64,000 nt of DNA, taken from a virus (Duplodnaviria > Caudoviricetes). Position numbers and translations under genes: made by a program. Positions 1 through 64,000 of the stretch are shown in pieces. The stretch covers positions 395 to 64,394 of IMG/VR virus record IMGVR_UViG_3300023210_000031; one strand, written 5' to 3'. Numbering within the stretch: position 1 is the first letter of the stretch; every line of letters starts with the position of its first letter. Below the pieces are notes generated by a model. The model saw only the letters and a list, made by a program, of their open reading frames with translations. It was not told the origin of the DNA and searched no databases.

Positions 1-166
1 TCTTCTTTGTCTTAGCTTGCTTCTTCTTGAGCTGCTTGGTATCCTCAATCATACCGAATACCATCTTGATGTCTGATGGTGTGATGTACTTATGTAGGTA
101 GTATCGTTGCTTGAGTTTACCTAGCTCTTCCTTCTGTTCATCATTTAAATTTCTATACTCGCTCAT
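1..166 (-). CDS. Lys-rich hypothetical protein, truncated by window edge
   Basis: Own translation MSEYRNLNDEQKEELGKLKQRYY... open to position 1; ACTACTCA late-like motif 5 nt before ATG. Confidence 0.5.
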   Translation of the reverse strand, partial: MSEYRNLNDEQKEELGKLKQRYYLHKYITPSDIKMVFGMIEDTKQLKKKQAKTKK

Positions 167-241
167 AAAAGTGAGTAGTCCAAAGATGGAACCAATCTTG
201 TTTCCTTGATAATCGATTGTATTATAAGACCAGGGCATATG

Positions 242-520
242 TTATTCTCCTTGTTGGGTGGGTTCTTGGTAAATTTCACCATCGGGTGTTACGTACGGTT
301 GGTAGAGAGCTAACTGCTTCTCTAAGTTATAGATGGCATTGTTTGCATCTTTGATGTTCTGCTTATAGCGGTCATAGGTTTTGCCTTTGCCGCCATACTG
401 ATCCCTATGAGATACGGCACGTTCTAAATCCTTTTTATATGCCTCGATAAGAATCTTAAGATCAGCAGGAAAGGTATGGTTCTCTGGGGTGTACAACAGT
501 CTTAGTGTTACTTGTAACAT
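242..520 (-). CDS. hypothetical protein
   Basis: ORF; GAGGAG RBS favours MLQVT start. Confidence 0.6.
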   Translation of the reverse strand: MLQVTLRLLYTPENHTFPADLKILIEAYKKDLERAVSHRDQYGGKGKTYDRYKQNIKDANNAIYNLEKQLALYQPYVTPDGEIYQEPTQQGE

Positions 521-524
521 TGTT

Positions 525-755
525 TTATTTCTCCTCGGGAGTTTCGTTGATCCAATTGTGGAGGTAGGCATTCCGTTCGAAGTCCCGAGCCTCCCGCTCT
601 TCTCTATCTCTATGGTTTCTCTCGTGTAAGAGTGCTTCGAGTAGCTGGTCTAGCATCTCTGTTCTGAGGTGGACCTCATTATTGATAATGTCCTTAGCGG
701 CGAGATTGATGATGGTCCGCTTTGTTGTTGTATCATAGTTTCTGAAGTAAGACAT
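525..755 (-). CDS. hypothetical protein
   Basis: Tightly packed ORF, AAGGA RBS. Confidence 0.6.
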   Translation of the reverse strand: MSYFRNYDTTTKRTIINLAAKDIINNEVHLRTEMLDQLLEALLHERNHRDREEREARDFERNAYLHNWINETPEEK

Positions 756-767
756 TATTTATCCTTT

Positions 768-953
768 CTAGAATCGAGCCAAGTTGGCTGTATCTTCCAT
801 GGAGAAGGACCAGTCTTTGGTCCATGCCCACCATACTTGGCAGCGCCCGTCTTCGCCGGCTTCCAATACAACGCCTATCTTGGCTTGATCGCCGCTGGTG
901 TTAATCACCAATTGGTGTGGCTTGATGTTCTCTAGTGTTTCGTCATTGATCAT
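768..953 (-). CDS. small SH3/KOW-like beta-barrel protein
   Basis: QLV...IGVV...QVWW pattern shared with paralogs. Confidence 0.5.
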   Translation of the reverse strand: MINDETLENIKPHQLVINTSGDQAKIGVVLEAGEDGRCQVWWAWTKDWSFSMEDTANLARF

Positions 954-1132
954 ATTGTTATTGCTACCTTTCGTACTGGGCGACCTTCTGCCTCTTCTCG
1001 ATCACGTCGCTCCATTTCTGCAACATTGGCGAGTCGCCACTCGCTGGGTCGCTTCCATGCTGCTATCTCAGCCGCTCGCTCTGCTCGTTGTTCTTGCCAC
1101 TTTGCTTTCATTGCTTCAGTCATCTTTGTCAT
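950..1132 (-). CDS. hypothetical protein
   Basis: AGGAG RBS before MTKMTEAM. Confidence 0.55.
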   Translation of the reverse strand: MTKMTEAMKAKWQEQRAERAAEIAAWKRPSEWRLANVAEMERRDREEAEGRPVRKVAITI

Positions 1133-1149
1133 TGTATTGCTCCTAGGGT

Positions 1150-1383
1150 TTAGTGGGTGATGGTTACTGGGCGAACTGTTCGCCGTTGATACTCCTCGGT
1201 GGTCCCGTCTTCGAATGCCAGCTTGACATCGACACTCTTCCATTGTGCCATGGGGATCCATGTCTCTGCTGCTTTACCTATCCACTGGTATCGGTCTGAC
1301 TGGGGATCCAAGACAAGCACGGATGTGCCTTTCTCGATGGCTTTGTATGTGTATACTCCCTGGTGTCGTTCATAGTTAGTCAT
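1150..1383 (-). CDS. hypothetical protein
   Basis: ORF coupled to upstream gene, GGAG RBS. Confidence 0.55.
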   Translation of the reverse strand: MTNYERHQGVYTYKAIEKGTSVLVLDPQSDRYQWIGKAAETWIPMAQWKSVDVKLAFEDGTTEEYQRRTVRPVTITH

Positions 1384-1570
1384 TGGATTCTCCCGTGGTG
1401 ATAAGGCTAAGTGATTGTGCTCGGTGTGATGTGCTCCAGTGTGCTCGACCTAGGTGCCGACCGTCGGCTCGTGTCCACTTGACATGGTACCAGTATGTAT
1501 CTGTTACACTCTCCACAATGCCGGACCAGTTCTTATGCACATGTCTTACAATATCACCAGGCTTAAACAT
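1376..1570 (-). CDS. small SH3/KOW-like protein
   Basis: FKPGDIV...SGIV...HVKW. Confidence 0.55.
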   Translation of the reverse strand: MFKPGDIVRHVHKNWSGIVESVTDTYWYHVKWTRADGRHLGRAHWSTSHRAQSLSLITTGESND

Positions 1571-1758
1571 AGTCTAGTCCTAGGTTAGCTAGCTGCTCTT
1601 GGAGGACGGCAAATTTGAGTAAGTCAGTATCATCATCCATATTATACTCTGGATTAGATAGTACCCATTCATTCTCGTCTTTGCTCGGAGGTAAAGGTGT
1701 TCCCATAATGCTAATGTTTTCATTGTAGTATCTCATAATCTTATATCCTCTTCTTAAG

Positions 1759-1953
1759 TTAAACAGTTAAGTCGTAATCGTGAAAGTGTTCTAGGGTGGC
1801 TAGCCAACTATAGCCTGGCTGATCTTGCCGTTGAATCCTGCCCTCGTCAATATCCCAGTAATTGACCATTGCTACTTGCTGACCAAGCTTGGTTACTAGA
1901 CCGATCTCCTGGGTGCGCTTGTTCTTCACTAATGATCCTACTTTGATATCCAT
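1759..1953 (-). CDS. small SH3/KOW-like protein
   Basis: IKVGSLV...IGLV...VNYW. Confidence 0.55.
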   Translation of the reverse strand: MDIKVGSLVKNKRTQEIGLVTKLGQQVAMVNYWDIDEGRIQRQDQPGYSWLATLEHFHDYDLTV

Positions 1954-2174
1954 TATAGTAAGCCTTTCTTGCCCAGGTTAAGGTCGGCACAGATCCGATT
2001 ATTGTTAATCAACATCTCGGCAACACGGGTATACTCTACGCGCAAGTGCTCGATCACGCCCATGTCCACCAATGCCTGAAAGAGGTCGATGGTTTGATCA
2101 TCGCTCAGTTTGCCCCACTCATAGGCATTGAGGTACGTGCTAAGGGTGTTAAGGTTAAGGTCTTTGATATCCAT
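1953..2174 (-). CDS. hypothetical phage protein
   Basis: Translationally coupled ORF. Confidence 0.6.
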   Translation of the reverse strand: MDIKDLNLNTLSTYLNAYEWGKLSDDQTIDLFQALVDMGVIEHLRVEYTRVAEMLINNNRICADLNLGKKGLL

Positions 2175-2407
2175 TATAGGTCTCCTCGCTTCTGGTTCCA
2201 GTCCAAGTTGCTCTCCTCGTTGGTGTCGTAATAGCTAGACTCCTCGAAGAGGGGAGCATAGCAAGCTTCACGGTCGTCCAACTCTGCCGCGACGGCAGCA
2301 TACAACTCGCCTAGCATCTCGTCGTCGAGGTGCTCAACAAACCGGGTTACATCTCGTGCCGCGAATCGTAACATGCTTAGCTGGGTGCTGGTGAGGTGCT
2401 TGGTCAT
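2174..2407 (-). CDS. hypothetical protein, first gene after promoter
   Basis: GGAAGGA RBS before MTKHL. Confidence 0.55.
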   Translation of the reverse strand: MTKHLTSTQLSMLRFAARDVTRFVEHLDDEMLGELYAAVAAELDDREACYAPLFEESSYYDTNEESNLDWNQKRGDL

Positions 2408-2446
2408 GGTGATCTGTCCTTCCAAAGTGATCTCTCTATATGATCT

Positions 2447-2475
2447 ACTGTAGCAGAGTGATCTCTATCTGTCAA
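2447..2475 (-). promoter_or_regulatory. sigma70-type promoter TTGACA-N17-TACAGT, GATC in spacer
   Basis: Hexamers read directly; GATC at 2460. Confidence 0.7.
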
Positions 2476-2793
2476 GCATATAATCAAGAAAAAGCACTAG
2501 ATCTGTGATATAAATCACACCCTAAAATGCTTAGCAATTCCGTACCCTTACAAGGGGGAGCTATTTATTATATAAAAGAACGAAGGGGTATTGACAGACT
2601 ACTTATATTGTGACTAGATACTACTAGCTTTTTCACTATATCCCAGTACCTCATTAGTATCCCTTGCTTACCCTTATCCCTTATATTTATATAACCTTAT
2701 TATACTATACAGGCACCACCACTTCTACTGTTAGAGCTTTGTAGCCCCAACTACTCCTTTCCCCCCTTATATAATAATAAAACTAAGCCCGTT

Positions 2794-2832
2794 TTGGCTG
2801 CTCATTGGCTGCTCATTGGCTGCTCATTGGCT
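2794..2832. repeat. 11-bp tandem repeat TTGGCTGCTCA x3.5
   Basis: Exact copies at 2794, 2805, 2816, partial at 2827. Confidence 0.9.
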
Positions 2833-2860
2833 AGTTCTTGGCTGGTAAGCTGGGCTCGCT

Positions 2861-3265
2861 TTATCGCCTGTATTTACCTCCCTCAATATCAGTAATCACA
2901 AAGGCAATCTTCTCCCGCTCTGCTTGCTCTTTCTTGGCTAGCTGTAAGGCTTGCTCTTCCCTCTTTGCTTGGTATCTATGTACATGTACTCCTACAGAGA
3001 AGGAACTCTTGAACATAGCGAACAAGCATATTGCTCCTAAGATTATTGAGTGTATTATAACTGCTAGCTCTAATGGATCAGCTTTCTCCATCATCAATAC
3101 TTCTACAGCTAACAATGTAGATACTATAAACAATCCATAAGACAATACACATAACATTACTGGGTATGCTATATGATACTTCTCTTTTGCTAACTCTGTC
3201 TTCATTAGGTTATTGTCTATCTTGTTTGCTATACTACCTAATATGTTTTTTATTTTTTGTATCAT
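2861..3265 (-). CDS. membrane protein (2 TM)
   Basis: Two hydrophobic segments. Confidence 0.6.
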   Translation of the reverse strand: MIQKIKNILGSIANKIDNNLMKTELAKEKYHIAYPVMLCVLSYGLFIVSTLLAVEVLMMEKADPLELAVIIHSIILGAICLFAMFKSSFSVGVHVHRYQAKREEQALQLAKKEQAEREKIAFVITDIEGGKYRR

Positions 3266-3425
3266 CGCTTATTATTTCTCCTTGCTGATGCTTATTATCT
3301 TTACTTGGTTGCTGGCTTGCTCGCCTTGCCTCTTGGCTAGCGTTCGAAGTCTTGCCATCAAGTATGGTATTACCGGGACCATTCCCAATACTGCTGCTAT
3401 TTCAATTGGACATATATGAATCATT

Positions 3426-3620
3426 CTATTCCTTCTTACCTAATGTTTCTTTATAGTGCTTATCACACAATGAGCTTCCGTCTTTTCCTTGCCACTCTTT
3501 CTTCTCAAAGCAGTGATCACATTTGTTCTGGAAGTCTATCTCTACCATAAGCATTCTATATGCTATCTGTAATATCTTTCTCTTTAGCTTCTGGATATTC
3601 ATAATATTTATTTCTTTCAC
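3426..3620 (-). CDS. small Cys/His (Zn-finger-like) protein
   Basis: CDHC...LCDKH. Confidence 0.45.
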   Translation of the reverse strand: MKEINIMNIQKLKRKILQIAYRMLMVEIDFQNKCDHCFEKKEWQGKDGSSLCDKHYKETLGKKE

Positions 3621-4360
3621 TCTCGGCTTAATTCTTCCAAGAGATGCTCGTATGTGCTGCTGTGGTGGTATACTTGCACCACTGTTCCGCCAGCCGACAA
3701 TACTGCTTTGGCTAGCGAGTGATCGTTGCCTCCAACCTCACACTTGTCGCCAAAGAAAACAATCTCTTTGCCGATGATGCCCTTGCTTGACTGTAGGTAG
3801 TCCAAGACTTGTGACTTGTCCTTCCCCTTGAGGCTTATGTCGATGCTTATCTCTCCCCCTACTGAAAAGTCATAATCACTGTGCCTCTGGCTCATCCTCT
3901 CTACAAAGGCTTCTCTCTCTTTCTCAACCTTATCAAAGGAAGCATACTTCTTTCGCTCTGTATGGGGTATGAGGCGACCACAGGATGAAACATTGATCAT
4001 TCCTACCCTTCTCTCTATGTGATTGCCATACCTTAGCGGGAAATTGCTCTTTCTTATGAAATCACCACAGTCAGATAGCAACTGGTTATCTTCTGGAAAC
4101 TCGTTGGTGTATACCACCTTCCCACTCTCCGAGTATTGGTTACCTAGGCAAGTGAACACTCCCGTGAACTTGGCTATGACTTCCTTTGGTAGCTGCTCTT
4201 CCAACTTCTCTGGGTCTGAGCCTGTTACAATATAGCGATGAGCTGCTGATGGGAGGGCTAGCCATTCCGTAAGCAGTTGTAGCTCCTTCTTTGTTATCCT
4301 TTTTCTAGGCTCCGTCAGTGTGCCATCAACATCAAAAAGATATATACGATTCTCGCTCAT
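3617..4360 (-). CDS. HAD-IIB hydrolase, eukaryote-type phosphomannomutase-like
   Basis: FDVDGTLT, VTGSD, GGEISIDI, FFGDK..GGND motifs. Confidence 0.85.
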   Translation of the reverse strand: MSENRIYLFDVDGTLTEPRKRITKKELQLLTEWLALPSAAHRYIVTGSDPEKLEEQLPKEVIAKFTGVFTCLGNQYSESGKVVYTNEFPEDNQLLSDCGDFIRKSNFPLRYGNHIERRVGMINVSSCGRLIPHTERKKYASFDKVEKEREAFVERMSQRHSDYDFSVGGEISIDISLKGKDKSQVLDYLQSSKGIIGKEIVFFGDKCEVGGNDHSLAKAVLSAGGTVVQVYHHSSTYEHLLEELSRE

Positions 4361-4704
4361 TACTCCTCCTCGCTGTCGTAGGGCAGCCCCAACATGCCTG
4401 CTGCATAGAGATCAGCATCGAGCTCGGCATCGGCAATATCATAATATTGCTTCCCCTTCTCGGTATTTTCGTGGCATTTCTGTAGTCGCTCGTAATAGAG
4501 AGGGAGGGCTTCCATTGTCAACTCACTACAGGAGTGTTCCACATAGCTAGCCTTAATCCATATGGGGCTAAAGTTTCCCCAATTCCACCATCGGATCAGA
4601 TACAGAGAGCGACCCTCGTCCTTGCCGCAAATCAAGCCTACGTCGTCTGGCCATTCTCGGTCGTATATTATGGTCCCAACCTCGACCTTTAGTGGCTCTC
4701 TCAA
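4360..4704 (-). CDS. SH3-like paralog
   Basis: VGTIIYDREWPDDVGLI, closely resembles 5166..5519. Confidence 0.6.
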   Translation of the reverse strand: MREPLKVEVGTIIYDREWPDDVGLICGKDEGRSLYLIRWWNWGNFSPIWIKASYVEHSCSELTMEALPLYYERLQKCHENTEKGKQYYDIADAELDADLYAAGMLGLPYDSEEE

Positions 4705-4726
4705 AGCATCTCCCGAGCTAGCAGCC

Positions 4727-4754
4727 TAAGCAGTAAGCAATAAGCAGTAAGCAG
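4727..4754. repeat. 7-bp tandem repeat TAAGCA(G/A) x4
   Basis: Read directly, intergenic. Confidence 0.85.
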
Positions 4755-4775
4755 GCTCGTTGGAAAAATTACCGC

Positions 4776-4799
4776 GAAAAAATCGGGGCGATCTTTTAT
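4776..4799. repeat. 24-bp direct repeat copy 1 GAAAAAATCGGGGCGATCTTTTAT
   Basis: Identical to 6792..6815. Confidence 0.9.
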
Positions 4800-4914
4800 A
4801 CATCTTATAACATTACCATAACACAATACTCTTTGTCAAGTCTTTTCTAAAACAATCTAAAAATACCAACGATACAGGCTACTATCACTACCACATAACC
4901 TATCCCTACCACGG

Positions 4915-5166
4915 TTACAAACAGTTCCATTTGCCTTTCGTCGTTATCCCCAACTTCACATTTGTTACTCTGACTTCTGACTCTTTCAACTTGAGCCTGA
5001 GCTTTTTATTCTTTTCCTTCTCTCGCTTCAATTTTGCCTTACAGTCATCAAGAGTCTCAAGCAGGTTCTTCACATCAGTATAGCTGCTTATGGTATGCTT
5101 CTTTATCTCTCTTATGTCCTTCTCCTTAAGCACACGAGGGAAAGTCGGTTCCTTATTCTTTGCCAT
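4915..5166 (-). CDS. basic coiled-coil hypothetical protein
   Basis: GGAG RBS, Lys-rich. Confidence 0.55.
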   Translation of the reverse strand: MAKNKEPTFPRVLKEKDIREIKKHTISSYTDVKNLLETLDDCKAKLKREKEKNKKLRLKLKESEVRVTNVKLGITTKGKWNCL

Positions 5167-5519
5167 TATAAAACATCTCCTTTACTCGGCTGCTCTTCGG
5201 ATACAACAACACAGCCCTCTTCCACATACCACTGTAGCATCCAATAGCATCTGTTTTCCTCACCAATGTGGTTGAACACATACACCCTGTATGGGTCTTC
5301 CCTGCTTTCATCCACAGCCACTATCAAGCCGAAGTCATCCGGATGCTCTTTATCCTGGATGAGATCTCCCTTCTTGAGGGTGGGTGTTCTTGGACTAGCC
5401 CAGGTTCGCCGGTCTTCATCAACTGGTGCTGGTGCCATTGAGCGATCATACGAGCTAGACTCCGAGGGATACCAATTGACGAATGTCGTCTCTTCGGGTG
5501 GCTTACTCTTCTTCGTCAA
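5166..5519 (-). CDS. SH3-like paralog
   Basis: KGDLIQDKEHPDDFGLIV. Confidence 0.6.
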   Translation of the reverse strand: MTKKSKPPEETTFVNWYPSESSSYDRSMAPAPVDEDRRTWASPRTPTLKKGDLIQDKEHPDDFGLIVAVDESREDPYRVYVFNHIGEENRCYWMLQWYVEEGCVVVSEEQPSKGDVL

Positions 5520-5742
5520 GGAAAAGGTACTCGTTCATTGACTGGAGGGTGGTGAGGGAGTCTTCTGCCGAGGCAAGCTTATCTACCAGCCCGGCGATTT
5601 CCTCCACGATGGTTGAATGATCAGCCACAGCTATTGGTTCATTGATATACATATGTAATGTTACCCGGTGGCGGGCAATCTCTGCTTCGTAGCGGCTGGC
5701 TACGGCATCGAACAGTTCTTTCTTTCTAGCTTTTGAAACCAT
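5503..5742 (-). CDS. small helical phage protein
   Basis: GGAG RBS; P.AVADH..IVEE helical pattern. Confidence 0.6.
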   Translation of the reverse strand: MVSKARKKELFDAVASRYEAEIARHRVTLHMYINEPIAVADHSTIVEEIAGLVDKLASAEDSLTTLQSMNEYLFLDEEE

Positions 5743-5760
5743 GTTGTCTCTCCTTCTCTT

Positions 5761-6036
5761 TTACCAGGTAATGCCGTACAGCCAGTCTCTCATGCTCCTG
5801 CTGTTGGCTAAGTATGCGTCGTGATGGTAGTGCTCTCCATCTGGCATTATGATTATATAATCTTCAGTCCTACAATTGGGATCGTTAGGGTACCAGCCGG
5901 ACAGCGGAGAAGCTGAATCTTCGTTAACCAAAGTGTAATTCAGCTTCTCCAAGCCCGGCTCAAGACTATACCTCTTACACAAATCAAGATACTTCTCTAC
6001 CTGTTTCCAAGTTATCCTTCTTGTGCCATCGCTCAT
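5761..6036 (-). CDS. hypothetical protein
   Basis: ORF in operon. Confidence 0.55.
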   Translation of the reverse strand: MSDGTRRITWKQVEKYLDLCKRYSLEPGLEKLNYTLVNEDSASPLSGWYPNDPNCRTEDYIIIMPDGEHYHHDAYLANSRSMRDWLYGITW

Positions 6037-6040
6037 AAGC

Positions 6041-6235
6041 CTAGCTTATGTCTCTGGGTTGGATGTAATCAATCTCCCGCTTCAGGGTGTTGAGGAGCTG
6101 TTCGACTGATTCTAGACGGTCCAAGCATCGTGCCTCAATCTCGTTGATTTTATCGATGATGATATCACAATCATCAATCTTCTTACCGATAAGAGAGCCC
6201 TCTGCTACTGCTAACAAACTATTATTTTCTTTCAT
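6041..6235 (-). CDS. coiled-coil hypothetical protein
   Basis: ORF in operon. Confidence 0.5.
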   Translation of the reverse strand: MKENNSLLAVAEGSLIGKKIDDCDIIIDKINEIEARCLDRLESVEQLLNTLKREIDYIQPRDIS

Positions 6236-6272
6236 TCTCGGATCCTTCTTTTCTTTCTGTTGGGGGTTATGT

Positions 6273-6536
6273 TTATTTGCTGGCAGGGAGTACCTGGCAG
6301 ACTACGTTCTCCTCAGAGAGGAGAAGAGCTTTATCTCGGTTTTCTACTTCACCGGAAATACCTTGTAGGCAAGCGACTTGATTGCCCAGAGCAACCACGA
6401 TGTCACCCGAGTGATAGCGAGACTTGTTATGGTCAGTAACTCGGAAGAAGGCATATGGGGGATTCACAGTCTGTCCCACCTCTGTGGGCTGGACCTGATC
6501 TACCTTTATGTATCCTTCGGCTGGCTTGATAATCAT
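6273..6536 (-). CDS. divergent GroES-like protein
   Basis: IKP..GYI.V start, GDIV, LLLSEENVV end follow the Cpn10 layout. Confidence 0.45.
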   Translation of the reverse strand: MIIKPAEGYIKVDQVQPTEVGQTVNPPYAFFRVTDHNKSRYHSGDIVVALGNQVACLQGISGEVENRDKALLLSEENVVCQVLPASK

Positions 6537-6556
6537 CTTGTGTATCCTTTCGTTCC

Positions 6557-6721
6557 CTACTGGAGGGTGTCTACATCGTCTTCTGGGAGGAGGTATTCAT
6601 TGCCGTCCTCGTCTTTTACTTTATACACTGTGGGCTCCAAGTGGTCAATTATTTCTAACACTTCCACCTTGCCTCCCCATATAACATCACAAATCTTCTC
6701 GCCTATATGGTGCTTACTCAT
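6557..6721 (-). CDS. small SH3-like protein
   Basis: IGEKI...VEVLE...YKVK. Confidence 0.5.
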   Translation of the reverse strand: MSKHHIGEKICDVIWGGKVEVLEIIDHLEPTVYKVKDEDGNEYLLPEDDVDTLQ

Positions 6722-6740
6722 CTCTGTTGCCTTTCTATTC

Positions 6741-6769
6741 ATTATAGCGGATCATTTCCAGTATGTCAA
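6741..6769 (-). promoter_or_regulatory. consensus sigma70 promoter TTGACA-N17-TATAAT, GATC at 6750
   Basis: Perfect hexamers. Confidence 0.85.
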
Positions 6770-6791
6770 GCTAAAAGTAAGTGCTTGGTGT

Positions 6792-6815
6792 GAAAAAATC
6801 GGGGCGATCTTTTAT
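6792..6815. repeat. 24-bp direct repeat copy 2
   Basis: Identical to 4776..4799. Confidence 0.9.
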
Positions 6816-6844
6816 TGTCGTATCTGTCTACCAATGTCTATAAC

Positions 6845-7702
6845 TCATGGCTTTGATACCATCAACACTTCCACGGCTTTCTTCGCTTTAAAGCCGGTAT
6901 CGGTCTTCTTTCTCCTGCCTGCCGTATAAGTGACAGGGAAATCAACCAAGAGAGTCTCTCCCTTCAGTGCCTCAAAGAAGCCGTCATCAAGCTTTCTATT
7001 CGAAAGCATGGCATGAGCTCCCCTACTGGCACAAGAGTGGAAGTGATCAACAACCTTCTTTTGAAATTCGTCATCAGACCGTGTGCCGTAGTTAGTAAAG
7101 CATCCTCTATAGGGCGGATCCAAGAACACATATGAGCCTTTGCCGACCTGGGATAGTGTTTCTGAGAAATCAACGCTCGTCAAAGTACACCGCTGGAGGG
7201 CTTCATTCCAAAGCAAGACATTATCTTTATCGTAAACTTTGTCTTTTTGATTTAGGAGTCCTGCCGGTGTGCCATATCTACCATTAGTATTCTTGTTTAT
7301 CTGCCATATGCCATTGAATCCCGTCTTCATGAGAAAGTATAATGTCGCTGCTTCAGTTGTCTTGTCCCACTGCTGATAATCGTAAGCGTGTTTGTGCCGG
7401 AGGGAGAAATAATACTGCTTCCTTTCCTCTTTGGAGAGAGGAAGATATTCTTTTGATAACTCATCCATCCTAAGAATAAACGACTCCACGTCGCCTTTGA
7501 TGGCTGAGTATATAGACACAATAGACTCGTTAATGTCGTTTAGAAAGAACCTAGCTTCGGGGTTCCTCTTGTATGCCCACACAAACATGGCGCCACCGCC
7601 GCAGAAGGGCTCATGGTAAGAAGAGAACCCAGTCGGCAAGTGCTCCTGGTACTTTTTGAGCATTTTGGTTTTGCCGCCAGCCCAGATGAATAATGGCTTC
7701 AT
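6845..7702 (-). CDS. dam: D12-class (Dam-family) N6-adenine DNA methyltransferase
   Basis: WAGGK, EPFCGGGA, NDIN, FNG, LDPPY motifs. Confidence 0.92.
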   Translation of the reverse strand: MKPLFIWAGGKTKMLKKYQEHLPTGFSSYHEPFCGGGAMFVWAYKRNPEARFFLNDINESIVSIYSAIKGDVESFILRMDELSKEYLPLSKEERKQYYFSLRHKHAYDYQQWDKTTEAATLYFLMKTGFNGIWQINKNTNGRYGTPAGLLNQKDKVYDKDNVLLWNEALQRCTLTSVDFSETLSQVGKGSYVFLDPPYRGCFTNYGTRSDDEFQKKVVDHFHSCASRGAHAMLSNRKLDDGFFEALKGETLLVDFPVTYTAGRRKKTDTGFKAKKAVEVLMVSKP

Positions 7703-8205
7703 GATAATCGCCTCTTGACTGTGTTAGCTAGTTCTCGTACATTTGAGCTGGTTAGGATAAAATATTGTTCTGGTTCTAGGAACTCTCTAAATTCGTTTCT
7801 ATACTTTTCTGGATTTATTGTAGATACTTTTCCCTTCTTCGAACGTGTTTCAAAAGGCTTTTTAGCAGCAAAAGTTCTTCCAGAGAAGACGATAAGGGGG
7901 AGATATCCTGCCTTCTCGACTTTCCCGTTAGCTACATACCGGTAGCATCTCTCGTGAGCATTTCCGCCGTTGAGACCTAGCTTATCATCAATGACAAGCT
8001 TTTTACCGTTTCTCAGATTCTCTATCAAAAGTTCAGGCTGGATTGTGGTTTTGCCAATAGCTATTTTAGGCTTCTTTCTTATCGAGTATTCTGTCGGGCT
8101 TAAGCTCTCTGTAAGCAAAGAATGAGTTCTTGCTTCGTTTTTTGAGGCTCTCTTGCCTGTATCGGTCTGCCAGTTTTCTCGTTCTGATAAATGTTTTGCT
8201 GCCAT
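7699..8205 (-). CDS. putative type II restriction endonuclease, MunI/EcoRI-like
   Basis: PE..IDDK then GNAHER; overlaps MTase start by 4 nt. Confidence 0.65.
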   Translation of the reverse strand: MAAKHLSERENWQTDTGKRASKNEARTHSLLTESLSPTEYSIRKKPKIAIGKTTIQPELLIENLRNGKKLVIDDKLGLNGGNAHERCYRYVANGKVEKAGYLPLIVFSGRTFAAKKPFETRSKKGKVSTINPEKYRNEFREFLEPEQYFILTSSNVRELANTVKRRLS

Positions 8206-8315
8206 GTAAATCTCCTAATCCTAAGTTGGTTCCAAAGCTTTCCCTTAGCGAAAGGAAAAGAAACTCCAAGGGAAAGCTTCGAAATGAGAAGTGTGCTATT
8301 TTTTAAAACAATTCA

Positions 8316-9299
8316 TTATAAACTTCGGTCATATCGGTCTAACAAGCTATCTTTGCCAATCTTTTTGGTCGGATATCCCAAGCCTAAATCCTTGTTTGCC
8401 TGCTTGAACTTTGACAAAATCCCCATCGAGATAGAAAACCCATCTCTGTTGACTTTCGACCCGCCCTCGGTTTTACATGAGCGAGAAAATTGTGACAAAG
8501 ATTGCTGAGAGGTCATTCCCGTAAACCACTTCGAAAACTCAGGGCTCCTAACGAGAGGTGTGTGGGTCATAAATAGCATAGACAAGGCAATAAAGAGTTG
8601 ATTAGGAAAAGCACTATCTTCTGGCTTTTCTAGTTGTCCAGTTGATCTCAGTATTCCAACAGCTTCCTTCCCAAGGGAAACATTTTCATCTCCAAGGATC
8701 GACATGACTGTCTCAGCGGATCCGACCTTAACTCGTGGTCCGTCGGGATCTCCGACACTTCCATTCTGCTCGCCGGAGCAATATACCGATAGACCCATTT
8801 GACCGATCTGTTGAGCTAGCTTCTTTTTGGCTCTGGCTCCGGACAAGACCTCATGGACAAAAACCTCTTCCCGCCTCAAGTCTGTACGACAGAGCTTGTT
8901 TTTCTCGACAAACCTTCTGTGAATCTCCCCTTTGCTTTCTACATCCACCACCCTAGCTAGCATCATATCTTCGTCTGGGTATGCTAGCTGAAAAATGTGC
9001 CTGGAGTGATCTCCGTCGTAAAGAATCCTCGTTCCATCAGGCAATCTTCCAACGGTGGGAGGATCCCATTTATCTGATTTGAAGCCACCGCCGTTCTTCA
9101 AGATTTTAGAGATGTTTGAATCTAAAGTATCTCGGTTTATCAAAGATTCTATTTTAACGGGGACGAGCTCAAGCTGTCGAAAGTAAGACTCTTTGCTCGG
9201 AGGTGGCACATACCCTGGTTTTGCCGCTTCCCGTAGCCTTAGTTCTTTATCAGGTCCAATTTCTTTTCCGGTTGATTTTTCAATTATCGTGTTTGACAT
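8316..9299 (-). CDS. ParB/Srx-like N-terminal domain protein
   Basis: P.VG..PDG...YDGDHSR, F...N motif. Confidence 0.65.
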   Translation of the reverse strand: MSNTIIEKSTGKEIGPDKELRLREAAKPGYVPPPSKESYFRQLELVPVKIESLINRDTLDSNISKILKNGGGFKSDKWDPPTVGRLPDGTRILYDGDHSRHIFQLAYPDEDMMLARVVDVESKGEIHRRFVEKNKLCRTDLRREEVFVHEVLSGARAKKKLAQQIGQMGLSVYCSGEQNGSVGDPDGPRVKVGSAETVMSILGDENVSLGKEAVGILRSTGQLEKPEDSAFPNQLFIALSMLFMTHTPLVRSPEFSKWFTGMTSQQSLSQFSRSCKTEGGSKVNRDGFSISMGILSKFKQANKDLGLGYPTKKIGKDSLLDRYDRSL

Positions 9300-9421
9300 A
9301 AAACACTCCTCATCTCAGGCTTCTAATCGCCCCTCTGAAGGTTGAATGTGGTATCGTACTTTTTCCTCAGAAGTTTTCGGACACCAGCTTTGTTGCTCTG
9401 CCTTATTGCTGAACATACTTT

Positions 9422-9450
9422 ATTATACCCGATCACTTTCATTATGTCAA
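9422..9450 (-). promoter_or_regulatory. consensus sigma70 promoter of ParB-REase-Dam operon, GATC at 9431
   Basis: TTGACA-N17-TATAAT. Confidence 0.85.
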
Positions 9451-9541
9451 GCATATAATCGGTGTTTTTTTACTTTTTTTATAACCTCTTGATTTATAAC
9501 AGGTTTTATTTTTACAGATCTGGATCAGATCTGCTTAGAAT

Positions 9542-9645
9542 ATCCATCGCCACAGATCAGAAAAAGTCGTTACTTTATAGTAGCATAGGAGCCTGACCGT
9601 AAGTGCTCGGATCTATTGACTTTCTCTGCTCAGGTGGCGATGGAT
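9542..9645 (-). ncRNA. candidate structured RNA (long stem with three-way junction)
   Basis: 12-bp perfect stem 9542-53/9634-45; 11-bp stem 9558-68/9618-28 with G-U only on minus strand; inner hairpins. Confidence 0.5.
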
Positions 9646-9668
9646 GTGTTTCAACTCGCTATTTCTTT

Positions 9669-10571
9669 TTATGCCGCTGCTTCAAACAAGGTGGGCATAA
9701 TCTCGCCAGCCGGGGCTATCACCACCACATCTGGCGGGAGGACTTCCAAGACCTTCGACAAGGATGCTCTAAATTGTGGATTATGATAATTTTCCTTCTC
9801 GATGCCTCCGGAGCCCTTCATTTGTAGTGCTAGTGGTCCAAGATAAATGGCAGAAGCTCTGCCGTTGTAATAGTTCGGCTCCCATTCGTAGCTACTACAA
9901 ATCTCGTCTATGAGGACATCCACAGGATATCCAACAAGCTTGTCAGCATTAGACTTCCCCGCTAGCGACGATTGGCACCATACCATGAAGTCCACTCCAT
10001 CGGTTGCGGTCACCCCTCTCTTAAAAACTACCTCTAGTATTTCACGCTTAATAGCGATATCGTTGAAATAGCTTAGAAATGCACCGCGAAGGTTTACTGG
10101 AATAGAATCCCACACTGCTCGTTGTCGCCTTTGTTCATGCTCGTAATCAAGAGAATCGTAGTCAACTCCTAGTCTATCACAATCGCTCTGAAACTTTTGA
10201 CTACACTTATCGCCGAAAAACAAATTAAAGAATTCCACCACATCTTCTGGGGTTTCCTTCACTTTGCCCAACTGAGCCAAAAGCTTAAGTTCTTTGATAA
10301 CCTGCATCTGAATCGTCGTGCCATTTGATTTTGGATTCTTGATACTGACACCATATGGCTTTACCCTGTTCGGACTTAATACCTCAATATCACTCTTGCT
10401 TGTTGCCGTCGGTGCGATATTCCCGCGAACAATCTGCTTTGCTTTGGTTGCGATTATGCCACTACAGTCTGCTGCATTGATACATTCTATAATCGCCTCC
10501 TCGAACTCATACCCTTCGGCTCGCCCTTTGGCGCCTGCTTCTTGTTTCTTATTCTTCTTCTTTTTATTCAT
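9669..10571 (-). CDS. putative type II restriction endonuclease, HinP1I/MspI-like PD-(D/E)XK
   Basis: G..FE, KSD...VSIK, LQMKGSG...QFR; overlaps C5 MTase stop. Confidence 0.7.
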   Translation of the reverse strand: MNKKKKNKKQEAGAKGRAEGYEFEEAIIECINAADCSGIIATKAKQIVRGNIAPTATSKSDIEVLSPNRVKPYGVSIKNPKSNGTTIQMQVIKELKLLAQLGKVKETPEDVVEFFNLFFGDKCSQKFQSDCDRLGVDYDSLDYEHEQRRQRAVWDSIPVNLRGAFLSYFNDIAIKREILEVVFKRGVTATDGVDFMVWCQSSLAGKSNADKLVGYPVDVLIDEICSSYEWEPNYYNGRASAIYLGPLALQMKGSGGIEKENYHNPQFRASLSKVLEVLPPDVVVIAPAGEIMPTLFEAAA

Positions 10572-11802
10572 TTACTTTATCCTTTCCCACGGTGGGGATG
10601 TTATTTATAAGTGCCTTCGCCATCATTGGCGGAAAGCACTCTCCTAGAACTTTCCTTAGAAAGCCCTCTCTCCTCTTAGTATGCTCTAAGTGATCTACCC
10701 AGTCTTCGGGCAACCCCACTATAGCACACAATTCTTTTATTGTTAATACCCTTGCATCAGAAAAAGTACCATCGCCGTTATCGTTGCCTGGATGTACATT
10801 GTTTTGACTATTGATAGAGCCATTTGTCATCCCCACAGTTGGAGCTGGTTCGTCCCACTTTATTCTTCTGTATGTGGACTCAAATCCGCTAACTTGTCTT
10901 GTCTCGATGGTAACTTCTTTAAGCTTTACAGTTTTTGTTTTCATCTTCCGATATCTCTTTCTCTTATCCGAACTGAACTCATTCATTCGTTCATCGTCTT
11001 GCAAGAGTTTCGCGAAACCATCGTGTCTAACTTTAGGGTAATAAATCTTGTTGTGATATGCGGTATTGCCGGTTGCCGTATGCCGCATCCAATTAATATG
11101 ATGTTTATTGTGTGTCCAATATTCCATAGAGTGCCACTTGATGTCCGATTTCTCCCCAGATTCAAGAGGTAGAAGGTGCCCAATAGCTTCACGAACAGTA
11201 GCCTTCTTTGTGAGCTTCTTCGGGGGATCCCACACCGGGCACCCTTTTTTAGAGAGCAGTGTGATCAATCGCTGGCGATGGTGGGGAGTGCCATAGTTTG
11301 CCGCATCTAGCACCTCATATCTCATTTCATAATCTGCCGCGAGCTCTCTCTCGATGTATGGCATAATGTTCGTTGGCTTATCGTCATCATCTAAAATAAA
11401 TGTCTTCTTGCTTGCCATGCCACGGACATTCTCAATAAGAGCATAGTCCGGCTGCAAGTCCTTGATCGCACGGACAGCTTGTTTAATCAAGCTGTTTTTT
11501 TCCTGAATCTTAGGATCGTCCTTCTTTGCGCGCAAGGCATGGGATGCACTCATGCCCTGGCACGGTGGAGTTGCTAGAATGAAATCAACACCGGCAGCTT
11601 TACTTTTAGAAATAATTTCGCTAAAAATATCTGACTTGGTAATGTCGCCGGCAATCATTTCTGTCTCGGGGTGCATCTTAGAGTAGAACTCTGCCCGATC
11701 TTCGAGCTTCTCATTGGCAACGACTACTTCTATACCACACTGGTCAAAATATGTTTCTCCGATGCCGACATTGGCAAACAAAGATAGGCATTTAAAATTC
11801 AC
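10564..11802 (-). CDS. dcm: C5-cytosine DNA methyltransferase
   Basis: SLFANVG, ATPPCQG, IENV, P..R.R, RVLT..EL, GECFPP; GTG start after GGAGGA RBS. Confidence 0.92.
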   Translation of the reverse strand: MNFKCLSLFANVGIGETYFDQCGIEVVVANEKLEDRAEFYSKMHPETEMIAGDITKSDIFSEIISKSKAAGVDFILATPPCQGMSASHALRAKKDDPKIQEKNSLIKQAVRAIKDLQPDYALIENVRGMASKKTFILDDDDKPTNIMPYIERELAADYEMRYEVLDAANYGTPHHRQRLITLLSKKGCPVWDPPKKLTKKATVREAIGHLLPLESGEKSDIKWHSMEYWTHNKHHINWMRHTATGNTAYHNKIYYPKVRHDGFAKLLQDDERMNEFSSDKRKRYRKMKTKTVKLKEVTIETRQVSGFESTYRRIKWDEPAPTVGMTNGSINSQNNVHPGNDNGDGTFSDARVLTIKELCAIVGLPEDWVDHLEHTKRREGFLRKVLGECFPPMMAKALINNIPTVGKDKVNE

Positions 11803-11833
11803 AATTCCTCCAATGACTATTTGCTGTGCGATC

Positions 11834-11862
11834 ATTATAGCAGATCACATTTGGCTTGTCAA
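11834..11862 (-). promoter_or_regulatory. consensus sigma70 promoter of C5 MTase-REase operon, GATC at 11843
   Basis: TTGACA-N17-TATAAT. Confidence 0.85.
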
Positions 11863-11876
11863 GCAGTATTTTCGTT

Positions 11877-12773
11877 TTATTTGGATGGTTGTTTGAGGTA
11901 TGTCTTCCGAGCCGCTGCTCGAAGTCTATCTAGGTATTTCGACTCTTCTTCTGGAAAGTCTATCTCGTTACGGAAATCGATGAATTTCAGCATCGTATCC
12001 ATCAGCGGGTAGCGCTCTCCCATCTCCTCTGAGAGGAGTTCCATAGTCTTGGCTTGCTTCTTACGGGCGAGGAGGAAGACTTCTCTGGGAGGGATGTCAA
12101 GAGCTCTGAAGTCGTCTTTTAGCTCCTTTAGCATCTCGAACTGCTTCATGTACCTAAAGAATTGCCATACGAGCAGATCTGCCTTGGCTATTGGTCCCAT
12201 TTCAGACATCATCTTGGGAAGGTATAGTGTTCCGAGTGCCACATGTCTTGCCTCGTCCTTTTCATACATCAGAAGCAGGTCCGATAGCACAGGCTCGATG
12301 TTTCTCTCCCTCACTACCTTGAACAGAGTAAGAGCCATCGGCTCAACCATCATTTGCATACCTAGTATCATTTTGGGTGTCGTGTCTGCTTCCATTATCG
12401 ACTGGAGAAAGTCTTGGGAGTGACTCTTCATTCCTTGGACATCGGCTGTCTCTATTCCTAGGAAACGGAGGTAGTCTCTCATCACATAAAAGTGTCTGGC
12501 TTCGTCGTGTGCCTGTGATGTCGCTGCCATCCTGGCTGGCTCGTCTTCGAACCGGGCTGCCAAGATGGAAGATATCTTCCAGGCTGCCAGTTCGCCCCAC
12601 AAGATGGTGCTAAAAATGTTTCCAAGGGCATTCTTTTTCTCTGGGGTAAGGCTTATTCCGCTGTTCTTTTCGATACATGCCTGGAGATATTCTCTACCAT
12701 CCCAGATGTTTTTCTGCCCCTTGTGGTAAAGTTGCTCTATTCTATTGCTATTTCTGTATTCTTCGATAGACAT
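11877..12773 (-). CDS. ferritin-like di-iron carboxylate protein (AurF-like)
   Basis: GE..A, DEARH, VE..A, DEARH duplicated ExxH motifs. Confidence 0.8.
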   Translation of the reverse strand: MSIEEYRNSNRIEQLYHKGQKNIWDGREYLQACIEKNSGISLTPEKKNALGNIFSTILWGELAAWKISSILAARFEDEPARMAATSQAHDEARHFYVMRDYLRFLGIETADVQGMKSHSQDFLQSIMEADTTPKMILGMQMMVEPMALTLFKVVRERNIEPVLSDLLLMYEKDEARHVALGTLYLPKMMSEMGPIAKADLLVWQFFRYMKQFEMLKELKDDFRALDIPPREVFLLARKKQAKTMELLSEEMGERYPLMDTMLKFIDFRNEIDFPEEESKYLDRLRAAARKTYLKQPSK

Positions 12774-12788
12774 AGGAGCGACCCCTTT

Positions 12789-13382
12789 CTATTCCTGTGA
12801 GGTGGCGACAACATCGAGATGACCTGTAGCAATATCGCCTTCAGTCGTTGTGGTAAAATTGATTCGAACTGCTGGTGGTTCGTCGTTGGGCACCACGAGT
12901 TGCTCTACTTCGATACCGACTGTGTTCACTATGTCGTCATACGACCATTCATGGGGGAATGCTCCCGAGCAAACAATAGCCTCTACATGTAAATCATCTT
13001 TATATCTCTCGGCAGAAGAAGGCACGAATCGATGGACATGTCCTGGTGCCACATCTGGGTGGGTGATGCCTCCATAGAAAGTAAAGGCGACCATGGCGGA
13101 TCCGTGGATACTAGCCATCAATACCTCGACATAAGTATGGTCTCCTTCGTCGAAGCCAGAGACAGAGCTGGGGTCTGACTCAATGTCCTCTACCTGCCCC
13201 ACCACACCGTGGAGACTGCTGCCCACAATATCAACAAAAGTATCGCTGGAGTTGGAAAGGAAGCCATAGTAGTCGCCTCCGCTTGCTACCATAGATTGCT
13301 CTGATACTACATCGTATTGCCTCTCTAGCATACATCCGGAGAGGAATGATAGTGATACGATCAGTGTAAGTAAGTTCTTCAT
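12789..13382 (-). CDS. acidic lipoprotein
   Basis: Signal peptide with LSGC lipobox. Confidence 0.7.
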   Translation of the reverse strand: MKNLLTLIVSLSFLSGCMLERQYDVVSEQSMVASGGDYYGFLSNSSDTFVDIVGSSLHGVVGQVEDIESDPSSVSGFDEGDHTYVEVLMASIHGSAMVAFTFYGGITHPDVAPGHVHRFVPSSAERYKDDLHVEAIVCSGAFPHEWSYDDIVNTVGIEVEQLVVPNDEPPAVRINFTTTTEGDIATGHLDVVATSQE

Positions 13383-13570
13383 TTGTTGTTCCCTTTGTTC
13401 TTTTTCCGATCCTGCTTCTGGATCTTCTTTTCTAGCTTAGATGTTTTCTCTTCTAGACTCTCTAGTCTTAGTTGGGTGGTGTAATAGAAGCCGCCAAAGT
13501 GAGCGACAGAGCCGCCGACTAGGGCTATCAAACCTAGGATGGTTGCTAGTGTTTTTAGGTCCACCTTCAT
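13379..13570 (-). CDS. TM plus coiled-coil small protein
   Basis: N-terminal TM; late motif at 13582. Confidence 0.55.
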   Translation of the reverse strand: MKVDLKTLATILGLIALVGGSVAHFGGFYYTTQLRLESLEEKTSKLEKKIQKQDRKKNKGNNK

Positions 13571-13580
13571 CTTGCTCCCC

Positions 13581-14780
13581 CTAAATAGTTTTTCTGAGCT
13601 CTTGCTCTAGATGCTTGACTAGTTCAGTGACATTCTCAAGCTTTTTGCTTCTCATATATTTCGTAAAGAATTGAATGAAGGGTCTTCGGCGAGGATCTGT
13701 CCTAGCACTTAGAAAGTCGGTGCCGAACACACTGGCTGCCTCGTTCTTAAACCGAGTGAGCCTTTCCTCAACATCATCGATGTCTTCCTTGGTAACTATC
13801 ACTTGCCCTTCCAGGAACTTCCTTCGTAGCTCTCGCTTTTCGGGCTCATCATACTCTGGTAGCGGGTACTCCTCGAAGTTTGGCTTCTTGGACCACTCGT
13901 ACAAATCTGTTTTGACCTCCAGCATGTCCTCTCTCGTCGGGAACCATCTCTCAGATGAAGATGAATTAAAATTGCCGGCTTGAAGCATCTTGGTCAGCTC
14001 CATCAGTGGAGGAAGAAGAGAGTAGGATGTCGCATTCCTTAGCCTTACGTGGAAGGCATCTCGCTCCTTCCCACGATGTGTTCTTTCCTCTGGGTCTATG
14101 TCTAACTCTTTTCTCATTTTATCGAATTCGTCGTAAGATACTGCTGAGGGCTGGTTGTTCATATAGAACTCACTTTCTTTTTCTTCTGTCGGTATTATCT
14201 TTAGAGGGATCCCGTGGGATTGAGCAAAATCGCTTACCTCTTCTAGAGCTTTGATATCGGCAAATCCAATATCTCGGTTGGGAATGTATTCATATTTTGT
14301 CGGCTTGTCCGATGCAATTGATCCTAGGATACTGTCTGAATCAGTTGCCTTTCCTTTGAGGATCGGAAGGTAGACGACTATCTCTGTAATGTAATCAGCA
14401 GCATTCTCTATCCAAGGATCGTCTGTTATGATCCTATCTTCCATCTCTGACTTGCCGCCTTTAGTTCGATCCCGCCAGTAATCTACTGGTCCGCCCGAAT
14501 ACTTCTGTCCGATCTTCTTGCCGTCTAGAGTGATACGAGTTTTGCCGTCCTTGACCAAAGGATATCCATGCTTGAAGGCTGATGGGGACCGTGCCGTAGA
14601 GAGAAAGTAGAACTTTCCCTTGCCGATGATCTCTTCAGCATCAGCACCGAAGACACCAGATGTCATAAGTCGGTTGCCTTTGGCGATATCCGATAGTCTA
14701 CCTAGGCTGGTGCCGTGATAGACGATATTGCTTATTCCTTCTTCCAGGTGGCTTCGCCAGTTCTCAAACAATAGCTTCAT
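13581..14780 (-). CDS. putative ADP-ribosyltransferase-fold protein with N-terminal leader
   Basis: VYHGT, FLSTARS, EMEDR; leader MKLLFENWRSHLEE. Confidence 0.6.
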   Translation of the reverse strand: MKLLFENWRSHLEEGISNIVYHGTSLGRLSDIAKGNRLMTSGVFGADAEEIIGKGKFYFLSTARSPSAFKHGYPLVKDGKTRITLDGKKIGQKYSGGPVDYWRDRTKGGKSEMEDRIITDDPWIENAADYITEIVVYLPILKGKATDSDSILGSIASDKPTKYEYIPNRDIGFADIKALEEVSDFAQSHGIPLKIIPTEEKESEFYMNNQPSAVSYDEFDKMRKELDIDPEERTHRGKERDAFHVRLRNATSYSLLPPLMELTKMLQAGNFNSSSSERWFPTREDMLEVKTDLYEWSKKPNFEEYPLPEYDEPEKRELRRKFLEGQVIVTKEDIDDVEERLTRFKNEAASVFGTDFLSARTDPRRRPFIQFFTKYMRSKKLENVTELVKHLEQELRKTI

Positions 14781-14785
14781 AGCTC

Positions 14786-15109
14786 TTACTCGCTAGCAGG
14801 CTTCTTCCTGCCTGGCTTCGTTGGTTCCAAGGGAGATGCTCCAGCCACACCATCAAGGTGCTTCTTTATCATGTCCATGACGGATGGATCCTGGAGCACA
14901 TACTGGACGGCTTGGCGGATACGATCATCTTCATTGCTGGGGGCAGTTTTGCCGGAGTTCTTGAAGTCGGGAGAGCCTTTAAGCGGTGGTCCTACCCTGG
15001 GCTCTTCCTCTGATTCTATAGACGAGAAGTAAGCCTTCACTTCCTCGGGAGACATTTTCTGTAACTGCTGCTTTGATAGAGAGCCGTTACCTTCAATTAT
15101 TATTCTCAT
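14786..15109 (-). CDS. hypothetical late protein
   Basis: ATG 6 nt after ACTATTTA motif. Confidence 0.55.
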   Translation of the reverse strand: MRIIIEGNGSLSKQQLQKMSPEEVKAYFSSIESEEEPRVGPPLKGSPDFKNSGKTAPSNEDDRIRQAVQYVLQDPSVMDMIKKHLDGVAGASPLEPTKPGRKKPASE

Positions 15110-15232
15110 AATATATAAATAGTCTTTCAAGCAGCAAAACCCCGATTTATATCTACCACAAATAGTAGGCAACACAGCCTGCTAGAATCAGATAGCCTAC
15201 AAAGAAAACGATTCCGAATGTTTCTACTACCA

Positions 15233-15508
15233 TCAGTCCAGCTCTTCTAGGTCAATGACAAGCTTGCCCGCCTCGTCCGTAGCTGGCTGCCTAATAGACA
15301 TAAAGCCCATGTAGTCTACCACATTATTCACAACATCCCTCATAGCACTGCTGTTGCCCGTAATGACTTCCACAGGCATCCTTTTTTTGTCCATGCTCTT
15401 ATAGAGGAAGGCGGATAGCACTTCCGGAACATCAGCATGGCTAACCTTGTGGAGGTCTAAGATTCTTCCCTTATATTTCTTTAGTTTACTTTTCTTTATC
15501 GGTTTCAT
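15233..15508 (-). CDS. Smr-domain protein
   Basis: LDLH...VITGNS. Confidence 0.7.
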   Translation of the reverse strand: MKPIKKSKLKKYKGRILDLHKVSHADVPEVLSAFLYKSMDKKRMPVEVITGNSSAMRDVVNNVVDYMGFMSIRQPATDEAGKLVIDLEELD

Positions 15509-15514
15509 ATTATC

Positions 15515-16159
15515 TCACTTTCTAAAAGTCTTTACTTCTTTCTCTCTGAACTTCGTGAATCGTCGGCTTTCGAAAAACCGATTTCCGTATTTCACCTCTC
15601 CCGTTATGGAATACCCGGCATACCACCTTCCCCCTTTACAAGGGTCAACCTCGTCCATCACTTTGGTGACCACGAATTGCAACCCCCTTAGATTCCAGCG
15701 AGAGCCGCTACCTTGTCGAGACTCAACCAAGTCGCCCAGACTAAACTTGGGCTCAGCATCAGAAGCTTCCAGCCATCGAACAAAATACTTATTCTGGGTC
15801 ATTCTATCGAAGTCTCGGCGAGTTGGGATGTGCCCATCTCGGTCTTTACAGTAGGCAATTCGTTGCCTGTAATAGTAAAGTGAGTTGGTACTATCAAAAT
15901 AGCCGACTGCCTTTTCAAACAATTCCCTCTTTTGTTCCGATGCTAAATATTCATCTTCCCAGTTGTCATCTGGAAGAATGTAGTCCCTCTCCCACATCTC
16001 AACCATGGCAGTCTGCTTGGTGCTCAATTCACCCTTCTGGGAATGTTGCCTTAGCAGTGACTTGGCTATGCCGATGCTATTCCAGTTCCCTTGGCGCTCA
16101 AATACGGTCAGACATTCTTTGATTCTCTCTGGAATGGTATCGTCCTTTATTCGAACCAT
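15515..16159 (-). CDS. hypothetical protein with C-terminal SH3-like domain
   Basis: LS.KQ motif; PKFSLGDLV. Confidence 0.6.
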   Translation of the reverse strand: MVRIKDDTIPERIKECLTVFERQGNWNSIGIAKSLLRQHSQKGELSTKQTAMVEMWERDYILPDDNWEDEYLASEQKRELFEKAVGYFDSTNSLYYYRQRIAYCKDRDGHIPTRRDFDRMTQNKYFVRWLEASDAEPKFSLGDLVESRQGSGSRWNLRGLQFVVTKVMDEVDPCKGGRWYAGYSITGEVKYGNRFFESRRFTKFREKEVKTFRK

Positions 16160-16458
16160 GTTTCGATCTTCCTGCTTCTCTCGGGAGTAAGTAGCTCTGC
16201 TTTCTTGACAGAGGCAGTACACTTATACTTTCGAGGCTGAAGGTACCACTCGTCTGGTCCTTCTTCAACAAATGGACCTATGATCATTCCGTTAGCCCAC
16301 ATTCGAAGCTCTACAAGATCAAAAGGGCAGTGGGTGCTGTTGTACAGTGCCACAATGTTCTGAAGCTGCCGCTTTCCTCGCTCCCACACACTATGATCAT
16401 CACTATAGTTATAATACCAGTCGTGTCCTTTTAGCTTTTTTTTGAAGTCCTGCTTCAT
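16147..16458 (-). CDS. hypothetical phage protein
   Basis: HDWYY.YSDD.SVW.RG motif. Confidence 0.6.
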   Translation of the reverse strand: MKQDFKKKLKGHDWYYNYSDDHSVWERGKRQLQNIVALYNSTHCPFDLVELRMWANGMIIGPFVEEGPDEWYLQPRKYKCTASVKKAELLTPERSRKIETWFE

Positions 16459-16697
16459 TATCGTATCCCTTCTTTTCTCGCGAGATATAATCCCGCTAAG
16501 GTTGTTGTTGCTCCGCCACATACAGGAAGCACTAGCCAGTTCCACCAGACCACATCAATTCCCAGGATGCCCGAGAGGTGGAGTCCCTTTATCCCTATCA
16601 ACAAAATGAGAATGAAGAGAGACCAAAAGAAGAAGTCCAGAATAACTAATGCCTTAAGCTTGCCGCTCATATATTTCAACTTCTTACTCATTTTCAT
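16458..16697 (-). CDS. membrane protein
   Basis: Two TM segments. Confidence 0.55.
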   Translation of the reverse strand: MKMSKKLKYMSGKLKALVILDFFFWSLFILILLIGIKGLHLSGILGIDVVWWNWLVLPVCGGATTTLAGLYLARKEGIR

Positions 16698-16933
16698 TTC
16701 TCCTCTGTTTGATATAATCGTGACCATTCTTCACAAAGATCAATTGTTGCCATTTGACCATATGCTTGTGCCATCAATACCCACAAAATCTTCTTTACTT
16801 CGTCGGTCTCAATGGTGTCTGAGCCTTCGTTCATAACAATTTCGCTAATACCATTAGCGAATGGGATAGGGTTTATTGGAAATGATGTATCGAACATGGC
16901 TTTAGTAATCTTTTTTCTTGTTTCGTTAGTCAT
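16694..16933 (-). CDS. hypothetical protein
   Basis: ORF in operon. Confidence 0.5.
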   Translation of the reverse strand: MTNETRKKITKAMFDTSFPINPIPFANGISEIVMNEGSDTIETDEVKKILWVLMAQAYGQMATIDLCEEWSRLYQTEEK

Positions 16934-16937
16934 GTCT

Positions 16938-17222
16938 CTATCCGTTCGCCAAAATGTTTTCTAGTTCTTCCTGATCGACATCGAACCTTTCCCAGTTGGA
17001 AGGCAGATCTTTCACATAAGAGTTGATGTGTCCGGAGGTGGTTCGAGTTCGGATTTGCTTGCCTTTCTCGTTTGCTCCGTTAGTGATGAACACCACCGGC
17101 TTTTGCCCAGCGACATAGTTAGTATGAACCACTACTGGGGTTTCGTATGAAAACAGGATAGTATGCTTGCTTGTCTTGATCTCAGTTTGGTTTGACCCGA
17201 GTGTTGTAAGTTTGAGTGACAT
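16938..17222 (-). CDS. hypothetical early phage protein
   Basis: LFSYETPV...TTS.HIN motif; follows promoter. Confidence 0.6.
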   Translation of the reverse strand: MSLKLTTLGSNQTEIKTSKHTILFSYETPVVVHTNYVAGQKPVVFITNGANEKGKQIRTRTTSGHINSYVKDLPSNWERFDVDQEELENILANG

Positions 17223-17256
17223 AGTGGTGATCCCTTTCGCTTGATGTTGTAGGATC

Positions 17257-17285
17257 ATCGTAACACAGAGAGATCACTCTGTCAA
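17257..17285 (-). promoter_or_regulatory. sigma70-type promoter TTGACA-N17-TACGAT, GATC at 17272
   Basis: Read directly. Confidence 0.75.
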
Positions 17286-17367
17286 GAACATAATAACAGT
17301 TTTTTTTACACAGACATATCGGGCACTTACAAGAGCCAGATCTCGTCCCAAAAAAAGTATAACCTTT

Positions 17368-17571
17368 TCAGCTACTTATGTTTTCATCAGCAATATCAGG
17401 CACTTCGGCTGTTTTTTCAAGCCATGGTGATGAAATGATCTCTATGTTCTGCTCTTCGAGCCAATAAACTTCTACGATCTCCGAATACATTCCATCAAAA
17501 CTATCTAGCACAATGCCCACCTTTACCCATGGTGTTCTTGGGTAGGCTGTTAGCCGACAGTATTGAACCAA
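17368..17571 (-). CDS. small SH3-like protein
   Basis: VGIVL...VEVYW; start uncertain. Confidence 0.5.
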   Translation of the reverse strand: MVQYCRLTAYPRTPWVKVGIVLDSFDGMYSEIVEVYWLEEQNIEIISSPWLEKTAEVPDIADENISS

Positions 17572-17581
17572 GTCGCCTCGC

Positions 17582-17812
17582 TTATAGGTTATTTTTTTTT
17601 CGAGTATCAGGAGATACTTCTTGGAGGAAATTTTTCATAGAATCTACATCCGTTCCGAGAGGAGGCTTGAAGAACGGAAAAATAGCATGAATCAACTGAG
17701 TCGTCGAAACAAGAAAGCTTCTCCACGATATTCTTGAAGCCACTCGAAAGTGCTGCCAGTAAGTTTCGCCAACTTCGTTTGGGTGCTTTGTAAATAACTT
17801 CCTCAACATCAT
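17582..17812 (-). CDS. DUF6356-like small protein
   Basis: FT.HP..VGETYWQH...IHAIFPF. Confidence 0.7.
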   Translation of the reverse strand: MMLRKLFTKHPNEVGETYWQHFRVASRISWRSFLVSTTQLIHAIFPFFKPPLGTDVDSMKNFLQEVSPDTRKKNNL

Positions 17813-18000
17813 TCTCCTCCCTTTTCAGATTCTGGGTGGATATAAATCACCTCTTCTTTCCTAAAAGCTTCTTGCCACCATGCACCCTTCACAATGATCT
17901 CTTCACCTTGCAAGTCAATGATCATTCCTACACTTGGAATCTTCTGGAGGGTTACTTGAACCATATCGCCAACTGCCGGGTGCCAATCGTCACTAGTCAT
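17809..18000 (-). CDS. small SH3-like protein
   Basis: PAVGDMV...VGMII. Confidence 0.55.
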   Translation of the reverse strand: MTSDDWHPAVGDMVQVTLQKIPSVGMIIDLQGEEIIVKGAWWQEAFRKEEVIYIHPESEKGGE

Positions 18001-18295
18001 AGTTCCTGAGTCTCTCTCGGATGGCATTCGATAGCCTCGTAAGATTGAAAAACACTGCTGCACCATTTATCGAGAGCAATAGCCCTAGAAAAAGGACATT
18101 TGTCACTGTAGCGACATCATGGCTGACTATCATAGCCACCCCCTCAAGACAAATGAACAAGCAAAAAAGACTCACAGCAAGAAGAAGGACTGATATCCCC
18201 ACCTCACATCTCTTTTTCATACCGATCATTTTTTCAAAAATTTTCATCTGATTTCCTCCCATTTGATGCTCGCCAGCTTTCGTGATACCTGGCAT
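17993..18295 (-). CDS. membrane protein
   Basis: Two TM segments. Confidence 0.5.
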   Translation of the reverse strand: MPGITKAGEHQMGGNQMKIFEKMIGMKKRCEVGISVLLLAVSLFCLFICLEGVAMIVSHDVATVTNVLFLGLLLSINGAAVFFNLTRLSNAIRERLRNYD

Positions 18296-18494
18296 CGTAA
18301 TAGATCATACTTGATGGCTCTCTCTTTCGAGGTGTCATGTACGACTCAACCCATTCTCTCAAATCATACAGTTCTTCTCGCTGCCCAATAAGTTCTGGGT
18401 CTCTGTCGAATCGTAGTTTCCTATCGATAGCCTCAATAGAACTGCCAAGCTCTTGTAAAATTAGTTCAGAGTTACATGTGTAAAGGTTATACAT
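18234..18494 (-). CDS. hypothetical protein
   Basis: ORF in operon. Confidence 0.5.
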   Translation of the reverse strand: MYNLYTCNSELILQELGSSIEAIDRKLRFDRDPELIGQREELYDLREWVESYMTPRKREPSSMIYYDARYHESWRASNGRKSDENF

Positions 18495-18497
18495 TTT

Positions 18498-19859
18498 CTA
18501 TTCCTCTTCTATGAATGATTCGCCCGTGAGCTCTTCCAGTTTCCTAATCATCTTTTCCATTTTGATTCTGACAACCTTGCCAGTTTTTGAGTTTCTAGAA
18601 TAGTATTGCCATTCGCCATCAGTGTCGTGTGGAGAGATTTGTGTTTCATTGCCAGAAGAGTCCTTGACATACATCTCGCCCGATTTGGCATACAATACCG
18701 CTGAATCTGATGGAGTGGAAGGCTCAGTGGTGTCCTTTGCCTTAAAGAGGGATGTCGATAGAGTTCCAGCTTTTGCTATGTCCAAAGAGCCATTCACACT
18801 CACAAGGCTGCCCCTGGCTCTAAGGAGGGATTCGCTATCGTCAGAATCTACTCTCAGGCAAGACTCCGGGAGTTCAAAGACATTGATATCTCCATCGTGG
18901 TATGCTGTCCAGAAAACTTTACCAGTAGTGCTTTCAACATCGATTCCATAAGCAGTGGTGCTCGATACGAGTAGTTCAACCTGTGTCCCCCCATCCATAT
19001 CAGCACGGTATACTCCTCGGTCAGCAGTGGCTCCGCTATGGGTCCAGTATACCTTCCTAGTGCTAATGTCCAAAGAGAGGTGTAGGGGTCCAGTTCCTGG
19101 GTCTGAAACCACAGATTCAATCGTGCCGCCTGCCATTGGAGCTTTCTGTATCTTATCGGTACTGCCATCATTAGTCCAATACATCATGCCGTTAGCAATA
19201 TCGAGAGCGATGTCTCTAGGCATACCGGCTGAACTTACAGTCGCCACCACCTCGGCACTACTTCCATCCATCGTCGCTCGCCAGATTTTGTCCGAACTGT
19301 TTTCTACCCAATACATCATATTTGAGGCAGTATCAAGAGCGAGTCCATAGTAAGTGTGGCTCGTGCTTTCAATCAAAGTCTCTTCATTCGAGCCGTCCAG
19401 ATCTGCTCGCTTGATTCTTCCGGAGGCAGGAGATGAGGTGTATTCCGTCCAATATATCTTGGAAGCGGATTCATCCACATCAACACTGTGTCCGGCACTC
19501 GATAGGGTCACCAGTGTAGTCATCGAGTCGCCCTCTATTGAGATGCTCCTAATCCTCTGCCCCGTCAATTCGGCAAAGAATACTTTGCCAACTGATGGCA
19601 CTGCCTTGACTCCAACTGGCTTTGTTGCAGAAGCAAATAAAGTTTGCTGCCCGACCAGTGTGAGTTCAGTAGTGGGATCGGTGGCGTAAATCTCTGGGGC
19701 TGTGATAGAGCCATTGACTTTTATCTCCCCCTCGATGGCGAGCGAACCCGTTACCTGGATTACATCATCTGACGTGTTACCTAGCTTTACCTTTCCGTCA
19801 TCGGTAAGCTGGAACCCATAAGTCCCGTCGCCTCCATCTTTGTATCCTATTCCTGCCAT
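18498..19859 (-). CDS. tail-fibre-like protein with YWTD (LDL-receptor class B) beta-propeller
   Basis: KVFFAE, KIYWTE, MMYWVE, MMYWTN, KVYWTH, KVFWTA blades; I.RA.LDG linkers. Confidence 0.75.
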   Translation of the reverse strand: MAGIGYKDGGDGTYGFQLTDDGKVKLGNTSDDVIQVTGSLAIEGEIKVNGSITAPEIYATDPTTELTLVGQQTLFASATKPVGVKAVPSVGKVFFAELTGQRIRSISIEGDSMTTLVTLSSAGHSVDVDESASKIYWTEYTSSPASGRIKRADLDGSNEETLIESTSHTYYGLALDTASNMMYWVENSSDKIWRATMDGSSAEVVATVSSAGMPRDIALDIANGMMYWTNDGSTDKIQKAPMAGGTIESVVSDPGTGPLHLSLDISTRKVYWTHSGATADRGVYRADMDGGTQVELLVSSTTAYGIDVESTTGKVFWTAYHDGDINVFELPESCLRVDSDDSESLLRARGSLVSVNGSLDIAKAGTLSTSLFKAKDTTEPSTPSDSAVLYAKSGEMYVKDSSGNETQISPHDTDGEWQYYSRNSKTGKVVRIKMEKMIRKLEELTGESFIEEE

Positions 19860-19883
19860 CTTACAATTCCCTCCATTGCTGAA

Positions 19884-20171
19884 TCATTTCACCTCTTCTC
19901 TCATTCGGCAAAGTATGTCGTTATGTGAATCCAAACTAAATTGCTTGCCGTCTTCAGCGATAACCACACTATAGTGCCCCTCTGTATATATGTTTGATAA
20001 TTCGTGATAGCACCTTAGTGCTAAATATCTAAGCTCAAAATGCTCTTGTAGTATTACAGAACTCAGATCTGAATAGGCTGGATGCTCTAATACCACAGTA
20101 ACACTATTCATCGATGCCTCCTTGTGCTCGCCTTGCTTCATTCGCTCTCTTGAACATGTCGCCCATATCAC
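19884..20171 (-). CDS. hypothetical protein
   Basis: ORF; start uncertain. Confidence 0.45.
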   Translation of the reverse strand: MIWATCSRERMKQGEHKEASMNSVTVVLEHPAYSDLSSVILQEHFELRYLALRCYHELSNIYTEGHYSVVIAEDGKQFSLDSHNDILCRMREEVK

Positions 20172-20322
20172 TCATGGGATGCACCTCTCTCTTGAAATCT
20201 TTTATCTTCCTGCCCGCTAGAGTGAAGCAATTTTCTATTAAGTCTAACTCTGCAGACAGTGGTCCAACAATCACTTCAGTGGGGCTGGTATAAATTACCA
20301 TTTCTCTCTTCTTCTTTGACAT
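20104..20322 (-). CDS. hypothetical protein
   Basis: GGAG RBS. Confidence 0.5.
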   Translation of the reverse strand: MSKKKREMVIYTSPTEVIVGPLSAELDLIENCFTLAGRKIKDFKREVHPMSDMGDMFKRANEARRAQGGIDE

Positions 20323-20401
20323 CTTCCAAACTCCTTAATAGTTCTTAGTACAATAAAGGTGGCACCAAGTGCCAGTAGCGAGTAGCAATATATCATCGGA
20401 C

Positions 20402-20650
20402 CTATTTTTGCTTGTCTCCTATCAACCATCTTAGTGCCGATCTCCTTGTTGAGAACCCATCACTCATACCAAAAATAGATATGCTCTGAGTGGTGGACTC
20501 AATTGCTCGTATGGTGTAGCGACGACTGAACCCAACGATCCTCGATGTAACAAAATACCTCTCTCTGATGATTTCTGTCTCTACCTTAACACCGACTGCC
20601 AAAAGTTCCTTACGACATTCGACCAGTAGATCGTTGTTAGACTTTCTCAA
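20402..20650 (-). CDS. hypothetical protein
   Basis: ORF, GGAG RBS. Confidence 0.45.
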   Translation of the reverse strand: MRKSNNDLLVECRKELLAVGVKVETEIIRERYFVTSRIVGFSRRYTIRAIESTTQSISIFGMSDGFSTRRSALRWLIGDKQK

Positions 20651-20668
20651 AGCCTATGGCTCCTCCGC

Positions 20669-21112
20669 TCACACTTCATTTGATTTTATCCAACTTACTT
20701 CGATCCATCGATTGGATTCCGAATCTGAGTAGCGAACAAAGGTATCTAAAAGACACCTCTTCACCTCTTGCACAGTTGGCATCAGGTATGCCCGAGGGAG
20801 CTTCGTCATATCATATCTATAGCTCCACTCGCCGGCTTCGGCGGATAAGTAAACCCATTCTAAAATACTGTAAGCAACTTGGCGAGCATGAGCGTTTACC
20901 TCTTCCTGTTGCTCTGGGGATACAAAACTCTTCTTGCTCTCCTCTTCCGCGAGAGCCCTCTTCGTAATGTTCATTAGCTTTTCTTTGTCCAGTGTAATGT
21001 CTTCTGGCGGAGTTTCGTAGAGAGCATCGAGCTCCTTCTGTTTTTCTTCTTCGCTTTTTGCTTCCTCTTCATCAAAATAAATATCGAACTCTGTCCAATC
21101 GTTAGTCATCAT
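20669..21112 (-). CDS. hypothetical protein
   Basis: AGGA RBS. Confidence 0.6.
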   Translation of the reverse strand: MMTNDWTEFDIYFDEEEAKSEEEKQKELDALYETPPEDITLDKEKLMNITKRALAEEESKKSFVSPEQQEEVNAHARQVAYSILEWVYLSAEAGEWSYRYDMTKLPRAYLMPTVQEVKRCLLDTFVRYSDSESNRWIEVSWIKSNEV

Positions 21113-21124
21113 GATACTTTCCTT

Positions 21125-21394
21125 TCATTGTATGTTCCTCGTTATAAAGATGGCTCTGGTTGCCACCGCTTGAAAAAGATATTCGTAGTATGTTCGAGAG
21201 TCTGGCTGTCCTGCTTGTTGGCTCCACATCACCCAGGCATCCATATAGTCCTGTAAGATTGTTGAAGCTTCCGTTAGGGGTGGTAATCCACCTTCTTCAG
21301 TTTGGAGGTCAGCGATGAGAGAAGCCAAATCTTCCATCTTATCGCTGGCAAATTCGTCGCCCACATCAACTGATCCGCTGAACTCGTCTGTCAT
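21125..21394 (-). CDS. hypothetical protein
   Basis: Downstream of late motif at 21466. Confidence 0.55.
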   Translation of the reverse strand: MTDEFSGSVDVGDEFASDKMEDLASLIADLQTEEGGLPPLTEASTILQDYMDAWVMWSQQAGQPDSRTYYEYLFQAVATRAIFITRNIQ

Positions 21395-21474
21395 AACTGT
21401 GACTTTCCTGAATTTAATAAAGATAACATTTCATATTCTCCTATAGTAAATTTTGCCTCTATAGGTAAGTAGTA

Positions 21475-22650
21475 TTATTTTAGTACCAACACCCTCTCTT
21501 TGGTCTTAAAGTAAGGCATCGATGCTCCGTTTGAGTCCGTTATCCAAGCTCTCTGGCATTTAGAAGCCTTTGGCATCGGAGCATACATGTCTGTCAATAT
21601 CAGGTGACCATCAAACTTATGTTGATTCACATACTCTGTTGGGGCATCAAAATTGGTTCCCCCTCTTAGAACCCTATTCAGTTCTCGGCGCTCACCCTTT
21701 TTCCAGACAAATACTTCGTCAGTATAAACCAAGTCATCGAATGGAACCACTACAAACTCTGCAATCTTGGCGAGAGCCTCAAGCTCTGAGAAGAAAAGCT
21801 CAAGAAGGCTATCGCTTACCGAGCCAGACTGGTCAATACTAATAGCTATCCTTGCCTGTCGCTCTGACTTCTTGCCGGCATGTATGTATGGGTATCGGCG
21901 GTTAATTCGTTTGATAGAAGACTTCTTGGATGATGTCTGAGATGTCCTCACGAAGTATCTAAGCATCTTTCGCCAGTCAATCGTGGCAGAGCTCACCTTT
22001 GTCCGAATCTGCTCTCTGATGCTGTGAGATAGAGAGCCCCAGCCTCGCCCCTTATCACACTCCTCGACAGCCTTCTTAGCCATGTCTTTGAATCTCTCTT
22101 TGGCTATTTCTTTGGTCTGAGAATCACTTTTGCCCCAAGATTCGTGGCTATCAAACTGACCCTCTGGGCTTCCGGAGCCCCCTGCTGAGCCTGACTGAGG
22201 AGACATGAAGCTTGGATCCTTCTCCTTCTTCTTCTTAAGCTCTTCGAAGTACCATTCCGCTGTTTGGAGTGGGATCATCTCGCTGAAATCGTCAACTCCT
22301 GGAATACAACACTTTGGAGGTAGCTCGCTCTTTAAAAATCCGTTGATAGCAAGATCTGTAGCAATGTTCCACATCGGAGACATTCCCTCTTCTGGAAGTC
22401 TTTCGGTAACATGTTCGAAAACAAGGTGGTAGAACTCGTGCTTGATGACACCAGCTTTCTGTTGATCGGTGAGGGTATCGAAATACTGGGGGTTATAAAA
22501 CATCTCGAACTGACCGGAGTCTGGGTTGATTCCTATTCCAGCCGTGGGTACCCCTAGGGTTTCTCTCTTATCAATTCGCCGGGAAAGAGCAGCAAAAAAC
22601 GGCTCATCCTGTAGGAGCCTGAATATATGTTTGTTCAGATCAAACGACAT
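21475..22650 (-). CDS. HExxH metallopeptidase-like plus vWA domain protein (MoxR partner)
   Basis: KHEFYH, NIATDLAIN, DQSGS MIDAS, GGTNF, LTD. Confidence 0.85.
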   Translation of the reverse strand: MSFDLNKHIFRLLQDEPFFAALSRRIDKRETLGVPTAGIGINPDSGQFEMFYNPQYFDTLTDQQKAGVIKHEFYHLVFEHVTERLPEEGMSPMWNIATDLAINGFLKSELPPKCCIPGVDDFSEMIPLQTAEWYFEELKKKKEKDPSFMSPQSGSAGGSGSPEGQFDSHESWGKSDSQTKEIAKERFKDMAKKAVEECDKGRGWGSLSHSIREQIRTKVSSATIDWRKMLRYFVRTSQTSSKKSSIKRINRRYPYIHAGKKSERQARIAISIDQSGSVSDSLLELFFSELEALAKIAEFVVVPFDDLVYTDEVFVWKKGERRELNRVLRGGTNFDAPTEYVNQHKFDGHLILTDMYAPMPKASKCQRAWITDSNGASMPYFKTKERVLVLK

Positions 22651-22885
22651 TGTTTCTCACCACTTTCCTCTCTCTATGCTTCTTACTCAATTGTCTCACT
22701 CGCTTATCTGTGGGTGAGACCAGGCTCTTTCTGTATCCTCTGGAGTTGTCCATCCACCAGACATAGAAATATACTTGTCTCTTGGTGATGTTGTACGGAT
22801 CCTGATGGACTCCATAGACAAGACCGATTAGCCCGGTTTTCCGGTCCTCGATCAGATCTCCTGGATGGAAATCATGCCGGCGCAT
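22640..22885 (-). CDS. small SH3-like protein
   Basis: FHPGDLI...IGLV...YVWW. Confidence 0.55.
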   Translation of the reverse strand: MRRHDFHPGDLIEDRKTGLIGLVYGVHQDPYNITKRQVYFYVWWMDNSRGYRKSLVSPTDKRVRQLSKKHRERKVVRNNVV

Positions 22886-23333
22886 TCCACTCTCTTTCGG
22901 CAGCCCAGTCGATATACGACATAATACACTTGGCGGCACAGTTCTCGTATGCCCGTTCATCTAGCTTCATTCCAAGACCTTCGGCAATTTCTTTGCCGTT
23001 CTTCCATGCCTGCATCTCTTCGTCAAGAAGCTGGACTCTGTAGGCATATGACTTGATCGGCTTGCCTGTCTCATCTGATTTAGCTAGCAGTTTATATTTG
23101 CCATAGCGATAGGCGAGATTACCGGTCTCTCTATTCATTGAGTGACCCACTTCATGCAGGAGAGTGTAGAGCTGATTTTCGTCGGTCTGAGTTTCGTTGA
23201 TTATGATTAGCCTATCTTCTGGCATGTATCTATCTACCTGACCTGTGGCAAAAACAACAGTGATCTGCTTGACTTCTTTCGCCCATTTTACTAACTTATT
23301 GATGTTCTTGCTGTATTTGCTCTTATATGGCAT
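22872..23333 (-). CDS. ImmA/IrrE-like zinc metallopeptidase
   Basis: LLHEVGH, E..AW. Confidence 0.7.
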   Translation of the reverse strand: MPYKSKYSKNINKLVKWAKEVKQITVVFATGQVDRYMPEDRLIIINETQTDENQLYTLLHEVGHSMNRETGNLAYRYGKYKLLAKSDETGKPIKSYAYRVQLLDEEMQAWKNGKEIAEGLGMKLDERAYENCAAKCIMSYIDWAAEREWNAPA

Positions 23334-23365
23334 ATTAGTGCTCCTTCTTTGCCTGTGAATATAAT

Positions 23366-23394
23366 ACCATATCACAGGAGATCAACTCTGTCAA
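23366..23394 (-). promoter_or_regulatory. sigma70-type promoter TTGACA-N17-TATGGT, GATC at 23380
   Basis: Read directly. Confidence 0.7.
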
Positions 23395-23435
23395 GCTCTT
23401 TTTTGGTGTTTTTTTGTCCCTTATTAATCAAGCAC

Positions 23436-24536
23436 TTACGGCTGCTCTACGGCTTCCTGATCTGTCATATTCGAGACCAAGGACACAACGTGATCCCCGA
23501 TCCGCTTTCCTTCCACTTCTGTGCCGTGAAAGCTGAGAATATTCTCTCTCAATGGAGACTTTCCTATGATGCTAAACAGCTTCATTGCCATTTCACCGGG
23601 AATTGATACAAAGTATCCGGCGAGATTCGAGAGATTGCTTTCAGATAAGAGAGTGTTGAATACTCCAGAAGCTTCCATCTTCTCAATCAAGGCACCGTGC
23701 TCATTGATGTCGAAGTCTTTCGTCATCGAAACATTGCCTTCATGGATAACATCCTCAACAGTAACCTGTTTGCCATAATTGATGGCGAAATCTCTGAGAG
23801 CGATTGCAGCTTCGAAGCCGACGAAACCCTGAGAAAGAGTAAAGAGTAGAGGCTCGTGCATCTGAGCTAGCTGGTCTGGACATGTCTTGAGTGTCTTGTC
23901 GAGCCGGACCCAGGATCGTCGGCTGGGGTATACTTTGTTCGGCTCGAAGTTATCCAGGTGCTCAAGATGGCTTCGATTCTGGTTGATGAAATCCCATACC
24001 ACTTCCGAAACTTCCCCCTTCGACCATGTTAACCAATCTTCGACTGTGGGCTCCACATCAAAAACAGTGTATCGATCCAGTTCTGCTGGATCCATTTCCC
24101 CTACTTGATACTCCGAACCGTGCTCTCCGCCATTGACGGCAGCAACGATGACAGTATTCTCGTGTAGAGAGTACCCATTGATCTTCCGGCTATCGGTGAG
24201 CTCGAAAATTCCCTGCCTCACTTCTGGGATTGCTCTGTCTATCTCGTCTAGAAAGAGCAGCACTCCACGGGAACATGCTTCCGTGAACCAATCTGGTGGA
24301 TTCCATCGGGTTGATGAAGAGTCTGAGGAGATTGACGGCAAGCCAATCAGATCGCCTTCCGTCATCTGCGATGCTCGTCTCTCGATAACACCATCGGTGT
24401 ATCCCAGCATTTCCTCAATCTGGTAGACTATTTCTGACTTGCCGATGCCGTGGCGACCTCGAAGGATAACAGGGTATCGAGCCCCAAGGACGACGGGGGC
24501 TGCTGAAAGAAACGTTTTAAAATCTACTGATGCCAT
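23436..24536 (-). CDS. MoxR-like AAA+ ATPase
   Basis: GRHGIGKS Walker A, LFLDE Walker B, D.A..DR, PSRRSW. Confidence 0.85.
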   Translation of the reverse strand: MASVDFKTFLSAAPVVLGARYPVILRGRHGIGKSEIVYQIEEMLGYTDGVIERRASQMTEGDLIGLPSISSDSSSTRWNPPDWFTEACSRGVLLFLDEIDRAIPEVRQGIFELTDSRKINGYSLHENTVIVAAVNGGEHGSEYQVGEMDPAELDRYTVFDVEPTVEDWLTWSKGEVSEVVWDFINQNRSHLEHLDNFEPNKVYPSRRSWVRLDKTLKTCPDQLAQMHEPLLFTLSQGFVGFEAAIALRDFAINYGKQVTVEDVIHEGNVSMTKDFDINEHGALIEKMEASGVFNTLLSESNLSNLAGYFVSIPGEMAMKLFSIIGKSPLRENILSFHGTEVEGKRIGDHVVSLVSNMTDQEAVEQP

Positions 24537-24596
24537 AATAGCTTTTCCTTTTCTCTTTTAATTTTGTAAGTAAGCCAATCTAAAAAACACTGGCGG

Positions 24597-25262
24597 CTAA
24601 AGTCTTTTTCTTCTTTTCTCTAAGTAGTAACTGCCTTGATGGCAACTCTCAATATTTAAATCCAAAAAATAGTCATCAATCCCATTCCACCCAAGATAGA
24701 AGCCAAGAGGCTGACTCTGAACTAGAGCCTCCTTGCTGATGGTCACTGGAGATATTACATTCCACTCGCCAGATGAAAGGAACGGGTATGAACTATAGTC
24801 AGCGGCTCTGTCGGCTGACCGGGTGCGATGTGGTTTCAAAACTTCAGAATAAATATATGTTCCCTTCTTGCTATCGTAAGTTCTATCAAGCTCATGTTGG
24901 GGGAATTTAACTCTCCGGATATTGCTCCCGATATGATAGTTGGGCACTCCGTTCATCATCTTTATTGATACCCATCGGCGACCTGGCTTTCTATAAAAGA
25001 GCTGTTCCCAATGAAGATCAGTAACCATCGCCAGCGGCGTGGGCTCTCCATCTGTAGTCTCCTTGCTTGGAATAGTGAACTCGATAAGAGCGCCTGGACC
25101 AATCCCTCGCTCTACCATGTCTTCCACCACAAGATCAACAAACCTTCTGTTTACCTCGGCTGCCTTAGACTTATCTCGCCTAAGAGGGGCACATGTCCTT
25201 CTGTCGTGACCTTCATCTCGACAGTAGGAACATCTTCTTGGCTTCCTCTGCTTCGTAACCAC
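24597..25262 (-). CDS. CCHC zinc-knuckle protein
   Basis: CSYC...GHDRRTC. Confidence 0.65.
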   Translation of the reverse strand: MVTKQRKPRRCSYCRDEGHDRRTCAPLRRDKSKAAEVNRRFVDLVVEDMVERGIGPGALIEFTIPSKETTDGEPTPLAMVTDLHWEQLFYRKPGRRWVSIKMMNGVPNYHIGSNIRRVKFPQHELDRTYDSKKGTYIYSEVLKPHRTRSADRAADYSSYPFLSSGEWNVISPVTISKEALVQSQPLGFYLGWNGIDDYFLDLNIESCHQGSYYLEKRRKRL

Positions 25263-25265
25263 TTC

Positions 25266-25532
25266 TTATGCCTTTCCGATAAGATGATCTGTCATATCAG
25301 TATTGCCGTATTTCATATGTATCTCATCGAAAGCAGAAGAAAGACGAACCCAGTTTTTGCCTCGGGGGGAAATCTTGCCGTAGGTCGCGACAACCATGTA
25401 CTCATCTGGATCGTAAAGGGAGATAATATCCATTATAGTCTTCTTTTCGAAAGAATCCATTGTAAATTCTTTCGTCACGGTTGGTACACTGAGTCCATCT
25501 TTGCTTTTCTGATAAATCTTAACGGAAACCAT
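25266..25532 (-). CDS. hypothetical protein
   Basis: AGGAG RBS; promoter at 25569-97 with GATC at 25587. Confidence 0.6.
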   Translation of the reverse strand: MVSVKIYQKSKDGLSVPTVTKEFTMDSFEKKTIMDIISLYDPDEYMVVATYGKISPRGKNWVRLSSAFDEIHMKYGNTDMTDHLIGKA

Positions 25533-25593
25533 TCTTGTTGCTCCTTTGTGAGTAATGCTGATTTACATATTATTACACAAAGCAGAGATCATG

Positions 25594-25950
25594 TCAAGTC
25601 TTTTGTGAGGATTTTTTTACTCGGCTGGTTTTCTTGGACTTTTTTGCCCTCGATTTCTTTGGCTTTGCTAAGTCGCTGTTTTTACTCGCTTTAGGTGTTT
25701 CCGTCTTATTTTTCGACTGGTTAGCTCCCTCTAGTACCCGAATGCGATCTCTCTGGTATTCTACGAGATCACTTAGCTTGGACACCTCCGATTTAGATTT
25801 GACCAGTTCGGCAAATAAACTCTCAATTTGCTTTTCCATTTCTTTTACGATTTTTGCCGCCTTGGTGGGTATAACATGCACATTGCCGTTTTCTCTCATC
25901 GCCTGTGCCAGTTGTTGTGCCGGTGAAATTCGGCTTTGTTTGTTAGACAT
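25594..25950 (-). CDS. coiled-coil protein with Lys-rich histone-H1-like tail
   Basis: KPKKSRAKKSKK C-terminus. Confidence 0.6.
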   Translation of the reverse strand: MSNKQSRISPAQQLAQAMRENGNVHVIPTKAAKIVKEMEKQIESLFAELVKSKSEVSKLSDLVEYQRDRIRVLEGANQSKNKTETPKASKNSDLAKPKKSRAKKSKKTSRVKKSSQKT

Positions 25951-25968
25951 TTTCTCGCTCCTTTTCTT

Positions 25969-26256
25969 TTATAGTATCCCGGTGGGATAAACTTGAGTAG
26001 CATAATATACATAGCACGAGCCATATAAAATAACTGCTAACCACTCTCTATTCATTTTCTTGACCAAAAGTCCATAGCTACGAAGAACGAGCATCCAGAT
26101 TAGACACGCCTTAACCATGAATGTACTTGCCGTAAATAAGGACGAAATAAGCATTGCGAAAGCTAGGATACACAAAAGACCGTACCTATCGGGGCTGGGA
26201 GCTTGTTCTTCCTTCTCTTTGTTTGTTTCTTCTTGTTTCTCTTCAGACATTATCAC
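25969..26256 (-). CDS. membrane protein next to peptidase (holin candidate)
   Basis: 2-3 TM segments. Confidence 0.5.
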   Translation of the reverse strand: MIMSEEKQEETNKEKEEQAPSPDRYGLLCILAFAMLISSLFTASTFMVKACLIWMLVLRSYGLLVKKMNREWLAVILYGSCYVYYATQVYPTGIL

Positions 26257-26782
26257 TTTTCTCCTTTGGTGGTTCTCTCACCTTCTTTTTTGGGGGTGGC
26301 GGATTATCTCCGTAGAATGTCCAGTGCCATGGCTCTGCTTCCACATCATTGTAGAATCCATACCGCTTGGCATTTCGCTTCATCCACCAATACAAGATTG
26401 TCCTGTATCTCTTCCCTTGAATGATTCTAGTTGTGCCGCCCACATCGATGGACAGTCCCATTTGATGATTGCTCCAGCCGGGCGGAGCTGCTAAATCGCC
26501 TCTCTGTCTTTTCATCCGATGCTGCTCTCCGTGGGTACGGAAGGCACTGAGTACATCTAAGTGGAATCCATCCTTCGCTGCTCTAACTACCATCTCTCTA
26601 AAGTTATCAGAAGCATCTCGTGATAGAAGGAGGGTCTTCGATTTTCTCTTCTGTAGGATCGAAGATACATAGAGAGGCTTAGGCTCTCCGTTTTCATACC
26701 CCCTAACTTTCATAGAAAAATTGGCAGCACTGACATCGCCAGAGCTAATGAAGAACATAAGTAAAATATTAGAAACTATCAT
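26243..26782 (-). CDS. M15B D-Ala-D-Ala carboxypeptidase / endolysin
   Basis: SAFR...Q, PG.SNH..GLSID, EPWHW; N-terminal signal/TM. Confidence 0.85.
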   Translation of the reverse strand: MIVSNILLMFFISSGDVSAANFSMKVRGYENGEPKPLYVSSILQKRKSKTLLLSRDASDNFREMVVRAAKDGFHLDVLSAFRTHGEQHRMKRQRGDLAAPPGWSNHQMGLSIDVGGTTRIIQGKRYRTILYWWMKRNAKRYGFYNDVEAEPWHWTFYGDNPPPPKKKVREPPKEKSDNV

Positions 26783-26793
26783 CTTATCTCCGC

Positions 26794-27072
26794 TCAGCTC
26801 TTTTCCAACAAGCAAAGATCTTGCTCGTCCATCCAAAGCTTCTTATCTCCTTGGGTCCACCAAACATACACCTTTGGTAACAGCACGGAAAATGACTTTC
26901 CTGCCTTGTGATCTCTCAAGTCGTGCATATCAAAACTCCTGAATTCTGTTGATAAAATCAACCCAACTCCCGATCTCAGAGAGAGATCACTTTTTAAGTA
27001 TACCAGATCTCCCACATGAAAGTCAAGCACTTTTTTCTGTCGTGTGTTCGAATCTTTAGGGTCCGTCATCAT
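26794..27072 (-). CDS. small SH3-like protein
   Basis: FHVGDLV...GVGLI...VYVWW. Confidence 0.6.
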   Translation of the reverse strand: MMTDPKDSNTRQKKVLDFHVGDLVYLKSDLSLRSGVGLILSTEFRSFDMHDLRDHKAGKSFSVLLPKVYVWWTQGDKKLWMDEQDLCLLEKS

Positions 27073-27099
27073 ACCAGTAAGTAGTGCCCCCTTCGAGAG

Positions 27100-29058
27100 T
27101 CATGCCCCTCCGTCTGCTCCGTATAAGCAGATGTTGGCGAAGATGTCGTTTAGGACTTCGGTATAGCGATTTCCGTCAGGTGGAGAAATTTCATAATATC
27201 TGTCTGGATCTCCATAAATTATCTCATGGAAGCCGAAAAAGAACTGTGTCTTGTTTATGATAAAGGTCTCTATCTCGTCGCCTGGCTCACAAGAACCAAT
27301 CTGGCAGTTGTGAGCATTCCAATACACCGAAGATGCTTGGAGTGAGGACCAGCTCTGTGCTGGCTCGTCGCTGATCAAGATTATGTAAGGGTAGGCATCT
27401 TCCCTCCAGCCGATGTCGGCAGGATCAGCAGGATCTACCAAGTCATACATCACATCTATGGATGGCTCATACCCTCCGCCTTGGGCATTTATTATAGATG
27501 TCAGTGCGGTAAGGAAGGTATTTACATCAACCAGAGGTGGTGCCGACTCAACAGTGTAGGGTGCTCCACTTCCGCCCATGCCGTCTGGATAGTCTGGGAA
27601 TGAAACAAGGGCAAAGCGATGCTCTGTGTCTTCGAAGTCTGCTACATAGTTCGAGATGCCCTCGGCGAGAGCAAGAATGTATGGAGTCATAGAGCCGGAA
27701 ATATCAATGGCGAATACCATATCTACTCTGTCGTGGATATTTAGATCTTCGTCTACTTCTCCGTCACAGTCGTTGTCTAAGCCATCACACACTTCCTCTG
27801 TTGGTACTATCTCTCCAACACATTCGCCAAACTCGCCGGCTGTACAAATAGCAACTCCGGCTTTGCACTCTCCAACTCCCATATTCTCCTCTGGCTGGAC
27901 ACCACATATGACTTCCATTCCGTCTATGATGTTGTCACAGTCGTCATCCCAATTGTTACATACCTCGACATCTGGACCGAACCAAAAGCATTCTCCCCAC
28001 ACTCCGAAGTTATCACATACTTGGATTCCGATGCCGCAGCTCATCATAGCACCCGTGTATTGATCCATCATAGGATCCTCTTGACATGTCTGGGCATCAC
28101 CCTCTACACAGGGACAGTTCTCGTCCACTTCTCCATCACAGTCATTATCAACACCATCACAATATTCTATCCCTGGTGATGGTGCTGTACAGCCGCCCCA
28201 AGAGCCATAAGAGCAGAACTCTATGCCCATTCCACACTCAGTCTCACAGAGCCTTTCCAAATCGTTATCAATGATGCCGTCACAATCATTGTCGATATCA
28301 TCACATACTTCGTTCTGGGAATACTGGGCGTCGATACAGAGGAGCTCTCCGCCAACACACGAATTTCTGCCGTAAGAGCATTGCCCGACAGTAGTGTCTG
28401 GACCGCAAGGAAAGCCCTCTAGCCAAGACTCTTCGTCTACTTCCCCGTCACAATCATTATCAACAAGATCACACAATTCGTGTGCTGGTAATATCTGTTC
28501 TTCACATCCGGTCCAAGCTCCAGCGATACATGAGACTACCCCAGTCTGGCATGGAGTTCCTTCGAAAACAGAGTCAGATTCGCCGGTCCAGCACTCATAA
28601 GGACCAACCTCGTCTATCTCGCCGTTACAATCATTGTCGATGCCATCACAAGTCTCGGAGGCACTTGGGTGAATGTATGGGTCGCTGTCGTCACAATCAG
28701 CAGGATTTAGGCATGACCAATAGTCATTGAACAAATCACCGTCGGCATCAGTGGATAGTCCATTGTCTATGGTGCCGTCACAGTCGTTGTCTAGACCATC
28801 ACACACTTCATCAACGGGCTTTATCTCGTTGACACAGATTTGTCGGTTTAGAGCATCACAGGTGGTATTGCCGAGTTCACACTCGCCCTTTGCTCGGGAG
28901 ATGATGTCGTCATCAAAAACATATATACCACCGTCAGAAAGATTTAGGCACGGGCTAGGCTCTGGGCATGAAAAAGAGAGAAGGTCATCGTCACAATTAC
29001 ATGCACTCGTAAGTGCCATCATCGTTATAAGAAACATCCATATCTTTCTGATTATCAT
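27100..29058 (-). CDS. lipoprotein with MopE-type Cys/Asp repeats and C-terminal vWA domain
   Basis: LTSAC lipobox; seven E.CD..DNDCDG-type repeats; DISGSM MIDAS. Confidence 0.85.
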   Translation of the reverse strand: MIIRKIWMFLITMMALTSACNCDDDLLSFSCPEPSPCLNLSDGGIYVFDDDIISRAKGECELGNTTCDALNRQICVNEIKPVDEVCDGLDNDCDGTIDNGLSTDADGDLFNDYWSCLNPADCDDSDPYIHPSASETCDGIDNDCNGEIDEVGPYECWTGESDSVFEGTPCQTGVVSCIAGAWTGCEEQILPAHELCDLVDNDCDGEVDEESWLEGFPCGPDTTVGQCSYGRNSCVGGELLCIDAQYSQNEVCDDIDNDCDGIIDNDLERLCETECGMGIEFCSYGSWGGCTAPSPGIEYCDGVDNDCDGEVDENCPCVEGDAQTCQEDPMMDQYTGAMMSCGIGIQVCDNFGVWGECFWFGPDVEVCNNWDDDCDNIIDGMEVICGVQPEENMGVGECKAGVAICTAGEFGECVGEIVPTEEVCDGLDNDCDGEVDEDLNIHDRVDMVFAIDISGSMTPYILALAEGISNYVADFEDTEHRFALVSFPDYPDGMGGSGAPYTVESAPPLVDVNTFLTALTSIINAQGGGYEPSIDVMYDLVDPADPADIGWREDAYPYIILISDEPAQSWSSLQASSVYWNAHNCQIGSCEPGDEIETFIINKTQFFFGFHEIIYGDPDRYYEISPPDGNRYTEVLNDIFANICLYGADGGA

Positions 29059-29075
29059 AGATTCACCTTTTTTTG

Positions 29076-29282
29076 CTAATCGCCTTCCTTTATTGCTGCC
29101 ATATTTATTATATCTTGCCTTCTGTCATCTGTCAACTGACTGAGCCATTTTGAGACAGTTTTATCTGATGCTTCAACAAAAACACTACCAACACCGTCAC
29201 AGTACGAACACGCATACGATTTATTTAAGCACACTAGGCATCCCGTCTTCACGTAGAGCTTGTTATGTTCATTTTCAGGCAT
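29076..29282 (-). CDS. small Zn-ribbon protein
   Basis: CLVC...CSYCDG; longer ORF start would run through the tRNA. Confidence 0.6.
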   Translation of the reverse strand: MPENEHNKLYVKTGCLVCLNKSYACSYCDGVGSVFVEASDKTVSKWLSQLTDDRRQDIINMAAIKEGD

Positions 29283-29352
29283 TTTTGTTCGTTTCAGGCA
29301 CTGTTTCCGCTTACTCTCCCTAAAATAACTAGTTCCTAAAAAGCTAAAAAAG

Positions 29353-29378
29353 AAAAAACACACCGAAGTGTGTTTTTC
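29353..29378 (-). terminator. intrinsic terminator after tRNA
   Basis: AAAAACACA/TGTGTTTTT stem with U-run. Confidence 0.7.
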
Positions 29379-29383
29379 TATAG

Positions 29384-29458
29384 TGGTGGACCCGGTAGGA
29401 TTTGAACCTACGACCAACCCGTTATGAGCGGGTCGCTCTACCGCTGAGCTACAAGTCC
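29384..29458 (-). tRNA. tRNA with CAT anticodon, probably tRNA-Ile2
   Basis: GGACTTGTAGCTCAGCGGTAGAGC...CCCG-CTCATAA-CGGG...GGTTCAAATCC...GTCCACCA; acceptor stem resembles Ile2 rather than fMet. Confidence 0.9.
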
Positions 29459-29469
29459 AGGCAGATTAG

Positions 29470-29498
29470 ATCATAACAGGTCGCATCTAATCTGTCAA
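29470..29498 (-). promoter_or_regulatory. tRNA promoter TTGACA-N17-TATGAT within 10-bp inverted repeat
   Basis: CAGATTAGAT 29462 / ATCTAATCTG 29485; GATC overlaps the -10. Confidence 0.75.
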
Positions 29499-29522
29499 GC
29501 TATTTCTCAATGTTTCTGTTCT

Positions 29523-29906
29523 CTATGAAACTACGGCACCTTCTGACCAAAAACGCTTATTCTTTCTTTCGTTTGTGATCACCAGAACTTCAATGCCGGC
29601 TGGTGTGATCTTATGCTTGTAGTATTCTAGGCACCCATAAAGTGGCTTGCCTTCTTTCCTCTGGAACTTTTGTCTCGGAGGAGGTCTGTTCAGGTATGCC
29701 AAGCATCCCTCGACTATTTCCTTCTCCGTAAGCCCATCTGACTTTAGCTCCTCATAATCAACTTCTAGGTATCCTCCGACAACCCAGCGCTTTAAGCCGA
29801 ATCCTTTGACATTCCAAAACATAGAGCCGTGATACCTGCCGTATTTCTTCTCTTCGTTCCTAAATGAGAACTCCTCGATTGGTTTCCATTTACAGGGGAT
29901 TTCCAT
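29523..29906 (-). CDS. hypothetical protein
   Basis: GGAG RBS. Confidence 0.6.
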   Translation of the reverse strand: MEIPCKWKPIEEFSFRNEEKKYGRYHGSMFWNVKGFGLKRWVVGGYLEVDYEELKSDGLTEKEIVEGCLAYLNRPPPRQKFQRKEGKPLYGCLEYYKHKITPAGIEVLVITNERKNKRFWSEGAVVS

Positions 29907-29914
29907 AGCTGCTC

Positions 29915-30169
29915 CTATTTTTTCTGTGCCTCAAGAAACTCAATGAGTTCTCGGGCGCCGCCAACTAAGTCCATTGCTCCGTCGCTCTTACAGTGTAAGA
30001 TGACGGGAACTGTCTCGTGTCCGAATTGCTTTTTCACCATGTTGAGATATCCCTGGCACTTATCGACAACAGATACCACATAGCTTTCTCGATGTTCTTC
30101 CAGTAGCTCTATCGCTTCTCGGCAGTATGGGCAATCCACTTTTATAAACAGATGATAAAATGAAAACAT
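29915..30169 (-). CDS. grx: glutaredoxin
   Basis: CPYC, TVP, VGG. Confidence 0.9.
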   Translation of the reverse strand: MFSFYHLFIKVDCPYCREAIELLEEHRESYVVSVVDKCQGYLNMVKKQFGHETVPVILHCKSDGAMDLVGGARELIEFLEAQKK

Positions 30170-30172
30170 TTT

Positions 30173-30451
30173 CTACCCTTTCAAAAGGCGAGAGGTTGCA
30201 ACATGGCACTTTTCCATAACCTGTGCTGGGGTTCCTATTACTACCAGAGTCTCTTCTGTCGTAGCTCCAAGCACGATCCTAGAAAATGATTGCTGCTTGT
30301 GGAGATCCCACGGAAGCTTACCTTCATCTAGGAGCCTCTTGGTATTGTCGTCCCTCTTGACACTCACTATACTATCTGGATTTACGAAGACCTCTTTTAT
30401 TTCGTAGTCTCCCTTTCCTCTGTCCACTACTTCTACAAGCTCAATTAACAT
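30173..30451 (-). CDS. FlbD-like small beta protein
   Basis: MLIEL...FVNPDSIVSV...V.GT..QV. Confidence 0.55.
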   Translation of the reverse strand: MLIELVEVVDRGKGDYEIKEVFVNPDSIVSVKRDDNTKRLLDEGKLPWDLHKQQSFSRIVLGATTEETLVVIGTPAQVMEKCHVATSRLLKG

Positions 30452-30660
30452 CTCGCCTCCTTCTTGCCAAAAGGGTAGGCACACTCTTGGCGAATCGTCC
30501 ACTCCCTTCCTAGGCAATAAATCTTGTAATACTTTCCATCATTAAGGCTTTCCCGAGTCACGATGCCCAATGTGGGCTCGGTGGTAAACTTAAACGAACC
30601 TTCAGTATCAGAAAGAAGAAGGACATTTGACGGTACATGAACTAGATCACCGCTCTTCAT
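30445..30660 (-). CDS. small SH3-like protein
   Basis: KSGDLV...LGIV. Confidence 0.55.
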   Translation of the reverse strand: MKSGDLVHVPSNVLLLSDTEGSFKFTTEPTLGIVTRESLNDGKYYKIYCLGREWTIRQECAYPFGKKEARC

Positions 30661-30952
30661 CGGGCTCTGCCTCTGAGGTGCTAAGTGTCATGTGTTCCTC
30701 GTACTGTCGTAAAATAGAAATACAGTCCTCTATTCTGGATTCGATCTTTTTCATGTCTTTCTTCATATCTTCTAGAGATGAGATGGCTCGACTACATCTG
30801 CCTTGGGATAGAGAGTCAGAAGCCGCTCTACTGTTGTTGGCTTCCAACTGTAAGTTATTAGCTATGTCGGAAATCAATAATTTTATATCTCCCGGCAAAT
30901 CCTTAAGGGATGTTCGGAAAGAAATCTTTACGTCGCTCACAAATACCTCCAT
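30647..30952 (-). CDS. coiled-coil hypothetical protein
   Basis: Follows TTGACT-N17-TATGAT promoter at 30974-31002. Confidence 0.55.
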   Translation of the reverse strand: MEVFVSDVKISFRTSLKDLPGDIKLLISDIANNLQLEANNSRAASDSLSQGRCSRAISSLEDMKKDMKKIESRIEDCISILRQYEEHMTLSTSEAEPDEER

Positions 30953-31014
30953 ACTTGTCCAGTGCTAGTCATAATCATAGCACCTTAGTGTAAATAAGTC
31001 AAGTGTTTTTTTGT

Positions 31015-31296
31015 TTAGCCTATGGTTTTTGTGATGGTGTATGCAACAATGCCTATCATCGTCGAGACAACCATCCAGATGATCTTCGAGGATGTCTTCT
31101 GCCAAGCCTCCAGCTCTCTAAGTCGAGCATACAATCCTTGATCGGGGTGGTATACCGATTCTCGGATTTTCGCCATGTCTTCAGCCATGTCTTCTTGCCT
31201 TTCTTTTACTTCGTCAATTTTCATCTCTAGCATATCCAGCTTAGAATTAAGCTCAACTAGTTGTTTTACTGTCTCGTCAGAGTCCATGGGCGACAT
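31015..31296 (-). CDS. coiled-coil plus C-terminal TM protein (XhlA/holin-like)
   Basis: Heptads, terminal TM; late motif at 31322. Confidence 0.55.
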   Translation of the reverse strand: MSPMDSDETVKQLVELNSKLDMLEMKIDEVKERQEDMAEDMAKIRESVYHPDQGLYARLRELEAWQKTSSKIIWMVVSTMIGIVAYTITKTIG

Positions 31297-31332
31297 AAAA
31301 AATCCTCTTGGCTAGATACCATAAATAGTATG

Positions 31333-32898
31333 CTAGTCCTCGATAATGGCGTGACTCGTAGTAATAAGTGTCCCTATTGCCGATACAGCATTCTGAAGAG
31401 CACACCTGGTTACTTTTGCCGGATCTATGATCCCGCTGCCCAGCAGATCCACCGTATTGCCTGTTGACATATCGAAGCCATAGCCCTCGTCAAGCCCTAG
31501 AGCTCCGTCTAGCAAGACATCTGGCTTCTTGCCGGCATTAGCCGCCATTTGCCGTAAGGGCTCCTGAATCGCCTTGAGCACAATCTGAGCACCATATTCC
31601 TGGTCAGAGTTATCTGCCTGTATCTCCACACCTCGGGCTGCCGACAGGAGTGCCATGCCTCCGCCACATACCATCCCCTCTTGCTGAGCTGACTTCACTG
31701 CCTCAAGAGCATCTTCGATGCGATGCTTCTTTTCTGTCATCTCTATTTCAGTGTTGCCCCCCACACTAATGATAGCAATGCCGCTAGCCAATCTGGTAAT
31801 CCTCTCTTGAATTCTCTCACAAGCCTGCATGTTGTCTGTCTGCTCGAAGAGTGACTTGAGAGATTCGATCCTTTGTTCTACCTGGGCAGTATCCCCGTTG
31901 CCGCCAACGATGGTTGTGGCTATCTTTGATGCCTCAATCGTTTTAGCATTTCCGAGGTGAGTCAATTTGATATCACGAAGACTGAGCCCTGACTCCCTGG
32001 TTACAAAAGTGGCACCGACACTGGTAGCCAAGTCTTGGAGGATGTTCCTTCGCTCGTCTCCGTAGCGAGGTGCCTTGATGGCGGCAACCTTCATTGTTCC
32101 CCTCACCGTATTCATAATCATTGCCGCTAAAGCCTGACCCTCAATCTCTTCTGCTACGACGACGATGGGGCGACCATCTCGTGCCGCCAGTTCTAGTGCT
32201 GGGAGGATGTCTTCCACGAACTCAATCTTTTCGTCTGTGATTAGGAAGAGAGGATCGTTATACTTTAGAACTCCTCTCCGCTCATCAGTGATAAAGGCAC
32301 TGGCGGCATAGCCGCTGTCGAAGCGAAAGCCCTCAACTACATCTAGGCTGGTCTCTAGCGACTTGCCGTCCTCGATGGTTATTGAGCCGTCTTTGCCGAT
32401 CATGTCGATGGCTGTGGAGATGAGCTTTCCTATTGTCCGATCACCGTTAGCCGAGATGGTGGCGATGTCTTCGATGTCGTCAAGCTTCGTCACCCTCTTA
32501 GCACTGGCTCGGAGATTATTTACGATAACGGCTGTTGCCTTGTCGATGCCTCGCTTGAGCTCAACTGGAGATGCTCCAGCAGCGATGTATTTCTGTGCCT
32601 CAATGAAGATTGCCCGAGAGAGGACGATGGCTGTGGTGGTGCCGTCACCAGCACTGGTGTTCGTCTCTTCGCTTGCCTGTTTGATTACTTGGGCACCGAC
32701 ATTTTCGAATGGGTCAGTAAAGTCTATGAACCGTGCTACTGTTACCCCGTCTTTGGTTATGATCGGATTTCCATTCTTAGGCTGGATAACAACATTCCTG
32801 CCCCTTGGTCCCATTGTGGCGGCAACATTGTCCGCCAACTTGTTAACTCCGTCTAGAATTTTTTGTGATAAAGAACTGCCGTCATCATAATTTTTCAT
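31333..32898 (-). CDS. groEL: chaperonin GroEL
   Basis: TMGPRGRNV, ITKDGVTVA, AGDGTTTA, IIDPAKV; no GGM tail. Confidence 0.97.
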   Translation of the reverse strand: MKNYDDGSSLSQKILDGVNKLADNVAATMGPRGRNVVIQPKNGNPIITKDGVTVARFIDFTDPFENVGAQVIKQASEETNTSAGDGTTTAIVLSRAIFIEAQKYIAAGASPVELKRGIDKATAVIVNNLRASAKRVTKLDDIEDIATISANGDRTIGKLISTAIDMIGKDGSITIEDGKSLETSLDVVEGFRFDSGYAASAFITDERRGVLKYNDPLFLITDEKIEFVEDILPALELAARDGRPIVVVAEEIEGQALAAMIMNTVRGTMKVAAIKAPRYGDERRNILQDLATSVGATFVTRESGLSLRDIKLTHLGNAKTIEASKIATTIVGGNGDTAQVEQRIESLKSLFEQTDNMQACERIQERITRLASGIAIISVGGNTEIEMTEKKHRIEDALEAVKSAQQEGMVCGGGMALLSAARGVEIQADNSDQEYGAQIVLKAIQEPLRQMAANAGKKPDVLLDGALGLDEGYGFDMSTGNTVDLLGSGIIDPAKVTRCALQNAVSAIGTLITTSHAIIED

Positions 32899-32972
32899 GT
32901 ATCCTCCGAGAAAAGAAAAATCTCTCTTAGTATTATAACCGTATTATTTAGAAAGTCAAGGATTATTTTTCG

Positions 32973-34247
32973 TCAGGAAGCGGAAATTTGCCTTTCAACA
33001 TCTTCGTCGAAATCGAAAAATCCAGATCCCGTTGACATTAGATGTCGGAACCAAGGAGAATATTTGCCTGAACTGCTCTTAGCACTGTCTGCTCTGGGTC
33101 TGATCTTGAGAAGTTCATACTCTTTGCCTGTCGTTTTGTTGACGACACTAACCTTTATCTCTGGCCAGCCTTTTTCACCGACAAGCTCAGTTTTAAAGTC
33201 GAAAACATCTTTTTCAGCCAGCTTAGATATCGCCTCCCTATTCCTCACAAAGTATCGTCCCGCTCGGTTATCAATCTTTAGCATAACTATGTCCTCTTTT
33301 CCAACCATTCCCTCTACAATCGCACTAGCTAATGTCGTTTTTATGTACTCTGGATCCTTCAGAAGCTGGCTGAGCTTTTCTTCTGCTTTTTTATAAACAT
33401 TTTTATACTCGAAGATTGCTTTCTCTAGAAAACGTTTCATCCTAGGATCTTTCTCAGCATTTTCCTGGGAAATTCTAGCAGAATATTGAGTTTTCCAGCC
33501 TGGCTCATTGTCATAGTATTTTTTGAAGCCTGGAACACTAATACCTAGCTTTAGGGTATCGTTAAACATTTTGTCAATGCCGGCAACAGGATTGGTGACT
33601 GCCACTTGAAAAAATTGCTCGCCACCCTTTACTTTCAGGCTCAGAGGCTTCAAGCCAGCTATAGGCTCATCATCCAGAAGCACTTTTACATCAGCCTTTG
33701 ACCCTTTTTGGTCAGAAGTTCCGTCCGCTCCGATATAAATCGTATGGGGCGACTTACTCTTAGCTCGATTAATCCCTTCTATTGTCTCTTTAACTATGCC
33801 AGCAGCATAATCGTTCACATAACTTAGTGCCCCCTCGTATTCTCCGATTAGGCACGGGACAAATCTAACATCTTCTAGGTGAGAGTCTCCACCACCAGCC
33901 ACCTTGGAAGTGAAATCAATCGAGATGTGGGGGTGCCCTGGAAGCTCGAAAACTCCTGCCCCTTCTTTGAGCCACCAGAAGATCTGCCCTGCCTTAACTG
34001 GCGCGCCTTTGTTATAAAAAGAAGCAGCGATGGCTGCAGCCACAATGCCCTCAACGATGTCTCCTCTGTTTACTTTATCCTGCCTACAATCATATCCATC
34101 TGCCGATGCTTTGGTCTGCCCCGAGCTCGCTAGATCGTGTAGTCCCATGCCCTCAGTAGCCTCTCTCAAAAGGCGAGCCTTTGAAGGGGCGATTGCCTCC
34201 ATCTCTTCGTCGATAAATTCCAGCAATAGCTTAGATTCTTTCTTCAT
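32973..34247 (-). CDS. PD-(D/E)XK nuclease-like protein with acidic leader
   Basis: GD..EG, KADV...LSLK; late motif at 34458. Confidence 0.55.
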   Translation of the reverse strand: MKKESKLLLEFIDEEMEAIAPSKARLLREATEGMGLHDLASSGQTKASADGYDCRQDKVNRGDIVEGIVAAAIAASFYNKGAPVKAGQIFWWLKEGAGVFELPGHPHISIDFTSKVAGGGDSHLEDVRFVPCLIGEYEGALSYVNDYAAGIVKETIEGINRAKSKSPHTIYIGADGTSDQKGSKADVKVLLDDEPIAGLKPLSLKVKGGEQFFQVAVTNPVAGIDKMFNDTLKLGISVPGFKKYYDNEPGWKTQYSARISQENAEKDPRMKRFLEKAIFEYKNVYKKAEEKLSQLLKDPEYIKTTLASAIVEGMVGKEDIVMLKIDNRAGRYFVRNREAISKLAEKDVFDFKTELVGEKGWPEIKVSVVNKTTGKEYELLKIRPRADSAKSSSGKYSPWFRHLMSTGSGFFDFDEDVERQISAS

Positions 34248-34504
34248 CTCATCTTCTTCCTTTCGGACTCAATTCTGGTCCGTATTTCTTCGCTTTTCAA
34301 AAATTCAGTTGCCATCTTGCCGATCTGACCGGAGCATCTCAGTTTAAGACATCTGCTCCACTGCCGATCATATTTCTTCTGTAGGGTGTGTAGCACTGTC
34401 TTGTACCATAACTTTCTAGAAAACTCGACCATGATAAATAACTTCCCATATTCAAAATAAATAGTTCAGAAAGATTATAAAACTTCTTTTCAAGCTTGTC
34501 AAGC

Positions 34505-34543
34505 AAAAAAACCACCTGCTCAAAGGGATGCAGGTGGTTTTTT
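34505..34543. terminator. bidirectional intrinsic terminator
   Basis: AAAAAACCACCTGC / GCAGGTGGTTTTTT. Confidence 0.85.
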
Positions 34544-34566
34544 CCATCTTCTTCTAGATGTATAGC

Positions 34567-35124
34567 TTATTGCTTAGCAGCTAGTCGTTCTTTTACTCGC
34601 TTGCTAACCTCGGCTACCAAGTCATCTAGGTTCTCGTACATATCTCTCATGGCAGGAGCTTCTTCCTCTTCCTCGGAAGCCATTTCCATCTCTTCTCCGC
34701 CCATGTCGTCAGCGGGTGCCTCTAGCTCGGAATCCATTTCCATCTCGTCTTCGGCAGGAGCCTCTTCGGCACCAGCGGCAGCAATCTTCTGCCCCAGCTT
34801 CACGAGAATTCCAGCCTCTTCTGGAGTGATGGAGAGCTCTTCTGCTTCCATGTCCATCTCAGGGGCTGGCTCTTCTACGGCTGGCTCTTCTTCGAAGTCC
34901 ATCGCCATCTCTTCTTCGCTAACGACTTCTTCGGTCACGTCTTCGTCAACAACTTCTTCCTTGATCTCTTCTGCCGTATCAGCTTTAACTGCTTCGGCGA
35001 CTTCCTCTTCGGCTACTTCTTCCTTGTACAAATCCGATACGAACTCTTCAGCTAGTGGTTGTAGGCTAGCCAATTTCATAAAATGACGGACTGAACCTTC
35101 TTCTAGCAACGTTTTCTTAGACAT
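34567..35124 (-). CDS. highly acidic protein, scaffold/prohead-core-like
   Basis: Glu-rich; MSKKTLLEE..RHFMKLA leader; basic C-terminal helix; late motif at 35188. Confidence 0.6.
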   Translation of the reverse strand: MSKKTLLEEGSVRHFMKLASLQPLAEEFVSDLYKEEVAEEEVAEAVKADTAEEIKEEVVDEDVTEEVVSEEEMAMDFEEEPAVEEPAPEMDMEAEELSITPEEAGILVKLGQKIAAAGAEEAPAEDEMEMDSELEAPADDMGGEEMEMASEEEEEAPAMRDMYENLDDLVAEVSKRVKERLAAKQ

Positions 35125-35222
35125 AACTCTCTCTCCCTATGAATATTAATTCGCCTTTGTGGCGATAAAGAAACTTTAAATCATCTATAAATAGTGTTCA
35201 GAAAGGCAAAAATCCCTTTTTA

Positions 35223-35459
35223 TCACTCTATAACAAGCAATCTTTTATTAAGCTTGTTTAGTGCCTTATCTTGTATCTGCTTCACTCTCACATAACTAAC
35301 TCCCAGCCTTTCAGAAATCTGGTGGAGAGTCATTTCTCCGTTCTTCTCTATGGATATCGCTACACAGTTGTTATCCTCTTTGTGCTCTATCCACAGCCTA
35401 CAATCCTCTTTCAGGCACATATCGCCCGATGTGTAGCATTTCTTAGCGCAGTCCTTCAT
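35223..35459 (-). CDS. stand-alone sigma70 region-4 HTH with N-terminal Cys cluster
   Basis: MTLHQISERLGVSYVRVKQIQDKALNKL. Confidence 0.75.
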   Translation of the reverse strand: MKDCAKKCYTSGDMCLKEDCRLWIEHKEDNNCVAISIEKNGEMTLHQISERLGVSYVRVKQIQDKALNKLNKRLLVIE

Positions 35460-35758
35460 ATGTCCATTTCCTCTTCAAACATGTCGAATAAGCCTTCTAT
35501 CTCATCTTCTGATAGTCTAAACTTTCTCTTTGTATTATCGGATATTTGCTTCTCTTTGTCAAGTATTTTCTGCTTACTTTTTACAAAAAGATGCTTCTTT
35601 TTTTTGAACTCTATTATGTAGTCGGCAAACTTCGGGTCATCTTCCAGGAAAGAAGACACAACCCCTCTGAAAAACTGTCTCTTTGTGATGCCCTCATGCT
35701 TAAGCTTGGTAAGTAGCTTAGCATAAGTGGTGTCTTCGTCCTCGAACCCGATGATCAC
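35456..35758 (-). CDS. hypothetical protein (possible RHH-like)
   Basis: Coupled to sigma-r4 gene. Confidence 0.5.
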   Translation of the reverse strand: MIIGFEDEDTTYAKLLTKLKHEGITKRQFFRGVVSSFLEDDPKFADYIIEFKKKKHLFVKSKQKILDKEKQISDNTKRKFRLSEDEIEGLFDMFEEEMDI

Positions 35759-36012
35759 TTTATGCTCGATTCGAAATCTTCAACAACCGAGGTGGCTGCC
35801 TTCCAGCAACTTGTACAATAAAGCCTGACCACATTCTCGTCATTCTTTACCACTACATGCCAGGACTTCACCATCTCCTTGTCTTTTTTGTCGAACGATT
35901 TCAAGCAAGCACTACACTCGTCTGGTAATCTATCGAACATGTTCATTTTTTGTTGTAGGTCTTTTTTCGCTCGTTTGGAAGACTTCGTAGTCTTTTTTAT
36001 CTTTTTCGGCAT
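35755..36012 (-). CDS. Zn-finger protein
   Basis: CSAC...LYCTSCW. Confidence 0.6.
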   Translation of the reverse strand: MPKKIKKTTKSSKRAKKDLQQKMNMFDRLPDECSACLKSFDKKDKEMVKSWHVVVKNDENVVRLYCTSCWKAATSVVEDFESSIK

Positions 36013-36610
36013 TTCTTAAATCCATCAATTTTAAAATTTCGTTTGCTTCTTTTATGAGTCGTGTATGGTTCTCTGTCCATCCAGGGTATATGCCACCTTC
36101 GTGGTCTGGGTCTCCTCGATTATCTGGAGAGAGAACCCTTATCGAGGCATGGACAAGTTCGTGAATCAGAGATGTGTCTGGTACTTTTTCTCCTGGACCT
36201 AAATAAACAACGACATAATCTTTATCTAATGTAAGTCCAATTGCTGTCCCTTGCTCTATGAAAGTGCCGTCCATCCGGTAGCCATTGTTGAATACCATCT
36301 TTTCTAGTCGCCACTCAATAGTCATCCTGTTCAAGTTCTTGAGCACGATGTTCGACTTATCTCCGAATCTTTTATACCACTCCATGTAGAAAATGTGTAA
36401 TGCTAGCGATGTGTCGGCTGGATCGGGGAGGCTACAAGATGGTTCTATCTGATAGGACATATCCCATCCTGGTATCCTCGTTATCTCGCTCTTTTCCTCA
36501 CAAGAAGGTGGTCGGAGCCTAACATCTTCGCCGAGAGATACACACCCAGCACCCAGGAAAAATATGGCTGCTAATAATACGACGGGGAGGGTAAAAACTC
36601 TAGACACCAT
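35930..36610 (-). CDS. lipoprotein with HExxH metallopeptidase motif
   Basis: LGAGC lipobox, IHELVH; late motif 3 nt before ATG. Confidence 0.65.
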   Translation of the reverse strand: MVSRVFTLPVVLLAAIFFLGAGCVSLGEDVRLRPPSCEEKSEITRIPGWDMSYQIEPSCSLPDPADTSLALHIFYMEWYKRFGDKSNIVLKNLNRMTIEWRLEKMVFNNGYRMDGTFIEQGTAIGLTLDKDYVVVYLGPGEKVPDTSLIHELVHASIRVLSPDNRGDPDHEGGIYPGWTENHTRLIKEANEILKLMDLRNAEKDKKDYEVFQTSEKRPTTKNEHVR

Positions 36611-36625
36611 AAGTAAGTAGTATTT

Positions 36626-37105
36626 TTACCTAGTGATCGCTCCCATCAGCGGGTTTTGTTGCTTCCAGTGGTCCCGAAAAACAACAACTGCAGACGGAAA
36701 TGGAGCTGACATACTGCTATCGCTAAATTTGATTCGCCCTTTTATGAAGTAGATCTCGGCGGCTTTCATACAATATTCGTGCCAATACGATGTATCAGTC
36801 CGAGAAGGTATCAGCATTACAACAGTGGTCTTTTCTTTTCGACTCTCGTCGTAAGCCTTTTTTACCCAGCTCTTTATCGCCTTGCCATATGGTGGGTTGA
36901 CGAATATTGATTTGTTCGGTCCCCATTCCTGTGCTAGTCCGTCGTCGTCCTCCGTAAAGAAGTTCTTACATTTAGCATTATCGGTGGAGGCACAAGGATC
37001 CAAATCAAAGCTGAACTCCTCGTTTAGTTTGTCGAACAGCTTTTGAGGAGTTTCCCAACTCATATCTTTACTGCTAAACATAACCTTTTTTGTATTCTTA
37101 TCCAT
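36626..37105 (-). CDS. dam: phage-type N6-adenine DNA methyltransferase
   Basis: WETP, FDLDPCAS, NPPY, PSRTDT, APFPS. Confidence 0.92.
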   Translation of the reverse strand: MDKNTKKVMFSSKDMSWETPQKLFDKLNEEFSFDLDPCASTDNAKCKNFFTEDDDGLAQEWGPNKSIFVNPPYGKAIKSWVKKAYDESRKEKTTVVMLIPSRTDTSYWHEYCMKAAEIYFIKGRIKFSDSSMSAPFPSAVVVFRDHWKQQNPLMGAITR

Positions 37106-37378
37106 TTTCCATTCCTTTTCTTGTGACTATTGTTTCCTGTAATATTTGGTTATAGTCCATATGAAGATTCCAACAAATGCCCAGGGCATCAGTGTCTCCG
37201 TGGCTAGGAGTAAAAAGTCTACTCCTAGCCAATCATTCTCCGGCATCATTGAACTCCTCACACATTCGCTCAAGCCCCATTGGAGCCGTGAAAGCTGAAA
37301 GAAGGAGGGCTGTGATAATGAAGCCTGCTAATGATGCTATTATTATCAAAAAGATACCATCATAATGTTTTTTGCCGC

Positions 37379-37909
37379 TCAAGACCGCTCCCCTTCGAAG
37401 TCGAAGCACATATCAGCATACACAGGAAGCTTCGAAAGCAGATCCTGCTTCTTGTTGTCGGTGCTCCCAAGTGCGCCATCCTTACGATCACTCATCGCTA
37501 TTGGATAGTAGTTATACAAATCTTGGTCATGCTTCTCGAATGCCTTGAAGTGGACAATCGGATACATCACCACCTGGGCAATTTTATCACCTGGACTGAT
37601 TTGTCGCTGCTCTGTGCCAACATTGTGTAGGTTGACAAAGACTTCGCCATCGTAGCCTGGGTCGATAACACAGGCTCCGACCAGCAGATTCTTCTTGGAA
37701 GCATTACCAGAGCGGTTCTTCACCTCCAAGCAGTATCCGTGAGGAATACCAAACTTGTAGCCTGTCTGAAACAGCTTGCTTTGACCGGGCTCGATTGAAA
37801 TCGACTCTTTGTTTTCTGGATTGAAAAACAAATCCAATCCTGCATCGCTCGGGTTTGCCCGTTCGGGAGGCAAAGCATCTTCTCTTACTCTTACATATTC
37901 TAGTATCAT
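37379..37909 (-). CDS. dut: dUTPase
   Basis: DAGLDL, RSG, VIDPGYDGE, R..GALGST. Confidence 0.95.
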   Translation of the reverse strand: MILEYVRVREDALPPERANPSDAGLDLFFNPENKESISIEPGQSKLFQTGYKFGIPHGYCLEVKNRSGNASKKNLLVGACVIDPGYDGEVFVNLHNVGTEQRQISPGDKIAQVVMYPIVHFKAFEKHDQDLYNYYPIAMSDRKDGALGSTDNKKQDLLSKLPVYADMCFDFEGERS

Positions 37910-38328
37910 TTTTTTCTTCCTTTGTTCATATCCAAATAAGTTTCTGTCGTTATTTTTACTGTCTTTGTTTGGTTATACACTTTCGTGCCCTCTTCTACAT
38001 ATTCAGCCTTTACTGTTGATGAAATCTCCAAGAGGTTCCACAAAGTAACATGCTGCCCCTTCTCAGCGAGAACGGCTCGCTCTATCTCATACGAGAACGA
38101 GTCTTCTCCCAGAGAATCATAATCTCCCTGGAGACGGGCATTCCGGTGGAGCCCCTTTCCCAAGATAAATCTCTGAATCTCCTCTTCCTTGCTTAGATCG
38201 GAGGAGTGACCTATGAATTTCTTGCCTGTTTTTAAGTTTGTAATCGAAAAAACGCCACAGCCAGAGTCTTCAAGCTCAGAAGACCGCTTCAGCTTCTTGA
38301 AAAGAGAAATGAAGAAGGCACGAACCAT
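37906..38328 (-). CDS. GIY-YIG-family nuclease
   Basis: GVFSI.N..TGK.FIG.S, YN. Confidence 0.65.
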   Translation of the reverse strand: MVRAFFISLFKKLKRSSELEDSGCGVFSITNLKTGKKFIGHSSDLSKEEEIQRFILGKGLHRNARLQGDYDSLGEDSFSYEIERAVLAEKGQHVTLWNLLEISSTVKAEYVEEGTKVYNQTKTVKITTETYLDMNKGRKK

Positions 38329-38518
38329 TATTCCCTAATCCTTTACCTGGTAGAAGGGCATTTGACGAGGAAGGACGATCTTCTTGTTTCCTTCTACATC
38401 AAGCTCAAACTCTGTTTGTCGATACACAGATACTTCTTTGTCAACTTCTACCCGGACAAACTTATCCTCATAATTGTTCGGGTCGCTTACTAGTTCCATT
38501 CTAATCATTTTCTTTCTC

Positions 38519-38695
38519 CTATCGTTCTATGTGGACTACCATATCTGGAAATGCAATGATTTCTTCATCCACACATCCAGCATCGCTGGCGGCTCCAGCA
38601 TCGGACAATCCACCGTCCAAGTCGGTACATCTTACTCTATCATCTTCGATACATCCTGTCAAGGACAAAATGCCTGCTACTATAATTTTTTTCAT
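38519..38695 (-). CDS. 58-aa lipoprotein with DGG/DAG motifs (absent from ORF track)
   Basis: Own translation MKKIIVAGILSLTGC...DGGLSDAGAASDAGC; GGAG RBS. Confidence 0.65.
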   Translation of the reverse strand: MKKIIVAGILSLTGCIEDDRVRCTDLDGGLSDAGAASDAGCVDEEIIAFPDMVVHIER

Positions 38696-38754
38696 ATTTA
38701 CTCCTTTTGTCTCTCAAGTATAAAATACGGGAGAGAAACAATATTAATGTTTTT

Positions 38755-41700
38755 TTACCCTAGCATCCTAAAAGAATGCCTGATGCTTCTTGTGCTAAAT
38801 CCCCATACCGGATCGTGATCTAGTCGTGCCATGTAGGGGCGGTTTAGCTGTACACTGTCAGAGCCCTTCTTGACTCCCCAGCACTTTATTGCTGTCACAG
38901 TGCTGTTCTTGTCTATGGCTTCTATGAGCCACCAATCCTTGCCGTGCTTCGTCTTTTTCTCCACTACTTTCCTGGGAATGAACCACACAATTCCTAGCTC
39001 TGGATCATACTCGCTGATGGGAGGGACAGCAACCTCTTCCAGGCGTCGAGACACTTCCTTTGTCATAACAAGCTCGAATGGGAATAGCCCAGTCAAGTCA
39101 ATGAGGTAATCAAGCTTCTCCTCTGGGGTGAAGTCTCCTTCGCTAACATACTTCTCTATGTTCTCTACAAGATTCTTCTCTTTTCTCGGACGATCATTGG
39201 CTATCGCCATCCAGAAGTGCCTCATCCCACTAAACCTATCGTCAATAAGTTCGTTCATCGCCTGAGAGCGAGCAAGTGCATCGATGCTCTTCTTGTTTAC
39301 CTTCGAGTAGAGCATCCTATCGTTGAAGAGGAAATCCTCCACCGTATTGAATGGTCGGTGGGTCATTATCTCTTTGATGGCTGTACTCCCCAAGCCCTTG
39401 ATGCTCGAAAGCGGCTGGATTAGTGTGTTGCCATCTTCGTTGATTTCCCAAGTGAAGCCGCTAGTATTTACATTGAGCTTCTCAATTTCGAATCCCATAC
39501 TTCGTGCTATGTTGATAGCCTTCTCTTTTCGTGCTTCTGGCTCCTTGTCTAGGAATGCTGCCATCCACTCGGAAGGATAGTAGTTCAGCAACCAAGCACA
39601 CTGAAACGATAGGATGCTGTAGCTCAAGGCATGAGACTTGTTGAATCCATACCCTGAGAAGAACTCAAATGTATCCCATAGTCTTTGAGCATCGTCTGCT
39701 CTCATGTCTTTCTCTAAACATCCCGTGATGAACCGATTGTGGATATCCTCTTTGAGCTTGTCTTTCCCAGAGCCTCGCTTGGTCAAAATCTTACGAAGCA
39801 TATTCCCTTCGTCTAGACTGATGTCGTGACCAAGGCGATGGGCTAGCAATGCTATTTGCTCCTGGAAGATAAGAAACCCGTAAGTCTCCTTGGTTACTTC
39901 CTCGACAATCTCGTGAGCATATTCAATCTCATCAGGATTGTTCTTTGCTTGGATGTAATGCTTGTCCACTTTAGCGGAGAGAGGTCCAGGTCGATAGATA
40001 CTCGTAATAGCAGAGAGATCAACGATGTTGTTTGGCTTGACATGCTTACAAAACCTTTGGGCTCCGTCTTCAGTAAACTGGAAGATGCCTGCCCATTTTC
40101 CTCTCCCGAAGATATTCTTGTATACATTCTGGTCATCCAAGTTGATAGCTGTTGGGTGAAGATTCTTGTCGTAGAATTCTTTCACATCATCAAAAGTGGG
40201 CTCAGGATTACCCTTGTGTCGCTTGAGAACATGGACGATTGCTGACTCCATCATTCGAAGCGATGCTAGTCCCAGGATATCAAACTTAATGAAGCCCATG
40301 GGCTCTAGATGCCGGACATTCTGCCCTTCGCTCCATGGAGTCTGTTTCACACCACCACTATTGATGATCGGCATATGCTGGTCTAGATTGTCTCCAACAA
40401 CTACTCCGCCAGCATGACGAGAGCAGCTTCTCACTTGACCGTACAGTACATCAACATTAGTCTCTACATCGGGATACTTTCGAAAGAACTCCTGTAATGT
40501 AGGGCTGTATTCTTTCACTTCCTCGAAGCCTGGAATATACATGCCTGCCGTCATGCCCTTCGCCTTTTTAGCCAAAGGGGTTGCCTCTCTCATCATCACA
40601 CTGGTAACTAAGTTCACTTCCTTGAAGGGAATGCCCTGCATCTTGCTGATGTCTTTTATCAGAGATTTTAGTTGAAGGGTGTTCCAGTTTGAGATGGGCA
40701 CAACTTTATCGTCGCCCCACTCTTCTATCAGAGCCTCTTTCAGTTCAAAAGGATCTGAAACATCATAGTCGATGTCGGGAAAGCCTACATCCTTCTGGTT
40801 CCTCGTCATGAACCGCTCAAACAGAAGATCATACTTTATCGGATCCACTTGGGTTATACCCAGAACATAAGCAACAAGAGAGCCTGCCGCACTACCACGG
40901 GCTGGACCTACGAGCTGCTTGGATGAGGCGATGTCTGCAATTGCTTTCATCGTAAGAAAGTATTGAGAGAACTCGTTAGTGTTGATTACCTCAAGCTCTT
41001 CGTTTAGGCGATTTACATAAACATCTTTCTTATCAAGACCGGCTTCTCGGAGCCCCTCAGTGGAACACTCAATGAGAGTATCTGCTGGCGTTTTACCTTC
41101 GGGGACCACAAAACTTGGAAGCCGTACCTGGTTATCTGGTAAAAACCTGGATATTCTCTCATGGGCAATGTTATGCGTCTCGGCAATAGAGTCGCGTACC
41201 AGATTATCATCGTATTCATATCCACAATCCTTTGAGTACCCTTTGTAAGATGCCCACATTTCATCACCATTCTTGGGATAAAGCTGGTAATCCATTTCGT
41301 CGATTGTCTCGGGGATTCCCGAGCCATCATCGCCCTTTTTGAGCCATCCGATCTTTTTGTATACCTCTCGCTGCTTCCACACATCGGGTCTTGGATAGTG
41401 ACTATCAGCGGTACTAATTAGACTCACATCAAACTCTTTTGCTACCTCGATAATATGCTTGTTTAGTTGATGCTGTTCATCGATTCTGTTCCATTGGAGC
41501 TCGGCATACCATCTGTCGCCGAAGATGTCCACCATCCTCGATGTTGTCTTTCTCATTGCCTCTCTGACTGCCTCAGAGCCTTCCTCTCGGTTCTCCCAGA
41601 AGTCTCCGGCATATACACCACCTAGGCAAGCGGAGGCAGCAATGACCCCCTCATTGTGTTCCTGTAGCATATCAAAATCTAGGCGAGGAAAGCGATAATA

Positions 41701-42189
41701 GTTCTCTTCCTTATAGCTCTTACTGATTAGTTGAAAAATGTTATTTAGCCCTTTTTGGTTCTGGGCTAATAGAATCAAGTGGCGTCGCCTATTCAGGATG
41801 CTCTTGATAGCCTTCTTTGTCTCTTCCTCATCTTCGACAGTCGCACCGGATACATCATCGTCCAACTTGGATTGCCGCTTTTTGCTCTCGGCTCGCTCTT
41901 TCTTGATTCGATCATAGTCATCTCGCCATTCCGATACGGACGGAATAAAGTATGCCTCAACACCAAAAATTGGCTTAAAGTCTTTACCTTGTTCTTTCAT
42001 CTTTTTAGCATGAAGCACTTGATATGCCAGCCCGTTCATGTTGCCGTGATCAGTTAGAGCCAGGGCATCCATACCGTTCTCATAAGCAAAGTCCATGTGT
42101 TCTTGTGGGTATCCAAGACCGTCAAACACACTGGCGACACTGTGGGCATGTAATCCTACGAACGGAATCGTTGATTCTTTTCTTTCCAT
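38755..42189 (-). CDS. dnaE: DNA polymerase III alpha subunit
   Basis: PHP HAHS/TDHG/GVEAY, RGSAAGS, PDIDYD, HAGGVV, KFDILGL, FNKSHA. Confidence 0.97.
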   Translation of the reverse strand: MERKESTIPFVGLHAHSVASVFDGLGYPQEHMDFAYENGMDALALTDHGNMNGLAYQVLHAKKMKEQGKDFKPIFGVEAYFIPSVSEWRDDYDRIKKERAESKKRQSKLDDDVSGATVEDEEETKKAIKSILNRRRHLILLAQNQKGLNNIFQLISKSYKEENYYRFPRLDFDMLQEHNEGVIAASACLGGVYAGDFWENREEGSEAVREAMRKTTSRMVDIFGDRWYAELQWNRIDEQHQLNKHIIEVAKEFDVSLISTADSHYPRPDVWKQREVYKKIGWLKKGDDGSGIPETIDEMDYQLYPKNGDEMWASYKGYSKDCGYEYDDNLVRDSIAETHNIAHERISRFLPDNQVRLPSFVVPEGKTPADTLIECSTEGLREAGLDKKDVYVNRLNEELEVINTNEFSQYFLTMKAIADIASSKQLVGPARGSAAGSLVAYVLGITQVDPIKYDLLFERFMTRNQKDVGFPDIDYDVSDPFELKEALIEEWGDDKVVPISNWNTLQLKSLIKDISKMQGIPFKEVNLVTSVMMREATPLAKKAKGMTAGMYIPGFEEVKEYSPTLQEFFRKYPDVETNVDVLYGQVRSCSRHAGGVVVGDNLDQHMPIINSGGVKQTPWSEGQNVRHLEPMGFIKFDILGLASLRMMESAIVHVLKRHKGNPEPTFDDVKEFYDKNLHPTAINLDDQNVYKNIFGRGKWAGIFQFTEDGAQRFCKHVKPNNIVDLSAITSIYRPGPLSAKVDKHYIQAKNNPDEIEYAHEIVEEVTKETYGFLIFQEQIALLAHRLGHDISLDEGNMLRKILTKRGSGKDKLKEDIHNRFITGCLEKDMRADDAQRLWDTFEFFSGYGFNKSHALSYSILSFQCAWLLNYYPSEWMAAFLDKEPEARKEKAINIARSMGFEIEKLNVNTSGFTWEINEDGNTLIQPLSSIKGLGSTAIKEIMTHRPFNTVEDFLFNDRMLYSKVNKKSIDALARSQAMNELIDDRFSGMRHFWMAIANDRPRKEKNLVENIEKYVSEGDFTPEEKLDYLIDLTGLFPFELVMTKEVSRRLEEVAVPPISEYDPELGIVWFIPRKVVEKKTKHGKDWWLIEAIDKNSTVTAIKCWGVKKGSDSVQLNRPYMARLDHDPVWGFSTRSIRHSFRMLG

Positions 42190-42223
42190 ATCAAAAAGCT
42201 CCTGGGAATGGGTTAGTTATAGG

Positions 42224-42252
42224 AGTATATCATATCACAGATCTCTTGTCAA
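42224..42252 (-). promoter_or_regulatory. dnaE promoter TTGACA-N17-TATACT, GATC at 42240, palindrome over -35
   Basis: ATCTCTTG-T-CAAGAGAT at 42241-57. Confidence 0.8.
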
Positions 42253-42284
42253 GAGATTTGTTGAGTATTTGTAAGTTGTTGATT

Positions 42285-42932
42285 TTACGAGAGAATTTTC
42301 TTGGCGATGTTCTTTACAGCCATTCTCTCGTTCTTGGAGAGATCATTATATGTCTCCAGCCCTTCAGCGAAAGTAAATGGACGTTTGCCGACTCGGGTCA
42401 TAAATTCCGACTCTTTGCCCATTTTTATATCCCCTACGGATATTTGTTGTCCGAGCCCAGGGAATTCGCTGTTGTTAGTGCCAAGCAAGTATGCTCCCTT
42501 GCCGCCTTTTGGTATTACTAACACGGAGTCTTGGCAGAACTTCTTACCAATCTCCTCAACTCTGGAAGCGAAAGAAGGATCATCTTTGAGGTTGACTACG
42601 AAAAAGCTATCTTCCGACACTTCCATTGCCGAGGGTGTATCAAAGTCTTCGATGTAAGAGCCATCCACTTTGGTAACTCCGTAGCCGCTAGCCAATAAGG
42701 AAGCCTTCACATCTCGGTTCCGAAGCATGTTCGCGCTTTTCGCCTTACCCTTCTTCACTTCCTCTACCTCTTCCTCATACTCTGCTGAGTCTTCTACACA
42801 CCTGGAGGTGTCAGATGGATCTCCACGGAAGCCCGTGAGTATAGCCGTGTCATGCTCTCCAATATGCTGGTATACACGAGACAGAGATGACTCGTTCAAG
42901 TATTGTCGCCATTCATTGATAATCTTTTTCAT
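42285..42932 (-). CDS. putative SAM lyase (T3 SAMase-like) with N-terminal leader
   Basis: LTGFR, N..RN, GSYIE, EDS, QDSVLV in SAMase order; leader MKKIINEWRQYLNE. Confidence 0.6.
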   Translation of the reverse strand: MKKIINEWRQYLNESSLSRVYQHIGEHDTAILTGFRGDPSDTSRCVEDSAEYEEEVEEVKKGKAKSANMLRNRDVKASLLASGYGVTKVDGSYIEDFDTPSAMEVSEDSFFVVNLKDDPSFASRVEEIGKKFCQDSVLVIPKGGKGAYLLGTNNSEFPGLGQQISVGDIKMGKESEFMTRVGKRPFTFAEGLETYNDLSKNERMAVKNIAKKILS

Positions 42933-42961
42933 TTTCTCTCCCTTAGTCCTAATAAGTAGTC

Positions 42962-43906
42962 CTAAACTTCTTCTTTTGTATCCTCGCCGAAAGGATTGTG
43001 TTCGTGATACTTAAGTATCATTTTTGGTTTTATTACATATTTCGAATATTCGTCAGCCATATATGTACAATAGTTCTCCCAACTCCCGATGTTGAAATAC
43101 CTGTCTGTTTCCATAATGGTGTGACCTGTCGTGTCTAGCTGCCCAAATACTTTCTCTAACGGGAAGTGGCGGGCACTGTATCGTTCCTCTGGCGGAAGCT
43201 TGTCTCCCTTGAGAGTCTTCTCTTCATCATCAAAATAAGAGCCTGGCTCATAGATACCAGTGCCTTCACTTCTTATTATCCTCCGGAAATTCTTCCAGTC
43301 CTCCACATCAAATGTGAAAGACAGATACTCTCCATCCTTGACCGTCTTGCCGTTGTGAGAGATGTAAAACTTCTTCTTCTGGTCGGATATAGCCTTCCTA
43401 TGTTTTCTAAGGCTTCGGACACTGTGAACTCCATACGGAAAAGAAACATAGTATTTGTCTGGGACAGTCCACTTACTTATGATCTTAGATACGGAGAATG
43501 CTCTCATCGAACCGTAGATGACGCTCCAAGCCAAGCAGTCTCGCTTGTCTCTGTCCTTTGGGTGGATGGGGACATAGAAGATGGGTATCGTCTTTTCGTG
43601 CTGCTTGCCTCCGCCAAAGAATGAAAACTTCCTTCTGTTTGCTGCTGTCCAAACCGGATCAACAATCCAATCTCCTATCCGGTGCCTTATCAGGGGCTGC
43701 ATCTCTCGATGGCACACTATCCAGATACTCTCACAGCCAGCCATGGCACACTCATAGACACTTCGCTCTACAGCAAGATAATCCTTTCCAATGGGCATCA
43801 AGGAGTCGTGCCACGGAAAGCCAAAATCCAGCTTCTCCCCAGCGACGGGAATGATCCCCGCTAAGGTAAAGTATGTCGTGTCGCCAATTGGCTTGATCTC
43901 ATCCAT
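42962..43906 (-). CDS. divergent sugar-phosphate nucleotidyltransferase-like protein
   Basis: GIIPVAG...LMPIG, AGCESI.IV, YFNIGSWENY. Confidence 0.65.
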   Translation of the reverse strand: MDEIKPIGDTTYFTLAGIIPVAGEKLDFGFPWHDSLMPIGKDYLAVERSVYECAMAGCESIWIVCHREMQPLIRHRIGDWIVDPVWTAANRRKFSFFGGGKQHEKTIPIFYVPIHPKDRDKRDCLAWSVIYGSMRAFSVSKIISKWTVPDKYYVSFPYGVHSVRSLRKHRKAISDQKKKFYISHNGKTVKDGEYLSFTFDVEDWKNFRRIIRSEGTGIYEPGSYFDDEEKTLKGDKLPPEERYSARHFPLEKVFGQLDTTGHTIMETDRYFNIGSWENYCTYMADEYSKYVIKPKMILKYHEHNPFGEDTKEEV

Positions 43907-44699
43907 TCAGATACTTTCTTAGTGTCCTGATATATTTGTTCTGGGAGGGCTCTTTCTCGTATAGCCTCAGAAGCTCCTCCTCGGAGAATGGCTCTCTAAA
44001 TACAGGAAGGACATCTCTGCTGGCTGTCTCTAGCTTTATAGAGAGGTTCTTTTCTCTGCCAGTCTTCTTATCTATGCCGTTCTTTCTTCCTTTGATTCCA
44101 GCATCCGTCATCATTTCCAATACCTTGAACCTGGCATAAGTGTCGGTGTATTCCACACTCCTGATCTGCTGCTCTGTTAGCCACGAGATAGAAAGAATGT
44201 CTTTCTTCTTTTGGGGGTTTCCGAAAATCCTATCAGACAAATAAAAGTGAACATCTCTCACAAAGTCATCTGGAGTTTCGAGGAAGTCTATGTCGTGAGG
44301 AGAGCTCCCCCTATCGTTCATCCAATCAAGCACCATAAGCTTCTTTTCTTTTTCGATCTTCTCATCCCAGCCATGAATCTCGGTGTCGTCAAAGACAATG
44401 ATATCATCAAAGGCGAAATGACCGTATACCGGATCTTCTGTAAAGGCTTTGAGGGTGCCGTCCTCAATTCGGATGCTTTGAGTCTTGTTTCCCATCGGGA
44501 GCAAGCCAGACAGAGACATGGTTGCGGACAACTCTCTCCATAGCTGACTCTTGCTGCCTAGTCGCTCATCAGTCTCAAAAAATAAAGGTATCCTCGGCAT
44601 CGTATAGATTACGGGAATATTATAACAATACCCACATAACAACGATGCCAAGGATCCCCCAATTATTATTCTATCATATTGGTATATTTTATTCTTCAT
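43899..44699 (-). CDS. degenerate FAD/NAD Rossmann-fold protein
   Basis: YDRIIIGGSLASL. Confidence 0.45.
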   Translation of the reverse strand: MKNKIYQYDRIIIGGSLASLLCGYCYNIPVIYTMPRIPLFFETDERLGSKSQLWRELSATMSLSGLLPMGNKTQSIRIEDGTLKAFTEDPVYGHFAFDDIIVFDDTEIHGWDEKIEKEKKLMVLDWMNDRGSSPHDIDFLETPDDFVRDVHFYLSDRIFGNPQKKKDILSISWLTEQQIRSVEYTDTYARFKVLEMMTDAGIKGRKNGIDKKTGREKNLSIKLETASRDVLPVFREPFSEEELLRLYEKEPSQNKYIRTLRKYLNG

Positions 44700-44977
44700 T
44701 CATTTTCATAAAGAACAACAAAGTTCTCTGGGATTATGAATATCTTTTTGTCGCCTAAACTTACTGATCTTACCATAGACTCTTCTACAATAACTCTAGA
44801 ATTAACGGCGAATACTGGAGAGCAGTCCATAGACTTGCCCACAACCCTATAAGTGCCAAAATCTTTAACAGCTTTATAGTCGTCCGGTACCAGTACCTTT
44901 GAAATAGGAGCCTCCTCATTAGCTTCACACTCCTCTAGCATCAAGTGCCTATTGAAGGGGGAATATTTCATCAGCAC
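44696..44977 (-). CDS. groES: GroES-like co-chaperonin
   Basis: PFNRHLML, VLVPD, VVG, IIPENFVV. Confidence 0.7.
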   Translation of the reverse strand: MLMKYSPFNRHLMLEECEANEEAPISKVLVPDDYKAVKDFGTYRVVGKSMDCSPVFAVNSRVIVEESMVRSVSLGDKKIFIIPENFVVLYENE

Positions 44978-45249
44978 ACCTTCGTCTTAGAATAGAGCTC
45001 AAAGAAATCTCTCATTTGCTCAAGATCGACTTCTGACTTCATCAGCCGATAAGCCTTAACAGCGGCAGAGATCTCTTCTTTGGAGAGCCAACCGTTCTCC
45101 ACATAGTTTTGTTTTAGATCTCGCTTCTGTTCTTTGTATGGTTCCATTTCGGTTTCCAAGGCAGAAAGTGATTTAATGTAATCAACAATTCTGTTCTCCT
45201 TCTCCACGTCATTTCCACCATCAACTACCTTCAAATTACCATTAGACAT
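44971..45249 (-). CDS. GapR-like (DUF2312) DNA-binding protein
   Basis: YIKSLSALETE...KRDL; helical pattern. Confidence 0.5.
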   Translation of the reverse strand: MSNGNLKVVDGGNDVEKENRIVDYIKSLSALETEMEPYKEQKRDLKQNYVENGWLSKEEISAAVKAYRLMKSEVDLEQMRDFFELYSKTKVC

Positions 45250-45307
45250 ACAGTCTCCTTTTTGTTTATTGTCTAAGTATAGCATATTCTTTTTGCCGTG
45301 TCAAGCT

Positions 45308-47164
45308 TTATTTTATCTCACAGCTTCCGCCGGCACATGCTAGCTCACCTTTGAGATCAGTATTGTCTTCCGCTTCACTGATCTGAGTGAGATCAACATC
45401 CTTAAGATGCTTCATCATCTCCTCGTAGGTTTCCTCCGAACATTCCTCGAACGGCTCTTGAACATAAGAGCCTCCATCATACGGCAAGCAAGAAATCCCG
45501 TTGTAGCATCCTCGGTTGTCCCACATCCAGCGACCGACGGTTTCCCATTCGTTATCTTTGATCGATATTGTAGCAGAGATATTGTGGGTGTTTTGTCCTT
45601 TAGAATGTCCCGGCTTTATCCAATTTTTGGAAAACCACTTGATCCTTTGGAGGAGGTCGAGGGCACTCTCATCCCTCAAGGTTGCTCCTTCTGGTGCTTT
45701 CTGTGGGACTGAGATAATGGCTGTGTCGTGAGGTCGAAAATACTCATCCTCAACAAGCTCTGGATGGTTCTTTAATAGATATCCATATATTGGCTCGTTT
45801 TTTCCTACTCTTATCCGGCGAATATAATGCTGGCTATGCCAAGCATGGATCCCAGAACTACAACCAAGTGCTAGCGAAGTTGTTCCCGCTGGCTTGATGG
45901 TGGTGACCCTAGCGGCACTCTTGATTCCAATCAATGACGACACCTCTTTGTTCTTTTGCCGTGCCGCTTTTGCCGCTGCCTTTACATCCAAGTCTTGTAT
46001 CTTATTCGAAGCAATACCGGTCAGACTAATGCCCAAAAGAGCCTCTCTCTCGGTGGTTCGTTGCCATACAGATCTTAAATAATGAAAGTTGGTATATCCT
46101 GCCTGTAGGGTGCCGATAAGGGTAGCAGCACGAATCCTAGCTTCCAAGTCTTCCTGCCCCTCTACCGTTGAAGCATTAACCTCACACAAGTTACAGAACT
46201 GAAACGGTCTTAGTGCAATTTCACAGCACGGGTTGGTGCCATAATCTTTATCGTTAGAAAAGTATATCCCCGGCTCGCCCGAGTTGCTTAACTTTATCTT
46301 CTCCCACAACTGGAAAAAGAACTCTTCGTCCACCTTGTGTCGTAAAAGAACAGCACTATTGTTTGCTCTCCCTCGTTGTGGATTGAGCTCATACCAGTTG
46401 CCGTATTTGCTAGCTATCATCTCGTCATCGTCTGCAGAGAACAGGGATATCAAAGCTGCTCGACGAATACCGCCTGCCAATACGGCATCAGCAATATAGC
46501 AAACGATATCGTGAACCTCAATCGGTCGAAGTTGATCTCCGTCAGACTTTTCATTCAAGATACTTTTGATGTGTCTCAGGCAGTTTTTGAGTGGTTCTGG
46601 TCCGGGAGCCTTGCCACCACTAGTAATCAGTTGGGAGCCTTTGGGGCGAATGTCACTGAAATCGAAATCTAAGGTGGCAGTTCCTCGAAAGTAAGACTTC
46701 ATAAGAACTTTCACGGAGTCAGCCCAGCCCTCAATACTATCGCTAACTAGGTATCTCTTTACTTTGCCTGGATTTGGCTTTTTAATCTCTGGGAGATCTT
46801 CTACATGATGGGATTGTACACTATATCCTACTCCCGTGCCGCCGAGGAGGAGAAACAAGATCTCCCCAAATGCTCGCCAATCATCTACCGGCAAATAGGC
46901 ACAGTTATAGATTCGGTTAGGCGAAATCTCAATAGGCTTGCCGCTGAACTGTAGCGACCTCATAGAAGGTAGCACCTTCTTGTCGTGAACTAGTTCGTAA
47001 GCTTCTTCTATATCATCATAGAGGTGAGGGTACTTTTTCTGGTGCATTTGCTTGTTCCTAGTGACTAGCTCATCCCAAGTTTCCCTTCTCTTTTTATCCT
47101 CTAAGTACCGAGCATATTTCATGTGGACGGTAATGTTGCTCAAAATCTCACTTGCTAATTCCAT
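45308..47164 (-). CDS. nrdJ: class II (B12-dependent) ribonucleotide reductase
   Basis: NCAY, GTGVG, RRAALI, TNPCCEI, KPAGT, CAGGSCE. Confidence 0.93.
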   Translation of the reverse strand: MELASEILSNITVHMKYARYLEDKKRRETWDELVTRNKQMHQKKYPHLYDDIEEAYELVHDKKVLPSMRSLQFSGKPIEISPNRIYNCAYLPVDDWRAFGEILFLLLGGTGVGYSVQSHHVEDLPEIKKPNPGKVKRYLVSDSIEGWADSVKVLMKSYFRGTATLDFDFSDIRPKGSQLITSGGKAPGPEPLKNCLRHIKSILNEKSDGDQLRPIEVHDIVCYIADAVLAGGIRRAALISLFSADDDEMIASKYGNWYELNPQRGRANNSAVLLRHKVDEEFFFQLWEKIKLSNSGEPGIYFSNDKDYGTNPCCEIALRPFQFCNLCEVNASTVEGQEDLEARIRAATLIGTLQAGYTNFHYLRSVWQRTTEREALLGISLTGIASNKIQDLDVKAAAKAARQKNKEVSSLIGIKSAARVTTIKPAGTTSLALGCSSGIHAWHSQHYIRRIRVGKNEPIYGYLLKNHPELVEDEYFRPHDTAIISVPQKAPEGATLRDESALDLLQRIKWFSKNWIKPGHSKGQNTHNISATISIKDNEWETVGRWMWDNRGCYNGISCLPYDGGSYVQEPFEECSEETYEEMMKHLKDVDLTQISEAEDNTDLKGELACAGGSCEIK

Positions 47165-47190
47165 TTTCTCTCTCCTATTTGTTTTATTTA

Positions 47191-48546
47191 CTAATCTTCT
47201 TTTCTTGTTTCATCCCTGAGCATCTTATATACCTTCTGTGGACCCGACAAAACCTCTGCCGAGTGCTCGTCTTGTGGAAATACCTTTATCGAGACATTTC
47301 CTGGGTCCATAAAAATTGGAAACACTACACCGTCAATACCATTCCTATTTTTGGCTATATAAACCCTCCCCGTATTGTTCATCTTGTCAGCACCAGTTCT
47401 TGATACTGAGAAAATAAAATCAGCCACGAAACATTTCGAGAATGCTTCACTAATAGATTCCATTGTAATGACTTCAGCGTTTATCCCACTCCTGTTCGTT
47501 TGAGATGCTGTCCAGACGGGGCACTCGAATTCATGAGCGATTGCCCTCAACTCTTCATAAATAGTTTCGAGCTCTTCCCTTTTCTCCTTCGAGTGTGAAA
47601 TAGGCTTCAAAATGTCGCCATAGTCAACAACAATCATTCCAGGCTTGAAATCTCGGTTTCGGAGCTTCTCCAGGTGAGTCCTGAGAGTCTGGGTGGTAGC
47701 CGACTTCGTTGGGTATTCTTTGATCAAAAGCTTTCCTGGCAGTTCTTTGATCTCCTCGAATACATCCTCTTTGCTGTGGCGAAGTTCGTTGATGGGGATT
47801 CCAGTCAGGCAACTATCATATCTATTCCCGATTGTCATGTCTTGAAGTTCTAGTGTATAGTGAACAACATTTACTCCGTTCCTCAAAGCCATGGCACCCA
47901 AGTGAGCTAGCACCATACTTTTACCTACACCAGTAGGAGCTATAACGACTCCGAGTTCTCCTTTTCCCATGCCTCCGCCAGTGATTCTATCTAGTTCTCC
48001 CCAGCCAGTTGCAATTGGATGCCTGGATCTGAGTTCGTACCTTGCCTCGAAATCTTTTATGAAGTCATACCCAGTATCGTTATCGACACCTAGTTTGAGA
48101 GCATCATTGATGATCTTGCTAACTTCGTCGAAGGAAGACTTTTGCATCAGCTTCACACTTTTGAGCATAGCTTCTTGGAGCTTTTGCTTCCGACAGAAGT
48201 CAAGGGATTTATCCTGGACAAACTCTTCATCAACATTAGAGAAGTTTCCGCTGGCGATTCGGACATAGAAATCCCGAACCTGCTTTCTAACGGCTTCGTT
48301 CCCAGAGGAAGTTTCGCTCTTGAGAATGCTCTCGAATGTGTCTCTCGATGGGTGCTTCTTATACTTCTCTTTGTACAGATAAACTTTATCTACAAAATTT
48401 TGAAGATACTTTAGTTCAAAGAAGTTTATGTTAAGCACTTCGCCAATCTGTGTCGAAAAGCGAGAATCATCTAGAATCATCTTTGCTAGGGATTCTTGGA
48501 ATCCTTTTCCGAAAGAGCCAAAAGTCGAATCGTTGTCTAGTTCCAT
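47191..48546 (-). CDS. DnaB/gp41-like replicative helicase
   Basis: APTGVGKS, VVDYGD, WTASQTNR, KNRNG. Confidence 0.92.
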   Translation of the reverse strand: MELDNDSTFGSFGKGFQESLAKMILDDSRFSTQIGEVLNINFFELKYLQNFVDKVYLYKEKYKKHPSRDTFESILKSETSSGNEAVRKQVRDFYVRIASGNFSNVDEEFVQDKSLDFCRKQKLQEAMLKSVKLMQKSSFDEVSKIINDALKLGVDNDTGYDFIKDFEARYELRSRHPIATGWGELDRITGGGMGKGELGVVIAPTGVGKSMVLAHLGAMALRNGVNVVHYTLELQDMTIGNRYDSCLTGIPINELRHSKEDVFEEIKELPGKLLIKEYPTKSATTQTLRTHLEKLRNRDFKPGMIVVDYGDILKPISHSKEKREELETIYEELRAIAHEFECPVWTASQTNRSGINAEVITMESISEAFSKCFVADFIFSVSRTGADKMNNTGRVYIAKNRNGIDGVVFPIFMDPGNVSIKVFPQDEHSAEVLSGPQKVYKMLRDETRKED

Positions 48547-48592
48547 GTATTTTTCTCCCAGGTATATAGTATACCTTTTTTTCTTTCGAAAG

Positions 48593-49579
48593 TCAAGAGG
48601 TTTGTTTCTTTAGTTCATAAACAGTTCTCTGAAATAGGGCAAAGAGATTGTCGAGGTTGATTTGAGGGCAGCCGTCTTCGAACAGAAGCTTTACCATTCC
48701 CGTCTTATTAAAGAGGGGAACATACTCGTCAAATGTTTCCCTTATTTTTCTAGTTGTCTGAGTTGAGAGGGATGGTGAATAGAGCTGCATCATCTTGTAG
48801 TTGATTTTTACGATATCAATATTCTCCAAGACATCTCTATAAAACTTAACCTTTTCTTCCTCTCTCTCTTCACAATATTTCTCTATATCAGCTACCAGAT
48901 ATTCCTTGTCCTCCGACAGGAATGGGAGTCGTTTTGCCACAGTCGGAATTCCAACTCTCGGCACACCAGGAAGGTTGTCTGATTTATCCCCAGAGATTGC
49001 CCTAGCGAGGGCAAAGTTATCGGGGTGGATGCTGAATTTTTCCAAAATAGAATTCTTGTTCACAACCTCGTCCTGTATGGGACGGTATAAGACTGTCGAA
49101 TCGCCACATAGCTGGAAGAAATCCTTGTCGCTGGATACTATCACTTTGTGCCAGTCACTAAGCTGAGGGAGTTGACTCACATATGCTACGGTGTCATCTG
49201 CCTCTGTTTCTGGAAACATAAACTGGATCACAGGTGTCTCGTTTAGATATTCAAGGACTCTGACCTGCTGCCAGATGAGATTTTTTGACTCCTCATTCTC
49301 AGGCAGGTTTCTTATAAATCGATTGAGCCGGACTGGCTTCCTGCCTTCCTTGTACCCCTTGACGATGCTTCGACGTCGGCGGCTGCCGTTTTCTCCGTCC
49401 CATACAACAGATATTAGATCTGGCTTTATCGTTCTTGCTAACTTTTGTAGTCCCTGGAGGAAGCCTACTAAGCCTCCGATAGGCTGACCGTTGGAGGAGA
49501 TAGTTGGGTTCACAATATAGTGCCTAATAAAAGCATTGTGACCGTCAACTATCATTATTCTTTTCTTATTTTCGCCCAT
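48593..49579 (-). CDS. 5'-3' flap exonuclease (RNase H/PolI-N)
   Basis: VDG.N, YKEGR, EADD, SSDKDF, GDKSDN.PGV. Confidence 0.93.
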   Translation of the reverse strand: MGENKKRIMIVDGHNAFIRHYIVNPTISSNGQPIGGLVGFLQGLQKLARTIKPDLISVVWDGENGSRRRRSIVKGYKEGRKPVRLNRFIRNLPENEESKNLIWQQVRVLEYLNETPVIQFMFPETEADDTVAYVSQLPQLSDWHKVIVSSDKDFFQLCGDSTVLYRPIQDEVVNKNSILEKFSIHPDNFALARAISGDKSDNLPGVPRVGIPTVAKRLPFLSEDKEYLVADIEKYCEEREEEKVKFYRDVLENIDIVKINYKMMQLYSPSLSTQTTRKIRETFDEYVPLFNKTGMVKLLFEDGCPQINLDNLFALFQRTVYELKKQTS

Positions 49580-49754
49580 TCTCAGATTCCAATCGCTTAA
49601 GCTTCGCCCTAACAGACTGTAGCTTCTTCTTTATCTTTTCATTCTCTTCTCTCAGTAGAAATATTTCGTCAAGAAGGTTTTCTATTGCATCTATAGATAT
49701 CTTGACTGTCTCTTTGAGAGTTTCTATTTTCGTTTTTTTCATCTACGAATCGGC

Positions 49755-50363
49755 TCAAATAATTTCGTCAACTAAACCATATTTTAGACAGGTGTCAGCA
49801 TCGAACCACAAATCGTGCTTGAGAATCTCGTCAAGCTTCTTTTTTGGAATGTTAGTGTGCTTGTTATAGATCTCCCTGATGGTCTGCATCAAAATCTCAC
49901 AATTCTCCATACTGTCCTTGAGCTCTTCAAACTTGCCCCACATACCAGAAGATAGTTGATGGATGAGCATGAATGAATTCTTATGGATGTATCGCTTTTC
50001 AGCCACGACACTCATCAGTGTTGCTGCTGATGCTGCACATCCCTCTACTACCGAGTGGATCGGTGCCTTGGAAGCCATTATATAATCCACCGATGAGAGT
50101 CCAGCGAAGACAGATCCTCCGTAGGAATTGATATGTAGCCGGATTGGGGGAACTGGAATATTGTAGTTATGACCATTTGTACACATAGCATCAGATAGGG
50201 TCTGGATGTTTTTGTTTAGTGCCAGACATTCCGGTCGAGTTACTTCTGAGTAGAAATAGATCCTGTTGTTTAAGGAAGATACCTCATTCTCGTTCGAGCT
50301 GCTGTCGTCTAGGCGGATATCACAAGTGCTCCCCCAGTATTTATCTTGCTTTAACATTTTCAT
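49755..50363 (-). CDS. clpP: ClpP-like serine protease
   Basis: INSYGG, AASAA, IHQ, DLWF. Confidence 0.88.
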   Translation of the reverse strand: MKMLKQDKYWGSTCDIRLDDSSSNENEVSSLNNRIYFYSEVTRPECLALNKNIQTLSDAMCTNGHNYNIPVPPIRLHINSYGGSVFAGLSSVDYIMASKAPIHSVVEGCAASAATLMSVVAEKRYIHKNSFMLIHQLSSGMWGKFEELKDSMENCEILMQTIREIYNKHTNIPKKKLDEILKHDLWFDADTCLKYGLVDEII

Positions 50364-50365
50364 TC

Positions 50366-51490
50366 TTATACCTCTGATTCAGTTTCATCGTAAAAGTGTT
50401 GGGCATCTACATCCCTATTATCAAACTTCAGGACGACTTCTTCGTCCACAAGCCGTAAAACTCTATCTCGGAATTTTGAATCCAGCATGAATTCACCCCA
50501 TTTGGCGGCTTGGAATTTCTGTTCAGATCCATCACCATATTTGAGAGTCCACCATGGACCCGAGTTCATCAACTGGTCCGAAGACTGTATAGCCTCAAAT
50601 AAACTCTCGTCATCCCTCACCCCGATGTCTTTGCCCCACATAATCTTGAAATTACATATTCTGCCGGCTGTTCCAAATCGAGACTTTTCCAATCGAGCCT
50701 TAACTTCGTTGCCGACAATGAAACCCTTGTCGTCAGCGATGATGCTCTTCTTGCCTCGCTTGCCAGTCAGCCAAATTCTCAAACTGTAGGCATACATCAT
50801 CGACTTGCCTCCAGGAGTGGTATATTTTTCACTATCCGTCGCGTACTTCGGGTTCGCTACTTGGAGATTTGTCTTGAGCTGATTTAATACCAAAAGGGTA
50901 GACTGTGAGTTGGCTAGCGACACTATTAGTTTGGACATTCCCTTAGCCAATACACGAGCCTTGACAGCTACCGATTCGTTAGGGTTAAATGTTCCCTCTA
51001 CATCACTTACCGCTGGTGTCAAGGCGAGACTGTCCCAAATAAACAGCATCTTATCTTCCGTCGAATTCAAGAGCTCCTCAATCGTCTCCAGCACAAACTC
51101 AACAGAGCTCGCCTGGACATACAGAACTTCATCGACATTCAGACCGCTTTTGCTAAGAAAAGTAGGATCGATGGATGATTCCGAGTCGAAGTATACCACA
51201 TTGATTCCCATTTTCTGGGCATTGGCTGCTGTCTGGGCTGCCATATAGCTCTTTCCGGAGGCTTCTAATCCTGCTATCTCTGATATCTTTCCTACTGGGA
51301 TGCCAGCAGTCTTTCCTCGGCAAATGACACTATTTAGCCATGTGGAGCCTGTGGGAATCCAGTCTTTGACTTCAGTTGGATTATCTGTCGTAAGATCGTG
51401 TGCTACATTCATGCCAGCCTTTTTATTGATCTTCTTCCTAAGCTCATCGATGTTCAAAGAACCTTTTTTCTGTTTCAAACTTCTCACCAT
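50366..51490 (-). CDS. recA: RecA/UvsX recombinase
   Basis: GLEASGKS, DSE, WDSL, NQL, TPGG. Confidence 0.92.
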   Translation of the reverse strand: MVRSLKQKKGSLNIDELRKKINKKAGMNVAHDLTTDNPTEVKDWIPTGSTWLNSVICRGKTAGIPVGKISEIAGLEASGKSYMAAQTAANAQKMGINVVYFDSESSIDPTFLSKSGLNVDEVLYVQASSVEFVLETIEELLNSTEDKMLFIWDSLALTPAVSDVEGTFNPNESVAVKARVLAKGMSKLIVSLANSQSTLLVLNQLKTNLQVANPKYATDSEKYTTPGGKSMMYAYSLRIWLTGKRGKKSIIADDKGFIVGNEVKARLEKSRFGTAGRICNFKIMWGKDIGVRDDESLFEAIQSSDQLMNSGPWWTLKYGDGSEQKFQAAKWGEFMLDSKFRDRVLRLVDEEVVLKFDNRDVDAQHFYDETESEV

Positions 51491-51512
51491 AGCACAACTC
51501 CGTAAATAAAGT

Positions 51513-51544
51513 AAAAAAAGAGGCACCCGTTAACCCTGTGCCTC
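51513..51544 (-). terminator. intrinsic terminator after SSB
   Basis: GAGGCAC/GTGCCTC stem plus U-run. Confidence 0.8.
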
Positions 51545-51562
51545 CCCGTGGGTGTGTGATGT

Positions 51563-52315
51563 TTAACGAGTCATCAATTCGTCAAGGGCATTATCAACCT
51601 TGTTCACACTTTTTCCAGGATATTTTTCCACTTCACTGGAAAACTCCTCTGGATTGTCGGCTGTCAAATGAACATCCAAGAATCCTTGGACTTCGACAGT
51701 CGTCTTTTTCTCAAAGAGAGATTCAAAATCTGGTACAGTACCCAAAAGACCTTCACACTGCTCTTCGCTAATCTTATCGCTGCAAAGGCGGCTAGAACGT
51801 CGCTTTGGTGTCACCTTGGTCATAGGAAATTGACCTCCAGGTGGCTTACCGTAATGTAGATCCAGATCGATACCAGTTTCAATATCCGTAATATCCCCGT
51901 AGTCCGGATTCAGCACAAGACCCAGGAGAGTTTCATATACCGTCTTGGAAAAACCCCATAGACGGACTCCAAGCTCCTCTTCCCCTCGAACAAGGACGGG
52001 AGAGAAGAATCGAGATTTCACACCGAGCTGTCGTGCCATAGCTTTGCTCTCTTCATCGCCTTCTTGGTAAAGACCACGAACAAAACCACATACTGGGCAA
52101 TCCTCTCCAAAGTTATTCTTTGGACACAGGAAGCCGCCCTCTTTGCCGACACCATAATGGAAAGAAAAGCTCTTGAAAGGATCTCCGTCTTCAGTCGGAA
52201 CAATCCGTACAGTCTGTGAACCCTCGGAAGGTTTCCAGAACTGACTACCACCACCCTGACCTCGGTTTTTGAGGGTGCTGTACTTTTCTCTCATTTTTTT
52301 CATATCAATCGTCAT
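51563..52315 (-). CDS. gp32-like single-stranded DNA-binding protein
   Basis: FWKP, VRIVP, HY..C...CPVC Zn site, D..TG.D. Confidence 0.88.
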   Translation of the reverse strand: MTIDMKKMREKYSTLKNRGQGGGSQFWKPSEGSQTVRIVPTEDGDPFKSFSFHYGVGKEGGFLCPKNNFGEDCPVCGFVRGLYQEGDEESKAMARQLGVKSRFFSPVLVRGEEELGVRLWGFSKTVYETLLGLVLNPDYGDITDIETGIDLDLHYGKPPGGQFPMTKVTPKRRSSRLCSDKISEEQCEGLLGTVPDFESLFEKKTTVEVQGFLDVHLTADNPEEFSSEVEKYPGKSVNKVDNALDELMTR

Positions 52316-52346
52316 TTAAGACTCCTTTTACTTTTTGTTAGACACT

Positions 52347-52375
52347 ATTATATCAGATCACTTTGCTTATGTCAA
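52347..52375 (-). promoter_or_regulatory. consensus sigma70 promoter of SSB, GATC at 52356
   Basis: TTGACA-N17-TATAAT. Confidence 0.85.
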
Positions 52376-52642
52376 GTGCTTTTTCTCAAAATTTTCTTTT
52401 TCCTTTCCTTCCAGTAGTTTCACATCTACTTCTCCCAGTGCTGAGTTCCAGTTGAATGTCCGGAAAGCAGACTCGGAAACATCCCAGACGAGCTCTTGCC
52501 CTTCTGGTACTTTTCGCTGAGATGATCCATCCTTAACCTTGGAACTTAAAAAGCTGGAGGGGAGATCTTCCAGCTTTACAAAAGTCATAGTCCGAATGTC
52601 GTCGTTCTTCTTCTTAAAAGAACCTGTAAAAATTTTAACCAT
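52367..52642 (-). CDS. SH3/WYL2-like small protein
   Basis: F.KK....R.M...VWDV...AFRTF. Confidence 0.65.
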   Translation of the reverse strand: MVKIFTGSFKKKNDDIRTMTFVKLEDLPSSFLSSKVKDGSSQRKVPEGQELVWDVSESAFRTFNWNSALGEVDVKLLEGKEKENFEKKHLT

Positions 52643-53477
52643 AGTTTACTCCTTGAATTATCTTTGTTTGAGAAACAATATAGATGTAGTTCTTGTCATA
52701 TTCCGTTGAGTATACTCCAAAACCTACTTTTATGTCCTCGTCTTTTTGTGTTACTCTCTTCTTTACCCTAAAGAGGAGATCAGAATCGTTATCTACCTGT
52801 TTTTTGTTTATAGCAAAATAATAGCTCTTTTCGTTCACATTGTCAAGAGAAAAGCACATCTGATCTGCCATTTTTTCCATCTCACCGATTCCTATAGTAC
52901 AAATTCGGCAGATACCAGACTCCTTTGGGTAGCTGGATATTACTGCTTCGGTGTTTCTATAGACATTTAGCATATGAATGGTGGAAGAGACAAATTCATT
53001 GATCGTGTCTTGATATCTGCCAATCGGAATATTCCCAATGACTTTTTCGATTGCGGAATTTGAAATAAGATAGAGTCTCTCGAATAGCCCAGAGCGAGCA
53101 TATTCCTGGAATACATTAGATACCACTCTGTCGAGGTTCTTTGAATGATCGTCAGTAAGGTCTGGCTTTATGTATAGTACCTCTATCCTTCTCGGACTTA
53201 CTGCCTCCAATATTCTTAGCGATGCTGAGGAAATGTCTGTGCCGCCTGAAACCACAAAGAGAATGTCGCCATCAATCTTCTTGAGAGCATTCGTAACCCT
53301 CGCTGGAAACTTTTCCTCGTAGTCTTCTGGTGCCGATCTCTTCTTGATGGAAAAGCAGTTCTTATTATCCTTATCGGGAAGCCCTGCTCCTATCTTATAT
53401 ACTTCATACTGGGGATGCTTTCTAAACTTCTCGGCTATAGCACATCCGACTTTGCCCAAGCCAATCACATTAATCAT
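52635..53477 (-). CDS. tubulin/FtsZ-family protein (PhuZ-like)
   Basis: VIGLGKVGC.IA, degenerate SGGTDISS loop, LISN, IN. Confidence 0.7.
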   Translation of the reverse strand: MINVIGLGKVGCAIAEKFRKHPQYEVYKIGAGLPDKDNKNCFSIKKRSAPEDYEEKFPARVTNALKKIDGDILFVVSGGTDISSASLRILEAVSPRRIEVLYIKPDLTDDHSKNLDRVVSNVFQEYARSGLFERLYLISNSAIEKVIGNIPIGRYQDTINEFVSSTIHMLNVYRNTEAVISSYPKESGICRICTIGIGEMEKMADQMCFSLDNVNEKSYYFAINKKQVDNDSDLLFRVKKRVTQKDEDIKVGFGVYSTEYDKNYIYIVSQTKIIQGVNYG

Positions 53478-53784
53478 CTTCTTTCACTTCCTCTAGGATG
53501 ATTCCCTCGTAATATGCCCCAAGGTCAGCCTCTTTCTGGATTCTTTCTTCCATAAGCTCGTCGATGGTGTATCCCAGCTCAAGAGAAAGAGCATACACCA
53601 CTTCCAAGACTTCTGCCAGTGCTCCGAGAGATCGATTCTCCAAATAGCCATTTACATGCTCAAGCAATGCGTCATCAACATAATCTAAGTATTCCTCTTT
53701 CAGTGCCTCTCGGCATGAGAATACCTTCTTCTTCTTTATTAAGAGATGTGGTACTTTATCTCGAACGAGTTTATCGTATTTCAT
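53470..53784 (-). CDS. MazG-like NTP pyrophosphohydrolase
   Basis: YDKLVRD.VP, LAEVLEV, R..K...G. Confidence 0.75.
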   Translation of the reverse strand: MKYDKLVRDKVPHLLIKKKKVFSCREALKEEYLDYVDDALLEHVNGYLENRSLGALAEVLEVVYALSLELGYTIDELMEERIQKEADLGAYYEGIILEEVKEDD

Positions 53785-54956
53785 ATATCAATCCTCCTCA
53801 TGTTGCCGAAGTCTCTGCCGGCACTAACATTGACTAAAAAATCTCCAATTTTGTTCCGGGAAAAAATTTCCTTGATCTCGTATATCAAGGCTCGCTCTTC
53901 CTGTGCCAAATCCACCACAAAGCTGTCGTGGATCAAGAATACTATCTTAGATTTCTTCCCCTCTAGGATCTTGTTTATCTTCATAGCTTGATCAAGAACC
54001 AGATCGCTAGTAGTGCTCTGTAAAATATAGTTCAGGGCATGTCCGTCGTCACATTCTATTTCTCTTCCGTATGGAGTATTGATCTTACCTGAGTTGTAAT
54101 ACTTTTTTAATACCTTTTCCACCTTATAATAGTCTTGGTCAATGTTCGGATTATATATCGCAGAGAAGATCTTCTTCTTCGCTTCGGCTCTGGTCATTTC
54201 CTTTTTGAAGACATTCTCAATATTCCACTCGTGGATATCTCTTTTCGGCTGCTCTTGTCCAGATAGAGAGAGTAGTGTTCTTAGCTCGGCAGCATTGTAA
54301 TCAAACTCCACAAACAGATCGTTATTCGGTTTGACTATTTCCCTGAGAGATCGCTCAATGTTTAGAATGGGAAAGCTAGAATTTGTTACTGTTAGCCTGC
54401 CGGTAATAGTCCCGAACTGATTGTATTCTATCGAAGTCTTTCCTCTGACTCTATGGAGGAAGTTTCTAACTGCCGAATTTCCGAGCTTGCCTCGGAGGCT
54501 CGATGTATCAATCTTGAGAGTGTTTTCTTTGATTCCGGCAAATAGTTTTTCCAGCCCAAGCATGAAGTCGTATGCCTCTGGCTTGTGGAGGTTTTGATGA
54601 ACATGCTCAAGAATCTCACATTTGAGCTGGGAGATTTCTTTCATAAACCATGGCGGGACCAGATCGTATACACATACATCTTGGACTTCTATTTTACTAT
54701 TCTTGATGGCTGTTTCGAATGCCTTTCTTTTTTCCAGTGCTCCGTCCCAGTCTCTACCCAGATGCTCGGGGCACATTTCTCCCAAAGATTTGCCGCCACA
54801 ATAAAGCTTCAGATACTCTATTCCGTCTTGGTGATGAGAATGGGAGTAGTCCCATGTTACATTGTTTTTGTCGGGATCGGGGCTCGTATCGTGGATGGCG
54901 CCGTCATAGTAATATCCTAAACACTCTTCCTTCGAATCAAGAGTTATGTAAAACAA
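53781..54956 (-). CDS. minimal family-A DNA polymerase
   Basis: TITGRL, DYNAAELR (motif A), R.EAK..F..IY (B), N..LQS, IHDS (C). Confidence 0.8.
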   Translation of the reverse strand: MFYITLDSKEECLGYYYDGAIHDTSPDPDKNNVTWDYSHSHHQDGIEYLKLYCGGKSLGEMCPEHLGRDWDGALEKRKAFETAIKNSKIEVQDVCVYDLVPPWFMKEISQLKCEILEHVHQNLHKPEAYDFMLGLEKLFAGIKENTLKIDTSSLRGKLGNSAVRNFLHRVRGKTSIEYNQFGTITGRLTVTNSSFPILNIERSLREIVKPNNDLFVEFDYNAAELRTLLSLSGQEQPKRDIHEWNIENVFKKEMTRAEAKKKIFSAIYNPNIDQDYYKVEKVLKKYYNSGKINTPYGREIECDDGHALNYILQSTTSDLVLDQAMKINKILEGKKSKIVFLIHDSFVVDLAQEERALIYEIKEIFSRNKIGDFLVNVSAGRDFGNMRRIDI

Positions 54957-54957
54957 G

Positions 54958-56178
54958 CTATCCTCGCTTTCTTTTAAGCATGAAAGTTCCTCGGCGATAT
55001 TTGTCTATCTGAGAGCTTTCTTTCCACGGTCGGCGGACCTCTTTATTGATGAATTTGTATGCTGCTTCTTCTCCGGAGTAGAGAAAGAACTCTGCTGCCT
55101 TTGAGGCAACCTGGTCAAGCTTGTATTGGTTCCAGTCTCGGTTCGTCTCTTTCGCTCTAATAAACACATACAGCCTAATCCAGAATGAATTATCAAAATA
55201 CCACTCCTCGTTATATTGTTCTTTGCTAATGGTATCACGATGGATAATCTTTGTCAAGCTTTTCTTTTTACCTTTTCCTCCCACGAGGGGGATTCTGACT
55301 GTCGGAAGGGTTTTGACGAAGGCATTGTAAAACTCTCTCATATACACTTTGAGATTTGGTATATCAAAGTGGTGGGATCGATAGTAGTATTTGTCTACCA
55401 TGGTTTCGGAGTTTATCCCGTAGGTATTCATATGATTTTGAATCTGAGGGGCATATGGTAGTGCTAGCAATCTCCACGGGGCATTCTTATCGAGAACGAA
55501 TCCATTGTTTGCTGCAATCTGCCTGTATATTTCGAAGTTGGAGTCATTAGTGTAGGATAGTATTTTCTCTAGATCGTCTCCGTGATCGAGGGAGTCTTCG
55601 ATCTCGACAGCAAGTCCGCTATACATTGGAGTTCCCAAGTTGCTTGTTATGTATTCCGTCTTTGTAAATGGCGAGAGCAGTGTTGTTCTGTCTATCAGTA
55701 TCGTGAACTGCTCAACGAAGTCCTGGAAGCTTTGGATGCGCTCGTTGATTTCTGGGGAGGATAGAAATGGGAAGAGGTAGTTGCTATAAAAAGAGTTTAT
55801 AAACGAATCGTAATCGCTGTTGACGCTTTGCCAGCCTCGAAGGGGTTGTAGAAAATTTGTGTCCTCTATGAACCCTCCGGCATATAACATCCCATCCGAA
55901 CGAAGTAAGTCCATATTTCTTCGGAATGTGGTAAAGGCATCTGCTACAAAGTTCAAAGCTACCACACTTGTCTCGTCATCGGGTATTTCTTTTAGGAAGT
56001 TCTGGGATGGGTATATTGAGTCTTGGTTCTTATCAATCCTGCCAAATAAAATATGGTCGTACCAATAGTCGGCAGAGCTCTGCTCTAAAATACCGACAGG
56101 GTAGTTCTTTATATACGACAGTCTCTCGCTGTAAGAGCTGCTTGCTGGGAGGCTATTTGATCCAAAACTTAGCTTCAT
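54958..56178 (-). CDS. hypothetical structural-module protein
   Basis: Long ORF following hub-like gene. Confidence 0.6.
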   Translation of the reverse strand: MKLSFGSNSLPASSSYSERLSYIKNYPVGILEQSSADYWYDHILFGRIDKNQDSIYPSQNFLKEIPDDETSVVALNFVADAFTTFRRNMDLLRSDGMLYAGGFIEDTNFLQPLRGWQSVNSDYDSFINSFYSNYLFPFLSSPEINERIQSFQDFVEQFTILIDRTTLLSPFTKTEYITSNLGTPMYSGLAVEIEDSLDHGDDLEKILSYTNDSNFEIYRQIAANNGFVLDKNAPWRLLALPYAPQIQNHMNTYGINSETMVDKYYYRSHHFDIPNLKVYMREFYNAFVKTLPTVRIPLVGGKGKKKSLTKIIHRDTISKEQYNEEWYFDNSFWIRLYVFIRAKETNRDWNQYKLDQVASKAAEFFLYSGEEAAYKFINKEVRRPWKESSQIDKYRRGTFMLKRKRG

Positions 56179-56193
56179 TCTTTGCTCCTAATC

Positions 56194-58956
56194 TTACTTT
56201 CTACCGTAATTACTGTTGGCAGCATCAGAGTTTGTTGATGTGATGTCTGATAGCGACGGCTCTGGCGGCTGCGGTGGTGGGGCTGATGGAAGACTCAATA
56301 AATACTTGTTGCCGTCTATCGCCTTAACACCGCCTAGTGCTCCTCCGTCATCGTCTTCGAGTTCGTCTTTTCCAAGAGGGAACGACTGAAAATTACAGTC
56401 GAGCGAACTCTGGAGGGTTCCCATTGATATCTCTGATGATATCTTATGTACTATATAGTAGCCTCCCAAGCCGAGTTTTGTAGCAATGGATCGTCTAGAG
56501 CTGAGTGATCCAACTCCTGTAAGTGCGGGTGAAATAAAGACAGCTTGTCCTGGGTAGAACGGTGACGAGCCAAACAGTTCTACAGTCGAATTGTATGGTA
56601 GCTTGAGGACACCGACATTAACATTCCCCGTCTCTCTGGATTTCAATATCCTTTGATCTCTCAGTCTGCTCTCCATCTGCTTGAACTTAACTCCCTTGAC
56701 GATTCCCCTGTCTGAACCAGGAGTAAGATGATAAACTCCATTCTCAGCACTTGTCTGTTCGCTAGGATCTAGCCTGAGCCATGCTGGCACTCGTGAGCCG
56801 TAAATGATAAAGAAATTGGATGGGGACTGGAAGCCTCCATCAGTCGATAGCCTTGGTGGAGCGATCCGGAAATCTGGGTGTGGTTTGGGGATGTCCAACA
56901 TGGAGCCCTTATTTCTTTGTAGTTTTTTTGAGTGTCCAGACACAGTAGTGGCTTTGATGGAAGCCCTGTCTTCAGTAAATTTTTTCCGAGCATCTTCTCC
57001 CACTCGATTCGAAACGAAGCTATCGAGGGCATTATCTATTAGCTCGGTAGTTACCTTCTTTATAAAATTATCAAATGTGAATGTTGAGCTTCCCCTCTTC
57101 ATCACATTTTCGTACATAAAGAGATTGTACATATCAAGAGATATTGGCATCGAGGAAAGATTAACCCTTATTCTCTTGACATTCTTCAAGTCCTCAGAAG
57201 AAAGTTGTTCTTGCTGTATTTCGATTTTTCCCTTCTTGTTTTTCACCTTCTTTTCTCTTGGTGGAGGGAACAAGTAAAATTCATAATCACCAACAACTAC
57301 TTCGGAAACCATGGAGTCGTTTTGCTTTAGAGCCTCAGCCATATAATTGATGAGATCACCCAGGTAGAAATACGAGATGGTCCTCTTTCCTGTTGGTGTA
57401 GGCTTGCTGTCTAGGTTTTTGCCAGCCTTCTCTTTCTCCCTAAATTCCTTAATAAGATCTTTTACAGCTTGCTCGTCTATAATTCCTTTTGGGAAGATCT
57501 GCCCCAAGCTCTTGGACTTAGGCAGGATGCCGCTCTTATACTGATCCTCGCTCACGGAGAACGAGAATAGCCGCTGTGCTCCAACGAGGTGCTGGAGGAA
57601 TTTCGTGTAGTTCGATGCTCTATTTCTTTGAGTGGCTTTTTCGAGCTCTTCTTGAAGCTCGTCTCTTTTGTCTTTCAAAGCCTTTTTTGCCTCTGACTCC
57701 TTTTCGTTTTTGAGATTCTTTTTGTTTGTCGCGATCTTGTTTTTGACTTTTTTAAGTTCCTCTTCTGTCTTGTCGTCTGAGTCTTTTTTCGTGCCAATCG
57801 TGAGAACATTGGATGTGTATTGATCGGAGAGAAATTCTCCGGAGGCAGTGTATGATACTTTCAGCTCTATGCTGCCGTCCTCTTTGAAATCAAACTCTGT
57901 CTGGTTGGGGTACAGAGATAAGAAAACCCGGCTGTCCTCAAGTGCAAGCTTTAGTTCTGGCGACAAATCGGCATTGTCTGGATACTTATATCCCATCTCG
58001 GCGAGGATTTCGATCTTCTCAGGATCAACTTGGGCAGCTTCGTCTTCCTCTTTCGTATTTTCTGGACTGTGAAGAATCAGGTCCATCCACGAAATTCCGG
58101 ATGACGGCTTCTGCAGATCGACCATCGAAGAGAAGGAAAGAACAATTTCGGCAGTCAACGATCTTCGTGCGTTAAACAAGTTATCTCCGTTAGTCTCCCA
58201 AGAAAAGCTCTTTAAGCCAACATTTTTATAACTATCAGAGCCATCAGCAAAATACTTTTTCATGTCTGGCGATGTTGTAGAGAACTTGAACTCTTCTATG
58301 ATCCGCTTTCCAGTGGTGTCCTTCTTGCTCTTAAAGAATCTGATATATGGTATCAAGCTACTCAATTGAGCAGGAGTGATTGCCATCAAAGGCAACAGAC
58401 CCGTGCCGATGGTTAATGTGTTTATCAGATTTCCTTCTGAGTTAGCGAGTATCAGATTGTTCATATCTTCTGGCTTTGGTATGTTTTTCGAAGCAATAAA
58501 GCTCTCAACATTCTGAATCAAATATGCTTGCTCTGTCTGTTCAAAAATACCTTTCCTTGATTCTCGCTTCTTTCTCCTGCCGCCAGCAACTCTGTTGTTG
58601 CCTTCTCTAATCTTTCTTTCAGCCTCTCTTTCGGCTAGCCTTCGTAACTTCCTTTGGCGCTCTTTTTCGTCTTTACTTACTCCGGTAAGTTCACCGTAAA
58701 CCAGGTCAGGTCCATCGACCGAACTCTGTTCAATCCCAAGCTCAGCTAGGGCGGCAGCATTGCCAGTATCTGTGTCTATCGATATCGGACTATCTTCTTC
58801 GTCCGAGTATTGGGCGATTAAAGCTGGATCAAGGGATTGATCCAGATCTGAAATGGGCTCCTTGGTGCTATTGTTATCCTCAATTGGCTTACCACCCTTA
58901 GTCCACCCCCGTTGAGTGTTGGTGGATAGGGCAGCATCTAGTTCTTCGTCTTCCAC
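56194..58956 (-). CDS. baseplate hub-like protein
   Basis: Position after LysM wedge; C-terminal G...PGQ...GGYY.V..I pattern. Confidence 0.6.
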   Translation of the reverse strand: MEDEELDAALSTNTQRGWTKGGKPIEDNNSTKEPISDLDQSLDPALIAQYSDEEDSPISIDTDTGNAAALAELGIEQSSVDGPDLVYGELTGVSKDEKERQRKLRRLAEREAERKIREGNNRVAGGRRKKRESRKGIFEQTEQAYLIQNVESFIASKNIPKPEDMNNLILANSEGNLINTLTIGTGLLPLMAITPAQLSSLIPYIRFFKSKKDTTGKRIIEEFKFSTTSPDMKKYFADGSDSYKNVGLKSFSWETNGDNLFNARRSLTAEIVLSFSSMVDLQKPSSGISWMDLILHSPENTKEEDEAAQVDPEKIEILAEMGYKYPDNADLSPELKLALEDSRVFLSLYPNQTEFDFKEDGSIELKVSYTASGEFLSDQYTSNVLTIGTKKDSDDKTEEELKKVKNKIATNKKNLKNEKESEAKKALKDKRDELQEELEKATQRNRASNYTKFLQHLVGAQRLFSFSVSEDQYKSGILPKSKSLGQIFPKGIIDEQAVKDLIKEFREKEKAGKNLDSKPTPTGKRTISYFYLGDLINYMAEALKQNDSMVSEVVVGDYEFYLFPPPREKKVKNKKGKIEIQQEQLSSEDLKNVKRIRVNLSSMPISLDMYNLFMYENVMKRGSSTFTFDNFIKKVTTELIDNALDSFVSNRVGEDARKKFTEDRASIKATTVSGHSKKLQRNKGSMLDIPKPHPDFRIAPPRLSTDGGFQSPSNFFIIYGSRVPAWLRLDPSEQTSAENGVYHLTPGSDRGIVKGVKFKQMESRLRDQRILKSRETGNVNVGVLKLPYNSTVELFGSSPFYPGQAVFISPALTGVGSLSSRRSIATKLGLGGYYIVHKISSEISMGTLQSSLDCNFQSFPLGKDELEDDDGGALGGVKAIDGNKYLLSLPSAPPPQPPEPSLSDITSTNSDAANSNYGRK

Positions 58957-59304
58957 TTATGCTGATCTCCTCATATAGATTGAGAGTGCCCTATCGAGCG
59001 GCTGAGGCACTTCGATGGTGTCGCCGACGGTAATGTGGGATTCGGTGGGAGCTTGGTTGTACCAGGCTATGAGCCACCACAGGGTGGGATCTCCGTAGAA
59101 GGTGTTAGCCAACTTATAAAGCCTATCTCCCACTTTCCAAACAACAGTAGTGCTCTCCAAGAAAGCTTGCTCTTCTTCTGTGGGGTAACTGATGCTAGGA
59201 GTTCCGAACTGTCTCATAGTTCTTACTCCTCTCTTCTCTCTTAACTTCTTATCTCTCTCGGAATTATTCCTGGAGATTTTCATATTATCATATCTGGATA
59301 CCAT
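58957..59304 (-). CDS. LysM-domain baseplate wedge protein (gp53-like)
   Basis: GDRL..LA..FYGDPTLWWLIA..N. Confidence 0.8.
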   Translation of the reverse strand: MVSRYDNMKISRNNSERDKKLREKRGVRTMRQFGTPSISYPTEEEQAFLESTTVVWKVGDRLYKLANTFYGDPTLWWLIAWYNQAPTESHITVGDTIEVPQPLDRALSIYMRRSA

Positions 59305-59326
59305 TTGTCAACTCCATTTTCTTTAT

Positions 59327-60289
59327 TTAGCTATCGCCGCCAGTTCTGCTTATTGTCCCAAATAAGCTGCCCAGCTTTCTAACGGGGGAGAGCATTTTGT
59401 TTTTCTGAACTTCATAGCGAGCTAGCATGAGATCTTTCTGTAGATTGAGATCGGTTGAGATGCTTCTCTCTCTAATGATCTGTCGCTTCGGCTCGAATGG
59501 CTTTAAAGTGCTTGGATCTGGCGGGGGTATGGCAGGCGGGTGGGGTGCTCTCTCGCCACCATATGGGTATCGTCCAGGTTCCCGGCGAGTGCCATCGGGT
59601 CCGTATCCTAATTTTTGCTCATGAATAACGGAAAGTTCAAGATCTATCGTTATAGCCTGGGGATAAAGTATGCCGGGCTCGGGATCGAAAAATCCCTCAT
59701 CTAAGCTCGGATTATATTTGAAGCCGCCTATAGTACAAGTAAGTCCAGCAGTTTCGGCTAGTGCCATGCCTTCACCCTCAGTCAGCCCTTGCTTACAGAT
59801 CAGGTTCCCTAGCTTAACTCTGAACATTGGTCCAGCTTTTAAATTTGTACTGGACTCTCCGTCTCCATCGTAAGCCGGGTACATCATGGATGCGAATCGG
59901 TTTGCCTTATCCATATTTGCTCTCGCTTCTTGGAGGTTGGAGGCGACGACAGAAAAAGCCACATTGATTATCCTCTCTGTATTCTGGTATGTGATAACAG
60001 GGTCAGTCCTACCAAAGACCTGCTCTTTGTTGTGACTAACATTGAAGTTATCGCTGAAGTCTGTCAGAAAGGCTTTGAAGTAAAGGGATGTCTTGGAAAT
60101 GATGTGATATATCTCAATGAAGTGTCCTCGCCTGATGGCGCCCTCTGTTGTCGGATCATTGTAGAACTGACTCCCTTGAGCATCTGGGGCGGCATTGCCA
60201 TAAGATAGAGCCTTCGCCAGGTTAGGGTCTTCGCCCAGGGCTCGATCATGACCAGCAATCAACCCATCCAGATCTAAATCGTCTTCCAT
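59327..60289 (-). CDS. tail tube initiator / baseplate protein
   Basis: FKAFLT.FSD, GR.DP..YQ.T.R, YP.Y, P...KLGNL. Confidence 0.7.
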   Translation of the reverse strand: MEDDLDLDGLIAGHDRALGEDPNLAKALSYGNAAPDAQGSQFYNDPTTEGAIRRGHFIEIYHIISKTSLYFKAFLTDFSDNFNVSHNKEQVFGRTDPVITYQNTERIINVAFSVVASNLQEARANMDKANRFASMMYPAYDGDGESSTNLKAGPMFRVKLGNLICKQGLTEGEGMALAETAGLTCTIGGFKYNPSLDEGFFDPEPGILYPQAITIDLELSVIHEQKLGYGPDGTRREPGRYPYGGERAPHPPAIPPPDPSTLKPFEPKRQIIRERSISTDLNLQKDLMLARYEVQKNKMLSPVRKLGSLFGTISRTGGDS

Positions 60290-60343
60290 AGTGATTTTCT
60301 CCTCTATTATAAATAGGAAGGTGGAGCTTTTTTATCGTGATTT

Positions 60344-63136
60344 CTATCGGCGCCGATTGATCGTTCCGTTGACTGAATTCCAGATGTATTCGTTCAGTGC
60401 TTTGCCGCCTATTTCGAGCCTGATAATTGTCTCTCCGGCTCCTGCTCCAGCAGGCTGAGCAGCTCCTGTGGCTTTTAGAATCTCGGCAAGAGCATCAACA
60501 TTGTCTTTGTTTTTTACTACTTCTTTTTGATACTCTTTTGCTTCCTCGATAACCTGTACCGCTCCCCGAGCACTTGCTGGTGTTACTTGTGCTGTTGCTT
60601 CAAGTGTCCTCGTAAGATCCCAAGAAAATTTGCCGAACTTATCGGAATCAATGCCTGAAAGGGCAGTTGCTAAGCTATTGATTGCTGAGACAAAGTTGTT
60701 TGTCGAATCGGCTGCAGCCTTTGAATGGGCGGCAATACTTCTCATGATATTGCTTAGGTGATTAAATTTATCTTGCTTAATTTTATTCCCCGCTACCGCT
60801 ATCGCATTTATTCCTTCGGCTATGCCGAGGAGGAATCCCACAAAGCCGCCGGCTTCGGACCAGCTAGCACTTTCAAAAATGTCAAACAATAACTTTACCG
60901 TTGCGCCAAGCTTCTCAATGGCATCGCCGGCTTTTGCAAAAATGTCTCCCCATGAATCAAACAAAGCAGAAAGTTGCTTTGCTACTTCGGCAAAAGAGAG
61001 GAATGTAACGGTCAGCAAGCCAACGATGACTGTGACTTTACCTATAACTGCCCACGATAGACCGGCACCTATGGCTTTCGAAAAAAGCCAAATTGCTCCC
61101 GCGGCCCCAGCGACGTACCACGCGAAATCTTTCAGTGCCGGCAAGACGATGGTTTTGATTTTTTCAAAAGCCATCACCAGAGTATCGGCGATAAAAGTTG
61201 AAACACTTGTTTTCATGTTGTCGAAAAATGTTGTCAGTTTGTCTCCGGCGCCTCCATTCTCTGGATCTAGAGATTCCCACCATTTATCTGCCCATTTAAT
61301 AAATCTCTTAATCGAAGCTAACATCCCAGTTATTCCATCCATGATCAGATTGGCGGTACCTTCAGCAGCATCGCCGGCACCTTCCATCTTTTTTGAGAAA
61401 AAACCTCCAATCATTTCGCCGACATCTTTGAAGGCTGGGGCGACATCAGTCTCAAACCTCTTTACTAACACCTTAGCCACTTTTGTCACAAACTTTATTG
61501 CTGAAACCATCGGTCCAGCGATCACATCAGTAACTGACTTTGCTCCCTTTTGGGAACTCATCAGGACACCTATCAATTCTTTTATTGCTTTTGCTACTCC
61601 ACCCTTAACAAAGACAGCTTGGAAAAAGTTTCTTATCTGCTCGCCTAGGCTTAGTGTTGACCGAAGCATCGATTGATATCTTTTTTGAGTATTAGCATCT
61701 CTTTTTGCTGCCTTGGCTGCCGCCTTGGCTTCATCTGATTCATACCCCATAAGTTTAGCAAATTTATCAGCAGACATCCCTAGAGTCTCGGCATATGACT
61801 TCCTTTCCATATAGTTCATGTCTTCAAATGTTTTTCCGGCGGAAGAGAAGGCATCCTTAAGTGCTGCTGCTACAGCATCCGGACCTTCTTCTGCCTGTAA
61901 TCTCATCATCTCCATGCTATCAACGAAAGGTCCGCCCAGCAACGCATTCAGGTTTCCTGCTTTGGAGGACGCATCATCGAAAGAATCAAAAGACTCGCCA
62001 AGGGAAGCTAGTTCCTGAATCTCTAACCCTGATGCCTTTGCGGCTGCAGCCAAATCGTAAAACTCGTCCATCATTCTGTTGCCATAAAGAGCCAGGCTTG
62101 ATGAAACGGAGGCAAAATCAGAAGCTAGCTTAGCCGGAGTTGTGCCGAGGGACATTGCCGCAGATGCCATTCCCTTCATCGTGTCCTCTGCCTGCTTAGT
62201 AGACATTCCCATGCCTTTCGTCAAAAGACTCACACTAGCACCAGTTTCCTGAGCCCCGATGCCTAGCCTTTCGAGCTCGGCAGCGGTCCTTATCATAGAC
62301 ACTCTGGCTCCCTTAGAGGCATCGGCAAAGCCCTGCCAACTAGCAGCCAAACCAGAAGCAGCCTGGGCTGCTTGCTCTATGTTGACTCCGGTGCCGAGGC
62401 TCATTGCTGCACCAACATCTCTTGCCATGGCTCCAGCATCACCAGCGGCAGCACTAAAGTTAGATATAGCCTCTGAGCTCCTAAACATGAACTCGATACT
62501 TGCTTTGAAAATCGCTTTCATCGCTGATGATATCATACTTACTGGGTTGAAGGCGTCCCAGAGAGCTTTGCCGATACTCAGGACACTCTTGAGGGTTCCT
62601 TTGATGATACCATCTTGTTTTACTGCCGATCTCCAAGAGCTAAACATATTCTTAGCCATACCAGCAGATTCGCTCTTTGAAATACCAAGCCTAACTGCAA
62701 TCGAGCCAAAAATGTCTGAGCTGGACTGGTATACATTATTCTGTGCTTGAGCAGATCTAGTTTGCTTTTCAACTTTCTTCTGACGGGCATCTAGCTTTTC
62801 ATTCTGATCTTTGAGTTTTTTTGATTGCTTTTCTTGTTCGGAAGTTGACTTTCCCTGAGCTTTGTTATATTCTATCTCTGCCTGGATAGCCCTTTGCTTA
62901 GCCTCATTAGTCATCTTCTGGGCTTCAAATATATCTTCTTGGGTTTCTAGCTGTTCTGCAGAGAGGGCATTAGCCTCGCCGAATGACCCAAGGAGCTTTT
63001 CACCAAAAGAAAGCACAGAGTCCGTCATAGACTTAGCAGACTTCTCAGTCTCCTTGAGATCCTCCGACATCTTGTCGGCAATCTTGGAAAGCTCCTCGGC
63101 TTCTCCCTTTAATTCATCTAATGTCTTCTCAGCCAC
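60344..63136 (-). CDS. tail tape measure protein
   Basis: 930 aa Ala/Lys/Ser-rich helical protein, hydrophobic segments, position. Confidence 0.85.
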   Translation of the reverse strand: MAEKTLDELKGEAEELSKIADKMSEDLKETEKSAKSMTDSVLSFGEKLLGSFGEANALSAEQLETQEDIFEAQKMTNEAKQRAIQAEIEYNKAQGKSTSEQEKQSKKLKDQNEKLDARQKKVEKQTRSAQAQNNVYQSSSDIFGSIAVRLGISKSESAGMAKNMFSSWRSAVKQDGIIKGTLKSVLSIGKALWDAFNPVSMISSAMKAIFKASIEFMFRSSEAISNFSAAAGDAGAMARDVGAAMSLGTGVNIEQAAQAASGLAASWQGFADASKGARVSMIRTAAELERLGIGAQETGASVSLLTKGMGMSTKQAEDTMKGMASAAMSLGTTPAKLASDFASVSSSLALYGNRMMDEFYDLAAAAKASGLEIQELASLGESFDSFDDASSKAGNLNALLGGPFVDSMEMMRLQAEEGPDAVAAALKDAFSSAGKTFEDMNYMERKSYAETLGMSADKFAKLMGYESDEAKAAAKAAKRDANTQKRYQSMLRSTLSLGEQIRNFFQAVFVKGGVAKAIKELIGVLMSSQKGAKSVTDVIAGPMVSAIKFVTKVAKVLVKRFETDVAPAFKDVGEMIGGFFSKKMEGAGDAAEGTANLIMDGITGMLASIKRFIKWADKWWESLDPENGGAGDKLTTFFDNMKTSVSTFIADTLVMAFEKIKTIVLPALKDFAWYVAGAAGAIWLFSKAIGAGLSWAVIGKVTVIVGLLTVTFLSFAEVAKQLSALFDSWGDIFAKAGDAIEKLGATVKLLFDIFESASWSEAGGFVGFLLGIAEGINAIAVAGNKIKQDKFNHLSNIMRSIAAHSKAAADSTNNFVSAINSLATALSGIDSDKFGKFSWDLTRTLEATAQVTPASARGAVQVIEEAKEYQKEVVKNKDNVDALAEILKATGAAQPAGAGAGETIIRLEIGGKALNEYIWNSVNGTINRRR

Positions 63137-63158
63137 TTACTCGTTTTCCCATGGTCTA

Positions 63159-63512
63159 TTATTTGAACGGCCACTTAAGCCCGGTTGCTCTTTCGAATTT
63201 ATTTATCGCTGAATTAAGCTTGCTCTTGTTTCTATATGTCGCCGGACTGTGGAGCCCTTGATTCTTCCAAGTTTGAAGAAACTTCTTTTCTTTAGACAAG
63301 ACATTAGCAAAATTGCTAACTTGACTCTTGTTGCCTCGAATCTGAACTGGGAGGGCTCCTCCCCTAAATAAAGATGGCATAATCCATCTGAGGGCTGCTC
63401 CGAAAGTAAGAACCCAAGATTCATTTATTTGTCCGCTCTCATCTTTCATCTTCGTGAAATCAATAACACTCGGTACTATTTCGCCGCTTTCTTCTATTTT
63501 GCTATCTTTCAT
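63159..63512 (-). CDS. hypothetical late protein
   Basis: GGAGG RBS, late motif at 63529. Confidence 0.65.
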   Translation of the reverse strand: MKDSKIEESGEIVPSVIDFTKMKDESGQINESWVLTFGAALRWIMPSLFRGGALPVQIRGNKSQVSNFANVLSKEKKFLQTWKNQGLHSPATYRNKSKLNSAINKFERATGLKWPFK

Positions 63513-63547
63513 AGGGTAGCCTCCACAATAAGTAGTTTTTTAGCACG

Positions 63548-63572
63548 AAAAAAGGCATTCTTGGAATGCCTT
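63548..63572 (-). terminator. intrinsic terminator
   Basis: AAGGCATTC/GAATGCCTT stem plus U-run. Confidence 0.8.
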
Positions 63573-63726
63573 ATTTCTTCTTGACGGAATCTGATTCATC
63601 TTTTATCTGCTTCGCCAGTCTCTCAACAAACCAATTCCTCAACTGGATTGGTAAACTGTAAGCTTCAATAAGGCTCCAGCCGCCATAGTATTTTAGAACA
63701 AAGAATTGCTCATATACCATTTTCAT
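63571..63726 (-). CDS. gp51-like baseplate/tail assembly chaperone (absent from ORF track)
   Basis: Own translation MKMVYEQFFVLKYYGGWSLIEAYSLPIQLRNWFVERL. Confidence 0.75.
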   Translation of the reverse strand: MKMVYEQFFVLKYYGGWSLIEAYSLPIQLRNWFVERLAKQIKDESDSVKKK

Positions 63727-63730
63727 GTAT

Positions 63731-64000
63731 TCACTGGTCAGGCCAAAAAAACTCGGGGTTAATAGGAACCTCCAAATCCTGCTCGTGATAACACTCCTCG
63801 CAAACGAACTCTTGCTTTAAATCAACATTTGGGGTAATTTCTGCCATAACCCTTCTAATAAACCTAGAATCTCTAGCCGGCATCTTTCCTATAAATCTAT
63901 CTATCTCTTGTCTATCGTCGCTGCCTGCCACAGAAGCAATGCAGAGCCTCAAGTGCTCGGTAAGCAGATTCTCCGCTAACTTCTTCTTCTTTCTCATTTA
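63731..64000 (-). CDS. gp26-like baseplate hub assembly protein, C-terminal part
   Basis: C..C.H...VP..EFFWP ending; start lies beyond window. Confidence 0.75.

Follow-up and report, generated by a model that had tools for sequence, protein, structure and literature searches.

Why should so many promoters of an uncultured phage carry the tetranucleotide GATC between their -35 and -10 hexamers? The original prediction, made for the window (a 64,000-nucleotide stretch of a Caudoviricetes record in IMG/VR), read these sites as a methylation-gated transcription programme. We scanned the window for TTGACW followed by a spacer of 16 to 18 nt and a -10 hexamer with A2, T6 and at least four of six matches, and every promoter in this analysis is a consensus prediction of this kind. 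The scan returned 22 minus-strand and 4 plus-strand sites; window promoters are oriented on the minus strand, the same as nearly every gene. All ten GATC coordinates proposed earlier were correct on the plus strand (2460 to 52356, including 29469, which overlaps a -10 as TATGATC). The nine spacer sites among them stood, whereas the tally of 16 promoters gave way to 22 on the minus strand, one of which (27026-26997) had been missed.

GATC was located wholly within the spacer of 10 of the 22 minus-strand promoters, as opposed to 1.37 expected from its density in the window (binomial P=2.9e-7), so that the proposed excess over genome background was borne out. The tetranucleotide is present in 6.2% of random 17-mers, and it ranked first among all 256 tetramers for spacer enrichment. 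With 294 sites (4.6 per kb) and an observed-to-expected ratio of 1.24, GATC is not avoided in the window, whereas other palindromes are strongly avoided. In 5 of the 22 promoters, its G lies exactly at -19 (P=5e-8). The common register predicted for the four perfect-TATAAT promoters (GATC at 6750, 9431, 11843 and 52356) was confirmed, and they share TGATCnGnTATAAT; three of the four matched the consensus at 12 of 12 positions in an independent scan of window positions 1-20000. The assignment of genes was also correct: promoter 11862 reads into the C5 methyltransferase operon, 9450 into the operon ending in the D12 gene, 52375 into the gp32-type SSB gene and 42252 into dnaE. The presence of GATC in the spacers of this phage is thereby confirmed.

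Table 1. Promoters and genes of the window discussed in the text
Feature	Position	Strand	Sequence	GATC	Remark
Class A box promoter, gp32-type SSB gene	52347..52375	-	TTGACA-TAAGCAAAGTGATCTGA-TATAAT	52356	
Class A box promoter, C5 methyltransferase operon	11834..11862	-	...AAATGTGATCTGC-TATAAT	11843	12/12 consensus
Class A box promoter, operon 327-aa / 168-aa / D12 methyltransferase	9422..9450	-	...GAAAGTGATCGGG-TATAAT	9431	
Class A box promoter 3' of D12 gene	6741..6769	-	...GGAAATGATCCGC-TATAAT	6750	Drives small ORFs
Box promoter absent from the original prediction	26997..27026	-	...GGGAGATCTGG-TATACT	27006	18-nt spacer
dnaE promoter	42224..42252	-		42240	Register -26
Promoter with GATC next to -35	25569..25597	-	ATGATCTC immediately 3' of -35	25587	Register -28
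Promoter with spacer GATC	23366..23394	-	TTGATCTC in spacer	23380	Register -24
Promoter with near-palindrome	17257..17285	-	GTGATCTC within ACAGAGTGATCTCTCTGT	17272	Register -25
Promoter with reversed spacer box	2447..2475	-	Other strand AGAGTGATCTCT	2460	
tRNA-Met promoter, decayed box	29470..29498	-	GCGACCTGT	29469	GATC overlaps -10 end
127-aa protein, no assigned fold	29523..29906	-			Common to 7/7 other box-bearing contigs covering the region
Phage N6-adenine methyltransferase, PF05869 / TIGR01712	36626..37105	-			In 8/9 box-bearing and 4/5 box-less contigs
D12-class N6-adenine methyltransferase (Dam family), TIGR00571; PF02086	6845..7702	-			
C5 cytosine methyltransferase, PF00145	10564..11835	-			
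SAM-lyase-family protein, PF23780	42285..42932	-			

These GATCs form the centre of a longer box of 10-11 bp, AAARTGATCTG, which is oriented and adjoins the TG of the extended -10. We compared class A promoters with GATC-free promoters of the same contigs. A was found at -24 to -22 in 77-90% versus 38-47%, R at -21 in 97% versus 58%, T at -20 in 90% versus 19%, T at -15 in 83% versus 57% and G at -14 in 97% versus 59%. Around GATCs outside promoters (n=2120), the flanks were flat. When the flanks AAR-T-NNNN-TG were held fixed, the core was GATC in 18 of the 20 cases located in spacers. Outside promoters, the same flanks enclosed GATC in 1 of 453 gene-strand and 3 of 365 opposite-strand cases. 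The full box word is thus almost confined to promoters. Its core comprises four consecutive bases that are more conserved than the -10 hexamer. The 30 class A promoters have TTGACA in 29, a 17-nt spacer in 29, TGn in 25 and TATAAT in 14 cases; TATAAT was found in 12 of 74 GATC-free promoters. Of the 3' flank of the box, the TG is no more than the extended -10 itself.

The box is not fixed to a single position. Its registers include -19 (30 cases), -21 (6), -25 (6) and -26 (3), and copies at -21 keep their flanks, for example AATGATCTGTGnTAnnAT in contig G006. In promoter 26997..27026, the distance from GATC to the -10 equals that of class A. Additional GATCs located at -14 to +30 of box promoters read TGATC, in either orientation, in 25 of 26 cases, as opposed to 48.5% of all GATCs. 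A second reversed box lies downstream of promoter 2447..2475 (GATC at 2429), and both of its boxes are kept in G002. A second forward box, AAAAGTGATCTCT, is found 21 bp downstream of promoter 26997..27026 (GATC at 26985), and promoter 17257..17285 has a further GATC at 17253, immediately 3' of the -10.

We evaluated how far the box extends beyond this phage in nine related box-bearing contigs from IMG/VR and five box-less sister contigs of the same promoter type. All contigs compared are fragments, with a CheckV completeness of 15-55% where shown. In the nine relatives, 64 of 152 promoter-like sites had GATC within the spacer or at most 3 bases from it. Counting unique promoters, GATC was wholly in the spacer in 52 of 126, with 30 of the 52 at -19, and the feature is thus conserved in related phages. 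The sister contigs, in which the architecture of -35, TGn and -10 is identical, had spacer GATC in 6 of 87 promoters, which is the chance level (Fisher odds ratio 9.5, P=7e-9 for box-bearing versus sister contigs). In a seven-protein tree, which is midpoint-rooted only, a branch with an SH-aLRT support of 99 separates the box-bearing contigs from the five box-less ones.

Within the box-bearing clade, core proteins are about 50% identical between two subclades, and orthologous promoters retain GATC through changes of flanks, register or leader. The SSB promoter is kept in relatives (SSB 79-98% identical) although the 5' leader diverges; the orthologues of promoter 17257..17285 in G001, G002 and G010 retain GATC; the dnaE promoter has its box at -19 in G003, G004 and G010; and the promoter of the D12 operon (9422..9450) is present in two copies in G001. 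The box of the tRNA-Met promoter reads GCGATCTGC in G001 and G005, and the orthologue of promoter 23366..23394 in the same two contigs has the palindrome ACAGATATATCTGT, without GATC. Where boxes decay, the changes fall inside GATC, giving GACC (the tRNA promoter of the window and the dnaE promoter of G002) or GATT and GAAT (G008 and G006).

A search of IMG/VR with TTGACA-N8-RTGATCTGNTATAAT returned 38 stretches, as opposed to 6 when AGCT replaced GATC and 5 with an 18-nt spacer. In 596 Gb of bacterial genomes (185,579 species representatives), 19 matches were found, one per genome and mostly in Clostridia, with no recurrent marine taxon among the 19. The box is therefore no general promoter element. 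It marks a separate promoter class. In this deep clade of T4-like phages, which are marine, uncultured and encode DnaE, the class takes in about 40% of predicted promoters. The box with its GATC core is a real new promoter element. No functional split was evident between genes behind box and box-less promoters; replication genes were found behind both.

These distributions bear on a first alternative explanation, in which a spacer and extended -10 sequence has been optimised for direct reading by the host RNA polymerase holoenzyme, with sigma region 3 and the beta-prime zipper making the contacts. The box would then only strengthen these promoters, with neither a factor nor methylation. The box does adjoin the extended -10 and share its TG, TGn and TRTG-like motifs occur commonly throughout the promoters of these phages, and class A promoters are nearest to the consensus in all other elements too. 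Nevertheless, we consider this explanation quite improbable. Relative to both hexamers, the position of the box varies by 2 to 9 bp while its flanks are retained, and copies are also found in reverse orientation and 3' of the -10. Its four invariant bases are better conserved than the -10, and it is missing from the sister phages, although their promoters share the arrangement of -35, TGn and -10; recurrent use was found in none of the bacterial species representatives, where all matches were single. Gram-positive promoters have an extended -10 (TGn) and a -16 TRTG motif (TRTG at -17 to -14). Similarly, in 25 of the 30 class A promoters, T-15 and G-14 come from the 3' end of the box, but conservation reaches upstream by another 10 bp, position -16 is C instead of the purine of TRTG, and the box can move away from the -10. 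Since TGn accounts for no more than the two 3'-terminal bases, the extended -10 explains the box only in part.

The same data weigh on a second alternative, in which the box was not selected but spread recently by recombination with one promoter cassette, or arose by chance. PeSLs, described as promoters with an adjacent terminator hairpin that are conserved over their full length (PMC2839356), are cassettes of this type known from T4-type phages (PMC2839356; PMC4122927), and they resemble the present case in that strong early-type promoters recur within a T4-like phage in a region of variable gene content. One clear duplication was found: in G003, the SSB promoter and its entire leader recur ahead of different genes. 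Apart from this duplication, however, the hexamers and the box are all that promoters with a box have in common within a genome; their leaders, their upstream DNA and the 5' half of their spacers are different. A promoter with a terminator stem-loop is not what is conserved here, and a PeSL cassette is ruled out by this limited sharing. Chance is excluded by the statistics, and the box persists over lineages as distant as the two subclades. Hitch-hiking is thus highly improbable.

We hold it somewhat probable that the spacer box is an operator for a sequence-specific, trans-acting protein, set in near-perfect promoters of the host sigma70 type. The box itself is a discrete, oriented cis-element, AAA-R-T-GATC-T-G, of about 10-11 bp, with GATC as its invariant core. 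Usually its G is placed at -19 and its 3' TG doubles as the extended -10; it is also found 2 to 9 bp further upstream, with extra copies just downstream of the -10 in either orientation. A protein bound there would most likely shut down or time these very strong promoters, because the position of the box overlaps the contacts of sigma region 3; co-activation in the manner of GcrA would be the alternative. The putative factor, more likely phage-encoded than host-encoded, may or may not be sensitive to methylation. So short and asymmetric a box would be an atypical target for a classical dimeric repressor.

A phage protein that reads a class of promoters has a precedent in T4, where the MotA box of middle promoters replaces the -35 at about -30 and needs AsiA. 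Like the MotA box, the present box is phage specific and defines a class among host-type sigma70 promoters. It differs in lying at -24 to -14 together with a consensus -35 (29 of the 30 promoters in class A have TTGACA). A middle promoter of the MotA type is ruled out by the intact -35 and by the lack of any Pfam or PHROGs match to the MotA and AsiA families among the ORFs of the window.

The exactness of GATC is also predicted by a methylation mechanism, and the operator explanation therefore overlaps with methylation gating. In the latter, a phage enzyme (PF05869 or D12) or a Dam-type enzyme of the host would methylate the spacer GATC; methyl groups at -18 and -17, beside the sigma contact with the extended -10, would alter polymerase binding directly or via a methyl-reading cofactor, so that box promoters would fire differently on packaged, fully methylated DNA and on newly replicated DNA. 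As a complete account this seems rather unlikely to us. The invariant core is the exact Dam word (18 of 20 with the flanks fixed), it is GATC itself that decayed boxes lose, and GATC escapes the avoidance of other palindromes. The enzymes are as claimed, two N6-adenine methyltransferases (PF02086 and PF05869), one C5 enzyme (PF00145) and a SAM-lyase-family protein (PF23780). Among the methyltransferases, PF05869 alone is conserved across the clade with the box, and three contigs (the window, G001 and G006) additionally encode the Dam-family D12 enzyme.

Dam-sensitive promoters and operators of enterobacteria and their elements include IS10 pIN, dnaA p2, Mu mom/OxyR, pap/Lrp and agn43/OxyR. The phage sites resemble these in having GATC within a core promoter (10 of 22 promoters of the window and 52 of 126 in relatives), but the enterobacterial cases are single loci, whereas the phage box is repeated in a fixed register at tens of promoters. 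A-rich flanks, as in the box, typify regulatory GATCs that are methylated slowly; one example is pap, where the conserved A-rich flanks are given as TAAAAGATCG (PMC4417163). A further precedent is GcrA of Caulobacter, described as a monomeric cofactor that acts up- or downstream of the start on the motif YGAKTCK, best TGATTCG, an extended, asymmetric methylated motif at sigma70 promoters (PMC4647560; PMC9976885). In both systems, a methylatable palindrome is set inside a longer asymmetric motif at a subset of sigma70 promoters, and TGATCTG of the phage has an equal layout. The Caulobacter word, however, is GANTC rather than GATC, and methylation and a reader are hypothetical in the phage. No match to GcrA (PF07750) was found at E<=0.1 in G000, G002, G004, G006 and G008, which are fragments 35-55% complete.

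Thus, three parts of the proposed methylation programme, namely the enrichment, the fixed register and the association with a promoter class, are real and conserved and fit a regulatory role, but the flanks and the distribution of PF05869 weaken it as the whole story. The conservation of an oriented 10-11 bp box, rather than of GATC alone, implies that something reads more than a methyltransferase site, although N6-methyladenine in the core could still contribute. PF05869 is also present in four of the five box-less relatives, where GATC is at the chance level, so the writer does not track the box. The small phage N6-adenine methyltransferase family includes non-specific enzymes, which also counts against methylation gating. 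Phage-borne enzymes of this non-specific kind are described (PMC3299994). The D12 and C5 enzymes are accessory, the C5 enzyme being limited to the window among the contigs compared. Alignment with E. coli Dam places Q of the D12 enzyme at R124, the residue described as reading the fourth base pair, with the discrimination lost in R124A (PMC4417163). The SAM-lyase-family gene, found only in the window, G001, G005 and G003, would counteract methylation. Autoregulation of restriction-modification genes, also proposed, is weakened because a restriction enzyme appears only as weak REase_II matches (E 0.002-0.005) of the 168-aa protein beside the D12 gene (7699-8205); the 327-aa and 300-aa proteins had no restriction endonuclease match.

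In the search for a protein that might read the box, a recognisable DNA-binding domain was found in no ORF of the window. The 127-aa protein at 29523..29906 is the sole small protein shared by all seven other box-bearing contigs that span its locus and absent from the five box-less relatives. It had no family, fold or atlas match (mean pLDDT of the model 71.8, best structural Z 4.7), and we regard it as a weak lead to a candidate reader. As the contigs are fragments, the reader may be encoded outside them or by the host.

The C5 gene probably starts downstream of its listed ATG, an ATG that overlaps the -10 of the box promoter. The same promoter has an additional GATC at 11830, immediately 3' of the -10.

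Promoter-like sites in the window were located by scanning for TTGACW, a spacer of 16 to 18 nt and a -10 element that keeps A2 and T6 and has no fewer than 4 of 6 matches. The scan predicted 22 gene-strand promoters, plus 4 on the opposite strand; almost all window genes lie on the minus strand. GATC was found fully inside the spacers of 10 of the 22 gene-strand promoters, as opposed to 1.37 expected from the 294 GATCs in 64 kb (P = 2.9e-7), and was the most enriched of all 256 tetramers in the spacers. Its G fell exactly at -19 in five of the 22 (P = 5e-8), namely the four promoters with a perfect TATAAT and one at 27026-26997, which the original prediction had missed. That prediction had placed GATC sites within sigma70 promoter spacers, in identical register in the four perfect-TATAAT promoters, and had read them as a candidate methylation-gated transcription programme. 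All of its GATC coordinates agreed with the sequence, the G lies at -19 in each of the four, the genes assigned downstream of the named promoters were correct, and the spacer sites exceed background. Away from these spacers GATC was unremarkable: across the window, it was present at 1.24 times its expected frequency, with 5.6 sites per kb between genes vs 4.5 per kb within genes. A looser promoter scan returned 35 sites as opposed to 32 expected, no overall enrichment, and is informative for its top matches only. In three genes, the start codon of the longest ORF overlaps or abuts the -10 element of its own promoter (11834-11835, 17257-17258 and 6741-6742), so the real starts must be further downstream.

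The window is nearly the whole of a 64.4-kb IMG/VR virus record (estimated completeness, 35%; G+C content, 44.7%). It encodes DnaE, a DnaB-type helicase, a RecA-type recombinase, a gp32-type SSB, a small family-A polymerase, a class II ribonucleotide reductase, GroEL and ClpP, together with tail genes and one tRNA-Met. Megablast with 20 kb of the window returned no match among GenBank phages, and the best tblastn matches to its DnaE were about 30% identical; thus, there is no cultured relative or host. Window DNA was present in seawater and marine sediment metagenomes from several studies. Relatives were gathered through the SSB protein and through a pattern scan of IMG/VR, giving a comparison set of the window plus eight more motif-bearing contigs and five contigs without the motif.

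The nine motif-bearing contigs contained 152 promoter-like sites, 126 of them unique. The feature is conserved in related phages: GATC lay inside the spacer at 52 unique sites, with its G at -19 in 30 (class A). Compared with GATC-free promoters of the same contigs, class A promoters more often had A at -24 to -22 (77-90% vs 38-47%), a purine at -21 (97% vs 58%), T at -20 (90% vs 19%), T at -15 (83% vs 57%) and G at -14 (97% vs 59%); the final TG is that of the extended -10 element, common in all promoters of these phages. The flanks were flat at 2120 GATCs outside promoters. Conversely, when the flanks AAR-T-NNNN-TG were fixed, the middle was GATC in 18 of 20 spacer instances; outside promoters, it was GATC in 1 of 453 gene-strand instances and in 3 of 365 on the opposite strand. 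Given the conserved flanks and this converse test, the element is an oriented box, AAARTGATCTG, rather than GATC alone, and it is almost confined to predicted promoters.

Class A promoters are near the theoretical optimum in every known element. We scanned IMG/VR and 596 Gb of bacterial and archaeal genomes for exact matches to the class A pattern. IMG/VR contained 38 such stretches, compared with 5 for a control with an 18-nt spacer and 6 for a control with AGCT replacing GATC. The cellular genomes contained 19, one per genome and mostly in Clostridia. Within the limits of exact matching, this scarcity argues against a general polymerase element or a host-regulon element. No earlier description of such a box was found in a full-text literature search, with subscription journals outside its coverage, and the box is new as far as that literature shows. 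To our knowledge, hardly anything is known of promoter classes in uncultured marine phages.

In a tree of seven concatenated proteins, with midpoint rooting only, a branch with SH-aLRT support of 99 set the nine contigs with the box apart from the five relatives without it. The box-bearing group divides deeply into two subclades, between which core proteins share about 50% identity. The TTGACA/TGn/TATAAT architecture is also used by the box-less relatives, where spacer GATC was at chance level (6 of 87; Fisher P = 7e-9). Having the same promoter type but lacking the box, these sister phages serve as natural negative controls. We conclude that the original observation is confirmed and extended to a real, conserved and clade-specific predicted promoter box with a GATC core. 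Although defined from sequence alone, this box class has firm statistical support and persists across deep divergence.

Orthologous promoters showed conservation with turnover. The SSB promoter kept GCAAA(A)GTGATCTG while its leader diverged, and the promoter of gene 16938-17258 kept GATC in four contigs, with protein identity down to 42%. In the dnaE promoter, the box was at -26 in the window subclade, at -19 in contigs G003, G004 and G010, and read GACC in G002. The tRNA-Met promoter carried GACC in the window vs GATC in the close relatives G001 and G005, and the promoter at 23394 carried the box in the window vs a GATC-free palindrome in those two contigs. The box also moved relative to the promoter: four promoters of G006 had AATGATCTG shifted upstream by two bases, with a separate TGn after it, and RTGATCTC was found at -24 to -28 in other promoters of the window and its relatives. 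At 2475 the box was reversed, with a second reversed copy in the leader, both kept in G002. Among extra GATCs between -14 and +30 at box promoters, 25 of 26 were TGATC in either orientation, compared with 48.5% of all GATCs and 14 of 23 extra GATCs at box-less promoters. SeqA-type GATC pairing was unsupported, a second GATC in that interval occurring at 17 of 52 box promoters vs 17 of 74 without the box (P = 0.31).

Promoter exclusivity, orientation, sliding and downstream copies in either orientation are best explained if a sequence-specific factor binds the box. At -24 to -14, the DNA is contacted by sigma region 3 and the beta-prime zipper. Because class A promoters are near-optimal and the box would lie over these contacts, we favor a role of the box in occluding or timing these promoters, which are very strong and of early type. 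The alternative would be a co-activator resembling GcrA (PMC4647560). Searches of the window ORFs against Pfam, PHROGs, NCBIfam and PADLOC found no DNA-binding domain, and no GcrA homologue was matched in five box-bearing contigs. Phyletic profiling returned as specific to the box clade a MoxR-type ATPase, a DUF2201/VWA protein, a 92-aa protein and a 127-aa protein. Among small proteins, the last alone has a distribution that matches the box; it had no family match and no atlas match, and its model (pLDDT 71.8) matched no solved chain at Z 5 among 48,161 compared. In G006 and G008, a separate box promoter directly precedes each of the MoxR-type and DUF2201 genes; the window has box promoters upstream of these genes at 25597 and 23394.

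Positions of selected genes in the window
Feature	Position	Family or group
N6-adenine methyltransferase	6845-7702	D12/PF02086
168-aa protein	7699-8205	
C5 methyltransferase	10564-11835	
MoxR-type AAA ATPase	21475-22650	Box-clade-specific
DUF2201 (metallopeptidase/VWA) protein	23436-24536	Box-clade-specific
127-aa protein	29523-29906	Box-clade-specific
424-aa ORF	32973-34247	
N6-adenine methyltransferase	36626-37105	PF05869
Homing-endonuclease-like ORF	37906-38328	PHROG 7168
SAM-lyase-family protein	42285-42932	

It is also possible that the box promoters are under a methylation switch acting through the GATC core. The core is exactly the Dam word, and box decay falls within GATC. GATC, like TCGA and AGCT, was not avoided in the window, whereas GGCC (5 vs 155 expected), ACGT (22 vs 237), CGCG (19 vs 155), GCGC (26 vs 155) and TGCA (64 vs 237) were strongly avoided, which suggests heavy host restriction pressure from which GATC is exempt. 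The PF05869 enzyme, which may belong with the non-specific phage N6-adenine methyltransferases, is encoded by eight of the nine box-bearing contigs, but also by four of the five box-less relatives. Also against a simple methylation switch are the conserved, oriented flanks, the accessory nature of the D12 and C5 genes, and a SAM lyase gene carried by the window subclade. The D12 enzyme falls in the Dam subfamily (TIGR00571), and all its best relatives of solved structure are GATC enzymes; however, it has Q aligned with R124 of E. coli Dam, a residue that reads the fourth base pair and whose loss relaxes specificity (PMC4417163). Moreover, N6-adenine methyltransferases without specificity exist on phages (PMC3299994). 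Methylation gating is possible, with no support beyond the identity of the core with the Dam word. We consider improbable a full epigenetic promoter code, in which a phage N6-adenine methyltransferase would mark the box in about 40% of the sigma70 promoters of the phage, a cofactor resembling GcrA in logic and unrelated to it in sequence would read the mark, and the whole regulon would follow the replication and packaging state of the phage DNA. If methylation matters, the box would act as an epigenetic switch across an entire regulon of a lytic phage; if it is irrelevant, the box cautions that promoter GATC alone does not imply Dam control. The element is short and concrete and can be tested in synthetic promoters.

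Among known systems, GcrA/CcrM is the nearest analogue in logic, Dam-sensitive promoters are nearest in sequence word and the T4 MotA box is nearest in phage biology, but sequence evidence does not place the box in any of them. The box resembles a CRP half-site, AAATGTGATCT; this reading was rejected, since a second half-site is absent and the position is wrong for activation. PeSL cassettes (PMC2839356) did not fit either, except for one duplicated promoter-leader cassette in G003. There (L093; loci L118 and L119), the SSB box promoter and its entire leader are duplicated at about 10157-10185 and 11303-11331, the copies lying about 1.1 kb apart, each before a different gene. This duplication looks like a promoter-leader cassette copied with a gene insertion.

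Several further features were observed. A perfect CRP-type palindrome, TGTGA-N6-TCACA, is found at 2504-2519 on the minus strand of the window; measured from the start of the promoter at 2475, its centre lies about 71-72 bp upstream. G002 keeps it at the orthologous place with a different central hexamer, and it is the single such site in the window and in G002, vs about 0.06-0.1 expected. The palindrome may serve as a class I activator site and hint at a CRP-family regulator in the host. The gene of the 168-aa protein overlaps the start of the D12 methyltransferase gene and is common to the window and G001 only; its product had weak matches to type II restriction enzymes (E values, 0.002-0.005), and the two proteins may form a small phage-borne restriction-modification module.

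The homing-endonuclease-like ORF, which adjoins dnaE, and the 424-aa ORF are missing from all compared relatives, including G001 and G005, which are 97-99% identical to the window; by this distribution, both are evidently recent insertions. In tblastn searches with window 38755-42189, DnaE matched G006 and G008 in two or three separate pieces, over 5.5 kb and 16 kb respectively, which suggests inteins, introns or inserted genes within the polymerase gene.

In the box-less relatives (loci L015-L049), the SSB leader is longer and carries a conserved hairpin followed by ACTATAG(C/A)C, whereas in the box-bearing clade it is short and has neither. By analogy with T4 gene 32, the hairpin may be a translational operator. 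Finally, a different, lower-GC phage group (loci L106, L107, L111, L113, L116, L122, L125, L127, L128 and L130) shares a single conserved promoter whose spacer holds two box-like words, AAGTGATCGATGATCTG-TTATAAT; this promoter looks as if it precedes a non-coding RNA rather than a gene.
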